DNA from: a candidate division FCPU426 bacterium
GTDB taxonomy: Bacteria > Oederibacteriota > PGYV01 > Palsa-1178
Direction of reading: 5' to 3'
Length of the DNA stretch: 64,000 bases
Assembly (NCBI GenBank): GCA_963840035.1
Contig: CAWIXE010000001.1
Span: 576,001-640,000, forward strand
This document shows, piece after piece, positions 1 to 64,000 of the stretch. The notes beneath the pieces were generated by a model. It worked only from the letters and a program-made list of their open reading frames with translations, did no database searches and had not been told where the DNA came from. Position numbers and translations under genes: made by a program. How positions within the stretch are numbered: the stretch's first letter is position 1; each line of letters begins with the position of its first letter.

Positions 1-1
1 G

Positions 2-3000
2 ATAACAACTGCAAGGCTTTATATTGACAGCGGTACTACGCCGGGAGTGCTGGACGGGTCCGACGTACAGGTGGGAGATAATGAGCCGTTTGTCATGTTC
101 GTTGTCGGGGATGGCAGGGTGGTTTTTGAAAAATCACCGCTTCTTTTCGGGGTAAGCCCGGGCACGCCAGTGGACCTTATACTTGTGGTAAGCCTGAATT
201 CAATCGGCGGAAAAAACTTCAGGGACGCGACTACGGCCGCGGACATAAACGCTTTTGACCAGGCTTTCCTGCCGGTGGTTGTATCCGGTTCGGCAACAGG
301 CAATTTCCATAATGTCATAGCACCGACCATGACAGTAACCCAGACATTTACGCCGAGCGCCACACAGACTGTGACGCAGACGGCTACGCAGACCATAACG
401 GAGATATTTACAAAGTCAGTAACACAAACGGTGACGCCGACAGGAACGTCAACAATAACTCAGACTATTACCGAGACCGTAACGCAGACAGCCACTCAGA
501 CAATAACGCAGACCGCCACTCAGACGGCCACCGAAACAGTGACTCAGACAGCAACGCAGTCAGCAACACAGAGCGTAACTGAGACGGTTACGCAAACAGC
601 GACGCAGACAGCCACTCAGACAATAACGCAGACAGTCACACAGACAGTAACCGGGACAATAACACAGACTGTAACGCAGACAATAACGCGGACAGTGACG
701 CAGACTGTGACACAGACTGTAACTGAAACAGCGACGCAGACAGCGACGCAAACCGCAACGCAGACCATAACGCAAACCGCGACTCAGACGGCAACACAGT
801 CAGTGACCCAGACAATAACACAGACAATGACGCAGACAGCAACACAGTCAGTAACTGAAACAATTACACAGACTGCTACACAGACCGCCACACAGACTGT
901 CACCCGGACCGCGACCGAAACCGTGACACAGACGGTGACCAAGACCGTGACTGAAACTGTCACACAGACAGTAACACAGACTGCCACGCCGACTGTCACT
1001 CAGACCGCGACCCAGACCGTGACGCCTACGACCGTATCCACGCCGGCGGCATACGCTTACATACAGCCTGAAATTGCGGTCAGCGGCGACAGGACAGTGT
1101 ATTCATATAAGGTAATATCGTACGGCAACGGAATGATAGACAGCCTGTTAATCGACGTGCCGCCGGGAGTGACGCTTAATAACACCCCTTCCACATCAAT
1201 GCCGGGCACGACAGTGTCAACCCCGTCGGGAGACATACTTGTTAATTACTCCACCCCGTGGAATGTTTTCTCAGGACAGGATTTTGACATCATAACATTT
1301 GACGCCACATCATCTTCAGGGGATAAATATTACGGGAGCACTTTAAACGGGCTTGTTGACGCGCGCGGCCTGACGCTTGGCGGACGCACGCAGATAGTGG
1401 CCATATCCACCCCGACATTTACCATAACAGCCACCGCAACCCCGACTTTTACCGCGACGCAGACCATAACACAGACTGTTACACAGACGGCCACTCAAAC
1501 AGCCTCGCAGACAATCACTCAGACCATAACGCAAACCGCGACGCAAACCGCCACACAGACAATAACACAGACAGCCACGCAGACCGGGACGCAGACGGCA
1601 ACGCAGACCGGCACACAGACAATAACGCAGACGGCCACGCAGACGATAACGCAGACCGCCACACAGACAATTACACGGACTATAACGCAGACAGCGACAC
1701 AGACAGCAACGCAGACAGGGACACAGACACAGACGCAGACTGTGACACAGACCGCGACTCAGACCGGGACGCCTACATATACGGTAACAGCCACTTCAAC
1801 GCCGACATTTACAGTCACGGTGACTTCAACATTTACATATACCGTGACGCAGACCGGGACGCCGACATCTACGGCCACGCAGACAGCCACACCAACCGGC
1901 ACGTTTACAATGACGGTGACGCCTACCTTTACAGAAACAAAAACGGCAACACCCACAAACACCGCGACCCCGTCAAATACGCCCACATTTACCGTCACTA
2001 TGACTTTCACTCAGACGGCTACACCGACAATGACCGCTACCACAACTGCCACTCCGACAAATACTCCGGTATTCAGGATGATGGCGCTGGCGCCGGGAGA
2101 GACTCCGCTTGCGTCAGCACCGGGGTATACGGGCACGCCGCTTACGCAGGAAGCGGGAAAACTTGTGACCATCACTGTCAGGGCTTATGACGATGTGTTA
2201 TTTAATCAGATAAATGTTTCAAACCTTATAACCATATCCTCATCGCAGAACGCCTGGACCGTACTGGATCAGGATAAAAATATGGCGGCAGGTGAGGCGC
2301 AGTTTTATGTAAGGTTCTTAAGGCCGGGTATTTATACCATTACAGCAAGGGACTTAAACGGCGAGTTTGCGGACGCTCCGACAAACTTAATACCGGTAAT
2401 AGTTACAGGCTTCGGCAATAACGCGCTTGTATCAAGGCTCATTTATAATGTTCAGACAGCCGTTAAAGGCGAAAAGAACGCGAGGGTGATGGATTTCACA
2501 GTCACAAACCCGAACTCCGGAGGGGCCCCGTACAGGCTAACAGGAGTTACCCTTACGGTATCCACGGCAGTTAATTCCGCCATAGAGCGCATAGTCATCA
2601 GGGACGGGACAAACACACAGATAAACCAGGTACCATGGGGCGCGGTAAAGCAGGTTTTTGTGCCTGTTAACATTTTAATAGACCCGCTGGCAAGCCAGAC
2701 CATATCCATAAACCTTGACATTTTAAACAGCGCGCCGGACGGGGCTTTCAGCGTTTCAATCGTGTCAGCCGCCAATGTGCTTGTGGAAAAGCTCGACGAC
2801 ACGAGGCAGTTTGTGGAAAGCTCGACAGGCACATTCCCGTACACAACCACGTCAATAAACGTCACGTCAGGCGACCTGACATCAAGCTTCTATAACTACC
2901 CCAATCCGTTCAAAGCCGGCTCGGAGCAGACCCTGATACAGTACTTCCTGGATAAGGACTCAAAAGTATCGCTTAAGATATATGACTTAACCAGCAGAAA

Positions 3001-3169
3001 AGTAAAAACCATAACAGAGTCGCAGCAGCAGACAGGCGGCATGATGTACAGGTTAAGCTGGGACGGAAGAAACGACGAGAACAAGCTGGTCTTAAACGGG
3101 GTATATTACGCGGTGATTAAAATAGACGGCGGCAAGCAGTACCATACGAAGATAATAGTGGTAAAATAA
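2..3169 (+). CDS. Large Thr-rich surface/secreted protein, 5'-partial, with FlgD-Ig/T9SS-like C-terminal domain
   Basis: Frame is open from base 2; two long (TQT[AVI])n tracts; C-terminus YNYPNPF...V(S)LKIYD...WDGRN...NGVYY...KIIVVK. Confidence 0.8.
330..1030 (+). repeat. Degenerate 12-bp coding tandem repeat ([12 protein letters not shown])
   Basis: acNcagacNgcN-type units repeated dozens of times. Confidence 0.9.
1410..2065 (+). repeat. Second Thr-rich coding repeat tract (TQTx grading into TPTx)
   Basis: Same 12-bp periodicity in DNA and protein. Confidence 0.85.
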
Positions 3170-3630
3170 TGGCGAAAAAAAACACGAACACGGCGGTCAT
3201 CAAAAACAGGAAAGCGTATTACGACTATGAAATACTAGAAAAATACGAGGCGGGAATAGTCCTGCAGGGCACGGAAGTAAAATCCATCCGTGAAGGCAGG
3301 GTGGACATAAAAGACGCCTTTGCCAGGATGTTCCGCGACGAACTATGGCTGATGAACTGCCACATAAACCCCTACACCCACGGAAACATAAACAACCACG
3401 ACCCGTTAAGGGACAGGAAGCTTTTAATGCACAGGAGCGAGATAATAAAACTCGTTGGAAAAATACAGAAAAAAGGGTTCAATTTAATAGCTCTCTCCAT
3501 GTATTTTAAGGACGGCAAGGTAAAGGTGGAGCTCGGGCTCGGAGTGGGGAAGAAGGCTTATGATAAGAGGGAGTCGATAAAGAAAAAGGACATACAGAGG
3601 GAAGAAGGAAGGCATGATATAAGGATGTAG
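3169..3630 (+). CDS. smpB: SsrA-binding protein SmpB
   Basis: NRKAYYDY...EAGIVLQGTEVKSIR...RKLLMHRSEI...KKAYDKR motifs; lies near tmRNA. Confidence 0.98.
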   Translation: MAKKNTNTAVIKNRKAYYDYEILEKYEAGIVLQGTEVKSIREGRVDIKDAFARMFRDELWLMNCHINPYTHGNINNHDPLRDRKLLMHRSEIIKLVGKIQKKGFNLIALSMYFKDGKVKVELGLGVGKKAYDKRESIKKKDIQREEGRHDIRM

Positions 3631-3679
3631 GGAAAGGCTGTAAAACAAATACCGCAAAAATATTATTTTTTTAATCGTG

Positions 3680-4183
3680 TTAATGTTTCTCTAATGATTC
3701 AAAATTTTGTTGTAAAAGCATATAAATACTGATTACGGTAAAAAATAAACCAATAGCGGCATCTGAAACATATATGTTTGAAAAACTAAAATGCTGAACG
3801 TTTCGCAATATTTCAACAGAGTTCTCAATTAATTTCGGTAAATAATCCACTAGACACACCAATACAAATGATTTAATAATTAAAATGGTAGTTTTTTTAT
3901 CAAAATTTTTGGCCTTTATATTTATAATTTTTTTATCGTTGTTTATAATTATATTTGATAATGTTTTAGAACCCGCAAACAAAAGCAAAACGACGATTAA
4001 GTTTAGGCATGAATAAAACAATGTTAAAAATATTGCAAGGTTTTTTTGATAATCTGTTTCAAATTTATAAACCGACCCAACAGAATATAGGGCAATCCCT
4101 AAAGATTGTAAAAAAAACAAAATGAAAACAAATGATAAAAACTTCAGCATGTATTCCATGATTTTTTTGGTTGTTATAATCAT
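3680..4183 (-). CDS. Hypothetical ~4-TM membrane protein
   Basis: AT-rich ORF with four hydrophobic segments; overlaps the stop of the upstream gene. Confidence 0.65.
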   Translation of the reverse strand: MIITTKKIMEYMLKFLSFVFILFFLQSLGIALYSVGSVYKFETDYQKNLAIFLTLFYSCLNLIVVLLLFAGSKTLSNIIINNDKKIINIKAKNFDKKTTILIIKSFVLVCLVDYLPKLIENSVEILRNVQHFSFSNIYVSDAAIGLFFTVISIYMLLQQNFESLEKH

Positions 4184-4728
4184 TTTGATTGATTGTTCTT
4201 AGGATAGATATAATTTACTATCTTCGTTGCATAGTAAATAAAGCATAAACCAAGTATCACCATAAATATAGCCGCAACGATTTTTGATGTGCCATAAGAT
4301 AAAAATTTTATGCCTTCGGTCGACACCCCATAATCTTTGTTATAAGTAAAATATGTCAAAGATTGGGAAAACTTGTTCACATAGTTCAATAGTACAGTCC
4401 AGCCTGTTGTGACTATTATGAGCTCAAATACAGAGCTTGCGTTCTTGCCATCTTTAAAAAATGTGATCTTCATGTCGGTTTTCATTGTTTCATTGGTTAT
4501 ATATTCTGTTTTTCTCAATAAAAAATAGGAAATTATAAAATATGCAATAGGCACCAATGCCAGCAAAACAACTCTGATAGCATCGCTTGAATCAAGAATA
4601 TAATGATTATCAAGAGGTTTTTTTGCAATGATGGATAAAACACCCACCGGCAGCGTTGTACACCCTAAAATTATTGAATATATACCTAACACCTTTAAAA
4701 TTAGCTTATAAATTTCCTTTTTTGTCAT
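4180..4728 (-). CDS. Hypothetical ~4-TM membrane protein, probable paralogue of 3680-4183
   Basis: G-rich RBS upstream; similar hydrophobic pattern. Confidence 0.7.
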   Translation of the reverse strand: MTKKEIYKLILKVLGIYSIILGCTTLPVGVLSIIAKKPLDNHYILDSSDAIRVVLLALVPIAYFIISYFLLRKTEYITNETMKTDMKITFFKDGKNASSVFELIIVTTGWTVLLNYVNKFSQSLTYFTYNKDYGVSTEGIKFLSYGTSKIVAAIFMVILGLCFIYYATKIVNYIYPKNNQSK

Positions 4729-4865
4729 TTATCCCCACCCCTTTTACTTACTGAATATAGGTATATTTTATCACCTTAAATCTTTATTTTCAAGAAATGA
4801 GTTGAATTATACTGTTTTAGCAAGTATATTATATATGCTTTCTGATCTATTACCCTTTACCATAT

Positions 4866-5203
4866 GGGGGCGACCGGATTCGACAGGTCTCGCGTAGATG
4901 TAAGGAGCATGCCAGTGCCCATGTCACTGTATAAACGTGGAACACGTAACTGCAAACGATTACGCTTTAGCAGCATAAGCTGCACCTCTTCTACTTCTTT
5001 TGCCTGCGGGATATAGAAGGGGACCAACAGCAGGCCGCTCAGTTAAGCGTTCTCCTTGCTTAGCTGCTAAGACTAAGGGAGAGTAGCGCCGGGTGATTGT
5101 GTCCGGTCAAGCAAACGGCGCGAAACCAAATACCGGAACAAGCATGTAGCCGCCTTTATCGAAACAGGTCTGGACGTGGGTTCAAGTCCCACCGCCTCCA
5201 CCA
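4866..5203 (+). ncRNA. ssrA: tmRNA
   Basis: 5' GGGGGCG pairs with 3' CGCCTCC-ACCA with G3:U; GGATTCGAC 5' motif; T-arm GTGGGTTCAAGTCCCAC; tag frame GCA AAC GAT TAC GCT TTA GCA GCA TAA (ANDYALAA, 4952-4978). Confidence 0.97.
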
Positions 5204-6694
5204 ATTATTGTTTTTCATTTTATAGAGAAATGAAAAATGATTTTTTACCGAAAAAGAAAGAGTTTTATTGGTAATCAAAGAGTTCAATAGTAGGATTTTC
5301 AAAAAATCACCCTGTTGAGCGAAAGTAAGAGTTTTATATCGATAAATAAAGAGATTCACGAGTTCAATAGTAAAAAGTGCTTTGTCGAGAGAACGACCCG
5401 AAAAACCCTTCCTCGCGTCAACCAACTGGGCCTCAACGTTCCTTATGAGGCCCATATACTCGGCGTTCTTTTCTTTCCAGAACGCCTCGTCAATCCTGCG
5501 GTCCGCCCGGTCGTCGTAAAGAGTGGAAACCCGACCAGTCAAAATTTTCTTTTCATTTTCCAACCGCGATATTGTCTGAGCGGAAATCTCATTGTCATTA
5601 CTGGCAGCGTTGGTCAGATGCTGCTTGATTGACTTTATGGCCTCGGCTGGCAAGTGTAACGGCGCAATTTGAGTGTGGAACAGTTTAGACATTTCCTCTG
5701 GTGAGATATAACAGTTCTTATGCTTACCCCTACCAAGAGTGCAATGATATCTTTCATACTTTCCCTTCTTATAAAACGTTCCAATAACCGAACACCCACA
5801 GAGCCCACATTTCAAAATACCGTTGAATGGAAACTTTACACAGCGTTCTTTTTGTTTGCGCGGGAAAACACCATAAGAGTCCTGTGCTTTTTGCCACAGG
5901 TCTCTTGAAACCAGAGGTTTGTGCGCGCCTTTATAGAACCCACCGTTCCAATTAAACTCGCCATAATAAAACGGGTCGCGTAATAACTTTGCCATTCTGG
6001 ACCTAACAACTCTCATGTTCCCTGGAAACTTAGTACCCAACTTGCGAGACCTCAAACCCTTTTGGTAGAGTATCTCTACTATCTCGTCTATGGTTTTATA
6101 CTTGGCCTTTAACTCAAAAGCCATTTTAACAAGCGGTCCACGGACAGGGTCGATATCAAGGACCTTTGTGACAGAGTTGTTAAGATAACCCAGCGGTGCT
6201 ATAGCCGGGAACTGGCCTTTCTCTACCGTAGAGTCCATACCTTTGCGGATACGTTTGGAAAGGTCGGCCGAATATTTTTCAGCCATTAAGACCTCTATCC
6301 CGAACATAAAAAATTCATCACTATCGGAATACTTATGTAGTTTCTTGTTAGTTCGGGCGAAATGAACCGTAACGCCGTCGTGTCGTATCAGTTTGCGAAC
6401 TCTGATTTTATCATCCTCATTTCTGGTCATTCTATCCGGGACATCAAAGACAAGGTGTTTGATTTTATTTTTTGCAACGTAGTCCAACATCTCTACAAAG
6501 TTCTTACGAACCCGGTCGCCGTCGTCCTTGCTGTCGTTTTTCCAAGCCGATTCAGGCCCGCGCCACAACTTTACTATTTCCAAACCGTTCAAATCCGCGT
6601 AATGCCTACCTGTTTTTTCTTGTGAGTCCATGCTTGTGTTGTCCTGTTGTTCCTCTGAAGAAACCCGGACATATAAAACCGCCAATTCTTTCAT
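5156..6694 (-). CDS. Large serine recombinase (integrase)
   Basis: YVRVSSEEQ catalytic Ser motif, DRMTRN, recombinase domain (PLGY...PFYYG...HKPLVS), Zn ribbon CGLCG...YHC, coiled coil. Confidence 0.95.
   Translation of the reverse strand: MKELAVLYVRVSSEEQQDNTSMDSQEKTGRHYADLNGLEIVKLWRGPESAWKNDSKDDGDRVRKNFVEMLDYVAKNKIKHLVFDVPDRMTRNEDDKIRVRKLIRHDGVTVHFARTNKKLHKYSDSDEFFMFGIEVLMAEKYSADLSKRIRKGMDSTVEKGQFPAIAPLGYLNNSVTKVLDIDPVRGPLVKMAFELKAKYKTIDEIVEILYQKGLRSRKLGTKFPGNMRVVRSRMAKLLRDPFYYGEFNWNGGFYKGAHKPLVSRDLWQKAQDSYGVFPRKQKERCVKFPFNGILKCGLCGCSVIGTFYKKGKYERYHCTLGRGKHKNCYISPEEMSKLFHTQIAPLHLPAEAIKSIKQHLTNAASNDNEISAQTISRLENEKKILTGRVSTLYDDRADRRIDEAFWKEKNAEYMGLIRNVEAQLVDARKGFSGRSLDKALFTIELVNLFIYRYKTLTFAQQGDFLKILLLNSLITNKTLSFSVKNHFSFLYKMKNNNWWRRWDLNPRPDLFR
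5187..5204 (+). repeat. Left att core TCCCACCGCCTCCACCAA
   Basis: Identical to 17928-17945; is the tmRNA 3' end. Confidence 0.93.
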
Positions 6695-6816
6695 GACACA
6701 CCACCGTAAAAAGATTTGTTGTGGACTCTAACGCGTGAGTGATTTTAAGTCAAGAAATACCAATTTAGACCAAATTAATTAGTTTTTGTCTATTTTTGTT
6801 TTTGCGTAAATAATTG

Positions 6817-6844
6817 TTGACAAGCGGTATTTCCATGATATATT
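6817..6844 (+). promoter_or_regulatory. Sigma70-like promoter
   Basis: TTGACA-N16-TATATT with TGn extension. Confidence 0.6.
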
Positions 6845-7004
6845 TGCGCTGGCAGAAAGAAATTAAGTCGCGCTTTGTTTGTGGGGTTCGCAAGCCCACA
6901 GTATGGGCGACACCCAGCCACGCGGGATATGCGCTCCGGGCTGATTAACTCATGAAGTCAGTAGACGGATTCACGAGTTTAAATCAGTGCAAGGAGCAGC
7001 GCAA

Positions 7005-7121
7005 ATGCCCAGAAATCCGAACATCAATAACCCCTGCGTTATAGGTCTGTCCGTAATTACTGTTTGCCTGCTCACTCATCTTATGTTCTGCAACGTGAAA
7101 CCAATCTTAAAATATTTTTAA
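7005..7121 (+). CDS. Small hydrophobic peptide, 38 aa (MPRNPNINNPCVIGLSVITVCLLTHLMFCNVKPILKYF)
   Basis: AAGGAG at 6991-6996, 8 nt before ATG; one hydrophobic segment; not in the supplied ORF track. Confidence 0.45.
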   Translation: MPRNPNINNPCVIGLSVITVCLLTHLMFCNVKPILKYF

Positions 7122-7222
7122 TTTAAGGTCATAAATCTGCTTATGTTTTTATATTTACAGAAGAGATAGGAACGGAAAGGACAGGAGTTCGAAGGCATGT
7201 CGTGCCGAAAAAGGAGTAGTAA

Positions 7223-8611
7223 ATGGTCAATCAAAACAACGCAAATGACAAGAATCAGAGGCCTGGTGGGACACCATTAAGTCCGATACACGGACAATGC
7301 TCCATCCCAAACGACAACCATGCCTCTGATATTTTTTTATCCCCTAAACAATACTATCGAGTATCAGTTGAAATTGCTCAATGGGCACATTCCGCTAATA
7401 TTAAATCTGCCAACCATAAAGGACAACACAAGTACGGAATCGCCGATTCTCTGGTTTACTCTGTGTTATTTGAAAGGTTTTGTTTCTATTTTAGTCAAGA
7501 CCAGTTAAAAGATGGTTGGTTCTACCAAAGTATCAGACAATTATCCAAAGCCACAGGTTTGTCTTTAAAACGAGTGCATATAGCATTGCGGTTACTTTCG
7601 AGGCATCAAGGTAATTGTATTGAGGTTAGAAAAGGCAATGCAAGTGTTGGAGAAGCAAATTGGTATAAAATTGTCAACGCCGAACTTGAACCAAGATATA
7701 CAAAAACGATAGGTTCAAAATGCAAAAATATGAATTATAAAAAAACATGCAATTACTGCTCGTATTTTATTGAATGTCAAAAAAAGAAACTTTTGATATA
7801 TATTCCCGGGAATAAAATCTTTGCACCCATAAGAAACAAATACATAACTATCCCCCCACGCATTGTAAAGACCCTTGGTATTAATGCTGCAGCGATTTAT
7901 GGAGTATTAAAAGGACAGCAAATAACAAACTTAAAGAAAAGCAAACATGATGCCCAAAAATCCATTTCTAAATTGTCCAATTTGCTTATGTTAAAACCCG
8001 ACACGGTAATAAGCAACCTAAAGAAACTTGAAAGTAAAGGACTTATAGTTATCAGCAGAAAAATGCGTGGTAATTGTAATACTTACAAAACAAACCCAAT
8101 AAACAAAGTTATACCTGTTTCCAAATCCAACGACGCCACCCCTATTCAGCCACAGCCCTGTTCCAATATGGATACAGGTTTAGTACATGGGACTACCCCC
8201 ATTCAGCCACGGGGTAGTCCCATTCAGAAACATATAATAAATAAAACAAGTAAATATACAGACAGTAAGACATTAAATACACATATAGAAATAGTTAAAT
8301 GCGGCCAAGAAGAAATGGCCGCATGTGAAGATATATTTCTTTTTGAAGAACAAAACCAAAAACCCTCAATATGTGAAGTGTCTTGTTTTGATAAGTGTAA
8401 CTCTAATGAAGGAAGTGTTTTTGGAAATGGGTTTGGTGGTTATGGATGGACCATTGCGAAGTTACGTAGCGAAGGCATGGCGGATGCCGATATCAAGTCA
8501 TTGGTTGCGGAACAACAGCAGCAGTTACAATTCGGGATAGTGCATGACTTGGTGCGTATTTTTTCTATGTCTTACGCATGTCCCAGAGAGGAGGTGGAAA
8601 ACGACAAGTAA
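7223..8611 (+). CDS. Putative replication initiator with two winged-HTH domains
   Basis: WFYQSIRQLSKATGLS...ALRLL and SISKLSNLLML...LKKLESKGLI wHTH patterns; AAGGAG RBS; internal DNA repeats. Confidence 0.6.
   Translation: MVNQNNANDKNQRPGGTPLSPIHGQCSIPNDNHASDIFLSPKQYYRVSVEIAQWAHSANIKSANHKGQHKYGIADSLVYSVLFERFCFYFSQDQLKDGWFYQSIRQLSKATGLSLKRVHIALRLLSRHQGNCIEVRKGNASVGEANWYKIVNAELEPRYTKTIGSKCKNMNYKKTCNYCSYFIECQKKKLLIYIPGNKIFAPIRNKYITIPPRIVKTLGINAAAIYGVLKGQQITNLKKSKHDAQKSISKLSNLLMLKPDTVISNLKKLESKGLIVISRKMRGNCNTYKTNPINKVIPVSKSNDATPIQPQPCSNMDTGLVHGTTPIQPRGSPIQKHIINKTSKYTDSKTLNTHIEIVKCGQEEMAACEDIFLFEEQNQKPSICEVSCFDKCNSNEGSVFGNGFGGYGWTIAKLRSEGMADADIKSLVAEQQQQLQFGIVHDLVRIFSMSYACPREEVENDK
8113..8260. 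repeat. Origin-like cluster inside the rep-like gene
   Basis: CC(T/C)ATTCAG three times; perfect 13-bp inverted repeat ATGGGACTACCCC/GGGGTAGTCCCAT (8187-8223); A-rich tract follows. Confidence 0.6.
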
Positions 8612-8654
8612 AAGAAATGTACTTTGATTAACTCTACGGAGAAAGGAGTCAGTT

Positions 8655-8849
8655 ATGCGCAATAGAACGGAATGGAAAGACCCGGATGAGGTTATGTTCG
8701 GGGAGTACATAGACCCGGACGAACGTAAGTTCGAGGTCTGGCACGGCCCAGAGGAAGCCGCGGTGGCCCACTGGATTAAAACGATAGAAGAACGCAGGAA
8801 AACACCCGGATACCAGAATCTACAAGGAGGAAAAAAATGGGAAGAGTAA
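8655..8849 (+). CDS. Small hypothetical protein
   Basis: AAAGGAG RBS; operon-like position. Confidence 0.6.
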   Translation: MRNRTEWKDPDEVMFGEYIDPDERKFEVWHGPEEAAVAHWIKTIEERRKTPGYQNLQGGKKWEE

Positions 8850-9382
8850 AACAATGGGTAATAGAAATGCAAGAGTGTGGATACATAGGTGAAAAACTTA
8901 CTGTTCCAGGATACGAGGGAAAGAAAACAAAATTCAGGAGGCCAACAATGGTTGACTTTAAAGAAGAGGTTTTTGATTTAAGCATGAAGCAGATAGAAGA
9001 TGGCGATTTCAACAAAAAAGTCGAGGCAACTGCGACACTAAGCAGAGACGACCATCGGTATTGGAAAGAAGTACTTTATCAAAACGCAAGGACCGGGTAC
9101 TACTACCTTGTAGTAGAAGGCGGATGCATATCACCTTGGGGACAGATGATAGAAAACCCTTCCAATATAGTTTATTGGACCAGCATGGGCAAATTGTACA
9201 TTGAAGGAAAAAAAGGCGAGGAAAAAGTATACGCGCCATGCCAGAGGATATACACTCTCGTTGGCCAAGAGGAAGAAGCCCTTTGGATTAAAAAAGTAGA
9301 AACAGAAGAAAAAATGGGTATATGTAAAATCGAGAGATTTACCCAAGAAAAAAAGATTGAGTCCATTCCATACGTTGGGTAG
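8837..9382 (+). CDS. Hypothetical protein, paralogue of 9437-9895
   Basis: AAGGAGG RBS; shared YWxExLY...Y(L/I)VxxGGxxSPW motif. Confidence 0.75.
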   Translation: MGRVKQWVIEMQECGYIGEKLTVPGYEGKKTKFRRPTMVDFKEEVFDLSMKQIEDGDFNKKVEATATLSRDDHRYWKEVLYQNARTGYYYLVVEGGCISPWGQMIENPSNIVYWTSMGKLYIEGKKGEEKVYAPCQRIYTLVGQEEEALWIKKVETEEKMGICKIERFTQEKKIESIPYVG

Positions 9383-9436
9383 TAAATGCTTTAATCAAGA
9401 CAGGTTGAGAGCAAACACTCTTGCCTATACTAAAAC

Positions 9437-9895
9437 ATGAGGAGAAAAATAATGTTTGATTATGGAAACGAAATGTTCAACTTAACGGCAAGTGACTTAA
9501 GGAAAAGACCGTTCCTTAAGGTATGTGGATTCAAGGCAACTATTAAGCGCAACGAAGAAGAATACTGGGAAGAAACTCTTTATTGGAATGAATCCACAAA
9601 GAAACACTACATTGTGGGCTCAGGTGGTTATAATTCACCATGGATGGAAGTGGCTGATACTCCAACAAAAATTCTATATTGGAACAAGCATGGTAGATTA
9701 CACATTGATAGAACAATGTTGGTTGAGTACGGATGGTGCCCAGGCAGGCGGATATATCAAGTTACAACAGATGAAATGAAGCAGTGGCGTCAGGAAAACG
9801 TAAAAAAGATAGGTGATGGAACATGTAGGATTAGCGTTGTAAGGAGAACGAAGTCCAGCAGACCAGTCAAAACTAAAACTAAAAGTAAAAAGTAA
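9437..9895 (+). CDS. Hypothetical protein, paralogue of 8837-9382
   Basis: Shared motifs; alternative start at the second Met (GAGGAG upstream). Confidence 0.75.
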   Translation: MRRKIMFDYGNEMFNLTASDLRKRPFLKVCGFKATIKRNEEEYWEETLYWNESTKKHYIVGSGGYNSPWMEVADTPTKILYWNKHGRLHIDRTMLVEYGWCPGRRIYQVTTDEMKQWRQENVKKIGDGTCRISVVRRTKSSRPVKTKTKSKK

Positions 9896-9946
9896 TTTAG
9901 TTGTGCTGACGATTAAGTGCGGAGGGATATATTCCCCAATAATCAC

Positions 9947-10132
9947 TTAATGAACTTTTGGTGACTTGCTAATGCGCGGCGAAGGGTCTGACACAATGAC
10001 TTGTGAGTGGTTCTGGTAACGGCGTAGACCGTCTGGTTGTACATATTCCTCTATCCAATACTGTTTCTTGTAGCCGGGCATTTCGAGAGTAACGACGCAG
10101 CCCTTGAAAGCATTAGGTTTATTTTTATCCAT
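9947..10132 (-). CDS. Small hypothetical protein
   Basis: AAGGAG RBS 7 nt before ATG on the minus strand. Confidence 0.55.
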   Translation of the reverse strand: MDKNKPNAFKGCVVTLEMPGYKKQYWIEEYVQPDGLRRYQNHSQVIVSDPSPRISKSPKVH

Positions 10133-10298
10133 TTTTTAACTCCTTGAATTTTGTCGGTCTTTACTGATACCGCAATAGACCGTTTGCGTCAATATCTTTC
10201 CCTTTCCTGCCCACGTACGACCCCGTTGTTACGAGCGGAATCGGGCCTATTTTGAGCCATGTCGCAGAGCCCCCTGACCTTACCCACCCCTGATTAAA

Positions 10299-10862
10299 TC
10301 AAGGTGACGTAGTGGTCGTATTGGCCTTTTCTATTTTGAAATGCCTAAGGCCAACATTGTGGAACACTCTTATCCCATGGTCTTTGAGTTCGTTTACGAA
10401 ACCACCTGGAAAGCGAAGATCCTTAGCAAGGAAAACAAGGTCTTTTACCTGCTCTCTCTTTATGGCGTCCAATTCTACGAGGTCGCTGACACTTTTCGCG
10501 GCCTCAAAGTTTTCAGCCGTAAAGGTCTTTAATGAGACAAGAGAAAGGCGGTTGTTCCTTGCGAACTTGTTGATTATCATACGTGTCTTTAGTGCCTCGC
10601 AATTCGATGCAGACCTGCTTGAAAGGACTATTATCCCTACGGCGTTGTGTGTCATTTTCAAATCGTTCAAGAACTGGACTACGCTCAGCATGTTGGCAGG
10701 CGACGGATTGAATTGCCGTGTGAACCATGCGTTCACGGTATGCGTGCTTACCCCCAGCAACATGGACATCTCTGCGTTTGTGAGTTTGAGTTCCCGGCGT
10801 ATTTTATTCAACTCCAACAACATAGGACTGGCTATCTGATAATCTATATCTTCTGTTTCCAT
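10299..10862 (-). CDS. XRE-type HTH protein with C-terminal alpha/beta domain
   Basis: LNKIRRELKLTNAEMSMLLGVSTHTVNAW...P HTH; start moved to the ATG after GGAGG. Confidence 0.7.
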   Translation of the reverse strand: METEDIDYQIASPMLLELNKIRRELKLTNAEMSMLLGVSTHTVNAWFTRQFNPSPANMLSVVQFLNDLKMTHNAVGIIVLSSRSASNCEALKTRMIINKFARNNRLSLVSLKTFTAENFEAAKSVSDLVELDAIKREQVKDLVFLAKDLRFPGGFVNELKDHGIRVFHNVGLRHFKIEKANTTTTSP

Positions 10863-11057
10863 TTTCCCCTCCGCGATTCGTGTGTGTTTGGGCTTGGGAT
10901 TTTGGTCATGCCCACCAACACCTTGAAATATCAACCGATACTACTTAATGTTAGTAAATACCTTTTTATAGCCAAGTTTGAACCCGTTTTGTATGGATAA
11001 AATACAATAAAGGTGCTAAAATTACTCAATCAATATTTCTAAAATATAGGTGGTGTT

Positions 11058-12167
11058 ATGAGTAAGAAAGCAGGTTTAGCAAAGCATAAGTTCCTTTTGG
11101 GGGAGTTATTCTGTGGTCCTGGTGGTTTGGCTTTAGGTGCTATCAGTTCCGTCATTAAAAATAAGACCTCAAACTTAACAATTGGTCATTCATGGGCAAA
11201 TGATTACGATGAAGATACATGTAAAACCTATGCACATAATATATGCCCAAAAAGTCCTGAAACAGTTATATGTGAGGACGTTAGAAAACTAAATATTGAA
11301 AAACTTCCTGAAATTGACGCGTTTGCATATGGATTCCCTTGTAATGATTTTAGTATTGTAGGAAAACAAAAAGGTTTTGATGGAGAATTTGGACCATTAT
11401 ATACATATGGTGTCAAAATCATTAATAAATTTAGGCCAAAATTCTTTATTGCAGAAAATGTTGGCGGATTAAGAAACGCAAATGAAGGCAAGGCCTTTAA
11501 AAAGATATTACACGATTTACGTAGTTCGGGAAATGGTTATGAGTTGACGACTAACCTATACAAATCAGAAGAATATGGAGTCCCTCAGACAAGACATAGG
11601 ATAATAATAGTTGGAATAGATAAGAAATATGGCATGAGATTTGAAGTTCCAGCACCTACTACAAAAGGTGACCCTATTACAACAAGGGAAGCATTTGAAA
11701 ATCCAATAATACAAAAAGATGCGCCAAATAATGATTTTACAAAAGTGTCTGATGTAGTAATCGAACGGTTAAAACTAATAAAGCCCGGTCAAAATGTCTG
11801 GAATGCCGATTTACCTCAGCATTTGAAATTGAATGTAAAAGGTGCAAAATTAAGTCAAATTTATAAACGACTTGACCCAAATAAGCCATCCTATACGCTT
11901 ACTGGCAGTGGCGGAGGTGGCACGCATGGATATCATTATGAACACCCAAGGCCATTAACTAATCGTGAAAGAGCAAGAATTCAAACCTTTCCTGACTGGT
12001 TTACTTTTATTGGTTCAAGAGAGAGTGTAAGAAAGCAAATTGGTATGGCTGTACCTGTGAAACTATCAAATATCATTTTTACATCTGTTTTGAAAATGTT
12101 TGCACATATCGATTATCCAAGTACGAAACCAAGTGTTGAAGAAGAAACGCAAGAGGTCGTATTTTAA
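11058..12167 (+). CDS. C5-cytosine DNA methyltransferase
   Basis: Motifs ELFCGPGG, GFPCNDFS, ENV, PQTRHR, RERARIQTFP, QIGMAV. Confidence 0.96.
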   Translation: MSKKAGLAKHKFLLGELFCGPGGLALGAISSVIKNKTSNLTIGHSWANDYDEDTCKTYAHNICPKSPETVICEDVRKLNIEKLPEIDAFAYGFPCNDFSIVGKQKGFDGEFGPLYTYGVKIINKFRPKFFIAENVGGLRNANEGKAFKKILHDLRSSGNGYELTTNLYKSEEYGVPQTRHRIIIVGIDKKYGMRFEVPAPTTKGDPITTREAFENPIIQKDAPNNDFTKVSDVVIERLKLIKPGQNVWNADLPQHLKLNVKGAKLSQIYKRLDPNKPSYTLTGSGGGGTHGYHYEHPRPLTNRERARIQTFPDWFTFIGSRESVRKQIGMAVPVKLSNIIFTSVLKMFAHIDYPSTKPSVEEETQEVVF

Positions 12168-12185
12168 TAATAAAAGGGGTAAAAA

Positions 12186-13154
12186 ATGACTGCAGAAGAA
12201 GTTCTACTCAAAATTTCGGAATTTATCCATACAAGCCCCGAGGAAAGCGCAAAAATATTTGAAAAAGCAGTAGCGAGCAAAGAGATTACCGATGACAAAG
12301 ATACCGGTCTGATAGATGACTGGTTTAATAACAGATTTAAATCCAACATTGTATTTATAGACCAAGAAGGTTATGCAAAAATGTGCATTGATGCGCTTAA
12401 AATTGTTGGAACTATTGCGGCCACTGATTATGGAAGTAGCAGACAACGAGACCTCGGCCAATTGTGGGCAGATATGACTCGTGGATATTTAGGTGAACTT
12501 GCTTTTACAAAATTGTTGAAGGAAAGATGGGATATAGATTCCACATTAGACCACAGTGCAGGGGCATTGGACGATTTTATAAACTTAGACATCCACAAAA
12601 TCAAAAAGCCAAACGAACTTGAACGCCCTCCAAAGTTGAACATTGGAATAAAAACAACAAAATGGAATGGCATATGGCTTGATATCCCAGGAGACCAATT
12701 TAATCATTCAGATATCCATATATTTATAAAAGTTGGTACTGGTAGAGACCATTTATTTGCTTACTTTAGAGAAATAAGTGTATTTAAAGATAAAATTTTG
12801 AAAAAAGGAACTGATAGTGGCATCTTGAACCAGTCAGAAGCGGATGATTTGTATGATAAACTTCCAAAATTTCATTCCATCCCCGCATACATTTGTGGCT
12901 TTGTTGAAAGAGATAAAAAATATAAAAAACTATCATATGGTGGGTCGAAAGGTAGAAAAAATTATAAAATTGACGAATGGCATGGTCCAATGGAACCGTC
13001 TGACTTACCAATTATAAAAGAAAAAGAAGAAGTTTACGGTAAAGTTTCCTTTGAAGGTATCGGTGAATTTTCAAATAGCAAACGATACTTATTTAATGCT
13101 GGTAATTTATTATGGAAAAAAGAAGATTGGGACAAAGTTATAGAAAGGATTTAA
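12186..13154 (+). CDS. Putative type II restriction endonuclease
   Basis: Directly downstream of the MTase; GYLGELAF...D...IGIKTT resembles a PD-(D/E)xK variant. Confidence 0.6.
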   Translation: MTAEEVLLKISEFIHTSPEESAKIFEKAVASKEITDDKDTGLIDDWFNNRFKSNIVFIDQEGYAKMCIDALKIVGTIAATDYGSSRQRDLGQLWADMTRGYLGELAFTKLLKERWDIDSTLDHSAGALDDFINLDIHKIKKPNELERPPKLNIGIKTTKWNGIWLDIPGDQFNHSDIHIFIKVGTGRDHLFAYFREISVFKDKILKKGTDSGILNQSEADDLYDKLPKFHSIPAYICGFVERDKKYKKLSYGGSKGRKNYKIDEWHGPMEPSDLPIIKEKEEVYGKVSFEGIGEFSNSKRYLFNAGNLLWKKEDWDKVIERI

Positions 13155-13258
13155 AATTAGGCAACATTATCCTAGCCGTCAATTATCATAACTGCTAACC
13201 CATTGAAATAGGTTGACATTTTACCTCTGGAAATTCAACGAAAGAGGAGGTAAAATAT

Positions 13259-14833
13259 ATGTGGTTCATGAAGAAAAAGAAAGAAAAGGGAAAGAGAAAA
13301 TACACAAAAAGCGACTCCGCCGGTAAAATCTACTCAAAAGAAGAAAAACTAAAACTGCTAAAAGAATTTGAACAGATAGGTGCGCCTATTACTATGTTCT
13401 GTAAGTGGTATGGAATGGGCGTCGGTACTTTTAAAAGCTGGCAAGAAAGGTACAAAACAGGCGGTGAAGAGGGGCTGGAAGATAACCGCGGCGGCAAAGT
13501 AGCGCAGGAAGTACCGGAAGCGGTAAAAGCGGAAATAGTCAAATTAAAGCTGGAAAATCCCGGAATTGGAGTTAAGAAAATCGGGGATTATTTGATGCGC
13601 AATAAGTTCGTAAAAGTATGCCGCGACGGTATTGAAAAAGTCCTCCGAACCGACCCTCAGACAGCAACAATGGTACAGGAAAAAAGCCTGCGGCATGGAA
13701 ATAGTCAAAAGGAACCGCAGCGTTTTGAAAGAAGCAAACCCGGCGACATGTACCAGATGGATATAATGACATTTATGCTGCAGGGGCTGTACCGGATATA
13801 TGTAATAGCATGTCTGGATGATTATTCGCGGTTTGTCGTCAGTATAGGGGTATTTCGGAACCAAACCAGCGACAGGGTCCTGGATGTGCTAAAAAACGCG
13901 ATAGAAAAGTACGGCATGCCAAAAGAAGTGCTTACTGATAACGGCAGGCAGTTTGCCAGTTGGAGGGGGAAAAGCACATTTCAAAAATTCCTTACAAGAA
14001 GCGGAATAAGCCATTTGAGAAGCCGGCCGTATCATCCCCAAACCTGCGGAAAAGTTGAATCGCTCTGGCGGAATATGTACCAGGAATTACTAAGTAAAGA
14101 GCCGATATCCAGCTTTGAAGACGCGCAGGAAAAGATAGGAAAATGGGTGGAATGGTATAACTTCAAAAGGCCGCATCAGGGGATTGATGGGTTACTGCCT
14201 GCTGACAGGTTTTTCAGCGTTGAAAAGTCGGTGCGTGAAGTTATGGAAAAAGGGGCAGGAATGGTAAAAGACGCGCTAATTGTTGACCCGAGAAAATTAA
14301 AAGAGCCTATGTATTTAATCGGAAAAATAGGCGGAAAAGAAATACGGGTAATAGCAAAAGAAGGAAGTGTTATGGTTGAGGGGTTAGATGCAGTGGAGGA
14401 AAAAAAGGAAAATAAAGAAAATAAGGGGGTAATTGAAAATGGAACAGGAGAAAATTCAGCAGGAAATGATGGAACAGAAATCCACGAAGTACTACAGGGA
14501 AATCCCATACGAGGTGAAGTTTCAGGCAGTACTGAAAGTAATGGCAAAGGAAAAGAAGGTGAAACAGGTCTGCGAGGAGATGGATATATCGAGGGAGACG
14601 TTCCGGGAGTGGAAGAAAATAGCGCTGGAAGGGATAGCCAGGGCGTTCCTGAAGACGGAGAAGAGAGGCAGGAAGCCGAAGAACTACGTGAAGGAAGAGG
14701 ATCTGAGGGAAACAGTGACAAAGGCGCAGGAAGAACAGCGGAAGCTGGAGGAAAAGATCCGGATACTGGAGGAAGAAAAGAAAAAGGCGACACAGGAACT
14801 GCAGATAGCCAGGAAAGCAACGAGCTTCTTTGA
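13259..14833 (+). CDS. IS481-like transposase (HTH + rve core)
   Basis: YQMDI, LDDYSRF, LTDNGRQF, HPQTCGKVE, YNFKRPHQGI. Confidence 0.92.
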   Translation: MWFMKKKKEKGKRKYTKSDSAGKIYSKEEKLKLLKEFEQIGAPITMFCKWYGMGVGTFKSWQERYKTGGEEGLEDNRGGKVAQEVPEAVKAEIVKLKLENPGIGVKKIGDYLMRNKFVKVCRDGIEKVLRTDPQTATMVQEKSLRHGNSQKEPQRFERSKPGDMYQMDIMTFMLQGLYRIYVIACLDDYSRFVVSIGVFRNQTSDRVLDVLKNAIEKYGMPKEVLTDNGRQFASWRGKSTFQKFLTRSGISHLRSRPYHPQTCGKVESLWRNMYQELLSKEPISSFEDAQEKIGKWVEWYNFKRPHQGIDGLLPADRFFSVEKSVREVMEKGAGMVKDALIVDPRKLKEPMYLIGKIGGKEIRVIAKEGSVMVEGLDAVEEKKENKENKGVIENGTGENSAGNDGTEIHEVLQGNPIRGEVSGSTESNGKGKEGETGLRGDGYIEGDVPGVEENSAGRDSQGVPEDGEERQEAEELREGRGSEGNSDKGAGRTAEAGGKDPDTGGRKEKGDTGTADSQESNELL

Positions 14834-14939
14834 AAAAAACGATGAAGACGGCGCAAAAAAAAACGCCAATATGCGGAAAGTGTTAAAAGAAATATACTCA
14901 GAAGTGCCGAAGAAACCGTACAAAACGGAGGAAGTATAA
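14433..14939 (+). CDS. IS3-type OrfA (HTH + coiled coil)
   Basis: VKQVCEEMDISRETFREWKK HTH; leucine-zipper-like region; A9 slippery run at 14855-14863. Confidence 0.8.
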   Translation: MKMEQEKIQQEMMEQKSTKYYREIPYEVKFQAVLKVMAKEKKVKQVCEEMDISRETFREWKKIALEGIARAFLKTEKRGRKPKNYVKEEDLRETVTKAQEEQRKLEEKIRILEEEKKKATQELQIARKATSFFEKNDEDGAKKNANMRKVLKEIYSEVPKKPYKTEEV

Positions 14940-15904
14940 AGGCGTATTTTGATTCAATCGGGGTTCCAAGGGAGTATTATTATGCGTGGAAAAAGAAAGA
15001 TACCCTGGAACCCCAAAAGACAGGGCCGAAACATGCGCCGTGGGCCTTGTCTGGTGAAACAATACTCCGGGTGCTGGAATTAAAACGGAGGTTTTCGGAA
15101 ATATCAACTAATTATGTTTTGGCAATAAAAGCGGGTATATCGCCAAGCAGCGTTGCAAAAATAGTTTATGAGTATTTTGGGCCCAGGAAAAAGCAAAAAG
15201 CGGGAAAGAAAGAGTACAAGTCAGTTGAATGGCTAAAAAAGCATGTCAGCTGGGCGCTAGATACGATTAAAATACGCTGCGAAGAAGGGTATGTGTATGT
15301 TCAGCTGGTATTTGAGGAGTACTCAAGGTGTGTGCTTGGTTGGATTATGAGTTATTCAAATACCGGTGAAAAGGCGAAAATCCTGCTTGAACGCGTGATG
15401 AACGAGCAGGGAATAAAACCGCTTGTGGTTAAAACTGACAGGGGTTCTGAGTTTCAGAACGAAGTATTAATAAGTTATTTGAAAGAAAAAGAGATTCTCA
15501 CGATGCCCAGCCCCGGGCATTATCCGCTTTTCAACGGGAAACTGGAGCGCGAAAATCAGATATTTGAGAAATATCTGAAAACTGAAAAAGGAGGGTTAAA
15601 TTACGAAAAAGTATACGCCAAATTTGAAAGAGCGATTTATGAGATTAATCACGAAATGCCGCGGCGTATATTTGACGGCAAAACAAGCGCTGAAGTTTTC
15701 AAAAACGGAGAAATATACAAAAACGAAGAAAAGCATGAGCTAATTAAAAAAGCTGAAAATGCGATTGCGGAAATTGAAAAACAGAAAATACCGGGACTGG
15801 ATAAACTTGACGTTGTGAGGAAGGCCGTGGTAAAATCAGTTGTAGATATGGGGTTGTGTTTGATCAAATCCGGAGAACAAAATGTCAACCAATTTGCGGG
15901 GTAA
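14855..15904 (+). CDS. Second DDE transposase (OrfB), probably reached by -1 frameshift
   Basis: The -1 frame is open from the A9 run and reads KRQYAESVKRNIL...IGVPREYYYAWKK, then WALDT, KTDRGSEF, NGKLER. Confidence 0.85.
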   Translation, partial: KKKRQYAESVKRNILRSAEETVQNGGSIKAYFDSIGVPREYYYAWKKKDTLEPQKTGPKHAPWALSGETILRVLELKRRFSEISTNYVLAIKAGISPSSVAKIVYEYFGPRKKQKAGKKEYKSVEWLKKHVSWALDTIKIRCEEGYVYVQLVFEEYSRCVLGWIMSYSNTGEKAKILLERVMNEQGIKPLVVKTDRGSEFQNEVLISYLKEKEILTMPSPGHYPLFNGKLERENQIFEKYLKTEKGGLNYEKVYAKFERAIYEINHEMPRRIFDGKTSAEVFKNGEIYKNEEKHELIKKAENAIAEIEKQKIPGLDKLDVVRKAVVKSVVDMGLCLIKSGEQNVNQFAG

Positions 15905-15923
15905 AAAGTGACAATAATTGACA

Positions 15924-16447
15924 GGCAGGACAATCATGAAGACCCTGAGTTTATCGCAGCGTGTAAGAAGAGCGATGCTGAAAAGGAACTGAGAGAAGCC
16001 AACTTAAGACGCGATTTTGGGGCAAAAGTTCTCAGTGAGCAAGGCAAAGATAAGACAATTGTGTTGGATAAGGTTGGTATGATATTCCTTGCGAGGTCTG
16101 GTAAGGCACTATATACGACCTCTTGCGAGATAGAGGTAGATGGCGGATACACGGCCGAGATAGGGTTTAGAGAGGACACATACCCGGAACTGTTGCGGAT
16201 ATTGAAACAAAGGTTACCTGAGCATTACAGGACAAAGATAACTGACAAACTTGAAAAGGAGTACACAAAGCCCATATACATACCCTGGTTCACAGCGTTT
16301 GACTTTCGAATCGAAGCAGTGTTAGGTTCGCCATTACACCATCAGGATGGCAGAGAGTTTATCCCTTTCTATGCCACTAAGGTTGAGGAAATTAGAGTGG
16401 AATACAGTAAACGTAAGAAGAGGCAGTCAAAAAAACCACAAGTTTAG
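15924..16447 (+). pseudogene. Hypothetical protein, apparently 5'-truncated by the IS
   Basis: The start called in the ORF track (GTG 15908) lies inside the right IR. Confidence 0.5.
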
Positions 16448-16531
16448 TCGGTAAGGGCCTTTACTGGTTTTAATACTTGCCTTTGCAATTAAAGGTGCTA
16501 AAATGGGTTAAATTAATCAGGGAGGTTTATA

Positions 16532-16753
16532 ATGTCCGCACAAAAACTATCAGAAGAATTAAAAAACTTGATGTTAGAAAAAGAAGTGAAAGCAAAAATG
16601 TTAGAAGTTGAAAAAATAGGACTTAAACCTACTGGCGAAGATTTTGAAAAGTATTGCCAAGTAAGAAGAGTCAAAGAAAATACCTCAAGGGCTATAATCC
16701 TACAAATTATGCTTGACTATTGCGACGACCTACTCAGAGAACACAAAAAATAG
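16532..16753 (+). CDS. Small hypothetical protein
   Basis: GGGAGG RBS; TTGCCT...TAAAAT promoter-like sequence upstream. Confidence 0.65.
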   Translation: MSAQKLSEELKNLMLEKEVKAKMLEVEKIGLKPTGEDFEKYCQVRRVKENTSRAIILQIMLDYCDDLLREHKK

Positions 16754-16776
16754 TTTTGAATTATAAAGGGTGAACA

Positions 16777-17352
16777 ATGACACGAGTATCAATAATTTAT
16801 TCAAATGGTTCTGCAAAAATAGAAATGCCCGACAAGGAAAATGTAGAGATGACTTTTCCAAGTGGGGCATCTACACATTTTCATTTTAAAGATTTTGTTC
16901 GGAATTGTAGTTTCGCTATTGCTCATACAAGCGATGAATGGAGTTTTTTGTATGATAAAAATAGTTACTGGCAATCGCCGCTAAATGTACGAGGGACAGA
17001 TGAATTAATGGCTGTAGTTAGTTTATTTCATTTTTGTCATGAAATCTTTGGAAACAATAAAACAAAAACAACTGATTTTTTAAGCAATGTCTTTGTTGAT
17101 TCATTACCTGCTGGTAACTACTTGATAGTTCCCGGAGTAGAATTACAGAACGAACTAAAAGAATTCCCTATTTTTGTAAATAAAGGAAGAGTATACAAGT
17201 GTGAGATTGAAATGGACGGGTCTGCAAAAATTGAGTTTTATTTTAGGCCCTACAACACACCTATGTTAAGTATGAGTCAAATCAATGAAAAGGAAAGAGA
17301 TTTGAACGACAAGTTAAAAAGTGAATATCGTAGGATACTCGGCAATGTTTAG
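16777..17352 (+). CDS. Hypothetical protein
   Basis: 191-aa ORF with AAAGGGTG RBS. Confidence 0.65.
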   Translation: MTRVSIIYSNGSAKIEMPDKENVEMTFPSGASTHFHFKDFVRNCSFAIAHTSDEWSFLYDKNSYWQSPLNVRGTDELMAVVSLFHFCHEIFGNNKTKTTDFLSNVFVDSLPAGNYLIVPGVELQNELKEFPIFVNKGRVYKCEIEMDGSAKIEFYFRPYNTPMLSMSQINEKERDLNDKLKSEYRRILGNV

Positions 17353-17782
17353 AGCATATATTGCCACCCTAATTGCAAACCTTGTTGACGCATATTACAT
17401 TTATGTTATTTCCTATCTTATAGGGATGATTCCATTTGTGTGGGTCAGTATACCAAAAATTCGAAAGAACCACTGGATTGCCGTTAAGGACAACAAGGTC
17501 TACGATAACGGGGATATTAAGAAAGACAACATGTACCTAAATGGAATAATTGAGGAACTTATACCACTTGGTAATCTAACATTCGCAATTGCCTTTTTAG
17601 CAGATAAGGAGTTAAGTCCTATTGCAAGAGAATTAGCGATTATATTTTTTGTAATTTGTTTTATTGCATTTACAATTTCAAACATTAAAAATATTAAAGA
17701 TACGAAGTTTGTATATCATGTACATACGTTTTTGATGTTTTTAGGTGCAGCGATTGTATTCTATTTTTACTTTATAAAATAA
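17345..17782 (+). CDS. Hypothetical multi-TM membrane protein
   Basis: ATG overlaps the upstream stop; about four hydrophobic segments. Confidence 0.65.
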   Translation: MFRAYIATLIANLVDAYYIYVISYLIGMIPFVWVSIPKIRKNHWIAVKDNKVYDNGDIKKDNMYLNGIIEELIPLGNLTFAIAFLADKELSPIARELAIIFFVICFIAFTISNIKNIKDTKFVYHVHTFLMFLGAAIVFYFYFIK

Positions 17783-17927
17783 CCAGTTATTTCTAAGGTA
17801 ATTATTTACAAGTTATATCAGTTCGGTTCTCTGGCGCCGACAAACTGCGCAACCGTTCGTAGGTGGAATCGAAATCATCGGTGGTAAACCAATTTTGAAG
17901 TGAGGCAAAACTCGGACACTCAAAATA

Positions 17928-17945
17928 TCCCACCGCCTCCACCAA
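17928..17945 (+). repeat. Right att core (displaced tmRNA 3' end)
   Basis: Identical to 5187-5204. Confidence 0.93.
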
Positions 17946-17984
17946 ACAAAAACATCCGCGAAAGCGGATTTTTTTGTTTGGTGG
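17939..17984 (+). terminator. Intrinsic terminator, probably the native ssrA terminator
   Basis: ATCCGC-GAAA-GCGGAT stem + T tract directly after the displaced CCA end. Confidence 0.8.
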
Positions 17985-18028
17985 AAAAACAGGTAAAAAG
18001 CAAATCCAAATTTGTATCAGAAGCAAAC

Positions 18029-18075
18029 TTGCCCGTGGCACATACATGTGATATACTGGTTTATCGGTAACCTAA
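18029..18075 (+). promoter_or_regulatory. Promoter and imperfect operator upstream of the LacI gene
   Basis: TTGCCC-N17-TATACT followed by GGTTTATCGGTAACCTAA. Confidence 0.6.
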
Positions 18076-18089
18076 TACCAGGAGGAACT

Positions 18090-19103
18090 ATGAATATCCG
18101 GGACATCGCGAAGCTTGCGGGCGTGACTCATACTACTGTTTCAAAGATACTTAATAACAAAGGCAGCATATCAGAGGAAACAAAAAAGAAGGTCCTTGCC
18201 ATAATAAAAAAGAATAATTTTTACCCAAGCGAGGCGGCGCGGCGGACTTCTCTGGGGCGCGGGGGGGAGATTGCTTTTGTCAGCTCCAAGTACGCTTCTC
18301 CTTTTATTTCCTCAGTGCTGGAGGGTGTGGAGAACAGTTCTTATGGCGCGGGCAAGTATGAAAGAATGCTTTCAACATACTCAACCCGCGGCTCAGGCGA
18401 TATAAAGGACGAGATATTCATGAAAATAGCTACGGGGCATCTTGCCGATGCCGTGATAGTGCTGGCGCTTAAGCCAAATGAAGACGCCATGAAGGAATTT
18501 AAGAAATCCGGCATACCCGTGATACTACTTGAAAGCAGGATGAAAGGCGCGGACTCGATCACTGTCGATAATGTATCCGGCGCTTATGACGCCGTGTCAT
18601 ACCTGGCAAAATCAGGCAGAAAGAATATAGCCATAATCCGCGGCGAAACCGGCAATGAAGAGGTAGGGCCTGTGCCTCTTGACAGGGAAAAAGGCTATAA
18701 AAAGGCATTGCTGGACGCAGGGCTTAAAGCTGACAAAGACCTGCTGGAAGAGGTAATAGAGTATACATTTGAGGAAGGCAGGGCAGCGCTTGATAATTTG
18801 CTAAGCCGGAACAAAAAATTGGACTCGATATTCTGCGCCGCAGGCGACATGTGCGCGCTCGGCGTAATGCAAAGGGCTCAGGAACTTAAGATACAAATAC
18901 CGCGTGATATTTCCATAATAGGTTTTGATGACATACCGGCGGCTGCTTTGGTAAAACCCGGGCTTGCCACTGTCAGACAGCCCGTAAGTGAGATGGGAAA
19001 AAAGGCCTTTACAATGGCTGTTGATTACGCCGAAAGCAGGCTTTTGGAACCTATAAATGTGGTTATTAAGCCCAAATTAATAATAAGGCCATCCGCCGGA
19101 TAG
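18090..19103 (+). CDS. LacI-family transcriptional regulator
   Basis: MNIRDIAKLAGVTHTTVSKILN HTH; sugar-binding domain IPRDISIIGFDD; AGGAGG RBS. Confidence 0.96.
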   Translation: MNIRDIAKLAGVTHTTVSKILNNKGSISEETKKKVLAIIKKNNFYPSEAARRTSLGRGGEIAFVSSKYASPFISSVLEGVENSSYGAGKYERMLSTYSTRGSGDIKDEIFMKIATGHLADAVIVLALKPNEDAMKEFKKSGIPVILLESRMKGADSITVDNVSGAYDAVSYLAKSGRKNIAIIRGETGNEEVGPVPLDREKGYKKALLDAGLKADKDLLEEVIEYTFEEGRAALDNLLSRNKKLDSIFCAAGDMCALGVMQRAQELKIQIPRDISIIGFDDIPAAALVKPGLATVRQPVSEMGKKAFTMAVDYAESRLLEPINVVIKPKLIIRPSAG

Positions 19104-19130
19104 CAGCGAATAACAATTTGCGAAACACAC

Positions 19131-19178
19131 TTGACTTTTCGCGAAAATATTGTATATTTAGGTTACCGGTAACCTAAA
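19131..19178 (+). promoter_or_regulatory. Promoter with a perfect 22-bp palindromic operator
   Basis: TTGACT-N16-TATATT; TTTAGGTTACCGGTAACCTAAA at 19157-19178. Confidence 0.8.
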
Positions 19179-19197
19179 CCTTAAAGCGGAGGGTGAT

Positions 19198-19380
19198 ATG
19201 GATAAGTCAAAAGCATTATTGGATGAGATTTATTTAAAAGCCTCAGAGTCGTCAAATATATATGAACTCATCATGAACCTGATGAAAGAGACATCCTTAA
19301 AACTGCGGGCGGCCGGCATCAATGACATGTATTTATCTTCCGGGGTTGTAAGTAAACCCGGGGAGAGCGGGCAATTATGA
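19198..19380 (+). CDS. Small hypothetical protein
   Basis: GGAGGG RBS; stop overlaps the next ATG (ATGA). Confidence 0.55.
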
Positions 19381-22300
19381 ATATTTTAAAGGCTGTCAGT
19401 GGCGGGGCGTCGTCAGTCCGTAACAAAATCATAATTGCGGCATTCTTTTTTATCGCATTAACCTCTTCCTTATATTCCGCGCCGTGCTGGAACCTTGTTT
19501 GGGCTGATGAATTTGACAAGGGATACATAGATACAAATAACTGGAATTTTAATACCGGCTGCTCCGGGTGGGGAAACAGTGAGTGGGAAAACTACACAAA
19601 TTCCGCAACCAACTCTTATATTGAAAACGGAAATCTTGTTTTAAACGCCGTCAATACCGGAGGCGGCAATTGCGGTTACACGTCCGCGCGTTTAACCACC
19701 CAGGGAAAAGTGCACTTCACCTACGGCAGGATTGAAGCCAGGATTAAGTGCCCGTACGGCCAGGGGATATGGCCCGCGTTCTGGATGCTGGGGGAAAATA
19801 TAAGTTCAGTAAACTGGCCCGCCTGCGGAGAACTTGATATTATGGAAATGGTGGGCGGCGGTTCAGGCAAGGACAATGTGACGGTAGGCACCGCGCACTG
19901 GGACAACGGAGGTCACGCTTCTTACGGGCTCACAGCTTCGGTAGGCTGGCCCGCCAAACTTTCCGATGATTACCACATATACGCCATTGAGTGGGATGCC
20001 ACGCAGATAAGGTGGTATTTTGACACCAATAATTACGTTACGCTTAACACAAACGGCGCTTCCATGGAGGAATTTGTAGGAAAGGATTACTTCATATTAT
20101 TAAACCTGGCAGTTGGCGGGCAGTGGCCGGGTTATCCTGACGGCTCAACCGTGTTCCCGCAAAAAATGTATGTTGACTACGTGCGCTGGTACCAGGACGG
20201 CGCGTGCGGCCCGACCAATACGCCAACGCCTACTCCGACGCTTGTAGTTACCAATATCCCGGGCAATGTCCAGTTTGAAAATTATATGAACAGCGGCGAA
20301 GGAGTATCTTACCATGATACTACAGCTGGAAATACTCCCGGACAATACAGGAGCGACGGCGTGGACATTGAGGCCTGCTCTGAAGCGGGCGGCGGTTATG
20401 ATGTGGGTTATACCGCAGCCGGAGAGTGGCTCAATTACAGGATAAATGTTCTTCAGGCAGGGACTTATAATATAGGAGTCCACGCGGCGTCACTCGGCGC
20501 GGGCGGGACATTTCATCTGGAACTCGACGGAGCAAATATTTCCGGACAGCTGACTGTCCCCGACACTGGCGGATGGCAGACGTGGCAGACGCTTACAGTC
20601 AATAATATCAGTATTAGTTCTGCCGGCCTTAAAACTTTGAAGCTCGTAATGGACTCAAACGGCGCCACAGGGAGTATCGGGAATTTTAATTACGTATCCT
20701 TTACCGCCGGTATTAATGCAACACCCACATTTACACCCGCAGCGTCAAACACACCGCCTCCGGGCAGCGACGCGCTCATACCCTTAAACGCCGGCAAGAC
20801 CATGACCTGCCAGTTCATTAACAACACAGGCAATTATTCCGACAGCCAGATATATGTGATTGTAATAGGCTTAAACGCTGCCATGAAATACTGCCGGCTG
20901 GACACCGCGGGAAACATGATTCCGTGCGTCTCCGGGGATAATGCCGCCCCATATTTTATCCCTCTCTCGTCCATAAACGGTCTGCAGTTTCCCGATACCA
21001 TGATATCAGTAAGGCTTTATGTGTCGCTTGGCGCGCCGCTTAACATACCTTTTAATACTGACGGCGGAGGCAATGTGGGCATCGCGTATCCGAGCATAGA
21101 TAACCCCTCTGACCCGTCCTATAACTCGGTTTTTGATTTTGTGGAATTTAACCTGCAAAATAATATTATATTCCTCAATTCGTCGCAGGTGGATATGTTC
21201 GGCGTGCCTACGCAGTTAAGGCTATATGATAACGGGACTCCCACGTATACGCTTAACGGGCAGATGGGGATACCGTACAGTTTGGCCCAGATTGCTTCGG
21301 ACTGGGCAGCGCAGGTACCGGCAGAATTCCAGCACCTGTACGCCAACGGCAGGATTGTGTCGCCCACGCATGGGCAGTTTGCGGCAGGAAGGGCATACGC
21401 GAATTATTTTGACGCATATATAAACAGCATCTGGAGCCAGTACGCGTCAAGCGACCTGGTGCTGACCATAGGCGCGAGCGTTTTTACAGGCCGCGTAGGA
21501 GGGGATACCAGGATTGCGTTCACAACTCCCGGAGACCCGGTAACTTATTACGTCGAGAAACCAAATACGCAGGATGTTTTTATGGGAGCCGGGACGCTGG
21601 CAAAGGGCAACGGCGTGGAAAAACAACTGGAGGCGCAGATATGCGCGGCATTTAACAGGCATGTAATGCAGAATATTTCCCTCGCGAATACGCCTTCCGC
21701 TTTTTACCAGGCTTCGCCCGCGAACTGGTACGCGAAATTTTGGCACGACCATTCGCTTTTTAACATGGCATATGGTTTCTGCTACGACGATGTCAGCAAC
21801 CAGTCAACTACACTGGTCTCCACAAATCCCCGCGGTATGGTGGTCGTAATAGGAGCCAACAACCAGGTCCCTGCCACATACACAATGACAAGAACGCCTG
21901 TTAATACCGCAACAAAAACATTTACAGTTACCTTTACGGCGACGAGGATAAACACAAGCACTTCAACGGCGACGTCCACAGCGACCGGCACAACCACGGT
22001 GCCTGCCGCGACCTTTACCGCGACTCCGGCAAATACGGGAACATTAACATCTACCCATACCGCGACTATTACCCTGACTCCGGCAAATACAGGAACATTA
22101 ACAGCGACCCGCACGGCTACAGTTGATGTTTCTCCGACTGTGACTTCGTCAAACACAGTCATTTTAACAGCAACCAGCACTGCTACAGTAAGCGCGGCTA
22201 CATCAACCGCTACAGCCACAAACACCGTGACAGTTATATATACAAAGACTCAGACGGCTGTAAATACGCCAACGTGTACTCCCACAAAAACAAATACTGC

Positions 22301-22745
22301 CGCGTTTACTTCAACCAGGACAAGCACTCCTGCTTCCACGCGGACTTTTACCGCCACAAGAACATCAACAACAACACCTGTAAACACTCCTACCACGACG
22401 GTAACAAAAACACAGGATGGAAAACTCGGGATACAGGACACCGTTGCGTATCCAAATCCAATCAGTAAAATGGACAATACAGGGATTAATGTCAGCTTTA
22501 AACTTTCGGCAATTGCCACAAAGTTAAAGTTCAGGCAGTTTACCACCGGCTACAGGTTAATACGGGAAGTATCGTTTACAGCCGGCGAGGTAAATGGGGG
22601 CCTGGACTCAGGGATTAATGTTATCACCGTACCCGCAAAATACTTAAAGGGATTATCCGCCGGCACCTATTATTATGTGCTGTCAGCTGAGGATGGCCGG
22701 GGGAATAAAACTTCTTCAGGGCTTAAAATTGTCATCGTATTATGA
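19377..22745 (+). CDS. Secreted multidomain beta-1,3-glucanase: GH16 + CBM6-like + GH64 + Thr-rich linker + C-terminal sorting-like domain
   Basis: WPAFWMLG...GELDIME (GH16); GEWLNY...TGGWQTW (CBM6); DFVEF...SQVDMFG...NWYAKFWH...AYGFCYDDV (GH64); AYPNP C-terminus. Confidence 0.88.
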
Positions 22746-22794
22746 CAAAATGGTTTAAAGAAATCATTTTAAGCTGAGTGAGCAGGTATAATTT

Positions 22795-22834
22795 AAAAAC
22801 AAAAACATCCGCTTTTGCGGATGTTTTTGTTTTT
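22795..22834. terminator. Bidirectional intrinsic terminator
   Basis: AAAAACAAAAACATCCGC-TTTT-GCGGATGTTTTTGTTTTT. Confidence 0.85.
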
Positions 22835-22909
22835 GTGGCCGGAATAATCATTAAACCATTTACATATTTAGGTTAATGTTATATTGGCCAATCTTTTTAG
22901 ATATAAATA

Positions 22910-24256
22910 TTGACAAAAAATATGCCGGGGAGTAACATTAATTATCAGTTTTTTTGTCCCGGGAGGGCTCAATTGAAAAAAATATACGCAATCCTTATAT
23001 TAATCCTGGTTTTTCAGCCGGTTATGCTTTTATATTCCATCCCGTGTGTTACTGAAGGGTGTTTTGGTTCAGGCAGTGTATTTAAGGCTTGCGGGGATTA
23101 CTGGGAGGATAATTATGCCGGGGTGCATTATCATTGTCATTGCGTATGCGGGCCCTGTGACAGCGTCAAAAATCCATGTGTCGCTGTGGTATCCGGCGGG
23201 GCGGGCGGGGGTTCGGCTTCTGCGCAGGTAAATTTAAACAGCGATGTAAATGGTTCAGCGTATTTTTCACGCAATGACCTTTTTGCCATTGAAGACTGGG
23301 CAAATGACAACGATACAAAATGGAAATCTTTCATGGACAGGTCCCTTGAGAGAGGTTACGGGAACCTTTCCTCCTTTATTAACGGCGACGGAAGCGGAAT
23401 GCCTTTCAATGATTTTGTCTATCAAACCACAATGAAATACCTTAATAACAATTACTTTAACGGAGGCAGCGGCGACCCAAGGCTGCTTCGGGACGATTCA
23501 ACTATACCTAACGCCTCTTTTTACGCCGGGTATGGGAAAAAGACAGGCGGAAAAGGCGCGGACGACGGCCCGCCACCTCCGGCTCCAAAAATTCCTGACG
23601 GTATTTCCTGGGTCGACAGCGGCGGTGTTTATATAGGAAACGGCAAGACGCCAAAACTGCTCCGCGGAGGGGATGAGGATGTCACGTTTGAGGAGCGCGA
23701 AAGGGCGCGCTTAAATACCGTAATAGACGAGAGGAAGCTTGTTAAGATGGACAATGAGGCCTTTGATTACGCGGCAGGGCAGGCTGAGCAGGCGGGTACG
23801 GAATCGGATAAAAATAACGGCATGATGCGCAAAGTTTTGAATTTCTTCTTTGAAAAGGCGCAGGACAAAGTGGAATCTGATTCTATTGACGAGATAAAGG
23901 AACTTATAACAGGCGGGGATGAGGCTAAAAAAGAGCGTCTCGGCACGGCCCTTGACGTTATTGACGGTACAAAAGAACTGAAGAAATTGTACGACATGCG
24001 CGGAGACCAGCAGGCGCTGACTGAAGAGACATCAAAGAACATGGAAAAGCTCATGGCAGGCCAGTTAAAGGGGATGCAAAAAGAGGTATCGGACAAGGGA
24101 AGGGACCTGTATAAGAAATTCATGGAAAACAAATTAAACTCGGTAATAAACGAGGTAAAAAACGGAAGCAACGCCATCATAAAGACATTTACAGGCAAGC
24201 CATTAAACGCTGACGAACAGGACATCATAAACAGGGCGACGGGGAGGAATGAATAA
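22910..24256 (+). CDS. Hypothetical secreted protein with Cys-rich N-terminus and helical C-terminus (start uncertain)
   Basis: Signal-like LKKIYAILILILVF; CHCVCGPC cluster. Confidence 0.7.
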   Translation: MTKNMPGSNINYQFFCPGRAQLKKIYAILILILVFQPVMLLYSIPCVTEGCFGSGSVFKACGDYWEDNYAGVHYHCHCVCGPCDSVKNPCVAVVSGGAGGGSASAQVNLNSDVNGSAYFSRNDLFAIEDWANDNDTKWKSFMDRSLERGYGNLSSFINGDGSGMPFNDFVYQTTMKYLNNNYFNGGSGDPRLLRDDSTIPNASFYAGYGKKTGGKGADDGPPPPAPKIPDGISWVDSGGVYIGNGKTPKLLRGGDEDVTFEERERARLNTVIDERKLVKMDNEAFDYAAGQAEQAGTESDKNNGMMRKVLNFFFEKAQDKVESDSIDEIKELITGGDEAKKERLGTALDVIDGTKELKKLYDMRGDQQALTEETSKNMEKLMAGQLKGMQKEVSDKGRDLYKKFMENKLNSVINEVKNGSNAIIKTFTGKPLNADEQDIINRATGRNE

Positions 24257-25161
24257 CATGAAAAAAATAATTCTGGCATTCCTTATAACCGTTTGCGCCG
24301 CGGCTGCCGCCGCAGGCAGTTACCTTGACAAAACATTTGTCCTGCTGCCGGCAGACAGCGGGCTGAAATTCAGCTGGATCATGGCGCCCGGCACAGTAAA
24401 TGCGGAAGGGTCAGGCATAATATTCAGGATGGGAAAAAGCGGCAACGCCTGGTTCGGACGCGACGGAAAGTATCTGATGAGTTTAAAGGACGGATTTGTA
24501 ATCGAATTAAAGGGCGGATATGATGATTTTACGGTCAATGGCGAGGGCAAACCTCTTATAATGGCAAAGGGTTATCTGGGGTTGATACCTCCGGTAAAGG
24601 ACCCGCAGGGCACCGGCAGGCTTTTCCTTCCAGCCGCTCGCAAAACTTCCGGCTGACAACTGCAAGTTTTATCCGGCTGCAAATGGCGGAGTTTACATAA
24701 CAGGCGGCAATGCCGTTTTTGTGGCGGGAGGGGAAAGCGGCGTAATAAATATAGAAGGAAAGGGAAAAGCGTTATCATACAGGAAGGTATTTTCCTCGGA
24801 AAAGTCCGTTTCATCGGCTGCGGGTGACGGGAAAACAACTTTCATCGCGACGGACAGGCTTGTAATACGCGTAAAGCCGGGCTCGGAAAAGGCTGAAGGT
24901 TTTTTCATGCATCCGAAGGAAAAAATTACAGGGCTGGCATATGACGCGTCAGCCGGGGTTTTTTACTGCACTGAAAAAGGGGTCGGTTTCGCGTCAAAGG
25001 ACGGCAGCCTGGAATTCCTGAAAGTCTCCAAACCTTCCATTGCCGCGTCAGCAGGAAAACTATACGTTTATCTGCCTGATGAAAACGGCATCCTGGAAAT
25101 AGCAAGCATTAATAATTTTAAAGGGCTTATAAAAACCGGCGGGGTAAAAAATAAAAAATGA
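24249..25161 (+). pseudogene. Secreted beta-rich protein split by one frameshift near 24600-24630
   Basis: ORFs 24249-24656 and 24721-25161 overlap in open frames; the second frame reads FQPLAKLPADNCKFYP... upstream of its called start. Confidence 0.65.
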
Positions 25162-26711
25162 GAGATAAAATAAAAAGCTTGTTAAGCCTGTCAATACTGG
25201 CGCTGGCCTGTTTGTTTCCGCTGCAGGTTGCCGCGGCTTCTGAAAGCGGGCCGTTTAACCCTGATACATATGTCAGCTCAGCCATAAAATACCGCAGCCC
25301 TGATGCGGGAAAGCCTTTCTTTGCCGCGGATGCCTTAAACGCGGCCAGGGGATACCTGGTGCTTGGATATCTTCCGGAGGCGGTCGACAGGTATAAAGCC
25401 CTGTATAACGGCGGTTCCAGGGACGGGGTTATAACCGAATACGCGTACGCGCTGGCTTTAAGCGGTTATAACGAGCCTGCCATGTTATACCTTGACAGCG
25501 CGCATTTAAGCGACCCTTCAGGCGCTGAGCCATATTATTACGCCGGGAATATATTTGCTTTTGCAGGATACGGCGATATAGCAAAAAATTTCATGAAGAT
25601 AGCGCAGGGGGATAAGGATGAATTTTCCGGGCTTGCGTCAAAACCGGCTGCATTAAGAAAAAACATCGGCGTTATTTCATACGCTGACCTGGATAATGAT
25701 TTTAAGAAAGAACTGGGATACGCCGAAAAAACCGGCGTTGTCGTGCTCAATGTTTTTCCGGGGCCGGAAATGTTCAGAAGCCCCCTGGAAACACGGGATA
25801 TAATAATGAAGATAGGCGACAGCGGTGTAAAGGACATGAAGGCTTTTCAGGAAATGGTAAACAATAAACCGGCAGGAAGCGGCTTAAACCTGACAATATG
25901 GCGCGGCGGCGAGAAAAGGAACATATCAGTAAAGGTGCGTTCAGTCGATGACCTGCCGGGGCTTCCGGCTTTAAAAGGAAGAAAACTTGAGCCATCTGAT
26001 AAAGCCAAGGCAAAGCTCGTAAAGGCCGTAACCCTGCTTGCCGATAAAAAATATTTTACATCCATACTCATATACAGGGAACTGGTCGATGAATATCCGG
26101 ACTGGGAAATACCATACCTGGGGTATACGCTTGCGCTTGAGAAAGCCGGCGCGTTTGCCTGCGCGAAAAAAGCGTCGGAGCAGGCCGCTGCCGCTGCCGC
26201 GGATGATAAGGAAGCAAGGACACAGTTTAAAAACAAGTCAAAAGAGCTTGGAGAATTGCCTGCCAACAAACAGAGCAGCTGGAGGCAGGAGCAATCCAGG
26301 GAAACATTGCGGGATAATCCAAAAGTTTTTTACCTGGGTTTTGGCGGAGGGCAGCTGTACTTTGGCGGTAACACTGACTTAAGGCTGATGCTTAACGGAA
26401 GGATAGGGCTGCTCCTTGATACGGGCATAGATTTATCAGCCAGCCTCGGCATAGACACTTCAAGCGGCATAGACCTCGGGATTACGGCCGTGCAGCGATT
26501 TAAATACGGAAAAGATTTCGGTTTAAACGCGGGCGGTACTGTGGCGTTTAACACAGGCAGGGGAGAACTTGCGGTGGGTGTTTTAGGCGGGGGCTCATGG
26601 TACATGGACAGCAGCAACAGCCTGGACCTGATGATCAATATGCGCGCGTACCTTGGCGGAAACAGCACGCCAGGCGCGGTTATTTACATCGGCACGACAA
26701 GGTTCTTATAA
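25158..26711 (+). CDS. Secreted TPR + PDZ protein with beta-barrel-like C-terminus
   Basis: Signal peptide; TPR-like helices; GVVVLNV...DIIMKI...LTIWRGG PDZ; alternating beta strands ending in RFL. Confidence 0.7.
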   Translation: MRDKIKSLLSLSILALACLFPLQVAAASESGPFNPDTYVSSAIKYRSPDAGKPFFAADALNAARGYLVLGYLPEAVDRYKALYNGGSRDGVITEYAYALALSGYNEPAMLYLDSAHLSDPSGAEPYYYAGNIFAFAGYGDIAKNFMKIAQGDKDEFSGLASKPAALRKNIGVISYADLDNDFKKELGYAEKTGVVVLNVFPGPEMFRSPLETRDIIMKIGDSGVKDMKAFQEMVNNKPAGSGLNLTIWRGGEKRNISVKVRSVDDLPGLPALKGRKLEPSDKAKAKLVKAVTLLADKKYFTSILIYRELVDEYPDWEIPYLGYTLALEKAGAFACAKKASEQAAAAAADDKEARTQFKNKSKELGELPANKQSSWRQEQSRETLRDNPKVFYLGFGGGQLYFGGNTDLRLMLNGRIGLLLDTGIDLSASLGIDTSSGIDLGITAVQRFKYGKDFGLNAGGTVAFNTGRGELAVGVLGGGSWYMDSSNSLDLMINMRAYLGGNSTPGAVIYIGTTRFL

Positions 26712-28849
26712 TGAAAAAAAACATCAGCTTAAGCGCTGTGTTATTGCTGCTGACGCTCTTTGCCTCCGCCGCAACAGGAGCGGAAGACATACGGATAAGC
26801 GCTGAAAAATTCAAAAAAACATCTTTTTACACCAACCAGAAGATATTTGAGGACGCATTTATATCAGCTCAGGGAAACCTCGTGCTCACAGCCTCCGCGG
26901 GATTTTTAGCCCTTAAGCAGGGGGTTAAAGAAACCATTTCAAAGGACGCCATATACGCGTGGAAGCAGGCGTCAAAAATATCAGGACGGGCTGTTTTCGT
27001 GGAGATAAGGGAAGGCGATAAATGCACCACACTGTGGAAATCAGAGGGAAATAATTCCGCTGTCATGGTTGAACAGTGGGGCCCGGGAATTGTCCCGGAT
27101 AGCGGAAGGCGTATTTTCATGTCAGGGGCGGTCACCGCGAATACGGCGCAGGAAGGCGCGGTCATAAGCGGAACCATAGGGACTTATTTTTTCAAGGACA
27201 TCCTTGACACGGCGCTGAACCTGTCGGTATCAGGCAGCAGCGCGAGCGTCGGCTTAAGCGCAAAAGCGCATTACCTCATAACACCGTTGTGGGATTTAAA
27301 CGGGGGCATTCAGTTAAGCTTAACCGGCAACGGGGATAACAGCGCGTTTGAAATGGCAGCGCTTATCGGCGCGAGCAACTTTTTATCATACAGGAGCAGC
27401 CTTGATTTCAGCGCGAGCATAGGAAATACCGGCGCTTTCATGATAGGTTCAGGTGTGACATATTATTTTGACGGCAGGCCGGAAATGGGGACACAACCAG
27501 CCCCGATAAAAAAAGAGGATGTAAAAAGAGCGGCCACTCCTTTGTTTACCGCCACTGAAATCCCGGCGAGGGAAGAAGAACCGGCTCCCACAGACACACC
27601 CCGTCCGGAATCTACGCCGTGGCCGACATCAACGCGTGTGCCGGAAGCAACCGCGACCAATGAACCGACACAGGAAATAATACCCACAGTAGGGGCGTCA
27701 AATGAAAAAGAAACAGAGGCAACGCCCGCTGAAATAAAAGCGCAGCCTGAAGAAACCCCGGCCGCGCGTGAAACACAGGAACGTGTAGAAAACACCGGGG
27801 CTGACGTCCAGGAACGCCCGGCTGATCAAAAGGAAGGAACTACCGCGGGATTTTTTATGGAATCCGATATACTGAACCTGGCAACATCCATTCCTGACAG
27901 GTGGGTGAACATTAATTTAACGTTCGGTTTCGGTACTGACAGCATATTTGGCATGAGCATAACGCCGGGCTACATGACGCTGGAAAAAGGCGGGCCTGTC
28001 ACATATGACCTGCTCAGCGTAAATGTTGCCCTGGATTTTTACCCGCTGGGAAGGTCGCCTTCGGGGATTTATCTCGGGCCTGTCGTGGGTTTCAGGCATT
28101 ATATTGACGCAGTGCATGAACCGCTGGATGTCACAAATACGGAAGACAAAGTCCTTTACGGCGGGCAGGCGGGAGTAAGGGTGCTGGCAGCTGGTTTTGT
28201 AATGGATGCGGCAGCCGTTTACATGATGAATGAAAGCGCAAAAGCAGGATGGCCGTCTGAAATGGTCAATGACCTGAAATTCCGGGCCGGGATAGGAATT
28301 ATGTTTTACGCCGGGGATGAAAACGGGCAGGAATCTGATGAAGATATCAAGGAAGGCACCACAGAAGGGACCTTTTTTGAGGTAGACGGAATGAGCGCTT
28401 ACAGGATGATGAAGAATGACGATTTTGAAGGCGATGTCAGGTTCGGTTTCGGCGACGACGGCATCCTTGGAATGAACTTCACGCTTGGCGGGAAATACAT
28501 AGAACAGTTCGGATTCCAGAAATATTCGGCAATGGCCAGGTTGGCGCTGGACCTATACCCATTTGACAGGTCGCCGTCCGGATTATACTTCGGTGCGCTG
28601 GCCGGGGCAGGTTACCGTGTGGACAGGCAGGATTTTGGCATGGGTTATGTAATTGACAATTATCCTGTTTTGGCGGCAGGCGGTGAGGCCGGTTTAAGGA
28701 TACTCATGAACATGCTTGTGCTGGACATAGCCATCGAATATGATATTTACACATACCCTCTAAAGGCAAGGGCAATGGAGATCCAGGAAGAATTTATAAT
28801 GCGCGCGGGGGTAGGGTTGATGTTTTATGATTTTAAAAAAGTAAAATAA
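26711..28849 (+). CDS. Putative outer-membrane protein with Pro/Thr/Glu linker and duplicated beta-barrel-like domains
   Basis: Signal peptide from ATG 26711; repeated EGTT.G.F.E.D...LD(F/L)YP..RSPSG(I/L)Y.G...RAG(I/V)G(I/L)MFY units. Confidence 0.7.
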   Translation: MKKNISLSAVLLLLTLFASAATGAEDIRISAEKFKKTSFYTNQKIFEDAFISAQGNLVLTASAGFLALKQGVKETISKDAIYAWKQASKISGRAVFVEIREGDKCTTLWKSEGNNSAVMVEQWGPGIVPDSGRRIFMSGAVTANTAQEGAVISGTIGTYFFKDILDTALNLSVSGSSASVGLSAKAHYLITPLWDLNGGIQLSLTGNGDNSAFEMAALIGASNFLSYRSSLDFSASIGNTGAFMIGSGVTYYFDGRPEMGTQPAPIKKEDVKRAATPLFTATEIPAREEEPAPTDTPRPESTPWPTSTRVPEATATNEPTQEIIPTVGASNEKETEATPAEIKAQPEETPAARETQERVENTGADVQERPADQKEGTTAGFFMESDILNLATSIPDRWVNINLTFGFGTDSIFGMSITPGYMTLEKGGPVTYDLLSVNVALDFYPLGRSPSGIYLGPVVGFRHYIDAVHEPLDVTNTEDKVLYGGQAGVRVLAAGFVMDAAAVYMMNESAKAGWPSEMVNDLKFRAGIGIMFYAGDENGQESDEDIKEGTTEGTFFEVDGMSAYRMMKNDDFEGDVRFGFGDDGILGMNFTLGGKYIEQFGFQKYSAMARLALDLYPFDRSPSGLYFGALAGAGYRVDRQDFGMGYVIDNYPVLAAGGEAGLRILMNMLVLDIAIEYDIYTYPLKARAMEIQEEFIMRAGVGLMFYDFKKVK

Positions 28850-28957
28850 TTATTGGCATTTCCGGATGAATTGAATTACAGCACAAATATGATATAATGT
28901 GTTTGAAGAACTGACATGAATTGTTTTAAGGGGGGATTTAAATTAACAATTTTAGTT

Positions 28958-29071
28958 TGTCATTGCGAGGAGGCGTTTTGTTTCTTGCCGACGAAGCAAT
29001 CCTGCTGTTTTATAATATTGAAACGAGATTGCTTCGTCGCCATAAAGCAAATACGGCTTCTCGCAATGACA
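28958..29071. repeat. Palindromic repeat element TGTCATTGCGAG...CTCGCAATGACA
   Basis: Terminal 12-bp IR plus inner CGACGAAGCAATC/GATTGCTTCGTCG. Confidence 0.85.
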
Positions 29072-29142
29072 TACTGTAAACATGAACATAACTGTCGAAT
29101 ATATAGGCAGTTACAGACGTAAGCGTTTTAAGGGGGAATTAA

Positions 29143-30180
29143 ATGTTACAGGGTTTTTCCGACCGTTTTAAGGACGTGACGATACTCCTTGTGGAAGACG
29201 ACCACGGGGTATCTGAGCTTATGAACACGCTGATAAAAGAAGAAATCGGCAGCGGAGTGCGCATAACCAAGGCGGCGACGCTGGATGCGGCCCTGGCTGA
29301 GAACTGCAAAACAAGGCACAGCATAGTGCTTTTGGACCTGAACCTTCCCGACAGCAGGGGCATAGAAACCCTGCAATCATTCCGTAAAAAATTCGCGGAT
29401 ACCCCGGTTATCATATTGACAGCGCTTGCAGACCCGGACTTCGCGCTGTCAATAGCCAATGAAGGCGCTCAGGATTACCTCATAAAGGGGGATACGGAAC
29501 CTTCGGTAATTGTCAGGTCAATATATTATGCCATTGAAAGGAACAGGATGTACCTGGACCTTAAAAAAAGCAGGGAAGAGCTTCAGCAAAGTTACACAAA
29601 ACTAAAGACCATATCGGACGGCTTCATACAGGCCATAGAAAAGATAGTGGAAACCCGCGACCCGTATACTGCCGGACACCAGAGAAGGGTGGGAGATATC
29701 GCGAAAGCCATCGCGATGAAGCTGAATATGACGACGGATAAGGTGACGGGAGTATATATGGCGGCAGTGATACATGATGTCGGTAAAATATACGTGCCTG
29801 CGGAGATACTTTCAAAACCCGGTAAAATGTCGGATATTGAAATGAGCATCATCAGGACCCACCCGCAGGTCGGCCACGACATATTAAAGACCATAGAATT
29901 TCCCTGGGAGATAGACAAGATAGTGTATCAGCATCATGAACGCGAGGACGGGAGCGGCTATCCGCAGGGATTAAAGTCAGGCCAGATAATGGAGGAAGCT
30001 GCCATTATTTCAATTGCGGATGTGGTGGAGGCCATGGCCTCATCCAGGCCTTACAGGCCGGCGCTGGGGATTGACAAGGCGTTAGAGGAGATAGAAAATA
30101 ATAAGGGCAGGTTATACAGGACAGCGCCGGCGGACGCGTGCCTTGAGATGTTCCGCGATAAATCATTCCACATTTCCTGA
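29143..30180 (+). CDS. Response regulator with HD-GYP phosphodiesterase domain
   Basis: LLVEDD...LLDLNLPD receiver; RDPYTAGHQRRV, IHDVGK, HHEREDGSGYP, RPYR. Confidence 0.95.
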   Translation: MLQGFSDRFKDVTILLVEDDHGVSELMNTLIKEEIGSGVRITKAATLDAALAENCKTRHSIVLLDLNLPDSRGIETLQSFRKKFADTPVIILTALADPDFALSIANEGAQDYLIKGDTEPSVIVRSIYYAIERNRMYLDLKKSREELQQSYTKLKTISDGFIQAIEKIVETRDPYTAGHQRRVGDIAKAIAMKLNMTTDKVTGVYMAAVIHDVGKIYVPAEILSKPGKMSDIEMSIIRTHPQVGHDILKTIEFPWEIDKIVYQHHEREDGSGYPQGLKSGQIMEEAAIISIADVVEAMASSRPYRPALGIDKALEEIENNKGRLYRTAPADACLEMFRDKSFHIS

Positions 30181-30214
30181 GATAGTATTACATAAATTAC
30201 ATGATTTATAACCA

Positions 30215-30242
30215 TTGACATTTACAGCGGTTATTTTATAAT
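30215..30242 (+). promoter_or_regulatory. Consensus sigma70 promoter with no adjacent ORF
   Basis: TTGACA-N16-TATAAT. Confidence 0.6.
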
Positions 30243-30542
30243 TATTTTATTACAAAAGGGTGTATACGTGATCTAAAATTACGGTACACGAATCATAGGA
30301 TTTGAGCGGTTTAAAGCAATCAGCCCGACTTACAAATGTGTCGCCGCCTCACTCCTCTAGATATACCCCCTTATATCATTTGCCACGGATATGTGGCTCA
30401 CGCCTAGTAAAGGCGGCGACACTTTTGTGGGCCGGAATAAAACGAATTTTCAATTTTCGAATTTCAATTTTGAATTGAATTCAAAAACATCATCGCTACA
30501 TCGTCAATTGACAATTGGCAATCGTCAATCCTTCGTTATCCC

Positions 30543-30570
30543 TTGACGGGCGTGCGTTTTCTGTTATACT
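30543..30570 (+). promoter_or_regulatory. Probable gcv operon promoter
   Basis: TTGACG-N16-TATACT with TGn. Confidence 0.6.
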
Positions 30571-30607
30571 AAAAAAAGTAAAAAATCAAAACAACAAAGG
30601 ACCTTAT

Positions 30608-31702
30608 ATGGATCTTAAAACAGTATTATATGACGAACACGTCAGGTTAAACGCGCTCATGGCGCCTTTTGCCGGATGGAACATGCCCATACATTACGGC
30701 TCCATAATCGAAGAAACCAAACACACCCGCACGGCCTGCTCTGTTTTTGACATATGCCACATGGGGGAATTCATCGTCAATGAAGACCCGGCCAAATCAA
30801 CCCTTGATGAGGCCATAACAAACCCTGTCATAAAGATGAAAAACCTCTCGTGCAAGTACGGTTTTTTGCTTAACGCCAACGGCACGGCAATCGACGACCT
30901 CATAGTATACCGGATAAAAGACGATAAGTGGATGATAGTGGTAAATGCCTCGAACATAGCGCGCGACGCCAAGGAAATAAGCGGGAACATCGCAAAAGAA
31001 GCGGCATTTGAAGACATCTCAGATAAGACGGTAAAGCTCGACGTGCAGGGCCCAAAATCATACGAAGTCATGAAGTCACTGGTAGGCGATTCCATAGGAA
31101 AACTGAAATATTTCGGGTTTGATACCTTTGACCTTCTCGGGGGTAAATACATAATCAGCAGGACCGGTTATACCGGGGAACTGGGTTATGAAGTTTATAT
31201 TGATAATTCAAAAGGCGTGGAACTCTGGAAAATGCTTTTGAAAAACCCGCTTGTCAAACCCGCGGGTCTGGGAGCGCGCGACATATTAAGGCTCGAAGCG
31301 GGCCTGCCGCTTTACGGGGATGAACTGACGGAAAGCTATACGCCCATAGAAGCGGGCATGGAAAGGTTCCTGGATTTTTCCAAGGATTTCACAGGAAAAG
31401 AAGCGCTTGAAAAGCAGAAAAGGGACGGCGTTAAAAGGATCCTTGCAGGCATTACTGTCGACGGCCGCAGGACGCCCAGGCATACCAATAAAATATTCAT
31501 AGCCGAGAACGAAGTCGGTGTTGTGACAAGCGGAGTGTTCTCGCCGTTTGTAAACAAAGGCATCGGTTTCGCGTACATAGATAAGGAATTTGCGGCCGAA
31601 GGCAGGGATATAGTCATAAAGCTGGACAAAGGCGAGGTTAAAGGCGTTGTAACACCGCCGCCGTTTGTGAAAAATACTTCTATAAGAACGCTGACGGCGT
31701 AA
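30608..31702 (+). CDS. gcvT: Glycine cleavage system aminomethyltransferase T
   Basis: FAGWNMP, FDICHMG, SRTGYTGELGYE, GLGARDILRLEAG. Confidence 0.97.
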   Translation: MDLKTVLYDEHVRLNALMAPFAGWNMPIHYGSIIEETKHTRTACSVFDICHMGEFIVNEDPAKSTLDEAITNPVIKMKNLSCKYGFLLNANGTAIDDLIVYRIKDDKWMIVVNASNIARDAKEISGNIAKEAAFEDISDKTVKLDVQGPKSYEVMKSLVGDSIGKLKYFGFDTFDLLGGKYIISRTGYTGELGYEVYIDNSKGVELWKMLLKNPLVKPAGLGARDILRLEAGLPLYGDELTESYTPIEAGMERFLDFSKDFTGKEALEKQKRDGVKRILAGITVDGRRTPRHTNKIFIAENEVGVVTSGVFSPFVNKGIGFAYIDKEFAAEGRDIVIKLDKGEVKGVVTPPPFVKNTSIRTLTA

Positions 31703-31842
31703 AATAATAATTACTAATTACTAATAAATGTGCGCGGTTGCGCTTTCTATTATAATATTGCAAGGGCAAAGCCCGCGGCAATAGACCATAATTAGTCATT
31801 AATCATCGGCATTTAAAACACAATATTTCAAGGAGGGCTAAG

Positions 31843-32229
31843 ATGAACATACCGGAAAAGTACTTTTTCACAAAGGAACACGAGTGGGTAAAAATAGAAG
31901 GCAATAAGGCGAAGGTCGGCATATCCGACTACGCGCAGCATAAGCTGGGGGACATAACTTTTGTTGACCTTCCCGCAGCGGGAAAGACGGTAAAACAGCT
32001 GGAAGTATTAACGGGGATAGAATCCGTGAAGGCAGCCAGCGATATCTATTCACCGGTTTCCGGAAAAGTAGTGTCAGTCAACAGCGCTTTAGAAGGCGCT
32101 CCTGAACTTGTCAACAAGTCGCCATATGAACAGGGCTGGATAGCCGAACTTGAAATATCCAATTCAGGGGAGACAGCCAACCTCATGGATTCAGCGGCAT
32201 ATAAGGCGTATGTAGCCGGCCTGGAGTAA
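31843..32229 (+). CDS. gcvH: Glycine cleavage system H protein
   Basis: HEWV...GISDYAQ...ESVKAASDIYSP lipoyl-Lys motif. Confidence 0.98.
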   Translation: MNIPEKYFFTKEHEWVKIEGNKAKVGISDYAQHKLGDITFVDLPAAGKTVKQLEVLTGIESVKAASDIYSPVSGKVVSVNSALEGAPELVNKSPYEQGWIAELEISNSGETANLMDSAAYKAYVAGLE

Positions 32230-32231
32230 TT

Positions 32232-33566
32232 ATGGCCAAATTTACCCCTCACACAGAATCTGAAATAAGGGAAATGCTTGCCGTAACCGGATCAAAAGAT
32301 ATTGACGCGCTTTTCGCGGACATTCCGGCGGGTTTAAAGCCGAAATCATTTGACCTGCCCGCGGGCATGACCGAGTATGAAGCCCTTTCAAAATTAAACT
32401 CCCTTGCTTCCAAAAACAAAACAAACCTTACTGTCTTTGCAGGCGGCGGATATTACGACCACTTCATACCCGCGGCAGTTGACGCCATATCCTCGCGCGC
32501 GGAATTTTATACCGCTTACACCCCTTACCAGCCCGAGGCTTCGCAGGGGACGCTTCAGGCCATATTTGAATACCAGACCATGATGGCGAAATTAACCGGG
32601 CTTGAAGTGTCAAACGCCTCATTATACGACGGCGGCACGGCGCTCTATGAGGCGATAGCCATGGCTGTGCGCACTAACAACAGGTCCAGGATAATCATAG
32701 ACAAAGGCGTGAACCCGCTTTACAGGCAGATAGTGAAGACATATGTCATAAACCAGGAAGTAGAAATAGTGGAAGTTGACCTTAAGGATGTTTCAACGGA
32801 CAGGGAGAAGATCAAAGCCCTGCTTGATGAAAAGGCATCGGCGCTTGTGCTCCAGACACCGAACTTTTTCGGAATGGCAGACGATTATACCGACCTCTTC
32901 GCGGCGGCGGAAGCAAAAGGAATTACAAAAATAGCGGTATTTTATCCCATGTCACTGGGCATCATGAAAACACCGGGGGAAATGGGCGCGGATATCGCGG
33001 TCGGCGACGGGCAGTCGCTCGGGCTCCCGCTTTCATTCGGCGGGCCGTACCTCGGAGTCATGGCCGCGTCAAAAGGATATGTCAGAAAAATGCCGGGCAG
33101 GATAGTGGGGGAGACAGTTGATAAGAACGGCACCAAGTGCTACGTGCTGACCTTACAGGCGCGCGAGCAGCATATACGAAGGGAAAAGGCCACGTCAAAC
33201 ATCTGCTCCAACCAGGCGCTCTGCGCCTTAAGGGCTGTCGTGTACCTTTCACTTATGGGCAAGGAAGGCTTCAGGAAAGCCTCACTTTTAAACCTGCAGA
33301 AGGGCGAGGAACTAAAAGAAGCCATAAAGAAAATAGCGGATGTAAAACCGGGCGCTACGTTTAATGAATTTACGGTTGACCTGAAAACAAACGCCGCGGA
33401 ATTCGCCAAAAAAATGGAAAGCAAAGGGTTCCTGGCGGGAGTGCCGGCTTCCATACATTTTCCGGAGATGAAAAACTACCTTGTGGTCGCAGCAACGGAA
33501 AAAAGAACGCAGGACGAAATAACCAAATATGCCGAAGCCTTTAAATCGGCCCTCAAGGGGGCTTAA
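32232..33566 (+). CDS. gcvPA: Glycine dehydrogenase subunit 1
   Basis: YTAYTPYQPEASQG, REQHIRREKATSNICSNQ. Confidence 0.97.
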   Translation: MAKFTPHTESEIREMLAVTGSKDIDALFADIPAGLKPKSFDLPAGMTEYEALSKLNSLASKNKTNLTVFAGGGYYDHFIPAAVDAISSRAEFYTAYTPYQPEASQGTLQAIFEYQTMMAKLTGLEVSNASLYDGGTALYEAIAMAVRTNNRSRIIIDKGVNPLYRQIVKTYVINQEVEIVEVDLKDVSTDREKIKALLDEKASALVLQTPNFFGMADDYTDLFAAAEAKGITKIAVFYPMSLGIMKTPGEMGADIAVGDGQSLGLPLSFGGPYLGVMAASKGYVRKMPGRIVGETVDKNGTKCYVLTLQAREQHIRREKATSNICSNQALCALRAVVYLSLMGKEGFRKASLLNLQKGEELKEAIKKIADVKPGATFNEFTVDLKTNAAEFAKKMESKGFLAGVPASIHFPEMKNYLVVAATEKRTQDEITKYAEAFKSALKGA

Positions 33567-33569
33567 AGC

Positions 33570-35009
33570 ATGGAAAATATATTCGAAATATCCGTAAAGG
33601 GAAGGCACGGGGTAGACCCGGGCTCCCCGGATGAAAGCTGCTTAAAAAAAGTGCCGTCAGGATTATTACGCTCCACCGAGAGTAGTCTGCCGGAGTTATC
33701 TGAACTTGACGTGGTCAGGCATTACACCAGGCTCTCCCAGCTTAATTTTTCCGTTGATACACATTTTTACCCGCTTGGTTCATGCACCATGAAATACAAC
33801 CCAAAAGTAAATGAAGCTGCGGCTGTAATCCCGGGATTCACCGGGCTGCACCCGTACGCGCCTTACATAGATGAAAATTCATCGCAGGGAGCCCTTGAAG
33901 TTGTGCATGATCTTTCAAAACAACTTTGCGAGATAACAGGCATGAAAAGATTCACCACGCAGCCATACGCCGGCGCGCACGGCGAACTTTTGGGAATACT
34001 GTTGATCGCGGCTTACCATAAGAATAAAGGCAATAAAAAGAAATACATAGTGGTGCCGGAGTCGGCGCACGGCACAAACCCGGCAAGCGCGGCAGTCGCG
34101 GGATATACCATTATTACCGTGCCGGTTGATAAAGAAGGCGGCATGGACCTCGCCGCGTTTAAGGAAAAAATGAATGATGAAGTCGCCGGAGTAATGATGA
34201 CTCTCCCTTCAACCCTCGGGGTATTTGAGAGGAAGATAACTGAGATAGTAGAGGCAGCCAGGAAGCACGACGCGCTCATGTATTACGACGGAGCGAACTT
34301 AAACGCCATCATGGGCAGGTTAAGGCCCGGAGACGTGGGTTTTGACATAGTTCACATAAACCTGCACAAGACTTTTTCAACCCCTCACGGCGGCGGAGGC
34401 CCCGGCTCAGGCGTGGTCGGCGTGTCAGAGCGGCTTGTTGATTTCATGCCGGTGCCCTACGTGGTAAAGGGCGCTGACGGAAAATTTTCCATGGATTTCG
34501 GGCTTAAGAATTCGATAGGAAAGATAGCTTCGTTCTTCGGCAATTTCGGGGTGATGCTTAAGGCTTACACATACAACCTGATGCTTGGAAAAGAAGGGTT
34601 AAAAGACGTGACTGACATGGCGGTCTTAAACGCCAATTATGTAATGGCAAAACTAAAAGGCATTTATGACCTTCCGTATGACAGGATATGCATGCATGAG
34701 GCTGTATTTACGGCAAAGAACCAGATTAAAAACGGGGTGCACGCGCTGGATATTGCAAAGGCTTTAATTGACCGCGGCATACACCCGCCCACCATATACT
34801 TCCCGCTTGTCGTGGAAGAAGCCATAATGATTGAACCCACTGAGACGGAGTCAAAGCAGGAAATGGACATTTTTATCGGCGTCATGAAGGAAATAGCTGA
34901 AACAAGCAAATACGAGCCGGAAAAGATAAAAAGTTCCCCTTCTAAGACGGCAATATCCAGGCCTGATGAGACTAAGGCGGCGAGGGAATTAAAGCTAACT
35001 TGTTTTTAA
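33570..35009 (+). CDS. gcvPB: Glycine dehydrogenase subunit 2
   Basis: PLGSCTMKYN, SAHGTNPAS, NLHKTFSTPHGGGGPG, IEPTETES. Confidence 0.97.
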   Translation: MENIFEISVKGRHGVDPGSPDESCLKKVPSGLLRSTESSLPELSELDVVRHYTRLSQLNFSVDTHFYPLGSCTMKYNPKVNEAAAVIPGFTGLHPYAPYIDENSSQGALEVVHDLSKQLCEITGMKRFTTQPYAGAHGELLGILLIAAYHKNKGNKKKYIVVPESAHGTNPASAAVAGYTIITVPVDKEGGMDLAAFKEKMNDEVAGVMMTLPSTLGVFERKITEIVEAARKHDALMYYDGANLNAIMGRLRPGDVGFDIVHINLHKTFSTPHGGGGPGSGVVGVSERLVDFMPVPYVVKGADGKFSMDFGLKNSIGKIASFFGNFGVMLKAYTYNLMLGKEGLKDVTDMAVLNANYVMAKLKGIYDLPYDRICMHEAVFTAKNQIKNGVHALDIAKALIDRGIHPPTIYFPLVVEEAIMIEPTETESKQEMDIFIGVMKEIAETSKYEPEKIKSSPSKTAISRPDETKAARELKLTCF

Positions 35010-35023
35010 AACAGATAAAGACA

Positions 35024-35094
35024 GGGAAAGTTTTAAGTTTAAAGTTTGAAGATGAGGCTGTTCTTATCTTAAATCTTAAAACTTCAAACTTCCC
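35024..35094. repeat. Inverted heptamer array (AAGTTTN)n/(NAAACTT)n
   Basis: Same family as 39807-39879. Confidence 0.8.
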
Positions 35095-35111
35095 TTTCTC
35101 AGAAGGAACTC

Positions 35112-35912
35112 ATGCAAACTAAAACCGTCCGCTTCATCCCTTTCGCCTACTACTCGCCCTATGAGAACATGGCCATAGATGAGTTCCTTATATCATATTA
35201 TGAAAAAACAAAAATTCCGGTATTAAGGCTCTATTCATGGCGGCCAGCCGGCATATCAGCAGGAAAAAACCAGGACGTAAATCTCGACATAGATATTGCC
35301 GCATGCAAAGCCGCGGGAATTCCCGTAGTCAGGCGGTTAACCGGAGGCGGCGCCATATTCCACAAGAACGAATTAACCTACTCCATTGCCTGCTCTGACA
35401 CGGACTTTATCGGCAAGAAAGCTGGGGTTAAAGAATCGTTTGAAAACCTGAATGCCTTTATACTTAAAATGTATTTTAAATTCGGGCTTGAAGCTTCGTA
35501 CGGCAAAGATGCATTCCCGGGTGAAAAGAGTCTGGGCGCGAGGCAGGGGTTCTGCTTTGCCGGCAATGAGGAATATGACATCATAATTAAAGGAAAAAAG
35601 ACCGGAGGCAACGCGCAGTACAGGCGCAGGGAGATAATATTTCAGCACGGGTCAATACCCCTGGATGAAAATGAGGACGCGCAGAAATACTTCAAATGCC
35701 CGGTAAACAGGGATAACTTCACATCGCTCGATAGGCTGCTCGGAAGGGAAGTAACAGCGGGAGAAGTTGCGGCGAACCTGGGGGCGGCGTTCATGGAAAC
35801 GTTTGGATGCGATTTAAAGGAAGAGACGCTGTCCATGGATGAAAAACGAGGAGCCATCGGCATAATGACGTCTAAATATGCTACGGATAACTGGAACTTA
35901 AAAAAAATATAA
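35112..35912 (+). CDS. Lipoate-protein ligase/octanoyltransferase (LipM/LplA family)
   Basis: NMAIDE, VVRRLTGGGAIFH, KKTGGNAQ, QHGSI. Confidence 0.92.
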   Translation: MQTKTVRFIPFAYYSPYENMAIDEFLISYYEKTKIPVLRLYSWRPAGISAGKNQDVNLDIDIAACKAAGIPVVRRLTGGGAIFHKNELTYSIACSDTDFIGKKAGVKESFENLNAFILKMYFKFGLEASYGKDAFPGEKSLGARQGFCFAGNEEYDIIIKGKKTGGNAQYRRREIIFQHGSIPLDENEDAQKYFKCPVNRDNFTSLDRLLGREVTAGEVAANLGAAFMETFGCDLKEETLSMDEKRGAIGIMTSKYATDNWNLKKI

Positions 35913-35998
35913 TGAATAATGAAGGTGTGTGGTGGCACGTGTTATTTAAAAAGACTTCCGCGTGCCGCTCTTGCAGGGTATGAATGTTTACGGCCACT

Positions 35999-36067
35999 GT
36001 AGAGAGGGGGCTTGCCCCCTCTCAAACGCAGGCCCAATGCCTGAGAGGGGGCAAGCCCCCTCTCTAC
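35999..36067. repeat. GTAG-type REP doublet
   Basis: GTAGAGAGGGGGCTTGCCCCCTCTC ... GAGAGGGGGCAAGCCCCCTCTCTAC. Confidence 0.85.
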
Positions 36068-36135
36068 GAAACATGTGTGGGTAGCTGCAAATGGCAGTTC
36101 AAATAGGATGTAATGATTCAAATAAAAGGAAAAAC

Positions 36136-37023
36136 ATGCAAAAGCCAACGTACGCCAAAAAGAAGATAGACTTCAAACAGATGCACGAAACCGAATCAGC
36201 TCTTGCGGGGCTTAAACTTCATACCGTCTGCCACCAGGCGCGCTGTCCCAATATATCAGAATGTTTTGGCAGGGGCACGGCTACGTTCCTCATACTCGGC
36301 GATACCTGTACGAGGAATTGTTCGTTCTGCAACGTAAAAAAAGGTGTTCCTGCTGCAGCGGACTTAAGCGAACCTGCGAGAATCGCCGAAGCTGTGGAAA
36401 AACTTAAATTGAAATACGCCGTAATAACTTCTGTGACGAGAGATGATATGGAAGACGGTGGAGCTGGGGTTTTTGCTGAGGTAATAAAACAGATTAATCA
36501 CAGGTCCCAAATCCCAAATCCCAAAGAAGGGCAATTGAATTCACGCAAAGTCAAAGTTGAGGTGCTTGTTCCTGATTTTAAAGCTGACAGAAATGCTATA
36601 AAAACAGTCCTGGACGCCGGGCCTGATGTATTTGCCCATAACGTTGAGACAGTGCCTTCATTATATAAGGTAAGGAAAGGCGCGGATTATAAACGGAGCC
36701 TTGAGGTGTTAAGGCTGGCAAAGGAAATATCGCCGAAGGCAGTGACAAAATCAGCGGTGCTGCTGGGGCTCGGCGAAAAAGAGGAAGAGCTGCGGACAGT
36801 ATTTGACGACCTGGTAAAAGCGGGCTGTGATTACATAAGCATCGGGCAATACCTGCAGCCTGACAAGCAACATCATGAAGTGGTGGAATATATAAAGCCG
36901 GCAGTGTTTGATTGGTATAAAAAACAGGCGTATAAAGCCGGATTTAAGCATGTCGAGAGCGGAGTATGGGTAAGAAGTTCATATATGGCGGAAACGTATA
37001 ATAGTACGCAAAAACAGTTTTAG
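36136..37023 (+). CDS. lipA: Lipoyl synthase
   Basis: CHQARCPNISEC, CTRNCSFC, VRSSY. Confidence 0.97.
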   Translation: MQKPTYAKKKIDFKQMHETESALAGLKLHTVCHQARCPNISECFGRGTATFLILGDTCTRNCSFCNVKKGVPAAADLSEPARIAEAVEKLKLKYAVITSVTRDDMEDGGAGVFAEVIKQINHRSQIPNPKEGQLNSRKVKVEVLVPDFKADRNAIKTVLDAGPDVFAHNVETVPSLYKVRKGADYKRSLEVLRLAKEISPKAVTKSAVLLGLGEKEEELRTVFDDLVKAGCDYISIGQYLQPDKQHHEVVEYIKPAVFDWYKKQAYKAGFKHVESGVWVRSSYMAETYNSTQKQF

Positions 37024-37025
37024 AT

Positions 37026-37107
37026 TTCGTAGGGGCGAGCCGGTGGCTCGCCCGGTTTTAGACCCTCGGTCTGAGGGCCGGGCGAGCCACCGGCTCGCCC
37101 CTACGAA
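37026..37107. repeat. GTAG-type REP doublet
   Basis: GTAGGGGCGAGCCGGTGGCTCGCCC ... GGGCGAGCCACCGGCTCGCCCCTAC. Confidence 0.88.
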
Positions 37108-37203
37108 GACAAACAATAAAAATACCCGGGTTGCAATACGGTAAAATTTGAGCTATTATAATAATGAAACTATTTTGAATGTAACAAACGGAGGGTAATA
37201 ATA

Positions 37204-38490
37204 ATGTATGATATTCTAATCATCGGTTCCGGGCCTGCAGGCCATACCGCGGCTCTGGAAGCGGCAAAACTAAAATTAAAGACCGCTGTAATAGAGAGGG
37301 ACCCTTCAAAACTCGGGGGCGTGTGCTTAAATGAGGGGTGCATACCTTTAAAAGGGCTGCTTCACTATTCCCAGCATGAGACCGATTATCACGCCATACG
37401 CGGCAACGTTATGCAGAGGGTCCAGTTCATAAAGGACGGACTAAAGGCAAGGATGCTCGGAGCGGGAATAGAAATAATAGAGGGCGACGCAAAGTTTACA
37501 TCGGCGTCAGCCGTGGAAGTGCGCGGTAAAAAAATTGAGGCAAAGCATATAATCATAGCGGTCGGTTCATCCCCCAAAAAAATATTCAGCAATCCCGCGG
37601 TGCTTTCACCGGATAAGATATTTGAACTCGATGAAGTGCCGAAAAAAGCCCTTATAATCGGAGGAGGCGTCATAGGCTGTGAGTATGCGTCTTTTCTTAA
37701 TAATATAGGCGTAACAGTTGAAATAGTGGAACTCTTGGATACCATACTCTTCGGCGAAGACGAGGAAGCGGTAAGGACGCTTTCGCGCGAGTTTAAGAAG
37801 AAAAAGATAAGGCTGTATGAAAAAAGCGAAGTGACCGGAATCAGCACTGACGGAGTGGTAAATATTAAAAGCGGGGACACAATAATAACCGACAAGTATG
37901 ACATGATTATTGAGGCCATAGGCAGGAGGCCAAACACCGGCAGGCTGGGACTTGAGGCCGCCGGCATAGAAACTGACCAGCGCGGATTTATTAAGGTAAA
38001 TAACAGCATGCAGACCACTGCGGCAGGGGTTTATGCCATAGGCGACTGCATACCCACCCCGATGCTCGCTTATACCGGGTACAAGGAAGCGGAAGCGGCG
38101 ATAAACCACATTACAAAAGGTTTTCAGGGGAACCTGGACTACGGTACGGCGCCGAAACTGGTATTCTCATGCCCGCAGCTTGGGTCCACCGGATTAAGTG
38201 AGGCAAAGGCAAAAGAGCAGGGAATAAATTATAAAATCCATAAATACTTCTTTAAAGCCATAGGCAAAGCCGTGGTCGAAGGCAAAGATGCCGGGTATTT
38301 AAAGATGTTGGTAGATACCGACAGAAACGTTGTAATAGGCGCGACGGCTGTGGGAAGCGAGATAACGGAGCTTATAAACGAGCTCACGGTCATCATAAAA
38401 GCGCAGGTTAAAGTTGATATCCTTAAGGAATGCATGCACATACATCCATCCTACTCGGAAATAATTATAGAGGCGCTCAACTTCGGGTAA
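37204..38490 (+). CDS. lpdA: Dihydrolipoyl dehydrogenase
   Basis: IGSGPAG, GGVCLNEGCIP, GGGVIGCE, HPSYSE; gcv context. Confidence 0.9.
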   Translation: MYDILIIGSGPAGHTAALEAAKLKLKTAVIERDPSKLGGVCLNEGCIPLKGLLHYSQHETDYHAIRGNVMQRVQFIKDGLKARMLGAGIEIIEGDAKFTSASAVEVRGKKIEAKHIIIAVGSSPKKIFSNPAVLSPDKIFELDEVPKKALIIGGGVIGCEYASFLNNIGVTVEIVELLDTILFGEDEEAVRTLSREFKKKKIRLYEKSEVTGISTDGVVNIKSGDTIITDKYDMIIEAIGRRPNTGRLGLEAAGIETDQRGFIKVNNSMQTTAAGVYAIGDCIPTPMLAYTGYKEAEAAINHITKGFQGNLDYGTAPKLVFSCPQLGSTGLSEAKAKEQGINYKIHKYFFKAIGKAVVEGKDAGYLKMLVDTDRNVVIGATAVGSEITELINELTVIIKAQVKVDILKECMHIHPSYSEIIIEALNFG

Positions 38491-38492
38491 GC

Positions 38493-38699
38493 GCCTCAGA
38501 AATCCACGTTAAGGCTCCAGAAATCCTCCTCTTATCCTCCTTTCTGGAACAAAGGAGGACGATTAGTTGAGTAGTCATATACTGGAGACGGAACATACAA
38601 CGAAAAAATTGATGTCTGTTACGCCTCAAGTCCTGATACAAGTGAAGTAATCGTCTCCCTTTGTTTCAGAAAGGGAGATAAGAGAGGGATTTCTGAGGC
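38493..38699. repeat. Long palindromic intergenic element
   Basis: AGAAATCC...CCTTTCTGGAACAAAGG...ACGATT is complementary to AATCGT...CCTTTGTTTCAGAAAGG...GGATTTCT. Confidence 0.75.
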
Positions 38700-38724
38700 T
38701 CTAACGATGACGGTGAGACACGGG

Positions 38725-39798
38725 ATGAATTTCAAAAAGTATTTCAAACAAATCGCAAGTACGGCTATTTCTCTGTTTTTACTGTCGTCCTGCGCCACAA
38801 ATCCATTACAACAAACCCCCGTTGATACCATGACCAAGCCGGGCGAAGTCTCTTTTTGCGCGGCGGGGGATGTGATGCTAGACCGGGGGGTGAAACAGCG
38901 GATAGTTGATAACGGTCTGGATTACATTTTTAAGAAAACAGGGTCATTTATCAAGGTCAGAAACATTTCATTCTGCAACCTGGAAGGGCCTGTTTCAACA
39001 AGGGGAAAAAGAAAGAACGGAGGCTTTGCTTTCAGGGCTGAGCCTGATTACCTCGCTGCTGTAAAAAATACCGGGTTCAACCTGGTATCCGTGGGAAATA
39101 ACCACATGATGGACTACGGCGCGGACGCATTAACCGACACCTTAAATTACCTGGATGATAGAGGCATCGCATACGCCGGAGCCGGATTAAACAGGGCGCA
39201 GGCGAGGGGCTTTAAGATAGTTGAAGTAAACGGGGTTAAGATAGCATTAATTGCCGACCTGGATATGCCTTTTAAAGTGGAGGAAGTTCCTGACGATCCG
39301 GAAGTTCCCCAGATGTCAGAAAGGCGCGGGCTTGAGGAAATGGTAAAGGAAATAAAGCTGGCGAAAACGCAGGCTGATTTTGTCGTCGTGTCATACCACT
39401 GGGGTTATGAATATGTGAATTACCCAATAACCGACCAGTCATTGCTGGCGCGCGGCTGCATAGACGCGGGGGCTGACCTGGTACTGGGGCATCACCCTCA
39501 TGTGGCGCAGGGCGTGGAAACGTACAAAGGAAAGCCTATCATATACAGCATGGGAAACCTGGTTTTTGACCAGTTCAGGGAGATCACATCCAGGACATTC
39601 TTTTTTGCCTGCGATTTTCTAAAGGACGGCTCCATTAAAAACGCCTTCATAACCCCGGTGTTGATAGTGAAAAACCGGCCTGAGTTCGCTAAAGGAAAAG
39701 AAGGAAAACGAATCAGGGATAGGGTAATAAAGCTTTCAAAGAAGTTTGGGACGGTATTTACGGAAAAGGACGGAAGGTTGTATCTTAAGGGATTTTGA
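38725..39798 (+). CDS. CapA/PgsA-family metallophosphatase-fold lipoprotein
   Basis: Lipobox LSSC; GDVML, NLEGP, GNNHMMDYG, HWGYE, GHHPHV, YSMGN. Confidence 0.9.
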   Translation: MNFKKYFKQIASTAISLFLLSSCATNPLQQTPVDTMTKPGEVSFCAAGDVMLDRGVKQRIVDNGLDYIFKKTGSFIKVRNISFCNLEGPVSTRGKRKNGGFAFRAEPDYLAAVKNTGFNLVSVGNNHMMDYGADALTDTLNYLDDRGIAYAGAGLNRAQARGFKIVEVNGVKIALIADLDMPFKVEEVPDDPEVPQMSERRGLEEMVKEIKLAKTQADFVVVSYHWGYEYVNYPITDQSLLARGCIDAGADLVLGHHPHVAQGVETYKGKPIIYSMGNLVFDQFREITSRTFFFACDFLKDGSIKNAFITPVLIVKNRPEFAKGKEGKRIRDRVIKLSKKFGTVFTEKDGRLYLKGF

Positions 39799-39806
39799 GA
39801 TAAAGC

Positions 39807-39879
39807 AAGTTTTTAGTTTTAGGTTTGAAGATGCAGGTCCGCAGGCTGTCTAAATCTTAAAACTAAAAACTTCAAACTT
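39807..39879. repeat. Inverted heptamer array between convergent genes
   Basis: AAGTTTT TAGTTTT AGGTTTG AAG ... CTTAAAA CTAAAAA CTTCAAA CTT. Confidence 0.8.
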
Positions 39880-39890
39880 TTCTATCTGCA

Positions 39891-41897
39891 TCACCGATCC
39901 AAACCCAGCGCCTTCATCTTCGCCACCCAGTCTTTTGCCATGGTATAGTTCGGGTCATATTCCAGGGTTTTGGTCAGTTCCTTATATGCCAGCTTGTATT
40001 CCTTCATCCTGAAATACGCGGCTCCGAGGTTGTAGCGCGCTTCGAGGCTCGCGGGCTTGTACTTTAGCACTTCGAGGTACATGTCGCGCGATTTTGGAAA
40101 ATCACCCTGGTTAAAATAGATGTTTGCCAGGTTGTTTAAGGCCGCGGTGAATTTCGGGTTTAACGCCAGGACCGCGTTATATTCCGCTATGGCCTTATCC
40201 AGCATGTTGTTATTCATATATACATTTCCCACGTTATAATGCGATTCTATGAAATGAGGGAACATTTTTAAGCCTTTGTTATAATACTCCACAGCTTTAT
40301 CAATGTTTTTTTCCGCGTTGTAGGCGTTGCCGTTGTATAGCACAAGTTCTATAACGTCAGTACCGCGCGGGTTTGAACTTAAGCCCCGCTCAAAAAAACC
40401 GCGTGCCTCGTCATATCTTCCCGCGGCAAAAGAAGCCTGGCCGGTTTTTATGCAGGAGTTGGATAAAAGCGTGGAAAACTGAAGGCCCGAGACAAAAGCG
40501 GCAACGATAATGAGCAGTATAGCGGCAAAACCGTTAAATTTCCGTCCTGTGAATGTAATGGTTTTTCTTTCCTCGGCCAGCGACAGTATGGCGAATATGG
40601 ACCACAGCAGGATGAGCGTGGTGGCTACGCGCCATGGAAAATTCAACAGCGCGTTTATCATGAAAGCTATGGCCGCGCCGGAGACGCCCAGCAGGATGTT
40701 TTTCGTCAGCGTATCAGGTTCTTTTAACGCCCTTCCGATGGATATGGATAAAAGCGCCGCCAAAAGCCAGATGAAAACGCCAAGGCCTAAAAAACCCTGC
40801 TCGGCGAATGTCTGGAGGTAATCATTATGAGTGTATAATTCCACATGCGGTTCCACCTGCGCGGCCATATCAGGCGCGGCTTTAAGCCACCTGTCATAAA
40901 CCTTTTTCTGGTAAAAGGAGGTATTAAGCGAAAATCCGCCGATGCCGGCGCCTAGGATGGGGTTATGCATTCCCATCTGAACGGCTGACTCCCAGTAAAA
41001 AAGCCTGACAGAGGCTGAGTTGCTGGTAAGGGATAAGCCGCTTTTTAGCCTGTCCACGAGCGACTGGCTGTTTTTATTTATGGGGTTCGGGAAGGAAAAT
41101 ATAAGGACAAGAAATATTACAAAAGCCGCGATTGAGGCCGTAAAGACCTTCTGCTTCGCGAAAAAATCCTTCCCGTAGAGCACCGCGAACATTATGAACA
41201 TGTAAACAAGGGAGCCTAAAAAACCCAGCCACGCGCCGCGGCCATGGGAGACAATTATGAGGAAAAACATCATGGATAAAAAAAGCGCGAGAACGAACTT
41301 GATAAGCCTGGTGATTGGCGAGAGTATGAGCACTATCATCAGCGGTATAAGTATGGAAAACTGGGCAGCCATGTAGTCCGGGTTGCCCATGGTGGAATAG
41401 ACCCTGCCTTCCCCGAATGAAACCCACTTAATAAAATCAACGCCAAAGTACTGGAGGATGCCGTAGGCCACCACTATGAAATGCGCCGCGAATATAAAAT
41501 AGAGCAGTTTGAAAATATCGTTTTTGGAGAATACGTTTATAATAAGGAAGTACAGCAGCCCGTTGGCAAGGATGAACTTGAAATACTGCCAGTGCATGGG
41601 CCCCGCGTTCGCGTTAAGGTAAAGGCCCTTAAAAAGGGAAAGCATTGCCACGGCAATTACAGCCGCCGCAGGTATGGAAAACGATGACCATTTGAAATAA
41701 AAATTACCCGACAGGGCCTGTCTGGCCAGGAACAGAACCGTGCTAATGGCAATCAGCGAGTAAAATATGGAGGTTTTAGGGGTCTCAAAAGCTTCGTTGG
41801 CGGAAAGCCAGAAGGAAAGGGGTACTATGAAAAGTATGGAATATATGGAAAGTTGAAGAGCTTTATCCAGGTACTTTTTAAGTATGTCCGTGTTCAA
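39891..41897 (-). CDS. O-antigen ligase-like (Wzy_C) membrane protein with C-terminal TPRs
   Basis: STMGNPDY, SHGRGAW, HNDYLQTFAEQGFLG; multiple TMs; TPR repeats. Confidence 0.88.
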   Translation of the reverse strand: MNTDILKKYLDKALQLSIYSILFIVPLSFWLSANEAFETPKTSIFYSLIAISTVLFLARQALSGNFYFKWSSFSIPAAAVIAVAMLSLFKGLYLNANAGPMHWQYFKFILANGLLYFLIINVFSKNDIFKLLYFIFAAHFIVVAYGILQYFGVDFIKWVSFGEGRVYSTMGNPDYMAAQFSILIPLMIVLILSPITRLIKFVLALFLSMMFFLIIVSHGRGAWLGFLGSLVYMFIMFAVLYGKDFFAKQKVFTASIAAFVIFLVLIFSFPNPINKNSQSLVDRLKSGLSLTSNSASVRLFYWESAVQMGMHNPILGAGIGGFSLNTSFYQKKVYDRWLKAAPDMAAQVEPHVELYTHNDYLQTFAEQGFLGLGVFIWLLAALLSISIGRALKEPDTLTKNILLGVSGAAIAFMINALLNFPWRVATTLILLWSIFAILSLAEERKTITFTGRKFNGFAAILLIIVAAFVSGLQFSTLLSNSCIKTGQASFAAGRYDEARGFFERGLSSNPRGTDVIELVLYNGNAYNAEKNIDKAVEYYNKGLKMFPHFIESHYNVGNVYMNNNMLDKAIAEYNAVLALNPKFTAALNNLANIYFNQGDFPKSRDMYLEVLKYKPASLEARYNLGAAYFRMKEYKLAYKELTKTLEYDPNYTMAKDWVAKMKALGLDR

Positions 41898-41971
41898 ACC
41901 TTCCTCCTTATATATAAGCGTTATAGTGATTGTATTTTAGAGGGAAATAAAAGTCAATAAGGGAATTACTT

Positions 41972-42053
41972 TGATTCTAGATTCCGGATTCTAGATTTTG
42001 GATTAATGGCAAGTTCCAAACAATCCAGAATCAAGAATCCGGAATTTAGAATT
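41972..42053. repeat. Inverted heptamer array (GATTNNN)n/(NNNAATC)n
   Basis: GATTCTA GATTCCG GATTCTA GATTTTG GATT ... AATCCAG AATCAAG AATCCGG AATTTAG. Confidence 0.85.
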
Positions 42054-42108
42054 GACTTTATGCAGCCCTTATGTTATATTTAACCAAATGGTTAAACTAA
42101 ACGGTTAA
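42052..42108 (+). promoter_or_regulatory. Promoter with TetR-type operators
   Basis: TTGACT-N17-TATATT; TTAACCAAATGGTTAA (42080-42095) and a second imperfect copy. Confidence 0.7.
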
Positions 42109-42136
42109 TTAACATTAAACCCGGAAGTGAAGGCAA

Positions 42137-42241
42137 ATGAAGAATAAAAAAGCAAAGCCCGCAATCAAAAGGAAACCAAAGAAAGTTAAAAGCACAAACA
42201 TAAAACAGGTGGCTAAGGCTATTGCTGCCTGGGTTTATTAG
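42137..42241 (+). CDS. Small basic ORF, 34 aa
   Basis: MKNKKAKPAIKRKPKKVKSTNIKQVAKAIAAWVY; fills the gap between promoter and tetR. Confidence 0.4.
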   Translation: MKNKKAKPAIKRKPKKVKSTNIKQVAKAIAAWVY

Positions 42242-42249
42242 GAGGGCGC

Positions 42250-42897
42250 GTGGTTAAGAAAAGCATAAAAGGGCAGGATGAGGGCAGGACTAAGGACAGG
42301 ATACTGAAGGCCGCCATAGGGGAATTTGTCGAATACGGGTTTTACGGGGCCAGGACGCAGCGCATCGCCACACGGGCAGGGGTGAATAAAGCACTCCTTC
42401 ATTATTACTTTACAAACAAGGAAAACATATACGAACAGGTTTTGCAGACCGTGGCAGGAGCCATATTTCAGCGCCTGTCCACCATGAGCGAGGAACCCAT
42501 GGAACCGCGTGAGAAGATTTCTCAGATTATCGATATATACGTTGATGTTTTCACAAATTACAGCGATAACCTGAAAATAGTATTATATGAGGTCATGAGG
42601 GGCGGGGAAATACTCAGGAAGGTAATCTCTTCAAAGGCAAAGCAGATATACCCAACCTTTAAAAAAATAGAATCATATTTTAAAAACGAGATGAAAAAAG
42701 GCACCATAAGAAAATTCAGCGTCATCCACCTTTTAATAAGCATGGTAAGCCAGATGGCTCCCGTGTATGTGGGAAGGCAGATGATCGGAAAAGTAGCCGG
42801 GGCAATAGGCTTAGACAGGCTCCTGGGTGACGCGATAGTAAATGACAGGAAGAAGTTCGTTATGGAGCTTATAATGAACGGTATTAAAAAAGATTGA
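42250..42897 (+). CDS. TetR/AcrR-family regulator
   Basis: RILKAAIGEF...GF...IATRAGVNKALLHYYF. Confidence 0.95.
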   Translation: MVKKSIKGQDEGRTKDRILKAAIGEFVEYGFYGARTQRIATRAGVNKALLHYYFTNKENIYEQVLQTVAGAIFQRLSTMSEEPMEPREKISQIIDIYVDVFTNYSDNLKIVLYEVMRGGEILRKVISSKAKQIYPTFKKIESYFKNEMKKGTIRKFSVIHLLISMVSQMAPVYVGRQMIGKVAGAIGLDRLLGDAIVNDRKKFVMELIMNGIKKD

Positions 42898-42999
42898 GGA
42901 TAGTTGATCGTGGATTGCAGATTAATGAACGGGAAACCGTAAAACAAACGGGCCATAAATTGTTTATTAATCCGCAATCTTCAATCTGCTATCTACAAT
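42892..42999. repeat. Inverted heptamer array (GATT/AATC family)
   Basis: GATTGAG GATAGTT GATCGTG GATTGCA GATT ... AATCCGC AATCTTC AATCTGC TATCTAC AAT. Confidence 0.8.
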
Positions 43000-43015
43000 A
43001 ACAAAGGAGGTATAT

Positions 43016-43810
43016 ATGGACATTAAGAAAATTGAAAAAGCAAGGCCGGTTATAGCGGCGGTGGTGATTTTGACCATACTGGGGTTCTGGCTGCTGCCTA
43101 AAGTATTTGTGGATAAGTCTCATGTGAGGGCTTCGGGGACTGTCGAGATAAAGGAAGTGGATGTCTCCTCCAGAATATCAAGCAGGGTCACGGCCTTAAA
43201 AAAGGACGAGGGCCAGGAAGTAAAAAAAGGCGAGTTAATGGCCGTGCTAGACGATTCCATAGTAGCGGCACAGCGCGACGCCGCTCAGGCCATGTATAAT
43301 AACGCGGCTGACATATACACAAGGATGAAGAACCTTTTTTCATCCGAATCCGTTTCCCAGCAGCAGTTTGACGCGGCAAGGGCAGGGTACATATCAGCCA
43401 TGTCACAGTTAAAACAGGCTGAAGTGATGACAGATGAGGCGTCCGTTAAAGCGCCGTGGAGCGGGATAATTCTGAAAAAACACGTGGAAGAAGGGGAACT
43501 TGTATCGCCTAACTCGCCGCTTTTCACCATCGGCGACCTTTCAGAGGCGAAGATTACCATATACGTCCCTTTAATGGAAATGACCGTGCTGAAATACGGA
43601 ATGAAAGCAGCGGTAAAAATAGACGCGTATAAGAACAAGTCGTTTGAGGGAAAAATAACGTACATATCGGGCGCGGCTGAATTTACGCCGAAAAACGTCC
43701 AGACACAGGATGAGCGCATTAAAGAAGTATTTGAAGTGCAGGTAACAGTGCCAAACCCTGACGGGATATTAAAACCGGGGATACCGGCTGATGTGGAGAT
43801 AAAAATATAA
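43016..43810 (+). CDS. HlyD/YbhG-like periplasmic adaptor
   Basis: SGTVE...EGQEVKKG...AEFTPKNVQT...LKPG. Confidence 0.92.
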   Translation: MDIKKIEKARPVIAAVVILTILGFWLLPKVFVDKSHVRASGTVEIKEVDVSSRISSRVTALKKDEGQEVKKGELMAVLDDSIVAAQRDAAQAMYNNAADIYTRMKNLFSSESVSQQQFDAARAGYISAMSQLKQAEVMTDEASVKAPWSGIILKKHVEEGELVSPNSPLFTIGDLSEAKITIYVPLMEMTVLKYGMKAAVKIDAYKNKSFEGKITYISGAAEFTPKNVQTQDERIKEVFEVQVTVPNPDGILKPGIPADVEIKI

Positions 43811-43814
43811 ATGC

Positions 43815-43888
43815 GAGCCCAGGGGGAACAGCCCAAAGCTCAGGTATGTTTAAAACAACTTGGGCTATGGGCTATTAGCTTTGGGATC
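43815..43888. repeat. Inverted heptamer array (AGCCCAN/TGGGCT family)
   Basis: Same family as 49416-49494. Confidence 0.7.
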
Positions 43889-43899
43889 ACAGGAGTTGT

Positions 43900-44802
43900 A
43901 TGGAAACCGTAATCAGCGTAACAGGGTTGTATAAGAGCTTTGGCAGCGTTAAGGCCGTGGACGGGGTTGACTTCGCTGTCAACCGCGGGGAGATATTTGG
44001 CATTATCGGGCCTGACGGCGGGGGCAAGACCACCACTCTGCGGTTGCTTTCAGGGATAATGAAACATGAGCAGGGCAGCGCAATTATCCTTGGAAGAAAA
44101 CTTCCTGAAGAGGCTGAAGGCATAAAAGAACACATAGGCTATATGTGCCAGAGGTTTTCATTATATACTGACTTAACCGTCGCTGAAAATGTAACTTTTT
44201 TTTCAGAGGTTTACCAGATAGAAAAAAAAGTGCTTGAGGAAAGGCTCGAACCGCTCCTGAAAATGACAAGGCTCGCGCCTTTTAAAGACAGGCTTGCCGG
44301 AAATTTATCCGGCGGCATGAAACAAAAACTGGCCTTAATGTGCACATTAATTCACCGCCCTGAAATACTTTTTCTTGACGAGCCGACCACGGGAGTGGAC
44401 CCGGTATCGCGCAGGGAATTCTGGGAGATTCTCCAGCAGATACACGCCGACGGCGTGACCATTGTAGTAACCACGCCGTATATGGACGAGGCTGAACAGT
44501 GCTCGCGCATCGCTCTGATGTTCAAAGGCAGGATAATTGCCATGGACACGCCGAGGAACATGAAAAAGGCGTTTAACGGAATAGTCCTTGAGGCGCATCC
44601 CGAGGACTGCGCGGGTTTCTTAAGCCTTATAAAAACGTCTTCATATATTAAGGACTGGCAGCAGCTGGGGGAAAGGTTCCATATAGTTTTCAATGACGAA
44701 GCCGGGGCGGAGGATTTTACGCAAAAAGCAGGCCCATGCGCCAACACACGCAGGATAGCGGCAAGCGTGGAGGATGTTTTTGTGGAGCGCATTAAAACAT
44801 AG
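43900..44802 (+). CDS. ABC-2 exporter ATP-binding protein
   Basis: GPDGGGKT, LSGGMKQK, LDEPTTGVDP. Confidence 0.95.
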   Translation: METVISVTGLYKSFGSVKAVDGVDFAVNRGEIFGIIGPDGGGKTTTLRLLSGIMKHEQGSAIILGRKLPEEAEGIKEHIGYMCQRFSLYTDLTVAENVTFFSEVYQIEKKVLEERLEPLLKMTRLAPFKDRLAGNLSGGMKQKLALMCTLIHRPEILFLDEPTTGVDPVSRREFWEILQQIHADGVTIVVTTPYMDEAEQCSRIALMFKGRIIAMDTPRNMKKAFNGIVLEAHPEDCAGFLSLIKTSSYIKDWQQLGERFHIVFNDEAGAEDFTQKAGPCANTRRIAASVEDVFVERIKT

Positions 44803-44877
44803 TCACAGGACCCAAGTCCCATGACCCAGGTCAGGGTTAGTGATGTAACTTGGATCCTGGGTCATGAGTCTTGAGAC
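44802..44877. repeat. Inverted heptamer array (GACCCAN/TGGGTC)
   Basis: GTCACAG GACCCAA GTCCCAT GACCCAG ... TTGGATC CTGGGTC ATGAGTC TTGAGAC. Confidence 0.8.
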
Positions 44878-44891
44878 AAACAAGGAGTTTT

Positions 44892-45839
44892 ATGGCTACA
44901 TCCGTAAAAGCAGACCGCCTACAGCGTAAGTTCGGCGATTTTACCGCCGTTGACTCCATATCCTTTGAAGTGGAGAAGGGCGAGGTATATGGATTTTTGG
45001 GGGCTAACGGCGCGGGCAAGACCACTACTATCAGGATGTTGTGCGGATTGCTTGAGCCAACTTCAGGAGACGCCATGGTCGCCGGATTTTCAATAAAAAA
45101 AGAGCCTGATGAGGTAAAGAAAAGGCTCGGATACATGTCTCAAAAGTTCTCCCTGTATCCGCTGCTAAATGTGAAGGAAAATATTGATTTTTACGCGGGC
45201 ATATACGGTTTAACAGACGCGGAAATTTTGAAAAGGACGCCTGAACTGTGCGAACTGCTGGAACTTACGGAATTCGCGGACAGGCCGGTCGGTGAAATGC
45301 CGGGCGGGTTAAAGCAAAGGGTTTCGCTTGCCTGCGCCATCGCCCACAAACCCGAGATAGTATTTCTGGACGAACCTACTGCAGGGGTGGACCCGATACT
45401 GCGCAGGCGTTTTTGGGAAATAATACGGGTGCTTGCCGACGGCGGGACGACCGTATTTGTCACGACGCATTACATGGACGAGGTGGAGCACTGCAACAGG
45501 ATAGCGCTCATGCACTCAGGCCGGATAATAAGGGAAGGCACAATATCCCAGATAAAAAAATCGGTCTTTTCAAAACCGATACTTGAAACAGAAACGGATT
45601 TCCCTGTGAAAGCGTTCGAATTGCTGGAGGCTGAAAAGGGGACGCTCGGCGATATTTCAATGCACGGCGCGCTTCTTCACGTGATACCTGCCGCTGATAT
45701 TTCCGCGGCAAAAGAGGCCATGGAGAGGATACTAACGGCTGCGTCCTTAAGATTCACAAAACCAGAGGAAGTGGAGCCGACTATGGATGACGTGTTTGTG
45801 AATCTGGTGAAACAGTATGAGGGCGGGAGTAAATCATGA
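44892..45839 (+). CDS. ABC-2 exporter ATP-binding protein
   Basis: GANGAGKT, LDEPTAGVDP, TTHYMDE; AAGGAG RBS. Confidence 0.95.
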   Translation: MATSVKADRLQRKFGDFTAVDSISFEVEKGEVYGFLGANGAGKTTTIRMLCGLLEPTSGDAMVAGFSIKKEPDEVKKRLGYMSQKFSLYPLLNVKENIDFYAGIYGLTDAEILKRTPELCELLELTEFADRPVGEMPGGLKQRVSLACAIAHKPEIVFLDEPTAGVDPILRRRFWEIIRVLADGGTTVFVTTHYMDEVEHCNRIALMHSGRIIREGTISQIKKSVFSKPILETETDFPVKAFELLEAEKGTLGDISMHGALLHVIPAADISAAKEAMERILTAASLRFTKPEEVEPTMDDVFVNLVKQYEGGSKS

Positions 45840-45843
45840 AAAC

Positions 45844-45933
45844 AGTCTCAGTGATCTCAATGATCTCAGAAGTCTCAGCAGGCGTTTTTAGGACGCTCAT
45901 TGAGACCTCTGAGATCACTGAGATTATTGAGAC
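45844..45933. repeat. Inverted nonamer array (NTCTCANNN)4/(NNNTGAGAN)4
   Basis: Same family as 47126-47225. Confidence 0.85.
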
Positions 45934-45950
45934 TAAAGAAGGAGGGCGTC

Positions 45951-47114
45951 TTGGCTGAAGACAAAGGCAGTTTAAACCCAGCGCGCATAATGCCTGTCAT
46001 GCGCAAGGAGTTTCTTCATATCGTGCGCGATCCGCGCTCGCTGGCCATCGCGCTGCTTGCGCCTGTGATATTGCTGGTATTATACGCGTACGCCGTGACA
46101 TTTGACATAAAGAAGATAGACTTGGGCGTCGTGGATTACGACAACTCGTCAATGTCCAGGGAACTGGTGCAGAAATTCACATCAAGCGGGTACTTTGAGA
46201 TAAATCAAAGCTGCGTAAATTCAATGGAGAAATGCGTTGAGACACTGCGCTTAAACGGGATAAAAATGATTCTTATTATACCTCGCGGAATGTCAACGGA
46301 CATAAAAAGGAACAGGGACGTCAGGATACAGATGATAGGTGACGGGTCCGAGGCAAACACCGTGGCCATCGGCATAGGTTACGCCGGGGCTATCGTTGCC
46401 CAGCAATCCACAAAAATTATGCTTGAAGAAGTTCGCTCGAGGGGTTTTAACCCGAAGGTAATCCCCATGGTACAGCCTGTGCCGAGGGTATGGTATAACC
46501 CGGAACTGAAATCAACCAATTACATAGTGCCCGGGCTGGCCGCGATAATAATGATGCTTATCTCGGCGCTGTTAACGTCGCTTACAATAGTCCGCGAAAA
46601 GGAAAATAACACTTATGAGCAGCTGGTGTCAACGCCGCTTAAACCCCTTGAGCTCATGATAGGGAAGATAACGCCTTACATACTGCTCTGCTTAATTGAC
46701 GTGGCAATAATAGTGGCTGTCGGCGTACTTTGGTTCCATGTGCCGTTTAAGGGCAATTACATTACGCTCACGGTATTCTCGATACTTTTTCTTTTCTGCG
46801 CGCTGGGCTTAGGTCTTTTAATATCCGCAGTGGCGCCGAACCAGCAGGTGGCTGTCATGGGAACCGCGCTTGGAACGTTGCTGCCTTCGATACTTTTATC
46901 GGGGTTTGTATTTCCGATTGCGTCCATGCCCGGCATCATACAGGCGATAAGCTATGTGGTTCCGGCGAAATATTTTATGGTCGCGCTTCGTACCATATTT
47001 TTAAAAGCGGATACCGGCATAATGACTCTGTGGCGCGAGGGGCTTTTCCTCCTGTTTTTCGGGGTATTATTCCTGGCGATTTCCGCAAAGAGGTTTAAAA
47101 AGACGATTGATTAG
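45951..47114 (+). CDS. ABC-2 permease (YbhS-like)
   Basis: KEFLHIVRDPR, WYNPELKS, LSGFVFPI. Confidence 0.93.
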   Translation: MAEDKGSLNPARIMPVMRKEFLHIVRDPRSLAIALLAPVILLVLYAYAVTFDIKKIDLGVVDYDNSSMSRELVQKFTSSGYFEINQSCVNSMEKCVETLRLNGIKMILIIPRGMSTDIKRNRDVRIQMIGDGSEANTVAIGIGYAGAIVAQQSTKIMLEEVRSRGFNPKVIPMVQPVPRVWYNPELKSTNYIVPGLAAIIMMLISALLTSLTIVREKENNTYEQLVSTPLKPLELMIGKITPYILLCLIDVAIIVAVGVLWFHVPFKGNYITLTVFSILFLFCALGLGLLISAVAPNQQVAVMGTALGTLLPSILLSGFVFPIASMPGIIQAISYVVPAKYFMVALRTIFLKADTGIMTLWREGLFLLFFGVLFLAISAKRFKKTID

Positions 47115-47125
47115 TATGGAAGAAC

Positions 47126-47225
47126 AGTCTCAATGATCTCAATGGTCTCAGAGGTCTCAATAGAAAAGGCGAAAGAACAGGCCTTAACTTTTGAGATCAT
47201 TGAGATTGCTGAGACTATTGAGACT
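47126..47225. repeat. Inverted nonamer array
   Basis: AGTCTCAAT GATCTCAAT GGTCTCAGA GGTCTCAA ... TTGAGATC ATTGAGATT GCTGAGACT ATTGAGACT. Confidence 0.85.
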
Positions 47226-47236
47226 GCATAAAGGCG

Positions 47237-48388
47237 GTGTTTGTGTTCAATATTAAGGAGTTTTTCGGGCCTGTAAAGCATGTGATGAAAAAAGAATTCA
47301 TAGAGATGAAAAAATCCAAACTTATCGCCATACTTATAGTCGCGCCGATAATTCAGGCTATCATATTCGGCTTTGTGGCTACCACTGACATACTTCATGT
47401 GCCCACCATGATATGCGACGAGGACGGCTCAGCCATGAGCAGGAAGCTGACGGATAAATTTTTAAACAGCGAGTATTTTAATATAACCATGGTGACGCGG
47501 GACCCTAAGGCGATTCAGGGCGAGTTGGGCGCGAATAGGGCCAGAGTTTGCGTAAGGATACCTGTGGATTTTGAGGAACTCATAAAGAAAGGCAAAAGGG
47601 TGCCTGTACAGGTCATCGGCGACGGCACTGACTCAAACAGCGCCACTCAGACCATGGTAAGGGCGCAGCTTATGATAAACGCCTTTTCCGGGGAGGTTTT
47701 TAAGGACAAACTTGCCATGATGAAATCCACCATCGGAGACCTGCCTTCCATAACACTTCATGAGAGGGTATGGTATAACCCGGAGCTTAAAAGCGCGAAT
47801 GTCATGGTGCCCGGCGTCATAGGCCTGATACTTGCCATAGTGACCATGGTGATAATGTCGGTATCAATAGTAAGGGAAAAGGAGTCGGGAAACATAGAGC
47901 AGATGGTTGTAAGCCCGATAACGCCGCTGCAGATAATAGCCGGGAAGATAATTCCTTACATAGCCATCGGGTTAATAGACGTCATCATAGTGGTAATAAC
48001 GTGCGGAGTGGTATTTAAAACGCCGTTCGAAGGCAGCTTCGCGCTCCTGCTTACCCTGTCATTTTTCATGATCATGGTTAACTTGGGCGTGGGCATATTC
48101 ATATCCACCATATCCACCACGCAGCAGCAGGCCATGTTCTCCGCCATATTCTTCATGCTGCCGAACATACTGCTCTCAGGCTTCCTTTTCCCGATAAAGA
48201 ACATGCCGGTGATACTGCAGTGGCTGACATACATAATACCAATGAGGTATTATATGGTAATAATCAGGGGAATATTTTTAAAAGGGCTGGGTTTCTTTGA
48301 ATTGCTGCCGGAAACCTTCGCGCTCTTTATATATGGGGCGGTAGTATTTACCATGGCGATAAAGGCATTCAGAAAGACCGTAAGTTAA
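47237..48388 (+). CDS. ABC-2 permease (YbhR-like)
   Basis: WYNPELKS, REKESGNIEQ, LSGFLFPI. Confidence 0.93.
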   Translation: MFVFNIKEFFGPVKHVMKKEFIEMKKSKLIAILIVAPIIQAIIFGFVATTDILHVPTMICDEDGSAMSRKLTDKFLNSEYFNITMVTRDPKAIQGELGANRARVCVRIPVDFEELIKKGKRVPVQVIGDGTDSNSATQTMVRAQLMINAFSGEVFKDKLAMMKSTIGDLPSITLHERVWYNPELKSANVMVPGVIGLILAIVTMVIMSVSIVREKESGNIEQMVVSPITPLQIIAGKIIPYIAIGLIDVIIVVITCGVVFKTPFEGSFALLLTLSFFMIMVNLGVGIFISTISTTQQQAMFSAIFFMLPNILLSGFLFPIKNMPVILQWLTYIIPMRYYMVIIRGIFLKGLGFFELLPETFALFIYGAVVFTMAIKAFRKTVS

Positions 48389-48407
48389 TCACATTATAGA
48401 AATTTTG

Positions 48408-48525
48408 GTAGCCGCACCCTCTACGCCTCACCGGGGTGCGTACGCAGGGGTGTGAACAGGCAATGGTTTGCGTCCGTCAATTCCATATTTAGGCGCAGGC
48501 CGGTGGGACGCAGGCCTGCGACTAC
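48408..48525. repeat. Degenerate GTAG-type REP doublet
   Basis: GTAGCCGCA...TGCG ... CGCA...TGCGACTAC. Confidence 0.65.
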
Positions 48526-48618
48526 GAAATCCAACTGTGAGTCAGCTTAGGAACATATTGTTTATGTGCATATTCTACTGTCTTGAAAATTACAAAAAAA
48601 TCATCTATAATTAAACAC

Positions 48619-49401
48619 ATGAAGCGCATACTCATAATCTTAGTCATCACAGCCTGTATCCCTTTCAGCCTTCTGGCGAAGAACTCTTTTAAAGATGGAA
48701 ACAAACTCTATCTGCAGGGCGATTATGCCAATGCCTTAAATGAGTATAACCAGTTCATCCAGGATAAACCCAAAAAATTTGAAGGTTATTATAACGCCGG
48801 AAACGCGCTTTTCAGGCAGGAGCAGTATGAGCAGGCTCTCGGGATGTATAATAAGGCGCTGGAATTAAACCCCAAAGATGAGGATACAAAGGTAAATATT
48901 GAAGTAACTCAGGAAAAGATAAAGAACCAGCCTAAAGACAAGAAAGAGCAGGATAAGAAAAAGCAGGAACAGGACAAGCAGAACCAGCAAAACCAGCAGG
49001 GACAGAACGGACAGAATAAGCAGGGGGAAAAGGGGCAGCAGGGCAAAGAGCAAAGTGCTAAGGATAAGGGTGAGGATAAGGATAAGAAGGGCGACAAACA
49101 GCAGGGGCAAAAGCCTGGTGATAAGCCGCAGCAAAACGGGCAGCAGGGGCAGCAGGCACAGCAGCCTGAAAAGCAGCCTCCTTCAGGCATGACAAAGGAC
49201 GAAGTGCAGGCGCTTATGAATACCATGCAGAACCAGGAAAAGCAGTACAGGGGTTATTTTGGAAAGCAGAACCAGCCTAAGAACAATGACCCTTCCAATA
49301 TGTCTCCAATGGAACTCATGCAGTACATGCAGCAGCAGATGATGGACCCGAACGTGACGCAGCAGGCGCCGAAGAACAGCGGGAATGAGAAGGATTGGTA
49401 G
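48619..49401 (+). CDS. BatC-like TPR protein with Gln/Lys-rich linker
   Basis: Signal peptide; YNAGNALFR TPR; Q-rich region; C-terminal EKDW. Confidence 0.8.
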   Translation: MKRILIILVITACIPFSLLAKNSFKDGNKLYLQGDYANALNEYNQFIQDKPKKFEGYYNAGNALFRQEQYEQALGMYNKALELNPKDEDTKVNIEVTQEKIKNQPKDKKEQDKKKQEQDKQNQQNQQGQNGQNKQGEKGQQGKEQSAKDKGEDKDKKGDKQQGQKPGDKPQQNGQQGQQAQQPEKQPPSGMTKDEVQALMNTMQNQEKQYRGYFGKQNQPKNNDPSNMSPMELMQYMQQQMMDPNVTQQAPKNSGNEKDW

Positions 49402-49415
49402 AGTGAAGGGGCGTA

Positions 49416-49494
49416 AAGCCCAGAGATCAGAGCCCAAAGCTCAAGGGGGTTATGGTCTGAAAGCATTTCCTTGGGCTATGAGCTTTGGGCTTTG
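49416..49494. repeat. Inverted heptamer array (AGCCCAN/TGGGCT family)
   Basis: AGCCCAG AGATCAG AGCCCAA AGCTCAA ... TTGGGCT ATGAGCT TTGGGCT. Confidence 0.8.
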
Positions 49495-49524
49495 TAACCA
49501 ACATAAAAAACCACCGGAGCATTA

Positions 49525-51477
49525 ATGCGCAAGTACTTCACCGAGGAGATCCCCAAATACATCGACAGCTATGAGGAGCGGCCCGAGCAGTCTGCAATGG
49601 CTCAGGCTGTTAAGGAAGCCATCGATAACAGCGAGAGCCTTATAATCGAAGCCGGCACTGGCGTCGGAAAGACCCTTGCTTACCTTATACCCATGGCTGA
49701 ATACGCCATTGCGGATAAAAAACGCGTCATCATATCCACATATTCAAAGGCCCTCCAGAGCCAGATATTCAAGAAAGACCTTCCTCTGGTAAAAAAAATA
49801 TTCCCTGAACTGAAATATGACATTATTTTCGGCGCGGGCAACTATGTCTGCACGAGGCGTTTCAGGGATTTTTCAAAAAAGGGGTCAATATTCGCCAACG
49901 CGAAGGACGTAAAGGACATGATGCATTTTATCGCCGAGGGCGAAGGGCTGCGCGAAAACACCAAGTTCCACATACCCCAGGACATATGGGAGTCCATACG
50001 CCGCGAAAAACCGCTGTGCCGCGAGGAATCGTGCGCGCATTTCCACAAGTGCTATTACTGGTCCATGCGCCACAGGCTGCGCAAGTCCCACATAATAGTG
50101 GTAAACCATCACTTATTTTTTTCCGACCTGATGGTCAATAAAAAACTGCTCCCCGAGTCGTCCGCCGTGGTTTTTGACGAGGCGCACAAGCTTGAGGACA
50201 CCATGCGGGACATGTTCTCCATGCGTTTTTCCATGGTGGATTACTACCGCGTCCTGCACGACCTGGAGGAGTTTTTACGCAATAAGAAAAAAACATCAAA
50301 AAAGGACTACAGCGAGGCAAAGCACGGCATAAAATCGGCGAAAAAGGACATGGAGGAGTTTGTCATGTCTTTGCGGGAAAACAGGGAACTAAAGCTGATG
50401 ACAAACAGCAGCGCGCTTTTGGATCCCGACGCGCGCACCATAGAATTCGGGCCTGACATCAGGCGGCCGCTGCGCGACGTTATTTATGAGATTAACGGCT
50501 CCATAAGGGAAGAGGAGGACAAGAATAAGAAAAAATATTTTGAATACCTCCTTGAATCCGTGGGCAACCACGCTGACGTCTTTGACAGGTGGATAAACAA
50601 AAAGGAAAAATCATACTTTTACTGGCTGGAGCAGGCGCCCAACAAGACACGCGACATATCCCTGTACATAACTCCCTATGACCTGCGCAAGGATTTTGAG
50701 GAGCATGTGAGGTTCAATTACGAATGCGTCGTATTCACCTCGGCCACGCTTTCAGCGGGGGATAATTTCAACTACGTTGTAAAGCAGTTCGGGCTTGAGG
50801 ACGCGGAAAAAGGGCTGCTGAAGTCGCCTTTCGATTATCAGAACAACTCCATGCTGTATGTGGAAAAGCACATGTCGTCGCCCCAGTCCGAGGAATTTAA
50901 GGGACAGCTTGAGGAAAAAATAATTGACTTCATAAAGATAACAAAAGGGAACATGTTTGTCCTTTTTACAAGCGTTGACCTGATGAAAAAGATGTACAAG
51001 CAGGTATCCAACCGCATTTCCAGCATACCAATGCTTATACAGGGCCAGGCAAGCCCCATGGAAATTGTGGCTGAGTTTAAGAAGGAGCCGTCCGTGCTCT
51101 TTGCCACTTCCACTTTCTGGCAGGGCATAGACATAAAAGGCGACGATCTGCGCTGCGTATTAATAACGAGGCTGCCGTTTGAAATGCCCGAGCACCCCAT
51201 GCAAAAGGCCATATACGCGCATGTCAAGGAAGAAGGCGGCAGCGATTTTGAGGAGATAGCGCTGCCGCGCGCCATATTCATGTTAAAGCAGGGGTTCGGC
51301 AGGTTAATCAGGTCCAAGGACGATTACGGGGTGGTGGCTATTTTGGACAGCAGAATATCAACGAAATCATACGGAAAGCGTTTTATAAAATCACTTCCCG
51401 AAGCAAAACTTACGTCAGACATGCATGAGGTTGATAAATTTTTCAAGGATAGGGTTTTAAACGGCATTAAGGGTTAG
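49525..51477 (+). CDS. DinG/YoaA-family ATP-dependent helicase
   Basis: EAGTGVGKT, Fe-S Cys residues, DEAH, TSATL, FWQGID, QGFGRLIR. Confidence 0.94.
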   Translation: MRKYFTEEIPKYIDSYEERPEQSAMAQAVKEAIDNSESLIIEAGTGVGKTLAYLIPMAEYAIADKKRVIISTYSKALQSQIFKKDLPLVKKIFPELKYDIIFGAGNYVCTRRFRDFSKKGSIFANAKDVKDMMHFIAEGEGLRENTKFHIPQDIWESIRREKPLCREESCAHFHKCYYWSMRHRLRKSHIIVVNHHLFFSDLMVNKKLLPESSAVVFDEAHKLEDTMRDMFSMRFSMVDYYRVLHDLEEFLRNKKKTSKKDYSEAKHGIKSAKKDMEEFVMSLRENRELKLMTNSSALLDPDARTIEFGPDIRRPLRDVIYEINGSIREEEDKNKKKYFEYLLESVGNHADVFDRWINKKEKSYFYWLEQAPNKTRDISLYITPYDLRKDFEEHVRFNYECVVFTSATLSAGDNFNYVVKQFGLEDAEKGLLKSPFDYQNNSMLYVEKHMSSPQSEEFKGQLEEKIIDFIKITKGNMFVLFTSVDLMKKMYKQVSNRISSIPMLIQGQASPMEIVAEFKKEPSVLFATSTFWQGIDIKGDDLRCVLITRLPFEMPEHPMQKAIYAHVKEEGGSDFEEIALPRAIFMLKQGFGRLIRSKDDYGVVAILDSRISTKSYGKRFIKSLPEAKLTSDMHEVDKFFKDRVLNGIKG

Positions 51478-51499
51478 TCTGTCAGGGGGAGGCAAAGTC

Positions 51500-52288
51500 A
51501 TGACCGGGGAAATAAAAAAGTACGGCAAATATCCATATTCCATAGCGCTGCTCCATGGCGGGCCCGGGGCCCAGGGCGAAATGGCGCCTGTCGCGGAATA
51601 CCTTTCAAAAAAATTCAGCGTTGCCGAACCATACCAGTCGGCCGACTCTGTCCATAAACAGGTTGACGAATTAAAAAAACAGCTCGACAGCTGCGCGGTT
51701 TACCCTGTCATACTCGCCGGTTATTCCTGGGGCGCGTGGCTGGCGTGGATATTCGCGGCAAAATACCCTAAAACAGTAAAAAAAATAATATTGATATCAA
51801 GCGGGCCGTTCCTTGAGAGTTACACCGCCGCTATAAAAGAAACCAGGCTTTCAAGGCTGAATAACCCGGAAAGGCAGGAGGCTGAATTCCTGCTTGACAA
51901 CCTGGATAACAGGGCTGTTACAGACAGGGTAAAATTATTATCAAGAATAGGCGAACTTATGTCAAAAGCCGATTCATTAGACCCGGACTATAACTATTCG
52001 GGAAAGACGGTTATAACCCCCGGGGTTTTTGAGAAAGTCTGGCCCGAAGCTGAGCAAATGAGGAAAACAGGGGAGCTCATCGGGCTTTCAAAGATGATAA
52101 AATGCCCTGTCACGGCAATACACGGCGACTATGACCCGCATCCGGCCGAAGGTGTAAGCGGCCCTTTATCTAAAGAACTAAAAAAATTTAAATTAATACT
52201 TTTAAAGAACTGCGGCCATACGCCGTGGATTGAAAAACAGGCCAGGGATGATTTTTTCAGGGAACTTGAGGCTGAGATAACAACGTAA
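51500..52288 (+). CDS. Alpha/beta hydrolase
   Basis: HGGPG, GYSWG nucleophile, HGDYD, CGHTPW. Confidence 0.92.
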   Translation: MTGEIKKYGKYPYSIALLHGGPGAQGEMAPVAEYLSKKFSVAEPYQSADSVHKQVDELKKQLDSCAVYPVILAGYSWGAWLAWIFAAKYPKTVKKIILISSGPFLESYTAAIKETRLSRLNNPERQEAEFLLDNLDNRAVTDRVKLLSRIGELMSKADSLDPDYNYSGKTVITPGVFEKVWPEAEQMRKTGELIGLSKMIKCPVTAIHGDYDPHPAEGVSGPLSKELKKFKLILLKNCGHTPWIEKQARDDFFRELEAEITT

Positions 52289-52318
52289 ATAAAAGGTGGA
52301 TAAAGACCTTGTCTTGTT

Positions 52319-52550
52319 CCCCTCACCCCTACCCCTTTCTCCTCCGCAAGTGGGGACTATAAATAGCCAAATGGGAGAGAGAGTAAAAGTACGTATTTGA
52401 TTTGTACACTGGTGTAATGATTTGTTCTTTTTTCCCTCTCCCATTTGGGAGAGGGTAGGGTGAGGGGAATAAGGCTGTTGGTATCACCTCACCCCAGCCC
52501 CTCTCTCCCCCGCAAGGGGGGACTGTAAATAGCCAAGAGGAGAGGGGGAA
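52319..52550. repeat. CCCTCACCC/CCCTCTCCC-type palindromic repeat cluster
   Basis: Three related hairpins, e.g. CCCTCTCCCATTTGGGAGAGGG-TAGGGTGAGGGG. Confidence 0.75.
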
Positions 52551-52656
52551 ACGGAGATAAAATAAATCAACACACAATTATATGCAATACAATGGATAAA
52601 GTGTTTTTGACTTTCCCATCCAAATGTATTAAACTTAGCATATCAACAAAAACGGG

Positions 52657-53460
52657 GTGTTTATGATACGTGAAGCTGTAGTCGCAGGGGTTTTTTACGA
52701 CGCTGATGGCGACAAACTCAAAAAAAACATTTCATCCCTATGCCCTGAAAAAAAGGAACAAATATGCGCCAGGGCTGTGATTGTGCCGCATGCCGGCTAC
52801 ATATACTCCGGCAAAGTCGCGGCTGAAACTTTCGCTTCGGTAGAACTTCCTGACACATTTATAATACTCGGGCCCAACCACACGGGGCTTGGGAAACCCA
52901 TTTCTGTTTACCCGGAAGGGTCATGGCAGACACCCCTTGGCGAAGCCAGGATAGACGCGCTTTTGTCGGGGGATATCATCAAAAACTGCAAATCCGCCTC
53001 AAAAGACATAATGGCCCACGCGAGGGAGCATTCCATCGAGGTGCAGCTGCCATTCATTCAGTATCATAAAAAAGATTTCAGGTTCGCGGCAATCGCCCTG
53101 GGAGACCCCGATCTGCTCCATTTAAAAGAACTCGGGATTGCGATAGCGCAGGCCATAAAAGGCAGGGACGTGATGCTCGTGGCGTCCACGGACTTAACTC
53201 ACTACGAAGAGGCTTCGGAGGCCAAGGTAAAGGATGATATGGTGCTTAAATCCATTGAAAATATGGACCCGGAACAGCTGGCAAAGGACGTGCACAAGCA
53301 CGGCATATCCATGTGCGGATGGATGCCGGTATATACCGTTATGCACGCGTGCATGGCGCTGGGTTCTAAAGAGGCAAAAATAATAAGGTACATGAATTCC
53401 GGGGACACGAGCGGCGATTATGACGAAGTTGTCGGATACGCAGGAGCGGTTATTATATGA
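52657..53460 (+). CDS. amrB: AmmeMemoRadiSam system protein B (MEMO1 family)
   Basis: AVVAGVFY, PHAGYIYSG, GPNH, EHSIEVQLPF, STDLTHY, MCG, VVGYA. Confidence 0.93.
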   Translation: MFMIREAVVAGVFYDADGDKLKKNISSLCPEKKEQICARAVIVPHAGYIYSGKVAAETFASVELPDTFIILGPNHTGLGKPISVYPEGSWQTPLGEARIDALLSGDIIKNCKSASKDIMAHAREHSIEVQLPFIQYHKKDFRFAAIALGDPDLLHLKELGIAIAQAIKGRDVMLVASTDLTHYEEASEAKVKDDMVLKSIENMDPEQLAKDVHKHGISMCGWMPVYTVMHACMALGSKEAKIIRYMNSGDTSGDYDEVVGYAGAVII

Positions 53461-54575
53461 AGGAATTTTCGCTGTTATTTCCCCCAATAGCGCACTTTGG
53501 TTTCGGCAGCATTGAAAAGCTTGCCATATCCGGTATAAAAGGGCAAAAAGGGCTTATAATTACAGGCAAGCATTCCGCGAAAAAATCAGGGTTCCTGGCA
53601 AAAGTAAAAAAAATGCTCAAGGCCCAGGATAAGGAAGTATTTGTTTTTGATGATGTTGAGCCTGAAGTATCGGTTGAAACCGTGGACCGGGCTGCCGAGC
53701 ATGCCAGGCGCTATAAAGTGGACTTCATAGTTGGTTTGGGAGGCGGGTCTGCCATAGACTGCGCCAAAGCAGCTGCCGGAATTTACAAAGAAAAAATAAG
53801 CGTCAAGGAATACCTCGATAAAAAAATAAATGTAAGGAAAGAACCCGGATTCTTCATAGCCATACCCACTACCGCCGGAACAGGTTCCGAGGCCACAAAG
53901 AACGCGGTGCTGACATATACTTCAAAAAAAATAAAGATAAGCCTGCGCGGAGACGTGCTGGTGCCGTCGCTTGTGATACTTGATCCCGGGCTGACCATGG
54001 GGCTGCCGCCGGAGCTTACCGCTTTTACGGGTATGGACGCTTTAACACACGCTGTGGAATCATACTTTTCAAAGAATGCCAATGACGTCACAAAGCAGCT
54101 TTCTTACAGGGCTATAATGCTCATAACGCAGTCCCTGCACAAGGCGTATAAGGACGGAAGCGATAAAAAAGCCAGGCATGACATGCTGCTGGGCAGCTTC
54201 ACGGCAGGCATTGCTTTCGCAAATGCCGGCTTAGGCGCTGTGCACGGCATCGGCCACCCGATAGGCGCGGTATGCTCACTGCCGCACGGACAGGTAAACG
54301 CCATCCTTTTACCGGCAATCATGGAGTATAATGCGCGAGGCTGTGAAAAAGAACTGGAAGAGTTTAATCTGTCAGCCGGATTTGATCTTATTAAAAAGAT
54401 AAAGGACCTGAATAAAAAAATGGGCATCCCGTCAAAAATATCAAAAGTATGCCGCGGCGCAGGATCCCTTACGGAAGAGATAATAAAAAGGGTGGAGTAT
54501 TCAGCTTCCATGTCATATAATCCTGTAACAATGGACGAGGAAAAAGTGCGCGAAGTATTAAAGGAAGTGCTCTGA
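53457..54575 (+). CDS. Iron-containing alcohol dehydrogenase
   Basis: GLGGGSAID, PTTAGTGSE, DALTHAVE, HG. Confidence 0.94.
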   Translation: MKEFSLLFPPIAHFGFGSIEKLAISGIKGQKGLIITGKHSAKKSGFLAKVKKMLKAQDKEVFVFDDVEPEVSVETVDRAAEHARRYKVDFIVGLGGGSAIDCAKAAAGIYKEKISVKEYLDKKINVRKEPGFFIAIPTTAGTGSEATKNAVLTYTSKKIKISLRGDVLVPSLVILDPGLTMGLPPELTAFTGMDALTHAVESYFSKNANDVTKQLSYRAIMLITQSLHKAYKDGSDKKARHDMLLGSFTAGIAFANAGLGAVHGIGHPIGAVCSLPHGQVNAILLPAIMEYNARGCEKELEEFNLSAGFDLIKKIKDLNKKMGIPSKISKVCRGAGSLTEEIIKRVEYSASMSYNPVTMDEEKVREVLKEVL

Positions 54576-56041
54576 TGAAGGAAAAAGCCATAACAAAGAT
54601 GGAAATAGTTTTCCTGCTGCTTGCGTGTGTTCTGGCCATTTTCATCAGGATTGATTCGCCGTCTATCCCGCTTGACCGCGATGAGGGGACCATAGCGTAT
54701 ATCGCTGACGGGCTGGGAAGCGGGATGCTTCCATACAGGGACACGTTTGACCATAATCCTCCCATGATGTATTTTATTTTCCGGGCCGGTTTTTCCATTT
54801 TTAACGGAGGGCCTGACAGCATCCGGGCCACAGCCGGATGCGCCGTAGTTATGACTATGATACTTATTTACATGTTCATGCGGATGTATTCCGGCGCGTT
54901 CCTGGCCATGCTGGCGGCTTTTATTTATGCCGTGTTCCAAAATAGCTTTTCTATGCGCGGCCTGGGGGCGGGCAGCGAGATATTTGCCCAATTTTTTTTA
55001 GTGGCTTCGATGCTGTTTATAAGCGACAGGGACAATAAATATGGGCATATCAGCGGTTTTATATCCGGTTTTTTTGCGGCAGCGGCATGGATGACGGCGC
55101 CAATAACCCTGTTTTTTATTCTTGTTCCAGCGGTATACATATTGAAATACGTTAAAAATAAAAAGAGGGACATTATCTGGTACGCAAGCGGCGTGATTTT
55201 TGTATTTATAACGGCAATATCATGGGCCGCCGCGAACAGCATTGCCGGTGAGTTCATTGATTGTGTGTTCATGTATGATCTGAGGAACTCCGCAGGCACA
55301 AATTTTATAACAGTTTTCAGAAGCGTCATTATCGGCAGCGCGGATTATGCCTCCGCATCCCTGCTGATTGTCGCAGGGGTGGTTTATGCCGTTTATAAAA
55401 CGGTTTCAAAAAATAATGACAGGCTTTTATTTCTGGCCCTTATTACATTTATTTCCTTGTATGCCGGGATAGTTTTATTTAAAGGGGCGTACCCTCATTA
55501 TTACCTGATACTTGCGTCAGCCGGGGCAATCATGGCGGCGGTTTTTATCAGGGATTTATCCGCATATGTTTCAAAAAAAGAAGGCGGGAAGATTGGGGCT
55601 ATTGTGGCCGCGGGTTTGCTAATAGCCGGCATCACAATTCATTTTGTAGCGGAGAACGCCTATGATATTGTAAAAAACGGGAGGTTTACGCACGGCATAT
55701 TTTATGAATCCCGCGCCATGGCAGACGCCATAAACAGCAGCAAAAACAAGGACACAACTGTTTTTGTCTGGCCCAATGAACCGGAAATATATTACCTGAC
55801 CCGGACAAAACCTCCGGGCAGGTTCATATATTCATATCCACTGAATGATTATGTTGGGGAGGGAAAGCAGCTTGAGCAGGAGCTTTTCCTGAAAAAACCC
55901 GATTATTTTGTCCTGGAAAACGGTACGGAGGGAAAGTTCGCGCAGCAGCAGCTGGGTTATTACAAAAAGTCGGTTGAGGGAAGATACCTTACACTTTACA
56001 GAAAAGCATCCAAGGAGGAAAAAAATGAACCGCATAAATGA
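54575..56041 (+). CDS. GT-C fold (ArnT/PMT-like) membrane glycosyltransferase
   Basis: DRDEG...PYRDTFDHNPP; many TMs; YPHYY. Confidence 0.8.
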   Translation: MKEKAITKMEIVFLLLACVLAIFIRIDSPSIPLDRDEGTIAYIADGLGSGMLPYRDTFDHNPPMMYFIFRAGFSIFNGGPDSIRATAGCAVVMTMILIYMFMRMYSGAFLAMLAAFIYAVFQNSFSMRGLGAGSEIFAQFFLVASMLFISDRDNKYGHISGFISGFFAAAAWMTAPITLFFILVPAVYILKYVKNKKRDIIWYASGVIFVFITAISWAAANSIAGEFIDCVFMYDLRNSAGTNFITVFRSVIIGSADYASASLLIVAGVVYAVYKTVSKNNDRLLFLALITFISLYAGIVLFKGAYPHYYLILASAGAIMAAVFIRDLSAYVSKKEGGKIGAIVAAGLLIAGITIHFVAENAYDIVKNGRFTHGIFYESRAMADAINSSKNKDTTVFVWPNEPEIYYLTRTKPPGRFIYSYPLNDYVGEGKQLEQELFLKKPDYFVLENGTEGKFAQQQLGYYKKSVEGRYLTLYRKASKEEKNEPHK

Positions 56042-56339
56042 CGCGGATGTGGAATTTAAGAATAAAGTTTCAGGCTCAAAATACCTTTTTAACCAGGAAA
56101 ACAAATACGCCTTTGGAACGGCTTACTTAAGGCCCGGTGACGAGATAAAAGACCACTCGCACCCGGATGAAGTGGAGCTTTTTTACTTTATATCAGGCTC
56201 CCCGAAATTTATAGCTGACGGAAAGGAATTCAGGGTGAAGGCCGGAGACGCTTTCAAAGTCGAAGCGAAAGAAATGCATTATATGGTAAATGACACGAAG
56301 GAAACGGCGCACCTGAATTTTATAAAGATTAAGGTTTGA
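56025..56339 (+). CDS. Cupin-domain protein
   Basis: HSH...E...H metal motif; AAGGAGG RBS. Confidence 0.88.
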   Translation: MNRINDADVEFKNKVSGSKYLFNQENKYAFGTAYLRPGDEIKDHSHPDEVELFYFISGSPKFIADGKEFRVKAGDAFKVEAKEMHYMVNDTKETAHLNFIKIKV

Positions 56340-56352
56340 TTGTTGCGGATTT

Positions 56353-56467
56353 GGAAGCCGCAACCTTCAGGTTGCGAAACAATGAGCGGCGTAAGGCGAT
56401 ACTATCATTAATTGTGCGTAAATTGATTTGTTCTTTTTTCCCCTCTCCTAAGAGGAGAGGGAGAAAG
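56353..56467. repeat. REP-like remnants
   Basis: GAAGCCGCAACCTTCAGGTTGCG; TGATTTGTTCTTTTTTCCCTCTCCC is shared with the 52.4-kb cluster. Confidence 0.6.
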
Positions 56468-56606
56468 ACGTTTATAATGAAAACAATCATATTATCGGCC
56501 AAAATGAATTTACACTTTATTATATACAATATCGTGTAAGGCCTGGTTGACGCAATAATGCTCCTTTATGATATAATGATATTACTTTAAAGGGAGAGGA
56601 TAATCC

Positions 56607-58439
56607 ATGGATTCAAAACGTCTGAGCATAGCCTTAAAGGTCATATTCGGGGTTGTATTCGCGGCGGCGCTTTTTGCCGCGAGTTATAACTCGTTTTTAT
56701 CGCCGGAGACTTTCAGGCACGCCGCCCTGGGCAAGGAATTTTTAAAGGACCTCGGCTTTCCCAAGGCTGATAATTTTTCCTACGCGGGGCCGGCGTCATG
56801 GGACAGGAGCTCGTGGCTTTTTGATTTTTTCATATACTCCCTGTGCTATTTAGGAGGAGTGGATAACCTTGTTTACCTGAAATTCTTCCTCTTCGCGCTT
56901 TTTACAGGAGTGCTATTTCTTATTATATACAAAAAACAGCAGGGAAAGTATATAAGCATAACCATACCCATTGGGGTGCTCGTCCTATGGATGCTGGATA
57001 ACTATTTTAAGATAATCCCGCCGATATTTTCCTACGTTTTTACAATGTATTTTATATTTGTCCTTGAACAGGAGCCGACGAAAAGGAATTCGATGTTATA
57101 TTACACCCTGCCTTTTATAGCGCTTTTCTGGGCAAATACAAGCAGTACTGCGCCGGCCGCGGCCGCGCTCACGCTTGTTTACCTCCTTTATTATATAGCG
57201 GACTCATATGAGATGCCGGAGCGCAGGGAAAAGTACAATTCTCCCGCGATCCTTATAGCATTTGCCGGCGTTCTGGGAGCCACTTTTTTAAGCCCTGATT
57301 TTACGGGAGCTTACATAAATTTATATGAAGGATTTAAGACAGGGTTCGGGTCCTGGAAGGAAGCCATCATGAACGGCGGCGGGGCTGAGTGGATTCAGCT
57401 GCTGTTTTTCTTCCTTTACATGATTGGCGCTCTTGTAATACTTTTTTTCAACGAGCGCGGCGCCGACGTCGGAAGGAAATCGGAACTCATAAAAGACATT
57501 GCCGTGGTGGTGCTGCTGCTTGCGGCGAGTTATTCCGACAGGGGTTATGTGCCGGTATTTATTTCCGCGACCCTGCCGCTTCTCATGTATTACGCGTACC
57601 TGATATTCCGCTGGAATATCGTGTGGCCGCTGCAATGGACTGAAAAAAACCTGTTGAGGGTTAAAAACACCACGTATTTGATACTCATACCGCTCGTTAT
57701 CGCCTTCATCGTTGTCAGGATTACGGGCGCGGTAAAGCAGGATTATCCGCAGGAAGCCAAGAATTACTTGCTAGCTAATAAAATTGCGACTAATTTATTT
57801 GTCGAGCCCGAATGGACCGGGTTTGCCGAGTATTACCTGTACCCGGCATACCAGGTAATGTCCGACGCGAATAAAAGCAGGGACGGCCAGCTTAAGAGGG
57901 AATACGACCTCGTGGCTTCCACTGACATGACCATCACCCCGATACTAATTAAGTACGGAATAAACTCATTTCTGGTAAAGTCAGGTTCAAGACTCGCGGG
58001 AAAGATGGCGTCCATGGGATATAAGACCGCATATTTTGACGGCCAAAATGAAGTGCTGGTCAACCCTGAGCAGGCTAAGGAATATTTTAAATTCATAAAT
58101 ACAAACAACGGCGACGATTTTTATGACAAAAACAATCTGGGGCCGTCGCTTAAGGAAATGCTGGCTTTTGCCGAGAAATACCCGTCGGTTAAGGCGCACT
58201 TAATGGCGGCGAAGCTTTACGCCGCCGTAAACAGGAAAAGGGCGAAGGCCTACCTGGAGGAGACCATAAGCAATTTTGAAAGCGAATACCCGTTGTATAA
58301 TTACCTCGGAAAGATATATTTTGACGAGGGGGAGTATGTAAGCGCCATGGAGGTATGGGAGCAGTCAAAGGAAGTGGACGTGAAGACGGCCCAGCTTATG
58401 AAGGCGGCGAAAAAAAGGCTGGAACGGGAAGAGGAATAG
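56607..58439 (+). CDS. Multi-TM membrane protein (GT-C-like) with C-terminal TPR
   Basis: RHAALG...DNFSY...SWLFD N-terminal loop; about ten TMs; TPR-like tail. Confidence 0.7.
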   Translation: MDSKRLSIALKVIFGVVFAAALFAASYNSFLSPETFRHAALGKEFLKDLGFPKADNFSYAGPASWDRSSWLFDFFIYSLCYLGGVDNLVYLKFFLFALFTGVLFLIIYKKQQGKYISITIPIGVLVLWMLDNYFKIIPPIFSYVFTMYFIFVLEQEPTKRNSMLYYTLPFIALFWANTSSTAPAAAALTLVYLLYYIADSYEMPERREKYNSPAILIAFAGVLGATFLSPDFTGAYINLYEGFKTGFGSWKEAIMNGGGAEWIQLLFFFLYMIGALVILFFNERGADVGRKSELIKDIAVVVLLLAASYSDRGYVPVFISATLPLLMYYAYLIFRWNIVWPLQWTEKNLLRVKNTTYLILIPLVIAFIVVRITGAVKQDYPQEAKNYLLANKIATNLFVEPEWTGFAEYYLYPAYQVMSDANKSRDGQLKREYDLVASTDMTITPILIKYGINSFLVKSGSRLAGKMASMGYKTAYFDGQNEVLVNPEQAKEYFKFINTNNGDDFYDKNNLGPSLKEMLAFAEKYPSVKAHLMAAKLYAAVNRKRAKAYLEETISNFESEYPLYNYLGKIYFDEGEYVSAMEVWEQSKEVDVKTAQLMKAAKKRLEREEE

Positions 58440-58461
58440 ACCCGCGCAGAATGATTGTTGG

Positions 58462-58508
58462 GATAAAACTGAGAGATAGAACTGAGAGATAGAACTGAGA
58501 GATAGAAC
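58462..58508 (+). repeat. 13-bp tandem repeat (GATAGAACTGAGA), ~3.6 units
   Basis: Direct reading. Confidence 0.85.
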
Positions 58509-58665
58509 CAGTATAACGTTTAAACAAAATGTTCCACCTAGTGAAAAGAAAATGAAGTTTTGATTGAATATGTTTTGACGCAGGATGTCCCATTAGATAT
58601 ACTTAATGCATATATAAAATATTAGTATTTCATAACGTCAAATATAACTGATTCACGGGGATGGG

Positions 58666-58937
58666 ATGATTATAAAATTTCTAAAATCAAAAATATTTTT
58701 TTTATTATTTATACTATTTATTTTAATCAATTTACAAATACAAGCCGTGCCTATTACCTGGACACAAAATTCAGATGGGTCAATCACTGTTTCTGCAACC
58801 CTTAACGAAAGTATGTACGGCCCCTACACGCATTATAATCCTGATTACGAATGGACTGCCGGATACGTCTACGCGGTATTAATTGGAGGCGGCACTACTG
58901 CAAAATTTTTAGGTTTTGTAGGACCTCAAATGACACC
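58666..58937 (+). pseudogene. N-terminal remnant of a secreted protein, cut by IS
   Basis: Signal peptide ...LINLQIQA; frame runs into the IS left end. Confidence 0.7.
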
Positions 58938-59045
58938 TGTTGAAAGTCAGCTAAGTGTGGAGATTCGTCAGGTTTAATGACATGATGGTTTTAGGTTGTG
59001 CTCTCAAGTAAAAATGAGTAAAATTGAAAGAAAAAGGAGCGCAAC

Positions 59046-59423
59046 ATGGATAAGAATAAAATCGAAGAAGCAGACACAATAGAGGTAGAACCGGGAAATA
59101 CAGAACGGATGATAAAACGGGTTAAAAGGCACACCAAAAAGCGTTATACCGCCGAAGAAAAAATCAGGATAGTCCTCGAAGCATTCCGTAAGGAAATCAG
59201 CGTGGCAGAGCTATGCCGCAGAGAAGGTATCCACGCGCAGGTATATTACGGCTGGTTGAGGGACTTCATGGAAGCAGGCAAAGAACGGCTTCAGGGTGAT
59301 GTTTTAAGACAGGCAAACAAAGGCGAAGTTAAGGACCTGAAGAAAGAGAATGAACGGTTAAAGAACGTCATCGGGGATATGGCTCTTGAGAATAACTTGT
59401 TAAAAAAAATTATGAAAAAGTAG
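59046..59423 (+). CDS. IS3 OrfA
   Basis: RYTAEEKIRIV...VAELCRREGI HTH; A8 slippery run at 59402-59409. Confidence 0.93.
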   Translation: MDKNKIEEADTIEVEPGNTERMIKRVKRHTKKRYTAEEKIRIVLEAFRKEISVAELCRREGIHAQVYYGWLRDFMEAGKERLQGDVLRQANKGEVKDLKKENERLKNVIGDMALENNLLKKIMKK

Positions 59424-59434
59424 AAAAGCCGCAC

Positions 59435-60421
59435 TTGGGCATGGACGCCGAGGAAAAAACCGTGCTTTTAGCCCGGTTGAGGGCAATAAGGCGGGGCGAA
59501 AAACGCAGTACGCTCAAGACCCTGAAAATACCCGAATCAACGTATTACAAGTGGAGAAAAGTTCTTTACGAGGAAGGCGTAGCCGGGCTGATGAAACAAA
59601 GAAAGCCCGCGATACCGTGGAACAAGCTTCTGCCTGAAGAGGAATCAGAAGTAGTGGCAGCTGCAAAAGAACACACGGAAATGTCGCCGAGAGAGATAGC
59701 GGTTTTGATAACGGACACAGGCACTTTCAGCGTCAGTGAAAAGACGGTGCAAAGGATCTTGAAAAGGCACGACCTGCTAGCTCTAAGGCCGAAGGAAGAG
59801 TATCCTGCCGCAAAAGAATGGCACACAAAGACTGCTTCGCCTGATGAAATCTGGCAAATGGATGGCACTGCGATGTTCGTAACTAACTGGGGCTATTACA
59901 AGTATATACCAGTGATTGACGACTACTCAAGAAGAGTCATGAATTCCAGGCTTATGTTGGACGAAAGCGGATACTCCGCGTCAGATGCGGTTGAGATATC
60001 GCTGGAGGAAGCAAAAAGTCTTGGACATGTGCTAAATAGGCACCCGGTAATGCTGACCGACAACGGGCCGGCCTTCAGCGGTTGGGTGTTATCTGACTAT
60101 CTCAATAACAAGGGTATTCGGCACATTTTTGGCAGACCATATCACCCGCAGACACAGGGCAAGGTTGAGAGGTTTAACAGGACAATTAAGGACCATCTAT
60201 TTGTAGTGAATTACGACAGCCCAGAAAAACTTCAGGAGGCTTTGACAGAAGGCGTTGCCTGGTACAACAACAGGCCACATGAATCACTACAAAACGTTAG
60301 TCCAAACGATGTCTATGCAGGTCGGAAGGAGGAAATCCTCGAGCGCAGGGCAAAGAAAAAGGAATTGACCATCGAAAGGCGCAAGGCGTATAATCTTAGC
60401 AAGGAGATTGGGAATGAATAA
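59435..60421 (+). CDS. IS3 OrfB (DDE), -1 frame to OrfA
   Basis: WQMDG, IDDYSR, LTDNGPAF, HPQTQGKVER. Confidence 0.93.
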   Translation: MGMDAEEKTVLLARLRAIRRGEKRSTLKTLKIPESTYYKWRKVLYEEGVAGLMKQRKPAIPWNKLLPEEESEVVAAAKEHTEMSPREIAVLITDTGTFSVSEKTVQRILKRHDLLALRPKEEYPAAKEWHTKTASPDEIWQMDGTAMFVTNWGYYKYIPVIDDYSRRVMNSRLMLDESGYSASDAVEISLEEAKSLGHVLNRHPVMLTDNGPAFSGWVLSDYLNNKGIRHIFGRPYHPQTQGKVERFNRTIKDHLFVVNYDSPEKLQEALTEGVAWYNNRPHESLQNVSPNDVYAGRKEEILERRAKKKELTIERRKAYNLSKEIGNE

Positions 60422-60776
60422 CGCAACCGAAAGCCATCAAGTTAAAGGCGAGTCAAGACTCTACAATGTGCTGACTACGCACAACCCGATTGGAATATTA
60501 GGAGACATTAATTTATATGAATATGTTCAAAATAATTCTGTCAACATTATTGATCTAAATGGATTGTGTGGATGTAAGGATATAAAAGGGTATTTTGGAT
60601 GTATTTTAAGAATAATGGCTAGATCCCCTGAAATTCCTCTTTGCGGACAAATATGTAGTCTGTGTTATATTATTCCTCCCAGTCCATTAAAACTTGCTAC
60701 TTGTCTAGGATGTTTAGCATGTATTTCGTATGAAGTATCTAAAGAATTAGAATGTCTTAAAACTTACTGCAGATAA
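60414..60776 (+). CDS. Rhs core end + Cys-rich C-terminal toxin-like domain, fused to an IS-derived start
   Basis: PIGILGDINLYEYVQNNSVNIIDLNGL matches the Rhs-associated core end; 69-aa tail with 11 Cys. Confidence 0.75.
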   Translation: MNNATESHQVKGESRLYNVLTTHNPIGILGDINLYEYVQNNSVNIIDLNGLCGCKDIKGYFGCILRIMARSPEIPLCGQICSLCYIIPPSPLKLATCLGCLACISYEVSKELECLKTYCR

Positions 60777-60790
60777 AAGGAGAAACAAAA

Positions 60791-61261
60791 ATGCAAAAAA
60801 TGGATGTTAATAGAAACGAAATGAGAATTACTACAATTAGTACAATGATTTTTAGTGTGCTTTATATTGTTTATTACCTAATGAATTTCATTTTAGAAAA
60901 CAATCCAAAAGAATACAATAATCCAGCGGCAGCAAAATTTAACATTCTATTGTCGTTAATTTTAGTCACTTTCTTTATTGTAAAATTTGTTATTGTTAAA
61001 ACAATAAAATTTAAAATACAATACCTAATACTCGTATTATATTACACAGTTTATGATATAAGTAATTATTTAATCGTAATAAAATTTGCAAATACATATA
61101 TGCAAACCGTTGTTTTTGCCTTATCTTTTTTAATGATTGTTGTTTTTTCTGTACTAAATAAAAAAATAATTTATGAACAGCTTTTTTATAAAATTTTAAT
61201 GGGGGCGGGAATACTTGCCGTGTTTTTCCTCGCACTTATGAAACATATTTTACAATTTTAA
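60791..61261 (+). CDS. Candidate membrane immunity protein
   Basis: AAGGAG RBS, very AT-rich, about five TMs, immediately after the Rhs C-terminus. Confidence 0.6.
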   Translation: MQKMDVNRNEMRITTISTMIFSVLYIVYYLMNFILENNPKEYNNPAAAKFNILLSLILVTFFIVKFVIVKTIKFKIQYLILVLYYTVYDISNYLIVIKFANTYMQTVVFALSFLMIVVFSVLNKKIIYEQLFYKILMGAGILAVFFLALMKHILQF

Positions 61262-61378
61262 TATAACGAGAGATTTAATTCAAAAATTAATAGGTGGGTT
61301 TGGTAATAATATTTGTAATTATTCAACATAAAGGGAATTGAATAAGTATTAGTAATTAAATAAAAAGGGATATCTAAA

Positions 61379-61457
61379 ATGACTAAAAAAGTGAAAAACA
61401 CAACCACATTGTTAATCATTTTATTCTTTTCTAATATAATCAATGCAGATTGGTCTG
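61379..61457 (+). pseudogene. Signal-peptide remnant MTKKVKNTTTLLIILFFSNIINA-DWS, cut by IS
   Basis: AAAGGGA RBS; typical Sec signal. Confidence 0.6.
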
Positions 61458-61514
61458 TGTTGAAAGTCAGCTAAGAGTGGAGACTCGTCAGGTTTAATGA
61501 CATGATGGTTTTAG
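61458..61514 (+). repeat. Tandem duplicate of the first 57 bp of the IS
   Basis: Identical to 61515-61571. Confidence 0.9.
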
Positions 61515-61622
61515 TGTTGAAAGTCAGCTAAGAGTGGAGACTCGTCAGGTTTAATGACATGATGGTTTTAGGTTGTGCTCTCAAGTAAAAATGAGTAAAA
61601 TTGAAAGAAAAAGGAGCGCAAC

Positions 61623-62000
61623 ATGGATAAGAATAAAATCGAAGAAGCAGACACAATAGAGGTAGAACCGGGAAATACAGAACGGATGATAAAACGGGTT
61701 AAAAGGCACACCAAAAAGCGTTATACCGCCGAAGAAAAAATCAGGATAGTCCTCGAAGCATTCCGTAAGGAAATCAGCGTGGCAGAGCTATGCCGCAGAG
61801 AAGGTATCCACGCGCAGGTATATTACGGCTGGTTGAGGGACTTCATGGAAGCAGGCAAAGAACGGCTTCAGGGTGATGTTTTAAGACAGGCAAACAAAGG
61901 CGAAGTTAAGGACCTGAAGAAAGAGAATGAACGGTTAAAGAACGTCATCGGGGATATGGCTCTTGAGAATAACTTGTTAAAAAAAATTATGAAAAAGTAG
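61623..62000 (+). CDS. IS3 OrfA
   Basis: Protein identical to copy 1. Confidence 0.93.
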   Translation: MDKNKIEEADTIEVEPGNTERMIKRVKRHTKKRYTAEEKIRIVLEAFRKEISVAELCRREGIHAQVYYGWLRDFMEAGKERLQGDVLRQANKGEVKDLKKENERLKNVIGDMALENNLLKKIMKK

Positions 62001-62011
62001 AAAAGCCGCAC

Positions 62012-62998
62012 TTGGGCATGGACGCCGAGGAAAAAACCGTGCTTTTAGCCCGGTTGAGGGCAATAAGGCGGGGTGAAAAACGTAGTACGCTCAAGACCCT
62101 GAAAATACCAGAATCAACGTATTACAAGTGGAGAAAAGTTCTTTACGAGGAAGGCGTAGCCGGGCTGATGAAACAAAGAAAGCCTGTGATACCGTGGAAC
62201 AAGCTTCTGCCTGAAGAAGAAGTTGAAGTCGTGGCAGCAGCAAAAGAACACACGGAAATGTCGCCAAGAGAGATAGCGGTTTTGATAACGGATACAGGTA
62301 CTTTCAGTGTCAGTGAAAAGACCGTGCAGAGGATCCTGAAGAGGCACAATCTTATTGCACTCAGGCCGAAGGAAGAGCAGCCTGCCGCAAAAGAATGGCA
62401 CACAAAAACAGCCTCGCCTGATGAAATCTGGCAGATGGATGGAACCGTGATGTTCGTAACTAACTGGGGCTATTACAAGTACTTGCCAGTGATTGACGAC
62501 TACTCAAGAAGGGTCATGAATTCCAGGCTTATGTTTGACGAGAGCGGATACTCCGCGTCAGATGCGGTTGAGATATCGCTGGAGGAAGCAAAAAGTCTTG
62601 GACATGTGCTAAATAGGCACCCAGTGATGCTGACCGACAACGGCCCGGCTTTCAGCGGTTGGGTGTTATCTGATTACCTCAATAACAAGGGCATCAGGCA
62701 CATCTTTGGAAGGCCATACCACCCACAAACGCAGGGTAAGGTTGAGAGGTTTAACCGGACGATTAAGGATCACCTTTTTGTTGTAAATTACGACAGTCCA
62801 GAAAAACTGCAGGAGGCGTTGACAGAAGGTGTTGCCTGGTACAACAACAGACCGCATGAAGCGCTGCAGAACGTAAGCCCAAATGATGTTTATGCCGGAC
62901 GAAAGGAGGAGGTACTTGAACGCAGGGCGAAGAAAAAGGAATTGACCATCGAAAGGCGCAAGGCGTATAATCTTAGCAAGGAGATTGGGAATGAATAA
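62012..62998 (+). CDS. IS3 OrfB (DDE)
   Basis: Same motifs; 10 aa differences from copy 1. Confidence 0.93.
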   Translation: MGMDAEEKTVLLARLRAIRRGEKRSTLKTLKIPESTYYKWRKVLYEEGVAGLMKQRKPVIPWNKLLPEEEVEVVAAAKEHTEMSPREIAVLITDTGTFSVSEKTVQRILKRHNLIALRPKEEQPAAKEWHTKTASPDEIWQMDGTVMFVTNWGYYKYLPVIDDYSRRVMNSRLMFDESGYSASDAVEISLEEAKSLGHVLNRHPVMLTDNGPAFSGWVLSDYLNNKGIRHIFGRPYHPQTQGKVERFNRTIKDHLFVVNYDSPEKLQEALTEGVAWYNNRPHEALQNVSPNDVYAGRKEEVLERRAKKKELTIERRKAYNLSKEIGNE

Positions 62999-63060
62999 CA
63001 CAACCGAAAGCCATCAAGTTAAAGGCGAGTCAAGACTCTACAATGTGCTGACTACGCACA

Positions 63061-63645
63061 ACGATCGTTAGCGGTGATTTTGGTGACAGCCAGACTCGGT
63101 ACTTGAAAGTAACCTTTACTGCAAGCACGGGAAGTATCGTACAAAATGGTTACGTTGAGGTCCAGACACGATTTAACAAGCAAGATTGGAGTTCCTACAC
63201 GCAGTCCAATGACTGGAGTTACGTCAATTATACTGATTTTACAAATTGGGATAAAGTTGTTGTATTAGTCGATGGATCAAAGGTCTGGGGAATGGCACCG
63301 GGGGTTGGATTATTGAGCATTTCAAAGATACAGCCCACAAGGAAAATCACCATAGAACCACTGTCGGAAAAAAGCGTTTACAATTATCCCAACCCATTTA
63401 GCGGTGAAACGGTAATAAGGTACTCATTAGACAATGTTTCCGATGTACAAATATCAATTTATGATTCAAATAACAAGCCAGTATGGTCAAGGTCTTTGGA
63501 GTCAGCGGAGGTTACTATGGGAGTAAATACGATAACATGGAACGCAAAAAACGGTAAAGGCAAAAGGGTTTCAAACGGTATTTATATGCTTGAGATTAAA
63601 TCAGGAAATAAAGTTGTCATAAAAAAGATAGCAGTAATAAAATAA
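63061..63645 (+). pseudogene. C-terminal remnant: partial CBM3 + FlgD-Ig/T9SS-like C-terminal domain
   Basis: YLKVTF...EVQTRFNKQDWSSYTQSNDWSY...VWG (CBM3); YNYPNPF...WNAKN...NGIY; frame is open up to the IS end. Confidence 0.8.
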
Positions 63646-63658
63646 CAGGAGATAATAA

Positions 63659-64000
63659 ATGAAAAAAGCAATTTTGACGTTTGTAATTATTCTATTAAGC
63701 AGCAATATTGTATTTGCTGAAACAGCGGATAAAATAATGACAAAGGCGTACGAAGGTTTTGACAAAATAAAATCCTTTAGCGCTAAATTTTCATATAGCA
63801 CAAAGGAAACAGGGAAAAACAAAAATATAAAGGAAAACAAAAGCGTTAAGAGCATAACTTTTAATAAGGATGAAACAAAGAATGCAGAATCGAAAAACAA
63901 AACAACCGTAACAACAGGCCAAAACACAGCCGACGACAAGACAATTACAAAACTTTATCCCGAATGTCTGTTTAATATAAAAGAATTTTTAAGCAATTAT
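63659..64000 (+). CDS. Secreted protein, 3'-partial, possibly LolA-like
   Basis: AGGAG RBS; MKKAILTF...VFA signal; DKIKSFSAKF. Confidence 0.6.
   Translation, partial: MKKAILTFVIILLSSNIVFAETADKIMTKAYEGFDKIKSFSAKFSYSTKETGKNKNIKENKSVKSITFNKDETKNAESKNKTTVTTGQNTADDKTITKLYPECLFNIKEFLSNY

Follow-up and report, generated by a model that had tools for sequence, protein, structure and literature searches.

Serine integrases whose genes run into their own integration target have been described before. In the ssrA islands of Dehalococcoides reported by McMurdie et al. in 2011 (PMC3146451, available to us in part), the serine integrase DsiB, of about 540 residues, is encoded on the reverse strand beside attL, and its gene always lies over attL with its stop in ssrA or in the next island. 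The DsiB tails are divergent, the islands carry a repeat of about 20 bp of the ssrA 3' end, and the authors considered that perhaps only the circular form is fully functional. This layout, published for DsiB at ssrA, is also in print for the streptococcal rumA ICEs and for phage Mx8. In 2014, according to the accessible part of the Islander paper (PMC4383910), tRNA genes were not among the known targets of serine integrases, and the words tRNA, tmRNA and ssrA never occur in the main text of PMC10083194, the supplements of which may list such targets. Large serine recombinases are given for 27 of 937 Prochlorococcus elements in a preprint (10.1101/2020.12.28.424599, accessible part), and the mechanism behind the direction of serine integrases is treated in PMC11722253 (likewise available in part). 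Our search, which was confined to the open-access literature, brought up no study in which tail isoforms had been tested for a serine integrase that targets tRNA or tmRNA.

The window (the whole stretch of 64,000 nucleotides that was analysed) holds an island of the same layout. Its integration target is an intact tmRNA gene (ssrA) at 4866..5203 on the plus strand (ARAGORN; Rfam RF00023, 153.8 bits), present in one copy in the 3.46-Mb genome. ARAGORN called a tag starting GDQQQ, whereas the Rfam-aligned tag region reads A-N-D-Y-A-L-A-A, as in relatives. The longest repeat is exactly 18 bp (5187-5204 = 17928-17945; chance expectation in the window 4e-7) and occurs in two copies only in the whole genome. 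The left core (5187..5204, plus strand) comprises the last T-loop base, the 3' T-stem, the 3' acceptor stem, CCA and one further base, and the right core (17928..17945, plus strand) is the displaced 3' fragment of the tmRNA. The two cores are 12,741 bp apart, giving an island of about 12.7 kb, and the GC content changes from 0.34 to 0.46 just beyond the right repeat. Another attR, of the short internal type, was sought in 5300-30000 and no convincing candidate was found; symmetry scans of the att sites gave no clear centre, and the crossover was not placed. An attR register 23 bp inward, with a frame from 17921 that appeared helix-like by eye, was rejected on its profile score of -4.9 (rank 584 of 6398), about four scores as good being expected among 60 positions. 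When sequencing runs were searched for the element, the best run held a fraction of 0.11 of its words, and four runs covered only pieces of the tmRNA and short unrelated matches, none of the runs spanning the element. Outside the island, two low-GC ORFs resembling membrane proteins (3680-4728, minus strand, no Pfam match) lie between smpB (3169-3630) and the tmRNA gene, and large proteins encoded at 47-3169 and 19377-22745 have long Thr-rich repeats and resemble each other at their C-terminal ends.

The integrase gene (5156..6694, minus strand) encodes a large serine recombinase of 512 aa with the C-terminus ...NNNWWRRWDLNPRPDLFR, and it is the sole integrase gene of this type in the genome. 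The protein has the catalytic domain with the serine of the Y-x-R-x-S motif (Pfam Resolvase, PF00239, E 1.1e-17, residues 5-161), the Recombinase domain (PF07508, above cut-off) and a zinc ribbon (Zn_ribbon_recom, PF13408) which at 24.8 bits is slightly below its cut-off of 25.3. S12 is invariant across 105 aligned homologues, and the zinc-ribbon residues C296, C299 and C318 are each at least 90% conserved. In the AlphaFold model (mean pLDDT 90.7) coiled-coil helices are found at 350-429, and Foldseek ranks complexes of serine integrases with att sites at the top (E 1.9e-19). A sigma-70-like site upstream of the gene (6725..6753, minus strand, 9 of 12 consensus positions) is weak, as judged by 8 such sites in place of the 4.8 expected. 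At its other end the ORF covers the last 48 nt of the tmRNA gene in antisense, which corresponds to its last 16 codons including the stop; codons 498-503 are inside the core and codons 504-512 are tmRNA antisense. The final predicted helix spans residues 485-492, the pLDDT is below 50 at 500-502, 504-506 and 509-512, and the point at which the tail is exchanged lies 11 residues beyond that helix, which places both tails outside the fold as predicted.

An earlier note on this DNA had stated that the integrase reads through the att core, ends LNPRPDLFR antisense to the tmRNA and receives a different tail when the ends are joined across the core, and these statements are borne out. Scripted joining gave 503 shared residues followed by 37 residues instead of 9 (37 codons plus stop, 17813..17927, minus strand; stop at 17813-17815), that is, a prospective excised form of 540 residues compared with 512 in the integrated form. 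State-dependent isoforms thus follow from the sequence, provided that the distal 18-bp repeat is the element's own attR. Conservation of the tail in homologues, which the note had proposed as a check, turned out unfavourable for a control function, the integrated tail being imposed by the target (see below) and the 37-residue tail having no homologue: among longer proteins none shared three words with it, a result that the tool itself rates as weak evidence. The 37-residue tail contains five prolines, and on the family tail profile the switched tail positions scored -9.5 compared with a null mean of -9.55; the leave-one-out scores of this analysis are partly circular. On the same profile the tail scored -1.6 and two held-out far ends scored 16.3 and 20.6, while two further far ends in a shifted register gave -13.4 and -0.3. 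An open run of 37 codons arose in 13% of shuffles and from 22% of random starts, and the length of the tail is within chance. A modelled complex of residues 280-497 plus a 43-residue far frame scored 0.01, with controls that did not fold either. All eight members of the tmRNA clade (8 of 8) are integrated forms, so that excised tails of this clade are absent from the sample.

The integrated tail, on the other hand, is dictated by the tmRNA sequence, because the tmRNAs of relatives give the same antisense frame mostly without an integrase. The frame W-R-R-x-[DE][LS]-N-[PR] was present in 30 of 30 tmRNA loci (30 fetched of the 36 above cut-off, in 41 genomes), with a stop 5-69 codons further on, and a full-length integrase was present at only two of them (L024 and L026); a third locus, L027, has the same ending ...NPRPDLFR and no integrase match in its flank. 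At yet another locus (L086, G043:C11:108249-108450) the tmRNA 3' end is duplicated over 189 bp with identical downstream sequence. Neither tail of the integrase looks selected in this element, as far as the sequence allows this to be judged. An Ala-Ala end is the mark of an ssrA-type degron. The integrated tail ends in DLFR and the excised tail in TELI, neither of them Ala-Ala, while the tmRNA tags of the relatives end in ALAA; a BPs-type ssrA-like degron is absent from both integrase isoforms.

To compare endings across the family, 265 homologues were sorted by rule (120 listed of 707 in one search and 150 listed in a second, overlapping one). Tails antisense to a tRNA or tmRNA, 4-89 residues long, were assigned to 98 of them, a stop at most four residues from an anchor Trp to 29 and an RT-type tail to 23 (at least two of the 23 RT calls are wrong); 46 had other endings and 69 were unanchored. 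A check of the DNA showed that the stops near the anchor Trp occur on tRNA-Asp and tRNA-Gln. The anchor (W498 here) is found in 139 of the 265 rows at that column, where the ORF reads through the CCA end of the target, and conservation within the family stops at a P-F motif near 486-487 and at Trp 498. In a tree built from 90 of 245 sequences, the eight closest proteins, each of which reads into tmRNA, grouped as one clade (support 1.0). Around it in the tree stand tRNA-targeting, RT-tail and short-tail members, among which it is nested, and tmRNA tails recur elsewhere.

The excised or tandem form of the family is marked by an amphipathic helix whose [FLV]-R-[TN] lies eight positions beyond the Trp and which is common to 19 hand-checked homologues, and judged by this pattern the excised-form tail of the wider family does look selected. 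The R-T of the helix may partly reflect a DNA motif, and its hydrophobic pattern suggests selection at the protein level. In the AlphaFold model of the RT-type homologue P0153 a helix was predicted at 488-507 within a block of pLDDT 40-52, the alignment mixing tail types. Candidate far ends were found in 4 of the 19 related stretches examined, many of these stretches being too short; for three of the four, the choice among 3-4 candidates was made by eye. These four far ends share just 7-9 bp counted from the CCA end, and the T-loop word is best placed in them at +5 bp (4, 7, 5 and 5 of 7). The corresponding values for the window are 17 bp shared and 1 of 7 at +5, with the best match (4 of 7) at +3. 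According to the accessible part of PMC3783163, attP is characteristically distinguished from attB by a zinc-ribbon motif shifted by 5 bp. The combination of a short core and an [FLV]-R-[TN] helix in the far arm was not found in the window element, and by sequence the integrase belongs to a broad family of tDNA-targeting serine integrases, without the excised-form helix. The related genomes G007, G076, G027 and G083 (L071, L077-L078, L081-L082 and L083) contain candidate elements of 6.7-31 kb at tRNA-Glu or tRNA-Gln genes, with short cores, a +5 T-loop word and helix-like far tails.

Among the closest genome relatives, G001 carries at its tmRNA gene an integrase 61% identical to ours (L032, 6854-8386), interrupted near residue 265 by a stop and a change of frame; in the same island there are a methyltransferase-like gene and an IS. 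No far end was found for G001 or G005 by 16-, 13- or 11-base or gapped patterns, or by BLAST over 99 genomes, both assemblies being fragmented. Viral contigs yielded no close relative. At least 120 viral loci had the 17-base core, one serine recombinase being among those listed, which does not read through the core, and at least 120 had a short core with the +5 word, with two serine recombinases among those listed. One viral locus, L326, has a family member that is broken and whose frame crosses a short core of tmRNA type bearing the +5 word. At locus L301 (506-2194) a serine recombinase runs through a tmRNA-type core in sense orientation, the core being repeated 164 bp away in a mirror layout. 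All matches in phage and plasmid records were below 60% identity, the best-ranked at about 26%.

A strong hairpin with a U-run lies at the island's distal end (17938..17985, plus strand, inner GC stem 17954-17969, -33 kcal/mol, z -9.05), in agreement with the claim that the terminator now sits there, and it is likely the original tmRNA terminator; a near-identical copy of this hairpin is found in host DNA at 22797-22832. The accompanying claim that no terminator follows the intact tmRNA holds for canonical ones, no GC-rich terminator being detected 3' of the gene by a consensus scan, but not for weaker structures. Directly 3' of the tmRNA, within the last integrase codons, there is an A/U-rich 15-bp hairpin with a U-run (5207..5246, plus strand), of which the part 5207-5241 has -10.1 kcal/mol and one G-C pair. 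It was equalled by 23 of 1000 synonymous shuffles and was stronger than the other 977, and it may represent a weak replacement terminator. The same test was non-significant at five related loci (0.40-0.78; three are identical there), and the hairpin is therefore not a conserved feature. The region 5204-5330 as a whole folds as three hairpins (z -4.24). On the minus strand upstream of the tmRNA (4740-4870) no terminator-like fold was found (z 0.31). The tmRNA 3' end overlapped by the integrase gene is paired in the mature RNA, as seen in the Rfam alignment.

Besides the integrase, the island encodes an HTH or replication-initiator-like protein (7223..8611, plus strand; Pfam HTH_36; phrog_428, E 7.5e-11) and a C5 DNA methyltransferase with an adjoining 322-aa ORF that has no family match (together 11058..13154, plus strand), the latter being, from its position, the likely restriction partner. 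An IS481/IS3-like insertion sequence of 2767 bp is nested in the island (13167..15933, plus strand). Two further copies, on C1 and C2, are 100% identical to it, and it has therefore been active recently. Its ORFs specify two rve-type transposases (524 aa, just under the IS481 cut-off, and 285 aa) and, in another frame, an overlapping 168-aa HTH protein; a pair of transposase-like ORFs within one IS is unusual. The C-terminal half of an HTH protein at 10299-10934 (minus strand; its ORF is also delimited as 10299-10862) resembled a degenerate resolvase catalytic fold by eye; a profile comparison to that fold was non-significant (E 0.18), and the ESM Atlas gave no hit. Two related-looking ORFs without family match occupy 8837-9895, about 670 bp of which recur with 72% identity on contig C2 near 1,598,600-1,599,270, with no integrase match nearby. 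The small ORFs of the island had no family match, two of them gave no usable match in the ESM Atlas, and no tRNA was found in the island. The lack of a recognisable recombination directionality factor (RDF) among these genes says little, because RDFs share no structural theme according to the available part of PMC11795197.

Observed at the locus are the repeat together with the reading frames, the domains of the protein, and an integrated tail fixed by the tmRNA sequence. The explanation that we hold on balance, with some reserve, is that the integrase gene crosses the left repeat of a 12.7-kb tmRNA island and that the exchange between tails of 9 and 37 residues is a by-product of an att site at the end of the gene, not a control switch. 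The integrase would recombine attP with the tmRNA 3' end, the tmRNA being restored by the core copy that the element brings along, and the host terminator would move to the far end of the island upon integration, to be replaced in part by the weak A/U hairpin. Residues 1 to about 492, the folded part of the enzyme, are predicted to be identical in both states, with only the loose tail differing, and direction would be set by att-site geometry together with an RDF, as in other serine integrases. A different history, which we regard as unlikely, is that the copy of the repeat at 17928-17945 was left behind by another or older island; the crossover would then lie near the CCA, the element's own attR (with a short core, +5 T-loop word and RT helix) would have been lost, and the 37-residue tail would never have been natural. 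The far ends of the relatives, with 7-9 bp and the +5 word, point in this direction when compared with 17 bp and 1 of 7 in the window, as do the +5 shift known as an attP-versus-attB hallmark (PMC3783163, in part), the nesting of the tmRNA clade among tRNA-targeting, RT-tail and short-tail members, and L326, where a family member is found at a short core of tmRNA type that has the +5 word. However, the four far ends come from 19 stretches and three were chosen by eye, and L326 was picked by a pattern that contains the +5 word. A relic is further opposed by the lack of another attR candidate in 5300-30000, the single integrase of this type in the genome, the increase in GC content right after the repeat (0.34 to 0.46), and the DsiB islands themselves, which according to the accessible text have a 20-bp repeat and an inferred T-loop crossover (PMC3146451).

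The earlier note had gone further and suggested that the two isoforms, together with antisense silencing, could set directionality. On this view the 37-residue tail would be functional, favouring integration or altering half-life, and its loss upon integration would change activity and replace an RDF. That the tail is swapped follows from the sequence, integration of Mx8 lowers integrase activity by turning a 112-residue end into 13 residues (PMC4701971, PMC6070905), the stability of the BPs repressor is switched likewise (PMC4557955) and the extreme C-terminus of SprA has been implicated in directionality (PMC11722253), all as given in the accessible parts of these papers; the conserved excised-form helix in the family is a further point in favour. 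Yet the tail in question has no homologue, falls off the family profile, contains five prolines and has a chance length, the swap point is 11 residues beyond the final predicted helix and the integrated tail is imposed by the tmRNA. We find a functional tail here distinctly unlikely; a regulatory reading of the swap is weakly supported, and directionality control by the swap is not supported here. Very improbable, in our opinion, is a selected antisense control in which read-through from the tmRNA, and pairing of the integrase mRNA end with tmRNA, silence the integrase in the integrated state. The 48-nt convergent overlap, the displaced strong terminator and the absence of a terminator-like fold on the minus strand at 4740-4870 are consistent with it, and RNA-seq has detected read-through from ssrA into an integrated prophage at 0.05-0.35% of ssrA transcripts (PMC9951164, in part). 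But a hairpin with a U-run stands behind the tmRNA, three hairpins form in 5204-5330, the tmRNA end that the gene overlaps forms base pairs in the mature molecule, and convergence needs no selection because the gene position imposes it for any family member. A highly doubtful synthesis would be that a large family of serine integrases aimed at tRNA and tmRNA 3' ends has the crossover in its own last codons, the attP arm encoding both the 5-bp-shifted motif and the helix; with the helix lost on integration, the enzyme would be flipped or damped, a directionality switch built into the protein and independent of an RDF; the tmRNA clade would have moved the crossover and acquired another working tail, with read-through as a second lock.

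A tail swap that did control direction would offer integrase engineering a useful one-protein substitute for RDFs, and its study would be a direct test of a question open for DsiB since 2011. The window element is a poor test case for such a switch, and relatives with the RT helix are better ones. For now, our finding adds one tmRNA island and demonstrates that integrated-form tails are imposed by the target; the annotated C-termini of such integrases are chimeras with the target gene.

With regard to known systems, the phage-type large serine integrases (LI/A118, SPbeta SprA, Bxb1 and phiC31) have the same catalytic, recombinase, zinc-ribbon and coiled-coil domains as the integrase described here, with which they share 12-16% identity, and no RDF was identified here. 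Mycobacteriophage BPs, the repressor precedent to which the earlier note had pointed, does have an att site inside a gene and a state-dependent C-terminus, as here; it differs in that a repressor is split and an ssrA-like degron removed, a tag that is missing here (PMC4557955, in part). In myxophage Mx8 (IntP/IntX) attP is inside int and the C-terminus is rewritten, like here, and the change in activity has been demonstrated (PMC6070905, PMC4701971, both in part); Mx8 differs in having a tyrosine recombinase and an exchange from 112 to 13 residues, compared with 37 to 9 here, the latter beyond the predicted fold. In the streptococcal rumA ICEs an att site lies within the gene of a serine integrase, and integration alters the length and sequence of the C-terminus, as here, but their target is a protein gene, their repeats are 2-21 bp and they are conjugative (accessible part of PMC4701971). 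DsiB, and not the repressor, is the closest precedent, and the same idea is already in print for it (PMC3146451, in part). The six-gene module of the DsiB islands (dsiA, recF, parB, mom, a large ORF and an embedded tRNA) was not found in the island in the window, and the 15-bp DsiB motif upstream of the repeat was not evident by eye. In both, a reverse-strand serine integrase beside attL runs over a repeat of the ssrA 3' end (about 20 bp in DsiB islands, 18 bp here). We do not file the island as one of them, but it works like the DsiB ssrA islands, a likeness of layout.

Follow-up and report, generated by a model that had tools for sequence, protein, structure and literature searches.

Does a single pair of inverted repeats that encloses two different DDE transposases delimit one mobile element, and how would such an element move? 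The question is raised by a locus in the window, the whole 64,000-nucleotide stretch of DNA that was analysed. To our knowledge, DDE insertion sequences carry one catalytic enzyme, which makes staggered cuts a short distance apart in the target. The initial annotation had reported one repeat pair around an IS481-like and an IS3-like transposase, overlapping genes, two intact DDE triads and no internal ends. The repeat pair and the gene overlap were found in the sequence as described, the residues of both triads were located in T1 and B, and a profile of the family ends scored 35.5 and 17.9 at the two ends, with 2.0 at the best internal site. The insertion sequence, at 13168-15932, is intact and spans 2,765 bp, with the following features:

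13168..15932, + strand: whole insertion sequence; identical copies in the same genome (G000) at C1:344062-341298 and C2:832490-829726
13168..13222, + strand: left inverted repeat; tip TAT, inner box GGTTGACA at 13211-13218
13259..14833, + strand: T1, IS481-type DDE transposase; HTH-HTH-RNase H, Pfam rve 2.5e-20
14439..14939, + strand: OrfA; HTH and predicted coiled coil (HTH_29, HTH_Tnp_1, HTH_28)
14855..14864, + strand: predicted -1 frameshift site; A9C run, phased A AAA AAC at 14858-14864
14846..15904, + strand: B, second DDE protein; HTH-HTH-RNase H and C-terminal helical hairpin, Pfam rve 1.3e-10
15879..15932, - strand: right inverted repeat; tip TGT, overlapping the B stop codon

The genome holds three copies of the element, 100% identical and with six different flanks; the element has recently been copied. 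The ends first proposed, 13177 and 15923, are each 9 bp too short. The real tips lie at 13168 (TAT...) and 15932 (...ACA, read as TGT), which delimit the bases common to all three genome copies, and the inner box of the family is found at nucleotide 44 counted from them. Because the tips sit 9 bp outside the earlier ends, the inverted repeats measure about 55 bp instead of ~47 bp. As for the two end boxes described as conserved, the inner one, GGTTGACA, is kept in most family ends, whereas the outer one, GTCAATTAT, is specific to this element, and its inversion relative to TTGAC is likewise peculiar to this element rather than family-wide. The family ends are asymmetric, with a fixed right tip (TGT in 30/30 right ends) and a variable left tip, which is TAT here, TGT in most relatives and otherwise TGC, TGG or TGA. 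Family elements range in size from 2.7 to 4.8 kb. No AAA+ ATPase partner (TnsC or IstB) was found among the ORFs or Pfam matches inside the element. The locus is an autonomous insertion sequence, with one TGT/TAT end pair and two co-inherited intact DDE transposases.

The catalytic residues of T1 are D168 (at 13760), D227 (13937) and E267 (14057), and its family-specific C-terminal domain (about residues 319-378) is followed by a low-complexity tail across OrfA. T1 scored 218.7 bits against the IS481 model NF033577 (cutoff 224) and 51.6 bits against the IS1202 model NF033594 (cutoff 250), the best Foldseek matches of its AlphaFold model (pLDDT 73.5) were IstA, TnsB and integrases, and a quick IQ-TREE run placed it within the IS481/IS3 radiation. 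The T1 tail is overprinted by OrfA, which is read in the +1 frame and has its own Shine-Dalgarno-like sequence; in 9 of 9 pairs the A frame was more conserved than the T1-tail frame. From the sequence, a -1 frameshift is predicted to yield an OrfAB protein of about 488 aa. A phased A-rich heptamer occurs in the A/B overlap of all 14 elements examined in this subclade (14/14), and a search for a stable downstream hairpin as frameshift stimulator found none (z -0.12). The triad of B (D 15260, D 15437, E 15545) has D-35-E spacing, and its AlphaFold model (pLDDT 90.5) resembles integrases, TnsB and MuA (VIA Z 15-19). B is colinear with T1 across the two HTHs and the RNase H core (hhalign 99.9%), and matched the IS481 model NF033577 over positions 6-282 of 284 with 82 bits. 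The earlier description of B as an IS3-like OrfAB holds for the arrangement of orfA and orfB, which lie in -1 phase with a slip motif, but not for the protein: the B frame alone scored 67.7 bits against the IS3 model NF033516 (cutoff 160), and in the quick IQ-TREE run B formed its own clade apart from the 5 IS3 references (SH-aLRT 98). The element falls outside both IS481 and IS3.

Relatives of the element were found in at least 12 named phyla, and the co-occurrence and co-evolution of the two genes, proposed in the initial annotation as a check, were analysed among them. The genes proved to be paired in both directions. T1 lay upstream of B in 57/80 metagenome loci, the remaining 23 having less than 700 nt upstream, which is too short; among 251 sampled genomes of one phylum, 6 gave a strong B match, and T1 was upstream in 5 of these 6. 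Conversely, a second DDE gene was present in 35/36 T1-clade loci with room for it, compared with 0/39 ordinary IS481-like loci. No intact element with one gene alone was seen in the T1-clade loci or in the 251 genomes of that phylum, and half-elements were found as a T1-only stump (L134) and a B-only stump (L309). The triads were kept in every aligned row of redundant sets, both for T1 (49/49, 51/51 and 56/56) and for B (81/81, 84/84 and 84/84); in the broadest alignment (n=51) the catalytic E of B was nearly, not fully, invariant. With dN/dS values of 0.00-0.34 for T1 and 0.11-0.25 for B (16 pairs), both catalytic cores are under purifying selection. The FastTree trees of T1 and B were congruent, with a Mantel rho of 0.60 against a permutation maximum of 0.22 (57 dereplicated pairs) and 28/54 splits in common against 0.2 at random; 4 pairs of well-supported splits were in conflict. 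The evolutionary rate of B is about 2.6 times that of T1, and in several pairs dS was greater in B than in T1, which suggests module swapping. The three identical copies, the two-way co-occurrence, the congruent trees, the selection on both cores and the absence of nesting together bear out the proposal of a two-transposase family moving as a unit. T1 and B may form a heteromer and divide the work.

Variation within the family was also recorded. In one genome (G105), T1 carries a frameshift just past the catalytic E in 19/24 whole copies, which, if real, would mean that the element can do without T1 in cis; since the size of the indel differs between copies and the intact ones occur at scattered places in the tree, the frameshift may instead reflect a hotspot of long-read errors. 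In other subclades, A and B are in +1 phase or two A-like genes are present, and in-frame A-B fusion proteins exist, which could be stand-alone relatives. In viral contigs neither B nor one such fusion (P0063) gave a match, and the T1 alignment matched 2 loci. For plasmids, the matches listed included no family member, only distant IS3/IS481 elements, and one further search gave no match.

The initial annotation overlooked the most telling feature of the family, namely copies without target duplication whose flanks are deletion junctions. Among 63 exactly delimited family copies from 9 genomes, none had a target duplication of more than 2 bp, and the flanks of the same copy matched over 0, 1 and 2 bp in 43, 15 and 5 copies, compared with 44.7, 12.1 and 5.0 expected by chance. 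Duplications of 6-16 bp were present in 11/26 single-gene IS481-like control loci, scored as permissively as the family and including one broken family member (L147), and an IS21-like element that lies within family copies in the same assembly kept its 5-8 bp duplication. An ORF of at least 150 aa is entered at 25/58 left ends and 26/50 right ends. Copy 3 in the present genome has taken the place of about 9 kb of a giant gene, the single deletion that was sized: the homolog in G009 extends about 3,000 aa past the copy-3 break, and that middle part is missing from G000. Other family copies lie between a methyltransferase and a headless recombinase, between a helicase and an unrelated gene, and between a 5′ piece of pcrA and an RHS remnant. 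No junction flanks were common to two of the copies compared, no target consensus was seen at 10 positions beside either end, and no empty site was found in relatives of G100. Repeat mis-assembly was rejected as the source of the missing duplications, since few ends have a partner elsewhere, with none in the single-contig G100, and other insertion sequences in similar assemblies retain their duplications. Blunt insertion without loss was likewise rejected, as the in-frame joins that were identified connect distinct genes or separate parts of long genes.

The missing duplications and the cut or unrelated flanks would be explained if T1 and OrfAB each joined one end at its own target site, a reading to which we give nearly an even chance. 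On this reading T1 and OrfAB would both be needed for catalysis and would assemble into an asymmetric transpososome that transfers the two 3′ ends independently of each other, with no set stagger of a few bases; after repair or replication, the element would occupy the place of whatever DNA lay between the two sites. The opposite geometry would place the element between long duplicated segments, an unstable product that would be lost along with the element. Free OrfA may regulate or bridge the ends, as OrfA does in the IS3 family. For an IS481 copy, such a loss of long flanking duplicated segments together with the element is on record (PMC11708052). Covariation between ends and enzymes across 30 elements, computed as a partial correlation with repeat sequence, linked left nucleotides 19-30 to T1 and right nucleotides 19-30 to B, with the opposite at nucleotides 4-18; the effect is weak, the pairs are non-independent and the sub-regions inconsistent.

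An identical final picture would result from insertion followed by adjacent deletion. One transposase would insert with a short duplication, and the other or both would then delete flanking DNA by one-ended, replicative intramolecular attack, the duplication always being lost because such attacks are very frequent. Adjacent deletion and replicative transposition within one molecule are established (PMC11708052; PMC7986276 on IS6), and this order of events was documented for 14/14 IS150 copies without duplication (PMC11708052); G105 showed four cross-copy 5-bp matches (null mean 0.85, with 1.3% of offsets reaching 4) and G301 one of 6 bp. Nevertheless, we regard this course as possible but rather unlikely: IS150 lost its duplication in only 14/68 events over 60,000 generations (PMC11708052), whereas here none is kept in 63 copies, even though sets of 3, 6 and 6 of them are young and identical or nearly so. 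The excess in G105 is weak, and the cross-matched joins rebuild no gene convincingly, including that of one 10-bp match in G105, so crossed 5-bp duplications with shuffled flanks were not accepted as an explanation but keep some probability. The complete chromosome G100, with 6 copies, showed no cross match, and re-integrated deletion circles would share junction flanks, which no copies do.

The two enzymes might instead divide the strands in the manner of Tn7, one performing 3′ cleavage and joining and the other cleaving either the 5′ strand or the target, with a blunt cut or at a second site, so that the excised element would drop into a double-strand gap or pre-existing break. Triads kept in both proteins would suit this, Tn7 provides a precedent for a two-protein transposase (PMC11406308), and insertion into breaks without duplication has been proposed (PMC11708052). 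It is improbable in our view, since TnsA is a different endonuclease and Tn7 yields 5-bp duplications (PMC11406308), T1 and B each have two HTHs of their own, as end-binding transposases would rather than an accessory nuclease, and no clean blunt insertion was present among the junctions inspected. Slightly more improbable is a single active transposase whose own property is the loss of duplication, the other triad being kept for a structural, regulatory or unrelated role; the faster evolution and weaker constraint of B and the frameshifted T1 copies of G105 point that way, while against it stand the triads, intact in every T1 and B row aligned from at least 12 phyla, and the absence of intact one-gene elements among the loci seen. 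An IS481 and an IS3 element nested or fused by chance could account for a T1 near the IS481 cutoff and an IS3-like A/B layout, but this origin is exceedingly improbable and was rejected: internal ends are absent, OrfA is overprinted on T1, the layout is kept over deep divergence with congruent trees, and B lies outside the IS3 clades.

Comparison with known systems shows which parts of the element are familiar. TGT...ACA ends are common to this family and IS481 (NF033577; ISRm20; the P. fluorescens SBW25 IS481 in PMC11708052), and T1 has the HTH-HTH-RNase H DDE core of IS481 enzymes. However, IS481 elements are about 1-1.3 kb long with a single transposase ORF (PMC11708052; controls), without a second DDE gene, OrfA or the extra T1 C-terminal domain, compared with three ORFs and two DDE cores in 2,765 bp here, and 11/26 IS481-like controls have target duplications, which none of the 63 delimited copies of this family has. 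This subclade resembles IS3 (IS911, IS150, ISPpu29) in having an OrfA with HTH and coiled coil, followed in -1 phase by a D-35-E frame with an A-rich slip motif; it differs in the full extra transposase upstream, the separate B clade and the lack of duplications, IS3 having one catalytic transposase and a short duplication. IS3 elements pass through a copy-out circle; the one DNA sequencing run listed covered about 300 bp and showed no joints of such an intermediate. In Tn7, TnsA and TnsB likewise act as two proteins on TGT/ACA ends, but only TnsB is a DDE enzyme, and TnsC, for which this element has no counterpart gene, is required along with target selectors (PMC11406308). IS6/IS26 copies often lie at rearrangement junctions through replicative intramolecular events, with one transposase and generally 8-bp repeats that reappear crossed between copies (PMC7986276); no convincing crossed repeats of this type, and no cross match of exactly 8 bp, were found between copies of this family. 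IS1202 has a related DDE domain, two-domain inverted repeats, a TGT right end and, in one subgroup, a relaxed left tip (Ta/gT), but is portrayed, as far as its description in 10.1101/2022.12.17.520857 goes, without a second DDE gene; no target preference was seen here. Insertion sequences without duplication at the centres of deletions or duplications (Ngan et al. 2024, PMC11708052) give a like end product, an element between non-adjacent host sequences; there, it was a minority outcome (14/83 events) of one-transposase elements, whereas here it is the sole outcome seen. No published description of a family with two DDE genes was found, ISfinder and subscription papers being outside the scope of the search; the element name ISGur11 led to a table row only.

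As far as the literature searched shows, two co-evolving DDE enzymes without target duplications are new in architecture and product, the component domains being known. We tentatively propose, with somewhat less than even confidence, an undescribed transposon class in which two DDE enzymes serve one end each, the two joining events are independent and each transposition exchanges a stretch of target for the element, a 'delete-and-insert' machine that would cut back giant surface and RHS genes in many uncultured phyla. Members of the family are common in such phyla and are probably annotated there as two unrelated transposases. With this family it becomes testable whether insertion sequence copies at deletion junctions arise in a single step or in two. 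If separate enzymes handle the ends, each could be mutated alone, which is impossible with a homomeric transposase, and the family would offer a possible start for tools that replace DNA, beyond insertion.

The copy in the window is flanked by the following:

11058..13154, + strand: left flank, C5 DNA methyltransferase plus one gene without a Pfam family; outside the element
15935..16447, + strand: right flank, open frame of 170 codons; the sole start listed for it falls within the right repeat, and the only homolog found was itself

The right-flank frame is likely an N-terminally cut host gene. The left-flank genes end 13 bp before the left tip, and the one without a Pfam family is a putative restriction enzyme gene.

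The genome of the window carries three identical copies of the two-transposase insertion sequence with flanks that are all different, so that the ends of the element were fixed by comparison at positions 13168 and 15932 (2,765 bp; tips TAT and TGT). The true element is therefore 9 bp longer on each side than the ends 13177 and 15923 in the initial annotation. The single pair of inverted repeats proposed there does enclose the whole element, with a length of about 55 bp rather than about 47 bp and an inner box near nucleotide 44 (41 relatives with detectable ends). Among 30 dereplicated relatives, the right tip was TGT in all and the left tip was variable. Three overlapping reading frames were found on the + strand of the element region:

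13259-14833, + strand: T1, the upstream IS481-type DDE transposase, 524 aa, with two HTH matches and an integrase core (Pfam rve, 2.5e-20)
14439-14939, + strand: OrfA (A), an HTH protein; overlaps the low-complexity T1 tail in the +1 frame
14846-15904 (open frame), + strand: B, the second DDE protein, with a second core (rve, 1.3e-10; D, D-35-E)

The presence of both integrase cores bore out the reading of two DDE genes with intact triads in overlapping frames. T1 scored 218.7 bits against the IS481 model NF033577, whose cutoff is 224. AlphaFold models gave RNase H transposase folds for both proteins; the top Foldseek matches of T1 (pLDDT 73.5) were IstA, TnsB and retroviral integrases, and B (pLDDT 90.5) reached Z of 15-19 to integrases, TnsB and MuA. 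The two proteins are colinear from the first HTH through the end of the core. Because in 9/9 pairs the A frame was better conserved than the T1 tail that it overlaps, this sequence comparison suggests that the tail is likely a by-product.

The same layout was found in two further genomes, the only others with a B match among 99 genomes of the phylum. Scanning of metagenomes with a B alignment gave 113 confirmed matches, and in 57 of the best 80 T1 lay upstream of B (two T1 matches were weak), the remaining 23 loci having less than 700 nt of upstream sequence. A T1 alignment was used for the converse scan, from which 80 of 579 confirmed genome matches plus 2 viral loci were taken; these comprised 43 T1-clade and 39 ordinary IS481-like loci. 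B was detected by profile in 34 of the T1-clade loci; 7 loci end too early, one has a divergent and frameshifted second DDE gene, and in one T1 is truncated after its core. No B was found beside the ordinary IS481-like transposases (0/39 loci). The two genes thus co-occur among homologues. Going by record titles, family members occur in at least 12 phyla, among them Elusimicrobiota, Planctomycetota, Verrucomicrobiota, Nitrospirota, Thermodesulfobacteriota, Myxococcota and Bdellovibrionota. A strong B match was obtained in 6 of 251 sampled genomes (one phylum), five with T1 upstream and one being a broken right half.

The T1-to-B region varies by subtype, with a -1 slip motif (14/14 elements in the subclade of the window element), A/B in +1 phase, or two A-like genes; in-frame A-B fusions, known as proteins alone, occur among 50%-cluster representatives. 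At two Bdellovibrionota loci (L133 and L139), B appears directly after T1 with no separately detected OrfA. In protein P0134, a complete T1 is followed in the same frame by the C-terminal half of a core resembling B; this protein is perhaps an internal deletion derivative. A second, divergent member in the same genome (L018, C2:1597074-1599970; T1 57%, A 29%, B 30%) has intact ORFs, and a search for clear inverted repeats there found none.

The 57 T1/B pairs, dereplicated at 90%, showed correlated tree distances (rho 0.60; permutation maximum 0.22) and 28/54 common splits, in favor of the suggested co-evolution, with four pairs of well-supported splits in conflict. The B tree is 2.6 times the length of the T1 tree. 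In a placement tree with 17 IS481-like and 5 IS3 references, B formed one clade on long branches (SH-aLRT 98), and T1 fell among IS481 and IS3 enzymes, its monophyly being without support.

Target duplications were sought in 63 copies (9 multi-copy genomes) whose ends came from copy comparison or an end profile (the left tip of L198 being uncertain by 3 bp, and 9 copies having been added once the missing-duplication pattern had been noticed). The flanks matched over 0, 1 and 2 bp in 43, 15 and 5 copies, against 44.7, 12.1 and 5.0 expected by chance. A permissive search recovered 6-16 bp duplications in 11/26 controls with a single transposase gene; in 29 family loci it gave no duplication longer than 4 bp. 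Some family copies host an IS21-like element that retained 5-8 bp duplications; in G099, this element of about 2.28 kb lies within four copies (L235-L238) at differing spots around the A-like genes. Three of these insertions are flanked by duplications of 5-8 bp and the fourth by one of 55 bp.

About half of the family ends run into long ORFs (left 25/58, right 26/50), and some flanking ORFs have Pfam domains cut at the junction. In the genome of the window, a giant gene runs for 1,616 codons up to copy 3, after which come the final 34 codons of a C-terminal domain; in G009 a homolog continues for about 9 kb more, a middle part that the genome of the window lacks. At copy 2, a 198-bp 5′ piece of pcrA, 89% identical to the intact gene, is joined to an RHS remnant; the piece, with its promoter, lies at C1:344063-344260 at the left end, the intact gene is at C1:496413, and the piece is possibly DNA from a related strain. 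The window copy has a methyltransferase operon on one side and, on the other, a frame that lacks a start of its own. Cross-copy flank matches of 5-10 bp (five in G105, one in G301) were inspected, and the joins did not convincingly rebuild genes. Several copies adjoin RHS-core, RHS-repeat or PT-HINT remnants (L016:1641-2309, L002:2657-3472, L223, L225 and L231), so genes for polymorphic toxins and giant surface genes may often serve as tolerated targets.

It is established that a symmetric transposase multimer leaves a short duplication when its attack is concerted (see also PMC11708052). Since duplication is absent in every copy, both active sites are conserved and the tips are unequal, the simplest account, which we favor tentatively, is that T1 and B would each join one element end at its own target site, and the element would then replace the intervening DNA. 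In the strongest rival, possible though rather doubtful, the element would insert in the ordinary way and then almost always delete adjacent DNA. Deletion would have to outrun insertion until 0/63 copies, identical young ones included, retain the repeat, whereas IS150 lost it in just 14/68 events (PMC11708052). A division of strands between the two enzymes, as in Tn7, seems unlikely, and activity of a single one of the two appears quite improbable.

Catalytic positions of T1 and B are kept in all aligned rows of a redundant set, and in the broadest B alignment (51 proteins) neither D varies and E is present in at least 90%; the core of T1 had a dN/dS of 0.00-0.34 and that of B 0.11-0.25, from 16 of the 18 pairs attempted. 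In G105, T1 is frameshifted at one spot in 19/24 whole copies, which counts against a need for T1 in cis; the indels at this site vary in size among the 28 copies of this 4.5-kb subtype (L207-L234), and they may be a sequencing artefact hotspot or may reflect the spread of defective copies. Nesting of one element in another is highly improbable, and a profile of family ends scanned over the element found nothing inside, in agreement with the earlier claim that internal IS ends are absent.

The element combines parts resembling those of IS481 and IS3 elements but departs from both families in defining features, namely ORF number, size, the model cutoff for B, and duplications. Our search of the openly accessible literature found no description of the two-DDE layout, and an entry filed under another family name, for instance in ISfinder, is possible. 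Judged from sequence, this is a real, active and widespread element, whose architecture and insertion product match no described family that we found.

Elsewhere in the window, two ordinary-looking IS3-like orfA/orfB copies (59046-60421 and 61623-62998) are 94% identical over 1,548 bp; where the first ends, there are small orphan genes and a remnant resembling an RHS core. A low-GC pair at 11058-13154, in which a C5 methyltransferase is accompanied by a gene without a Pfam match, is likely a type II restriction-modification system.

Follow-up and report, generated by a model that had tools for sequence, protein, structure and literature searches.

Background

Cyanobacterial STRR sequences are heptamer repeats, comparable to the TAACTGA repeats of the Beggiatoaceae. 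The latter resemble the arrays studied here in having two to six heptamer units, an intergenic location, an orientation towards gene starts and a patchy distribution across phyla (MacGregor 2015, PMC4679880). However, the description is of direct repeats of one unit, for which no protein partner was named, whereas our arrays are mostly inverted pairs of many families. Intergenic heptamer arrays were also described by Rehm et al. (2015), with the unit GGGAATC in Xanthomonas and GGGGA(C/T)T in Nostoc (PMC4692102, which mentions STRR as well). As in our genome, four units are preferred and inverted pairs occur (one strain has 70 of them among its 186 repeats); one orientation is found on the coding strand beside stop codons, the opposite one upstream of genes. 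The layout of an empty pair, with no gene between its arms, is already published there for one family. Our arrays likewise consist of dispersed 7-base tandem units with a mode of four, are oriented to gene ends and often form inverted pairs. Differences concern the unit itself: the Rehm arrays belong to one G-rich family per genome and are read as quadruplexes, whereas here the G-rich unit is missing and about 20 families coexist, most of them without G-runs (such as ATTTT[CA][AT] and [TCA]AATTAC), plus a 9-base family. Moreover, filled copies tie the arrays to four-helix-bundle genes, a link that is absent from the available sections of PMC4692102.

The second relevant system is the 23S rRNA intervening sequence with an open reading frame (S23p), known from Coxiella and Leptospira. 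In Coxiella, heptamers precede the S23p gene and RNase III cuts there (PMC4990558). Such sequences encode the same protein family as our filled copies and likewise have heptamer-based inverted repeats at their termini, a patchy horizontal distribution and a decaying reading frame. Indeed, S23p/TIGR02436 reading frames between terminal inverted repeats are found in filled copies elsewhere in the genome, with all copies in the window being empty. In contrast to the intervening sequences, our arrays lie between protein genes and mostly lack a gene; the single 23S gene measures 3,022 nt and no arm is present in C2:155,000-161,500. The cargo proteins also bear a structural likeness to Avd of diversity-generating retroelements, whose resemblance to PF05635 is stated in PMC10053308. 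Unlike such retroelements, the genome (98% complete) has no reverse transcriptase match (PF00078), and the variable arm positions include C/T rather than being limited to adenines. Why 7-base repeats are in excess in bacteria, and what the S23p/four-helix-bundle family does, are both open questions (PMC4692102, PMC4990558).

Arrays in the window

The window (the whole stretch of DNA analysed, 64 kb from a candidate division FCPU426 bacterium) had been reported in an initial annotation to contain arrays at about eleven gene junctions. These arrays are real. A periodic inverted-repeat detector finds pairs at 8 of the 11 sites (30445, 35028, 39808, 41973, 44811, 45846, 47128 and 49421), and family profiles built from the genome also yield eight (35031, 39810, 41973, 42893, 44810, 45844, 47126 and 49417). 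Eight sites carry a clean inverted pair, in two others one arm is decayed, and the last is a hybrid of two families (Table 1). The irregular sites are 30444, 31708 and 43815; the decay is visible in the bit scores at 31708 (right arm 9.5 against 27.5 for the left) and at 43815 (left arm 13.8 against 33.5 for the right). By eye, the spacer of the array at 31704..31808 has a TATTATAAT core and resembles a cluster of 16 other spacers. A gcvT promoter is predicted at 30543, downstream of the hybrid site. Rfam gives nothing at gathering score in the region 29,000-51,000.

Table 1. Positions of arrays and their context in the window
Feature	Position	Strand	Description
Hybrid site	30445..30530		Left arm of the ATTTT[CA][AT] family at 30445-30476; second arm, of another unit, at 30505-30530
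gcvT-gcvH junction	31704..31808		AATTACT-family left arm on the stop codon; right arm decayed
gcvPB / lipoate-ligase junction	35028..35092		Empty pair, TTT[TG][AT]AG family
Solo arm inside lipA	36498..36525	+	[TG]C[CA]CAA[AG] family
Convergent junction	39808..39879		Empty pair, TTT[TG][AT]AG family
Divergent junction	41973..42053		Empty pair, [GA]ATTCT[GA] family
tetR / HlyD-family gene junction	42893..43003		Empty pair, ATTG[TCA][AGT]G family
HlyD-family gene / first ABC ATPase junction	43816..43887		AGC[CT]CA[AGT] family, decayed left arm
First / second ABC ATPase junction	44810..44876		Empty pair, [AT]C[CT]CA[ATG]G family
Second ATPase / first permease junction	45844..45935		Empty pair, 9-base [AG][GA]TCTCA[AG][TAC] family, 4 units per arm
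First / second permease junction	47126..47225		Empty pair, 9-base [AG][GA]TCTCA[AG][TAC] family
TPR gene / YoaA/DinG helicase junction	49417..49494		Empty pair, AGC[CT]CA[AGT] family
Host operon (context, outside the element)	42250..48388	+	TetR regulator, HlyD-family adaptor, two ABC ATPases, two ABC-2 permeases

Families had also been said to recur in pairs. This holds for 35024/39807, 43815/49416 and 45844/47126, but the sites 41972/42892 belong to two families, GATTCT[GA] and ATTG[TCA][AGT]G. Correctly, an array had been noted between stop codon and ribosome-binding site (RBS) at every internal junction of the TetR-ABC operon: all five, from tetR to the second permease, carry one. The solo arm inside lipA sits in an in-frame insertion of 12 residues that is missing from all seven aligned relatives (eight alignment rows, one genome having been entered twice).

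Genome-wide census and architecture

A scan of the whole genome shows that the arrays are not restricted to the window. Using the family profiles we counted 281 inverted pairs and 947 arms in about 20 sequence families, against no arms in shuffled DNA; the detector yields 277 seven-base pairs with a gap of at most 80 nt and none in a block-shuffled copy. Arms are discrete modules, about 30-35 bases long and made of four to five 7-base or 9-base units, and the whole-unit count is three to five in 936 of the 947 arms. In the initial description, the freedom of the sequence was overstated: every family has a fixed unit alphabet, with position-specific units, fixed inner flanks and fixed ends.

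These counts bear on the reading of the arrays as intrinsic terminators of the ordinary kind or as slippage products that chance has fixed. Their start at stop codons and their long stems do fit this, and slippage evidently acts on them, some having expanded to 10-94 units; a slippage origin of heptamer repeats by polymerase was proposed by Mrazek (2007, as cited in PMC4679880). However, a short G+C-rich stem with a U tract is not what we observe: only 25 of 235 cases have at least five T within 9 nt downstream of the stem, and arrays sit inside operons. Lengths end sharply at five units and the array ends are fixed. Moreover, dozens of unlinked sites carry members of the same families, in fixed polarity. 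The reading is thereby largely refuted, and we regard it as highly improbable.

The spacers between the arms are mostly unique. Only 25 of 217 resemble another spacer; some are terminator-like hairpins or REPs, and a folding energy of -10 kcal/mol or better is reached by 42 of 235. Near-identical twins (90%) exist for only 12 of 266 elements, and among these 266 target duplications show no excess over shuffled flanks, so that no recent jump has been caught.

Placement and orthologous junctions

Arrays are tightly anchored to genes. They start at a median of 4 nt after the stop codon, and 206 of 227 start within 20 nt of it, compared to 6 of 40 and 6 of 34 REP elements. On one side the arms adjoin the 3' end of a gene, on the other the RBS or promoter of its downstream neighbour, and 568 of the 2,885 junctions in the genome (about one in five) hold an arm. 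Divergent junctions contain 17 arrays, mostly between back-to-back predicted promoters; in the window, the array at the divergent junction lies between predicted -35 boxes at 41957 (minus strand) and 42052 (plus strand). Solo arms are oriented with transcription. The idea that the element inserts within the final codons of a gene, bringing a stop codon of its own, was rejected, as protein tails match those of relatives (35 the same, 12 longer and 10 shorter; n = 57).

Relatives mostly lack arrays at these positions. Orthologous junctions measure at most 30 nt in 49 of 71 comparisons, and in general they are mostly short or hold a different family; where relatives have an array at a shared junction, it belongs to another family in 14 of 15 cases. 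In the window, the gcvT-gcvH junction is only 1-2 nt long in four relatives, and the gcvPB and lipoate-ligase genes overlap or lie at most 15 nt apart in the four relatives checked. The TPR and YoaA/DinG genes overlap in relatives or are separated by plain spacers or arrays of other families. A conserved control of the TetR-ABC operon is therefore unlikely.

This weakens the proposal that host-selected mRNA hairpins, serving as RNase III sites or exonuclease blocks, set the protein ratios of operons; at the outset, processing or stability hairpins that tune operon stoichiometry had been suggested. Apart from the full occupation of the TetR-ABC operon, the proposal is favoured by runs of at least five occupied junctions (six against 0.6 expected), by arrays of relatives being more common where our genome has one (15 of 110 against 12 of 208, p 0.02), by sense pairing being slightly better than antisense (-26.1 against -25.5 kcal/mol, p 0.022), by the RNase III gene present in the genome and by the orientation of solo arms. 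In addition to the short orthologous junctions and the 17 divergent arrays, the pairing itself argues against it: an arm matches its own partner and a swapped one about equally well (19.2 against 19.1, p 0.23; duplex energy p 0.95), and G·U pairs (180) only weakly exceed A·C pairs (150, p 0.11), compared to 13 against 0 in terminator-like controls. Selection does not act on the hairpins as base-paired RNA, and tuning of stoichiometry is an unlikely reason for their existence. Taken together, short orthologous junctions, the lack of partner co-adaptation, the weak G·U excess, unique spacers and the lack of target duplication speak against conserved mRNA tuning, terminators, slippage and ordinary MITEs alike.

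Filled copies and four-helix-bundle genes

An alternative raised initially was that the arrays are empty sites of a mobile system carrying a small gene, and this gained support. Facing arms surround TIGR02436 genes at C1:780642, C1:786179 and C2:519599 according to the detector, and by eye a fourth filled copy is present at C2:219362. The proteins encoded by the first three are those at C1:780744, C1:786298 and C2:519718. Judged by eye, three of the eight four-helix genes in the genome have an array upstream only and one has none. Among relatives, detector pairs enclose 6 of 22 four-helix loci. Metagenome homologues lie between facing arms at 33 of the 66 loci with enough flank, with units of seven (25 loci), eight (5) or nine bases (3); their arms resemble, by eye, four families of our genome with the same polarity, three of which occur in the window. 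The arms of filled and empty forms are the same and have the same polarity, and one junction is filled in relative G010 and empty in our genome, albeit with arms of different families. Of the two small genes suggested as cargo, the four-helix-bundle gene occurs in filled copies, whereas a GxxExxY gene was not found in the genome.

Two correlations point in the same direction, both overstated because the relatives are other genera and not independent: the arm unit tracks protein relatedness (rho 0.21, permutation p ~0.007, 29 rows) and array density tracks the number of four-helix genes (rho 0.65, p 0.008, 15 relatives). On the other side, the largest families (ATTTTCA with 75 pairs, AGCCCAA with 22, AACTGAA with 21 and TCCCAAA with 20) have no filled copy in the genome. 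The 9-base pattern of the window matches at least 109 loci; among the 109 matches listed, none has a four-helix gene within flanks of up to 800 nt (full flanks for 80 only), and 10 have an inverted partner, one of these being a long tandem array. Of seven candidates for cargo between lone facing arms, two are four-helix genes, two are IS30 copies and one is a REP cluster; the remaining two, both host genes, may owe their position between arms to chance. Literature searches, with most subscription journals outside their scope, found nothing relevant on a gene-arm link.

Proposed origin of the arrays

Based on these results, the arrays are probably gene-less derivatives of a selfish four-helix-bundle cassette, which each lineage acquired independently at its gene boundaries. 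The best reading is that this cassette is related to the 23S rRNA intervening sequences. We use "heptamer-armed four-helix-bundle cassette" as a working name, which was not found in print. It would consist of a left arm, a small TIGR02436 gene (S23p/Avd-like) and a mirror-image right arm, each arm being a putative binding site for a five-subunit ring of the cassette's own protein with roughly one unit per subunit. Such a ring might read the fixed arm positions and ignore the variable ones. Solved relatives of the protein (2GSC and 2RLD) have five chains each; combined with four to five units per arm, this is only suggestive of a ring that binds its own arms. Loss of the gene would leave an empty array, and units may be shuffled between copies via recombination or resynthesis. 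As the cassette has no transposase, we infer a host or trans-acting recombination step, with single-stranded nucleic acid at gene ends as its probable substrate. If the arrays influence mRNA at all, for instance through cutting by RNase III, this would be a by-product.

Arms could instead be written in place, or rewritten there, one unit after another and on both sides of existing intergenic DNA, without descent from a cassette that lost its gene. The diverse spacers and the family switches at shared junctions fit this, as do 156 distinct arms among 211 in one family and five elements that differ in unit order despite near-identical spacers. Then again, neighbouring units are weakly linked in most families, as expected if whole arms are copied, the genome lacks a recognisable reverse transcriptase, and recombination among many copies yields the same pattern. 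We consider writing in place improbable as a replacement for the cassette origin. A bolder combination, namely a widespread transposase-free mobile element in which a five-subunit Avd-like ring matches five phased repeats and arms are rebuilt unit-wise at gene 3' ends around resident DNA, is speculative and rather improbable. If it is true, a single genome gathers about 20 arm codes, one of which has moved from 7 to 9 bases, and bacteria would owe to such elements their excess of 7-base repeats, which has long been noted. The side-by-side families with cognate gene-arm pairs offer built-in specificity controls for binding. The genome also shows that the quadruplex reading of heptamer repeats cannot be general.

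Insertion sequences and REPs

With an arm at about one junction in five, the element alters gene boundaries on a large scale and gives landing sites to IS30. Arms hold five of the seven copies of two IS30 types, and the genome has eight Y1 transposase matches, which raises the question whether the arrays are non-autonomous, MITE-like copies that an IS30 or Y1/RAYT transposase of the genome mobilises. The IS30 copies, however, have their own ends and lie within a left arm, making the arms targets, and homologues in six other genomes are found outside 7-base arms. All eight Y1 matches are free of arms over a distance of 300 nt, and GTAG-type REPs flank several of them instead; IS30 and Y1 were both rejected as mover. 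Target-site duplication, whole-length homology and an autonomous partner with the same ends, as expected of a MITE, were not observed, and together with the scarcity of twins this leaves the MITE-like reading a very slim chance. REP/REPIN elements, associated with RAYT transposases, resemble our arrays as abundant intergenic hairpins that serve as insertion sequence targets (PMC1525189). Unlike REPs, the arrays have periodic arms and a tight stop-codon anchoring, with neither a GTAG/CGTC foot nor an adjacent Y1 gene. Separate REP families in the same genome do carry the GTAG/CGTC foot and a flanked RAYT gene.

Arrays in the window and across the genome

The initial annotation had claimed inverted arrays of 7- and 9-base units at about eleven gene junctions of the window (C1:576,001-640,000), a region with a glycine-cleavage and lipoate cluster and an operon for TetR, HlyD, two ATPases and two permeases. 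The arrays are real: eight of the 11 sites are clean inverted pairs, sites 31708 and 43815 each have one decayed arm, and site 30444 joins arms from two families. All five internal junctions of the TetR-ABC operon are occupied, as had been stated. The supposed GATT pair (41972/42892), taken as a single family, belongs to two families instead. Site 41972 is flanked on both sides by predicted promoters, back to back. Since array-occupied junctions cluster along the genome (G000; 3.46 Mb, completeness 98%), five in a row is unusual yet not unique.

The proposed genome-wide scan for periodic inverted repeats returned 277 seven-base pairs with a gap of at most 80 nt, against 0 in the shuffled genome. 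After merging, the set comprised 281 pairs (period 7, 8 or 9 in 273, 1 and 7 cases; 24 pairs of other periods were excluded), forming 30 clusters, 20 of them with at least three members. Family profiles detected 947 arms against 0 in shuffled DNA; with a search minimum of three units, 316 arms have three whole units, 530 four, 90 five and 11 more. Which unit occurs depends on the position in the arm, and the inner flanks are constant: ATTGCGG, for instance, comes last in 25 of 36 arms, with ATTAA next in 28 of 36. The arms are thus modules with defined ends. They can also amplify locally, as in whole elements of 13-base period repeated in tandem and an array of 94 units (Table). Long gene calls contain 37 arms genome-wide. 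A single arm in the window is translated in lipoyl synthase, inside a 12-residue in-frame insertion that seven relatives lack.

Position at gene boundaries

Our own gene calls, in which start sites are approximate, place 235 of the 281 arrays at co-directional, 23 at convergent and 17 at divergent junctions; the other 6 fall inside gene calls. At co-directional junctions the array starts within 20 nt past the stop in 206 of 227 cases (median 4 nt), against 6 of 40 and 6 of 34 for two REP families used as controls. Arrays keep to this range in 45 of 63 cases with over 60 nt of other DNA left at the junction. The native stop is retained, as protein tails agree with those of relatives. Lone arms keep their polarity: left-type arms are close to stops in 123 of 144 cases and right-type arms lie within 30 nt ahead of starts in 40 of 76. 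Eight arms are found at most 40 nt downstream of tRNA genes. On 53 of 101 sides a promoter is predicted; in 36 of these no more than 30 nt separate its -35 box from the arm (25 expected).

Comparison with 16 genomes from the same family and order shows that the arrays are not host-conserved; as to the presence or absence raised initially, the same junctions are mostly short or carry another family. By our count operon junctions measure at most 30 nt in 49 of 71 comparisons. Detector-positive pairs occur in four of the 71, never of the family at the same junction in G000, and include another 9-base family. More broadly, 14 of 15 arrays that relatives have at junctions occupied in G000 belong to another family, and these junctions are mild hot spots (15/110 vs 12/208, p 0.02).

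Filled copies and origin

Some copies do enclose a small gene, as had been suspected, and this holds for G000, relatives and metagenomes. Among eight G000 matches to TIGR02436, a four-helix-bundle family, the detector places three between facing arms and inspection by eye adds a fourth; of the others, three have an upstream array only and one has none. The upstream-only genes form a subgroup without downstream arm (Table); the one at C2:73399 has the same upstream neighbour in two relatives, G003 and G006. Facing pairs were found at 6 of 22 four-helix loci of relatives (from five relatives) and, after 7 of 73 metagenome homologues with short flanks were set aside, at 33 of 66 (a few doubtful). 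Several metagenome loci carry AGCTCAA-, ATTGAAG-, GTCCCAA- and AGCTGAA-like units of G000 in the same polarity, judged by eye. When one doubtful and three short entries among the 33 loci are set aside, the arm unit follows protein identity across the remaining 29, though kin are not independent; the same caution applies to array density, which tracks four-helix gene count over 15 relatives (11-96 kb sampled from each). At one junction, between two genes identified by a motif as probable nuoD and nuoH, the relative G010 carries a four-helix gene and its arms; in G000 the pair there is empty.

We favour, with some reservation, the view that the arrays are gene-less derivatives of a four-helix cassette, with arms shuffled among copies. 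In each of the two solved relatives, 2GSC and 2RLD, there are five chains, and the title of the 2GSC paper speaks of five four-helix bundles. A protein ring might read the arm, one unit per subunit; this would explain why arms have four to five units, why some positions are fixed and others free, and why partner pairing is not needed.

Selection as RNA stems is not supported. Arms match their own partner no better than another copy's (19.2 vs 19.1, p 0.23, n=230), and duplex energies likewise favour no own partner (p 0.95, n=210). On the sense strand G·U mismatches barely exceed A·C (180 vs 150, p 0.11), against 13 vs 0 in terminator-like controls, and U tracts are uncommon (25 of 235 arrays). 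One observation fits such selection: antisense duplexes are 0.7 kcal/mol weaker than sense ones (p 0.022). We consider this explanation unlikely, as well as that of ordinary MITEs: spacers are almost all unique (homology in 25 of 217), twins are few (12 of 266 elements, mostly with a near neighbour), and target duplications show no excess among elements tested. Unit order differs among five copies with near-identical spacers.

Sixteen spacers, spanning two arm families, share a TATTATAAT core. Operon junctions of the relatives G006 and G007 hold non-periodic hairpin elements with similar cores, some of them adjoining assembly gaps.

No mover came to light: no reverse transcriptase was found in the 98% complete genome and no arm lies near its Y1 genes. 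IS30 was rejected, as arms serve it only as targets. Arms are hit by two IS30 types: AATTACT left arms hold 3 of 3 copies, all at one position, and GATTCT arms 2 of 4. For two more distant types the count is 0 of 10; arms make up about 9% of intergenic DNA. Homologues of the arm-inserting types in six other genomes include none in 7-base arms.

Relation to known systems

Rehm et al. (PMC4692102) describe the same empty layout with one G-rich family per genome, whereas about 20 families coexist in G000. Warrier et al. (PMC4990558) report an S23p-bearing intervening sequence with heptamers and RNase III cutting, and MacGregor (PMC4679880) oriented TAACTGA repeats. Our literature search found no paper joining the three. 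To this the window adds the coexisting families, the 9-base variant (inverted pairs of this pattern also occur in other phyla), controls with REPs and terminator-like hairpins, and the finding that partner arms are independent of each other.

Other elements in the window

Locations of features in the window and in genome G000 (contigs C1-C3)
Feature	Location
Four-helix genes with upstream array only	C2:73399, C3:492520, C2:1127095
Tandem runs and 94-unit array	C1:277700-278400, C1:370600-371300, C2:243860-244550, C2:1613143-1613894
Spacers with TATTATAAT core	C1:689105, C1:775830, C1:780259, C3:38659, C3:39172 and 11 more
IS30 copies in arms	C3:54935, C3:228271, C2:827273, C2:169461, C2:388106
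GTAG-type REP hairpins	window 35998-36070, 37029-37106, 48409-48528
Arm in lipoyl synthase	window 36498-36525
Structured element	window 30334-30424
Inverted repeat	window 38500-38710
Probable island	window 4866-16447

A structured element, present once and about 90 nt long, without Rfam match at gathering score, is a candidate undescribed small RNA or leader. It occurs in 16 of 24 relatives (identity 82-96%). In its fold a long closing stem surrounds two inner hairpins, two-sided changes affect 6 of 23 pairs, and there is an invariant hairpin whose loop is pyrimidine-rich. In the window a consensus promoter precedes the element; gcvT comes after it at 7 of the 11 loci examined in relatives. 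Y1/RAYT-like genes at C1:355,675 and C2:115,574 are bordered by hairpins that look, by eye, like the GTAG-type REPs. Between lpd and the next gene lies a non-periodic 200-nt inverted repeat (-100 kcal/mol). Finally, a tmRNA is followed by genes for a large serine recombinase and a cytosine methyltransferase and by IS481-like genes, probably an island integrated at the tmRNA.
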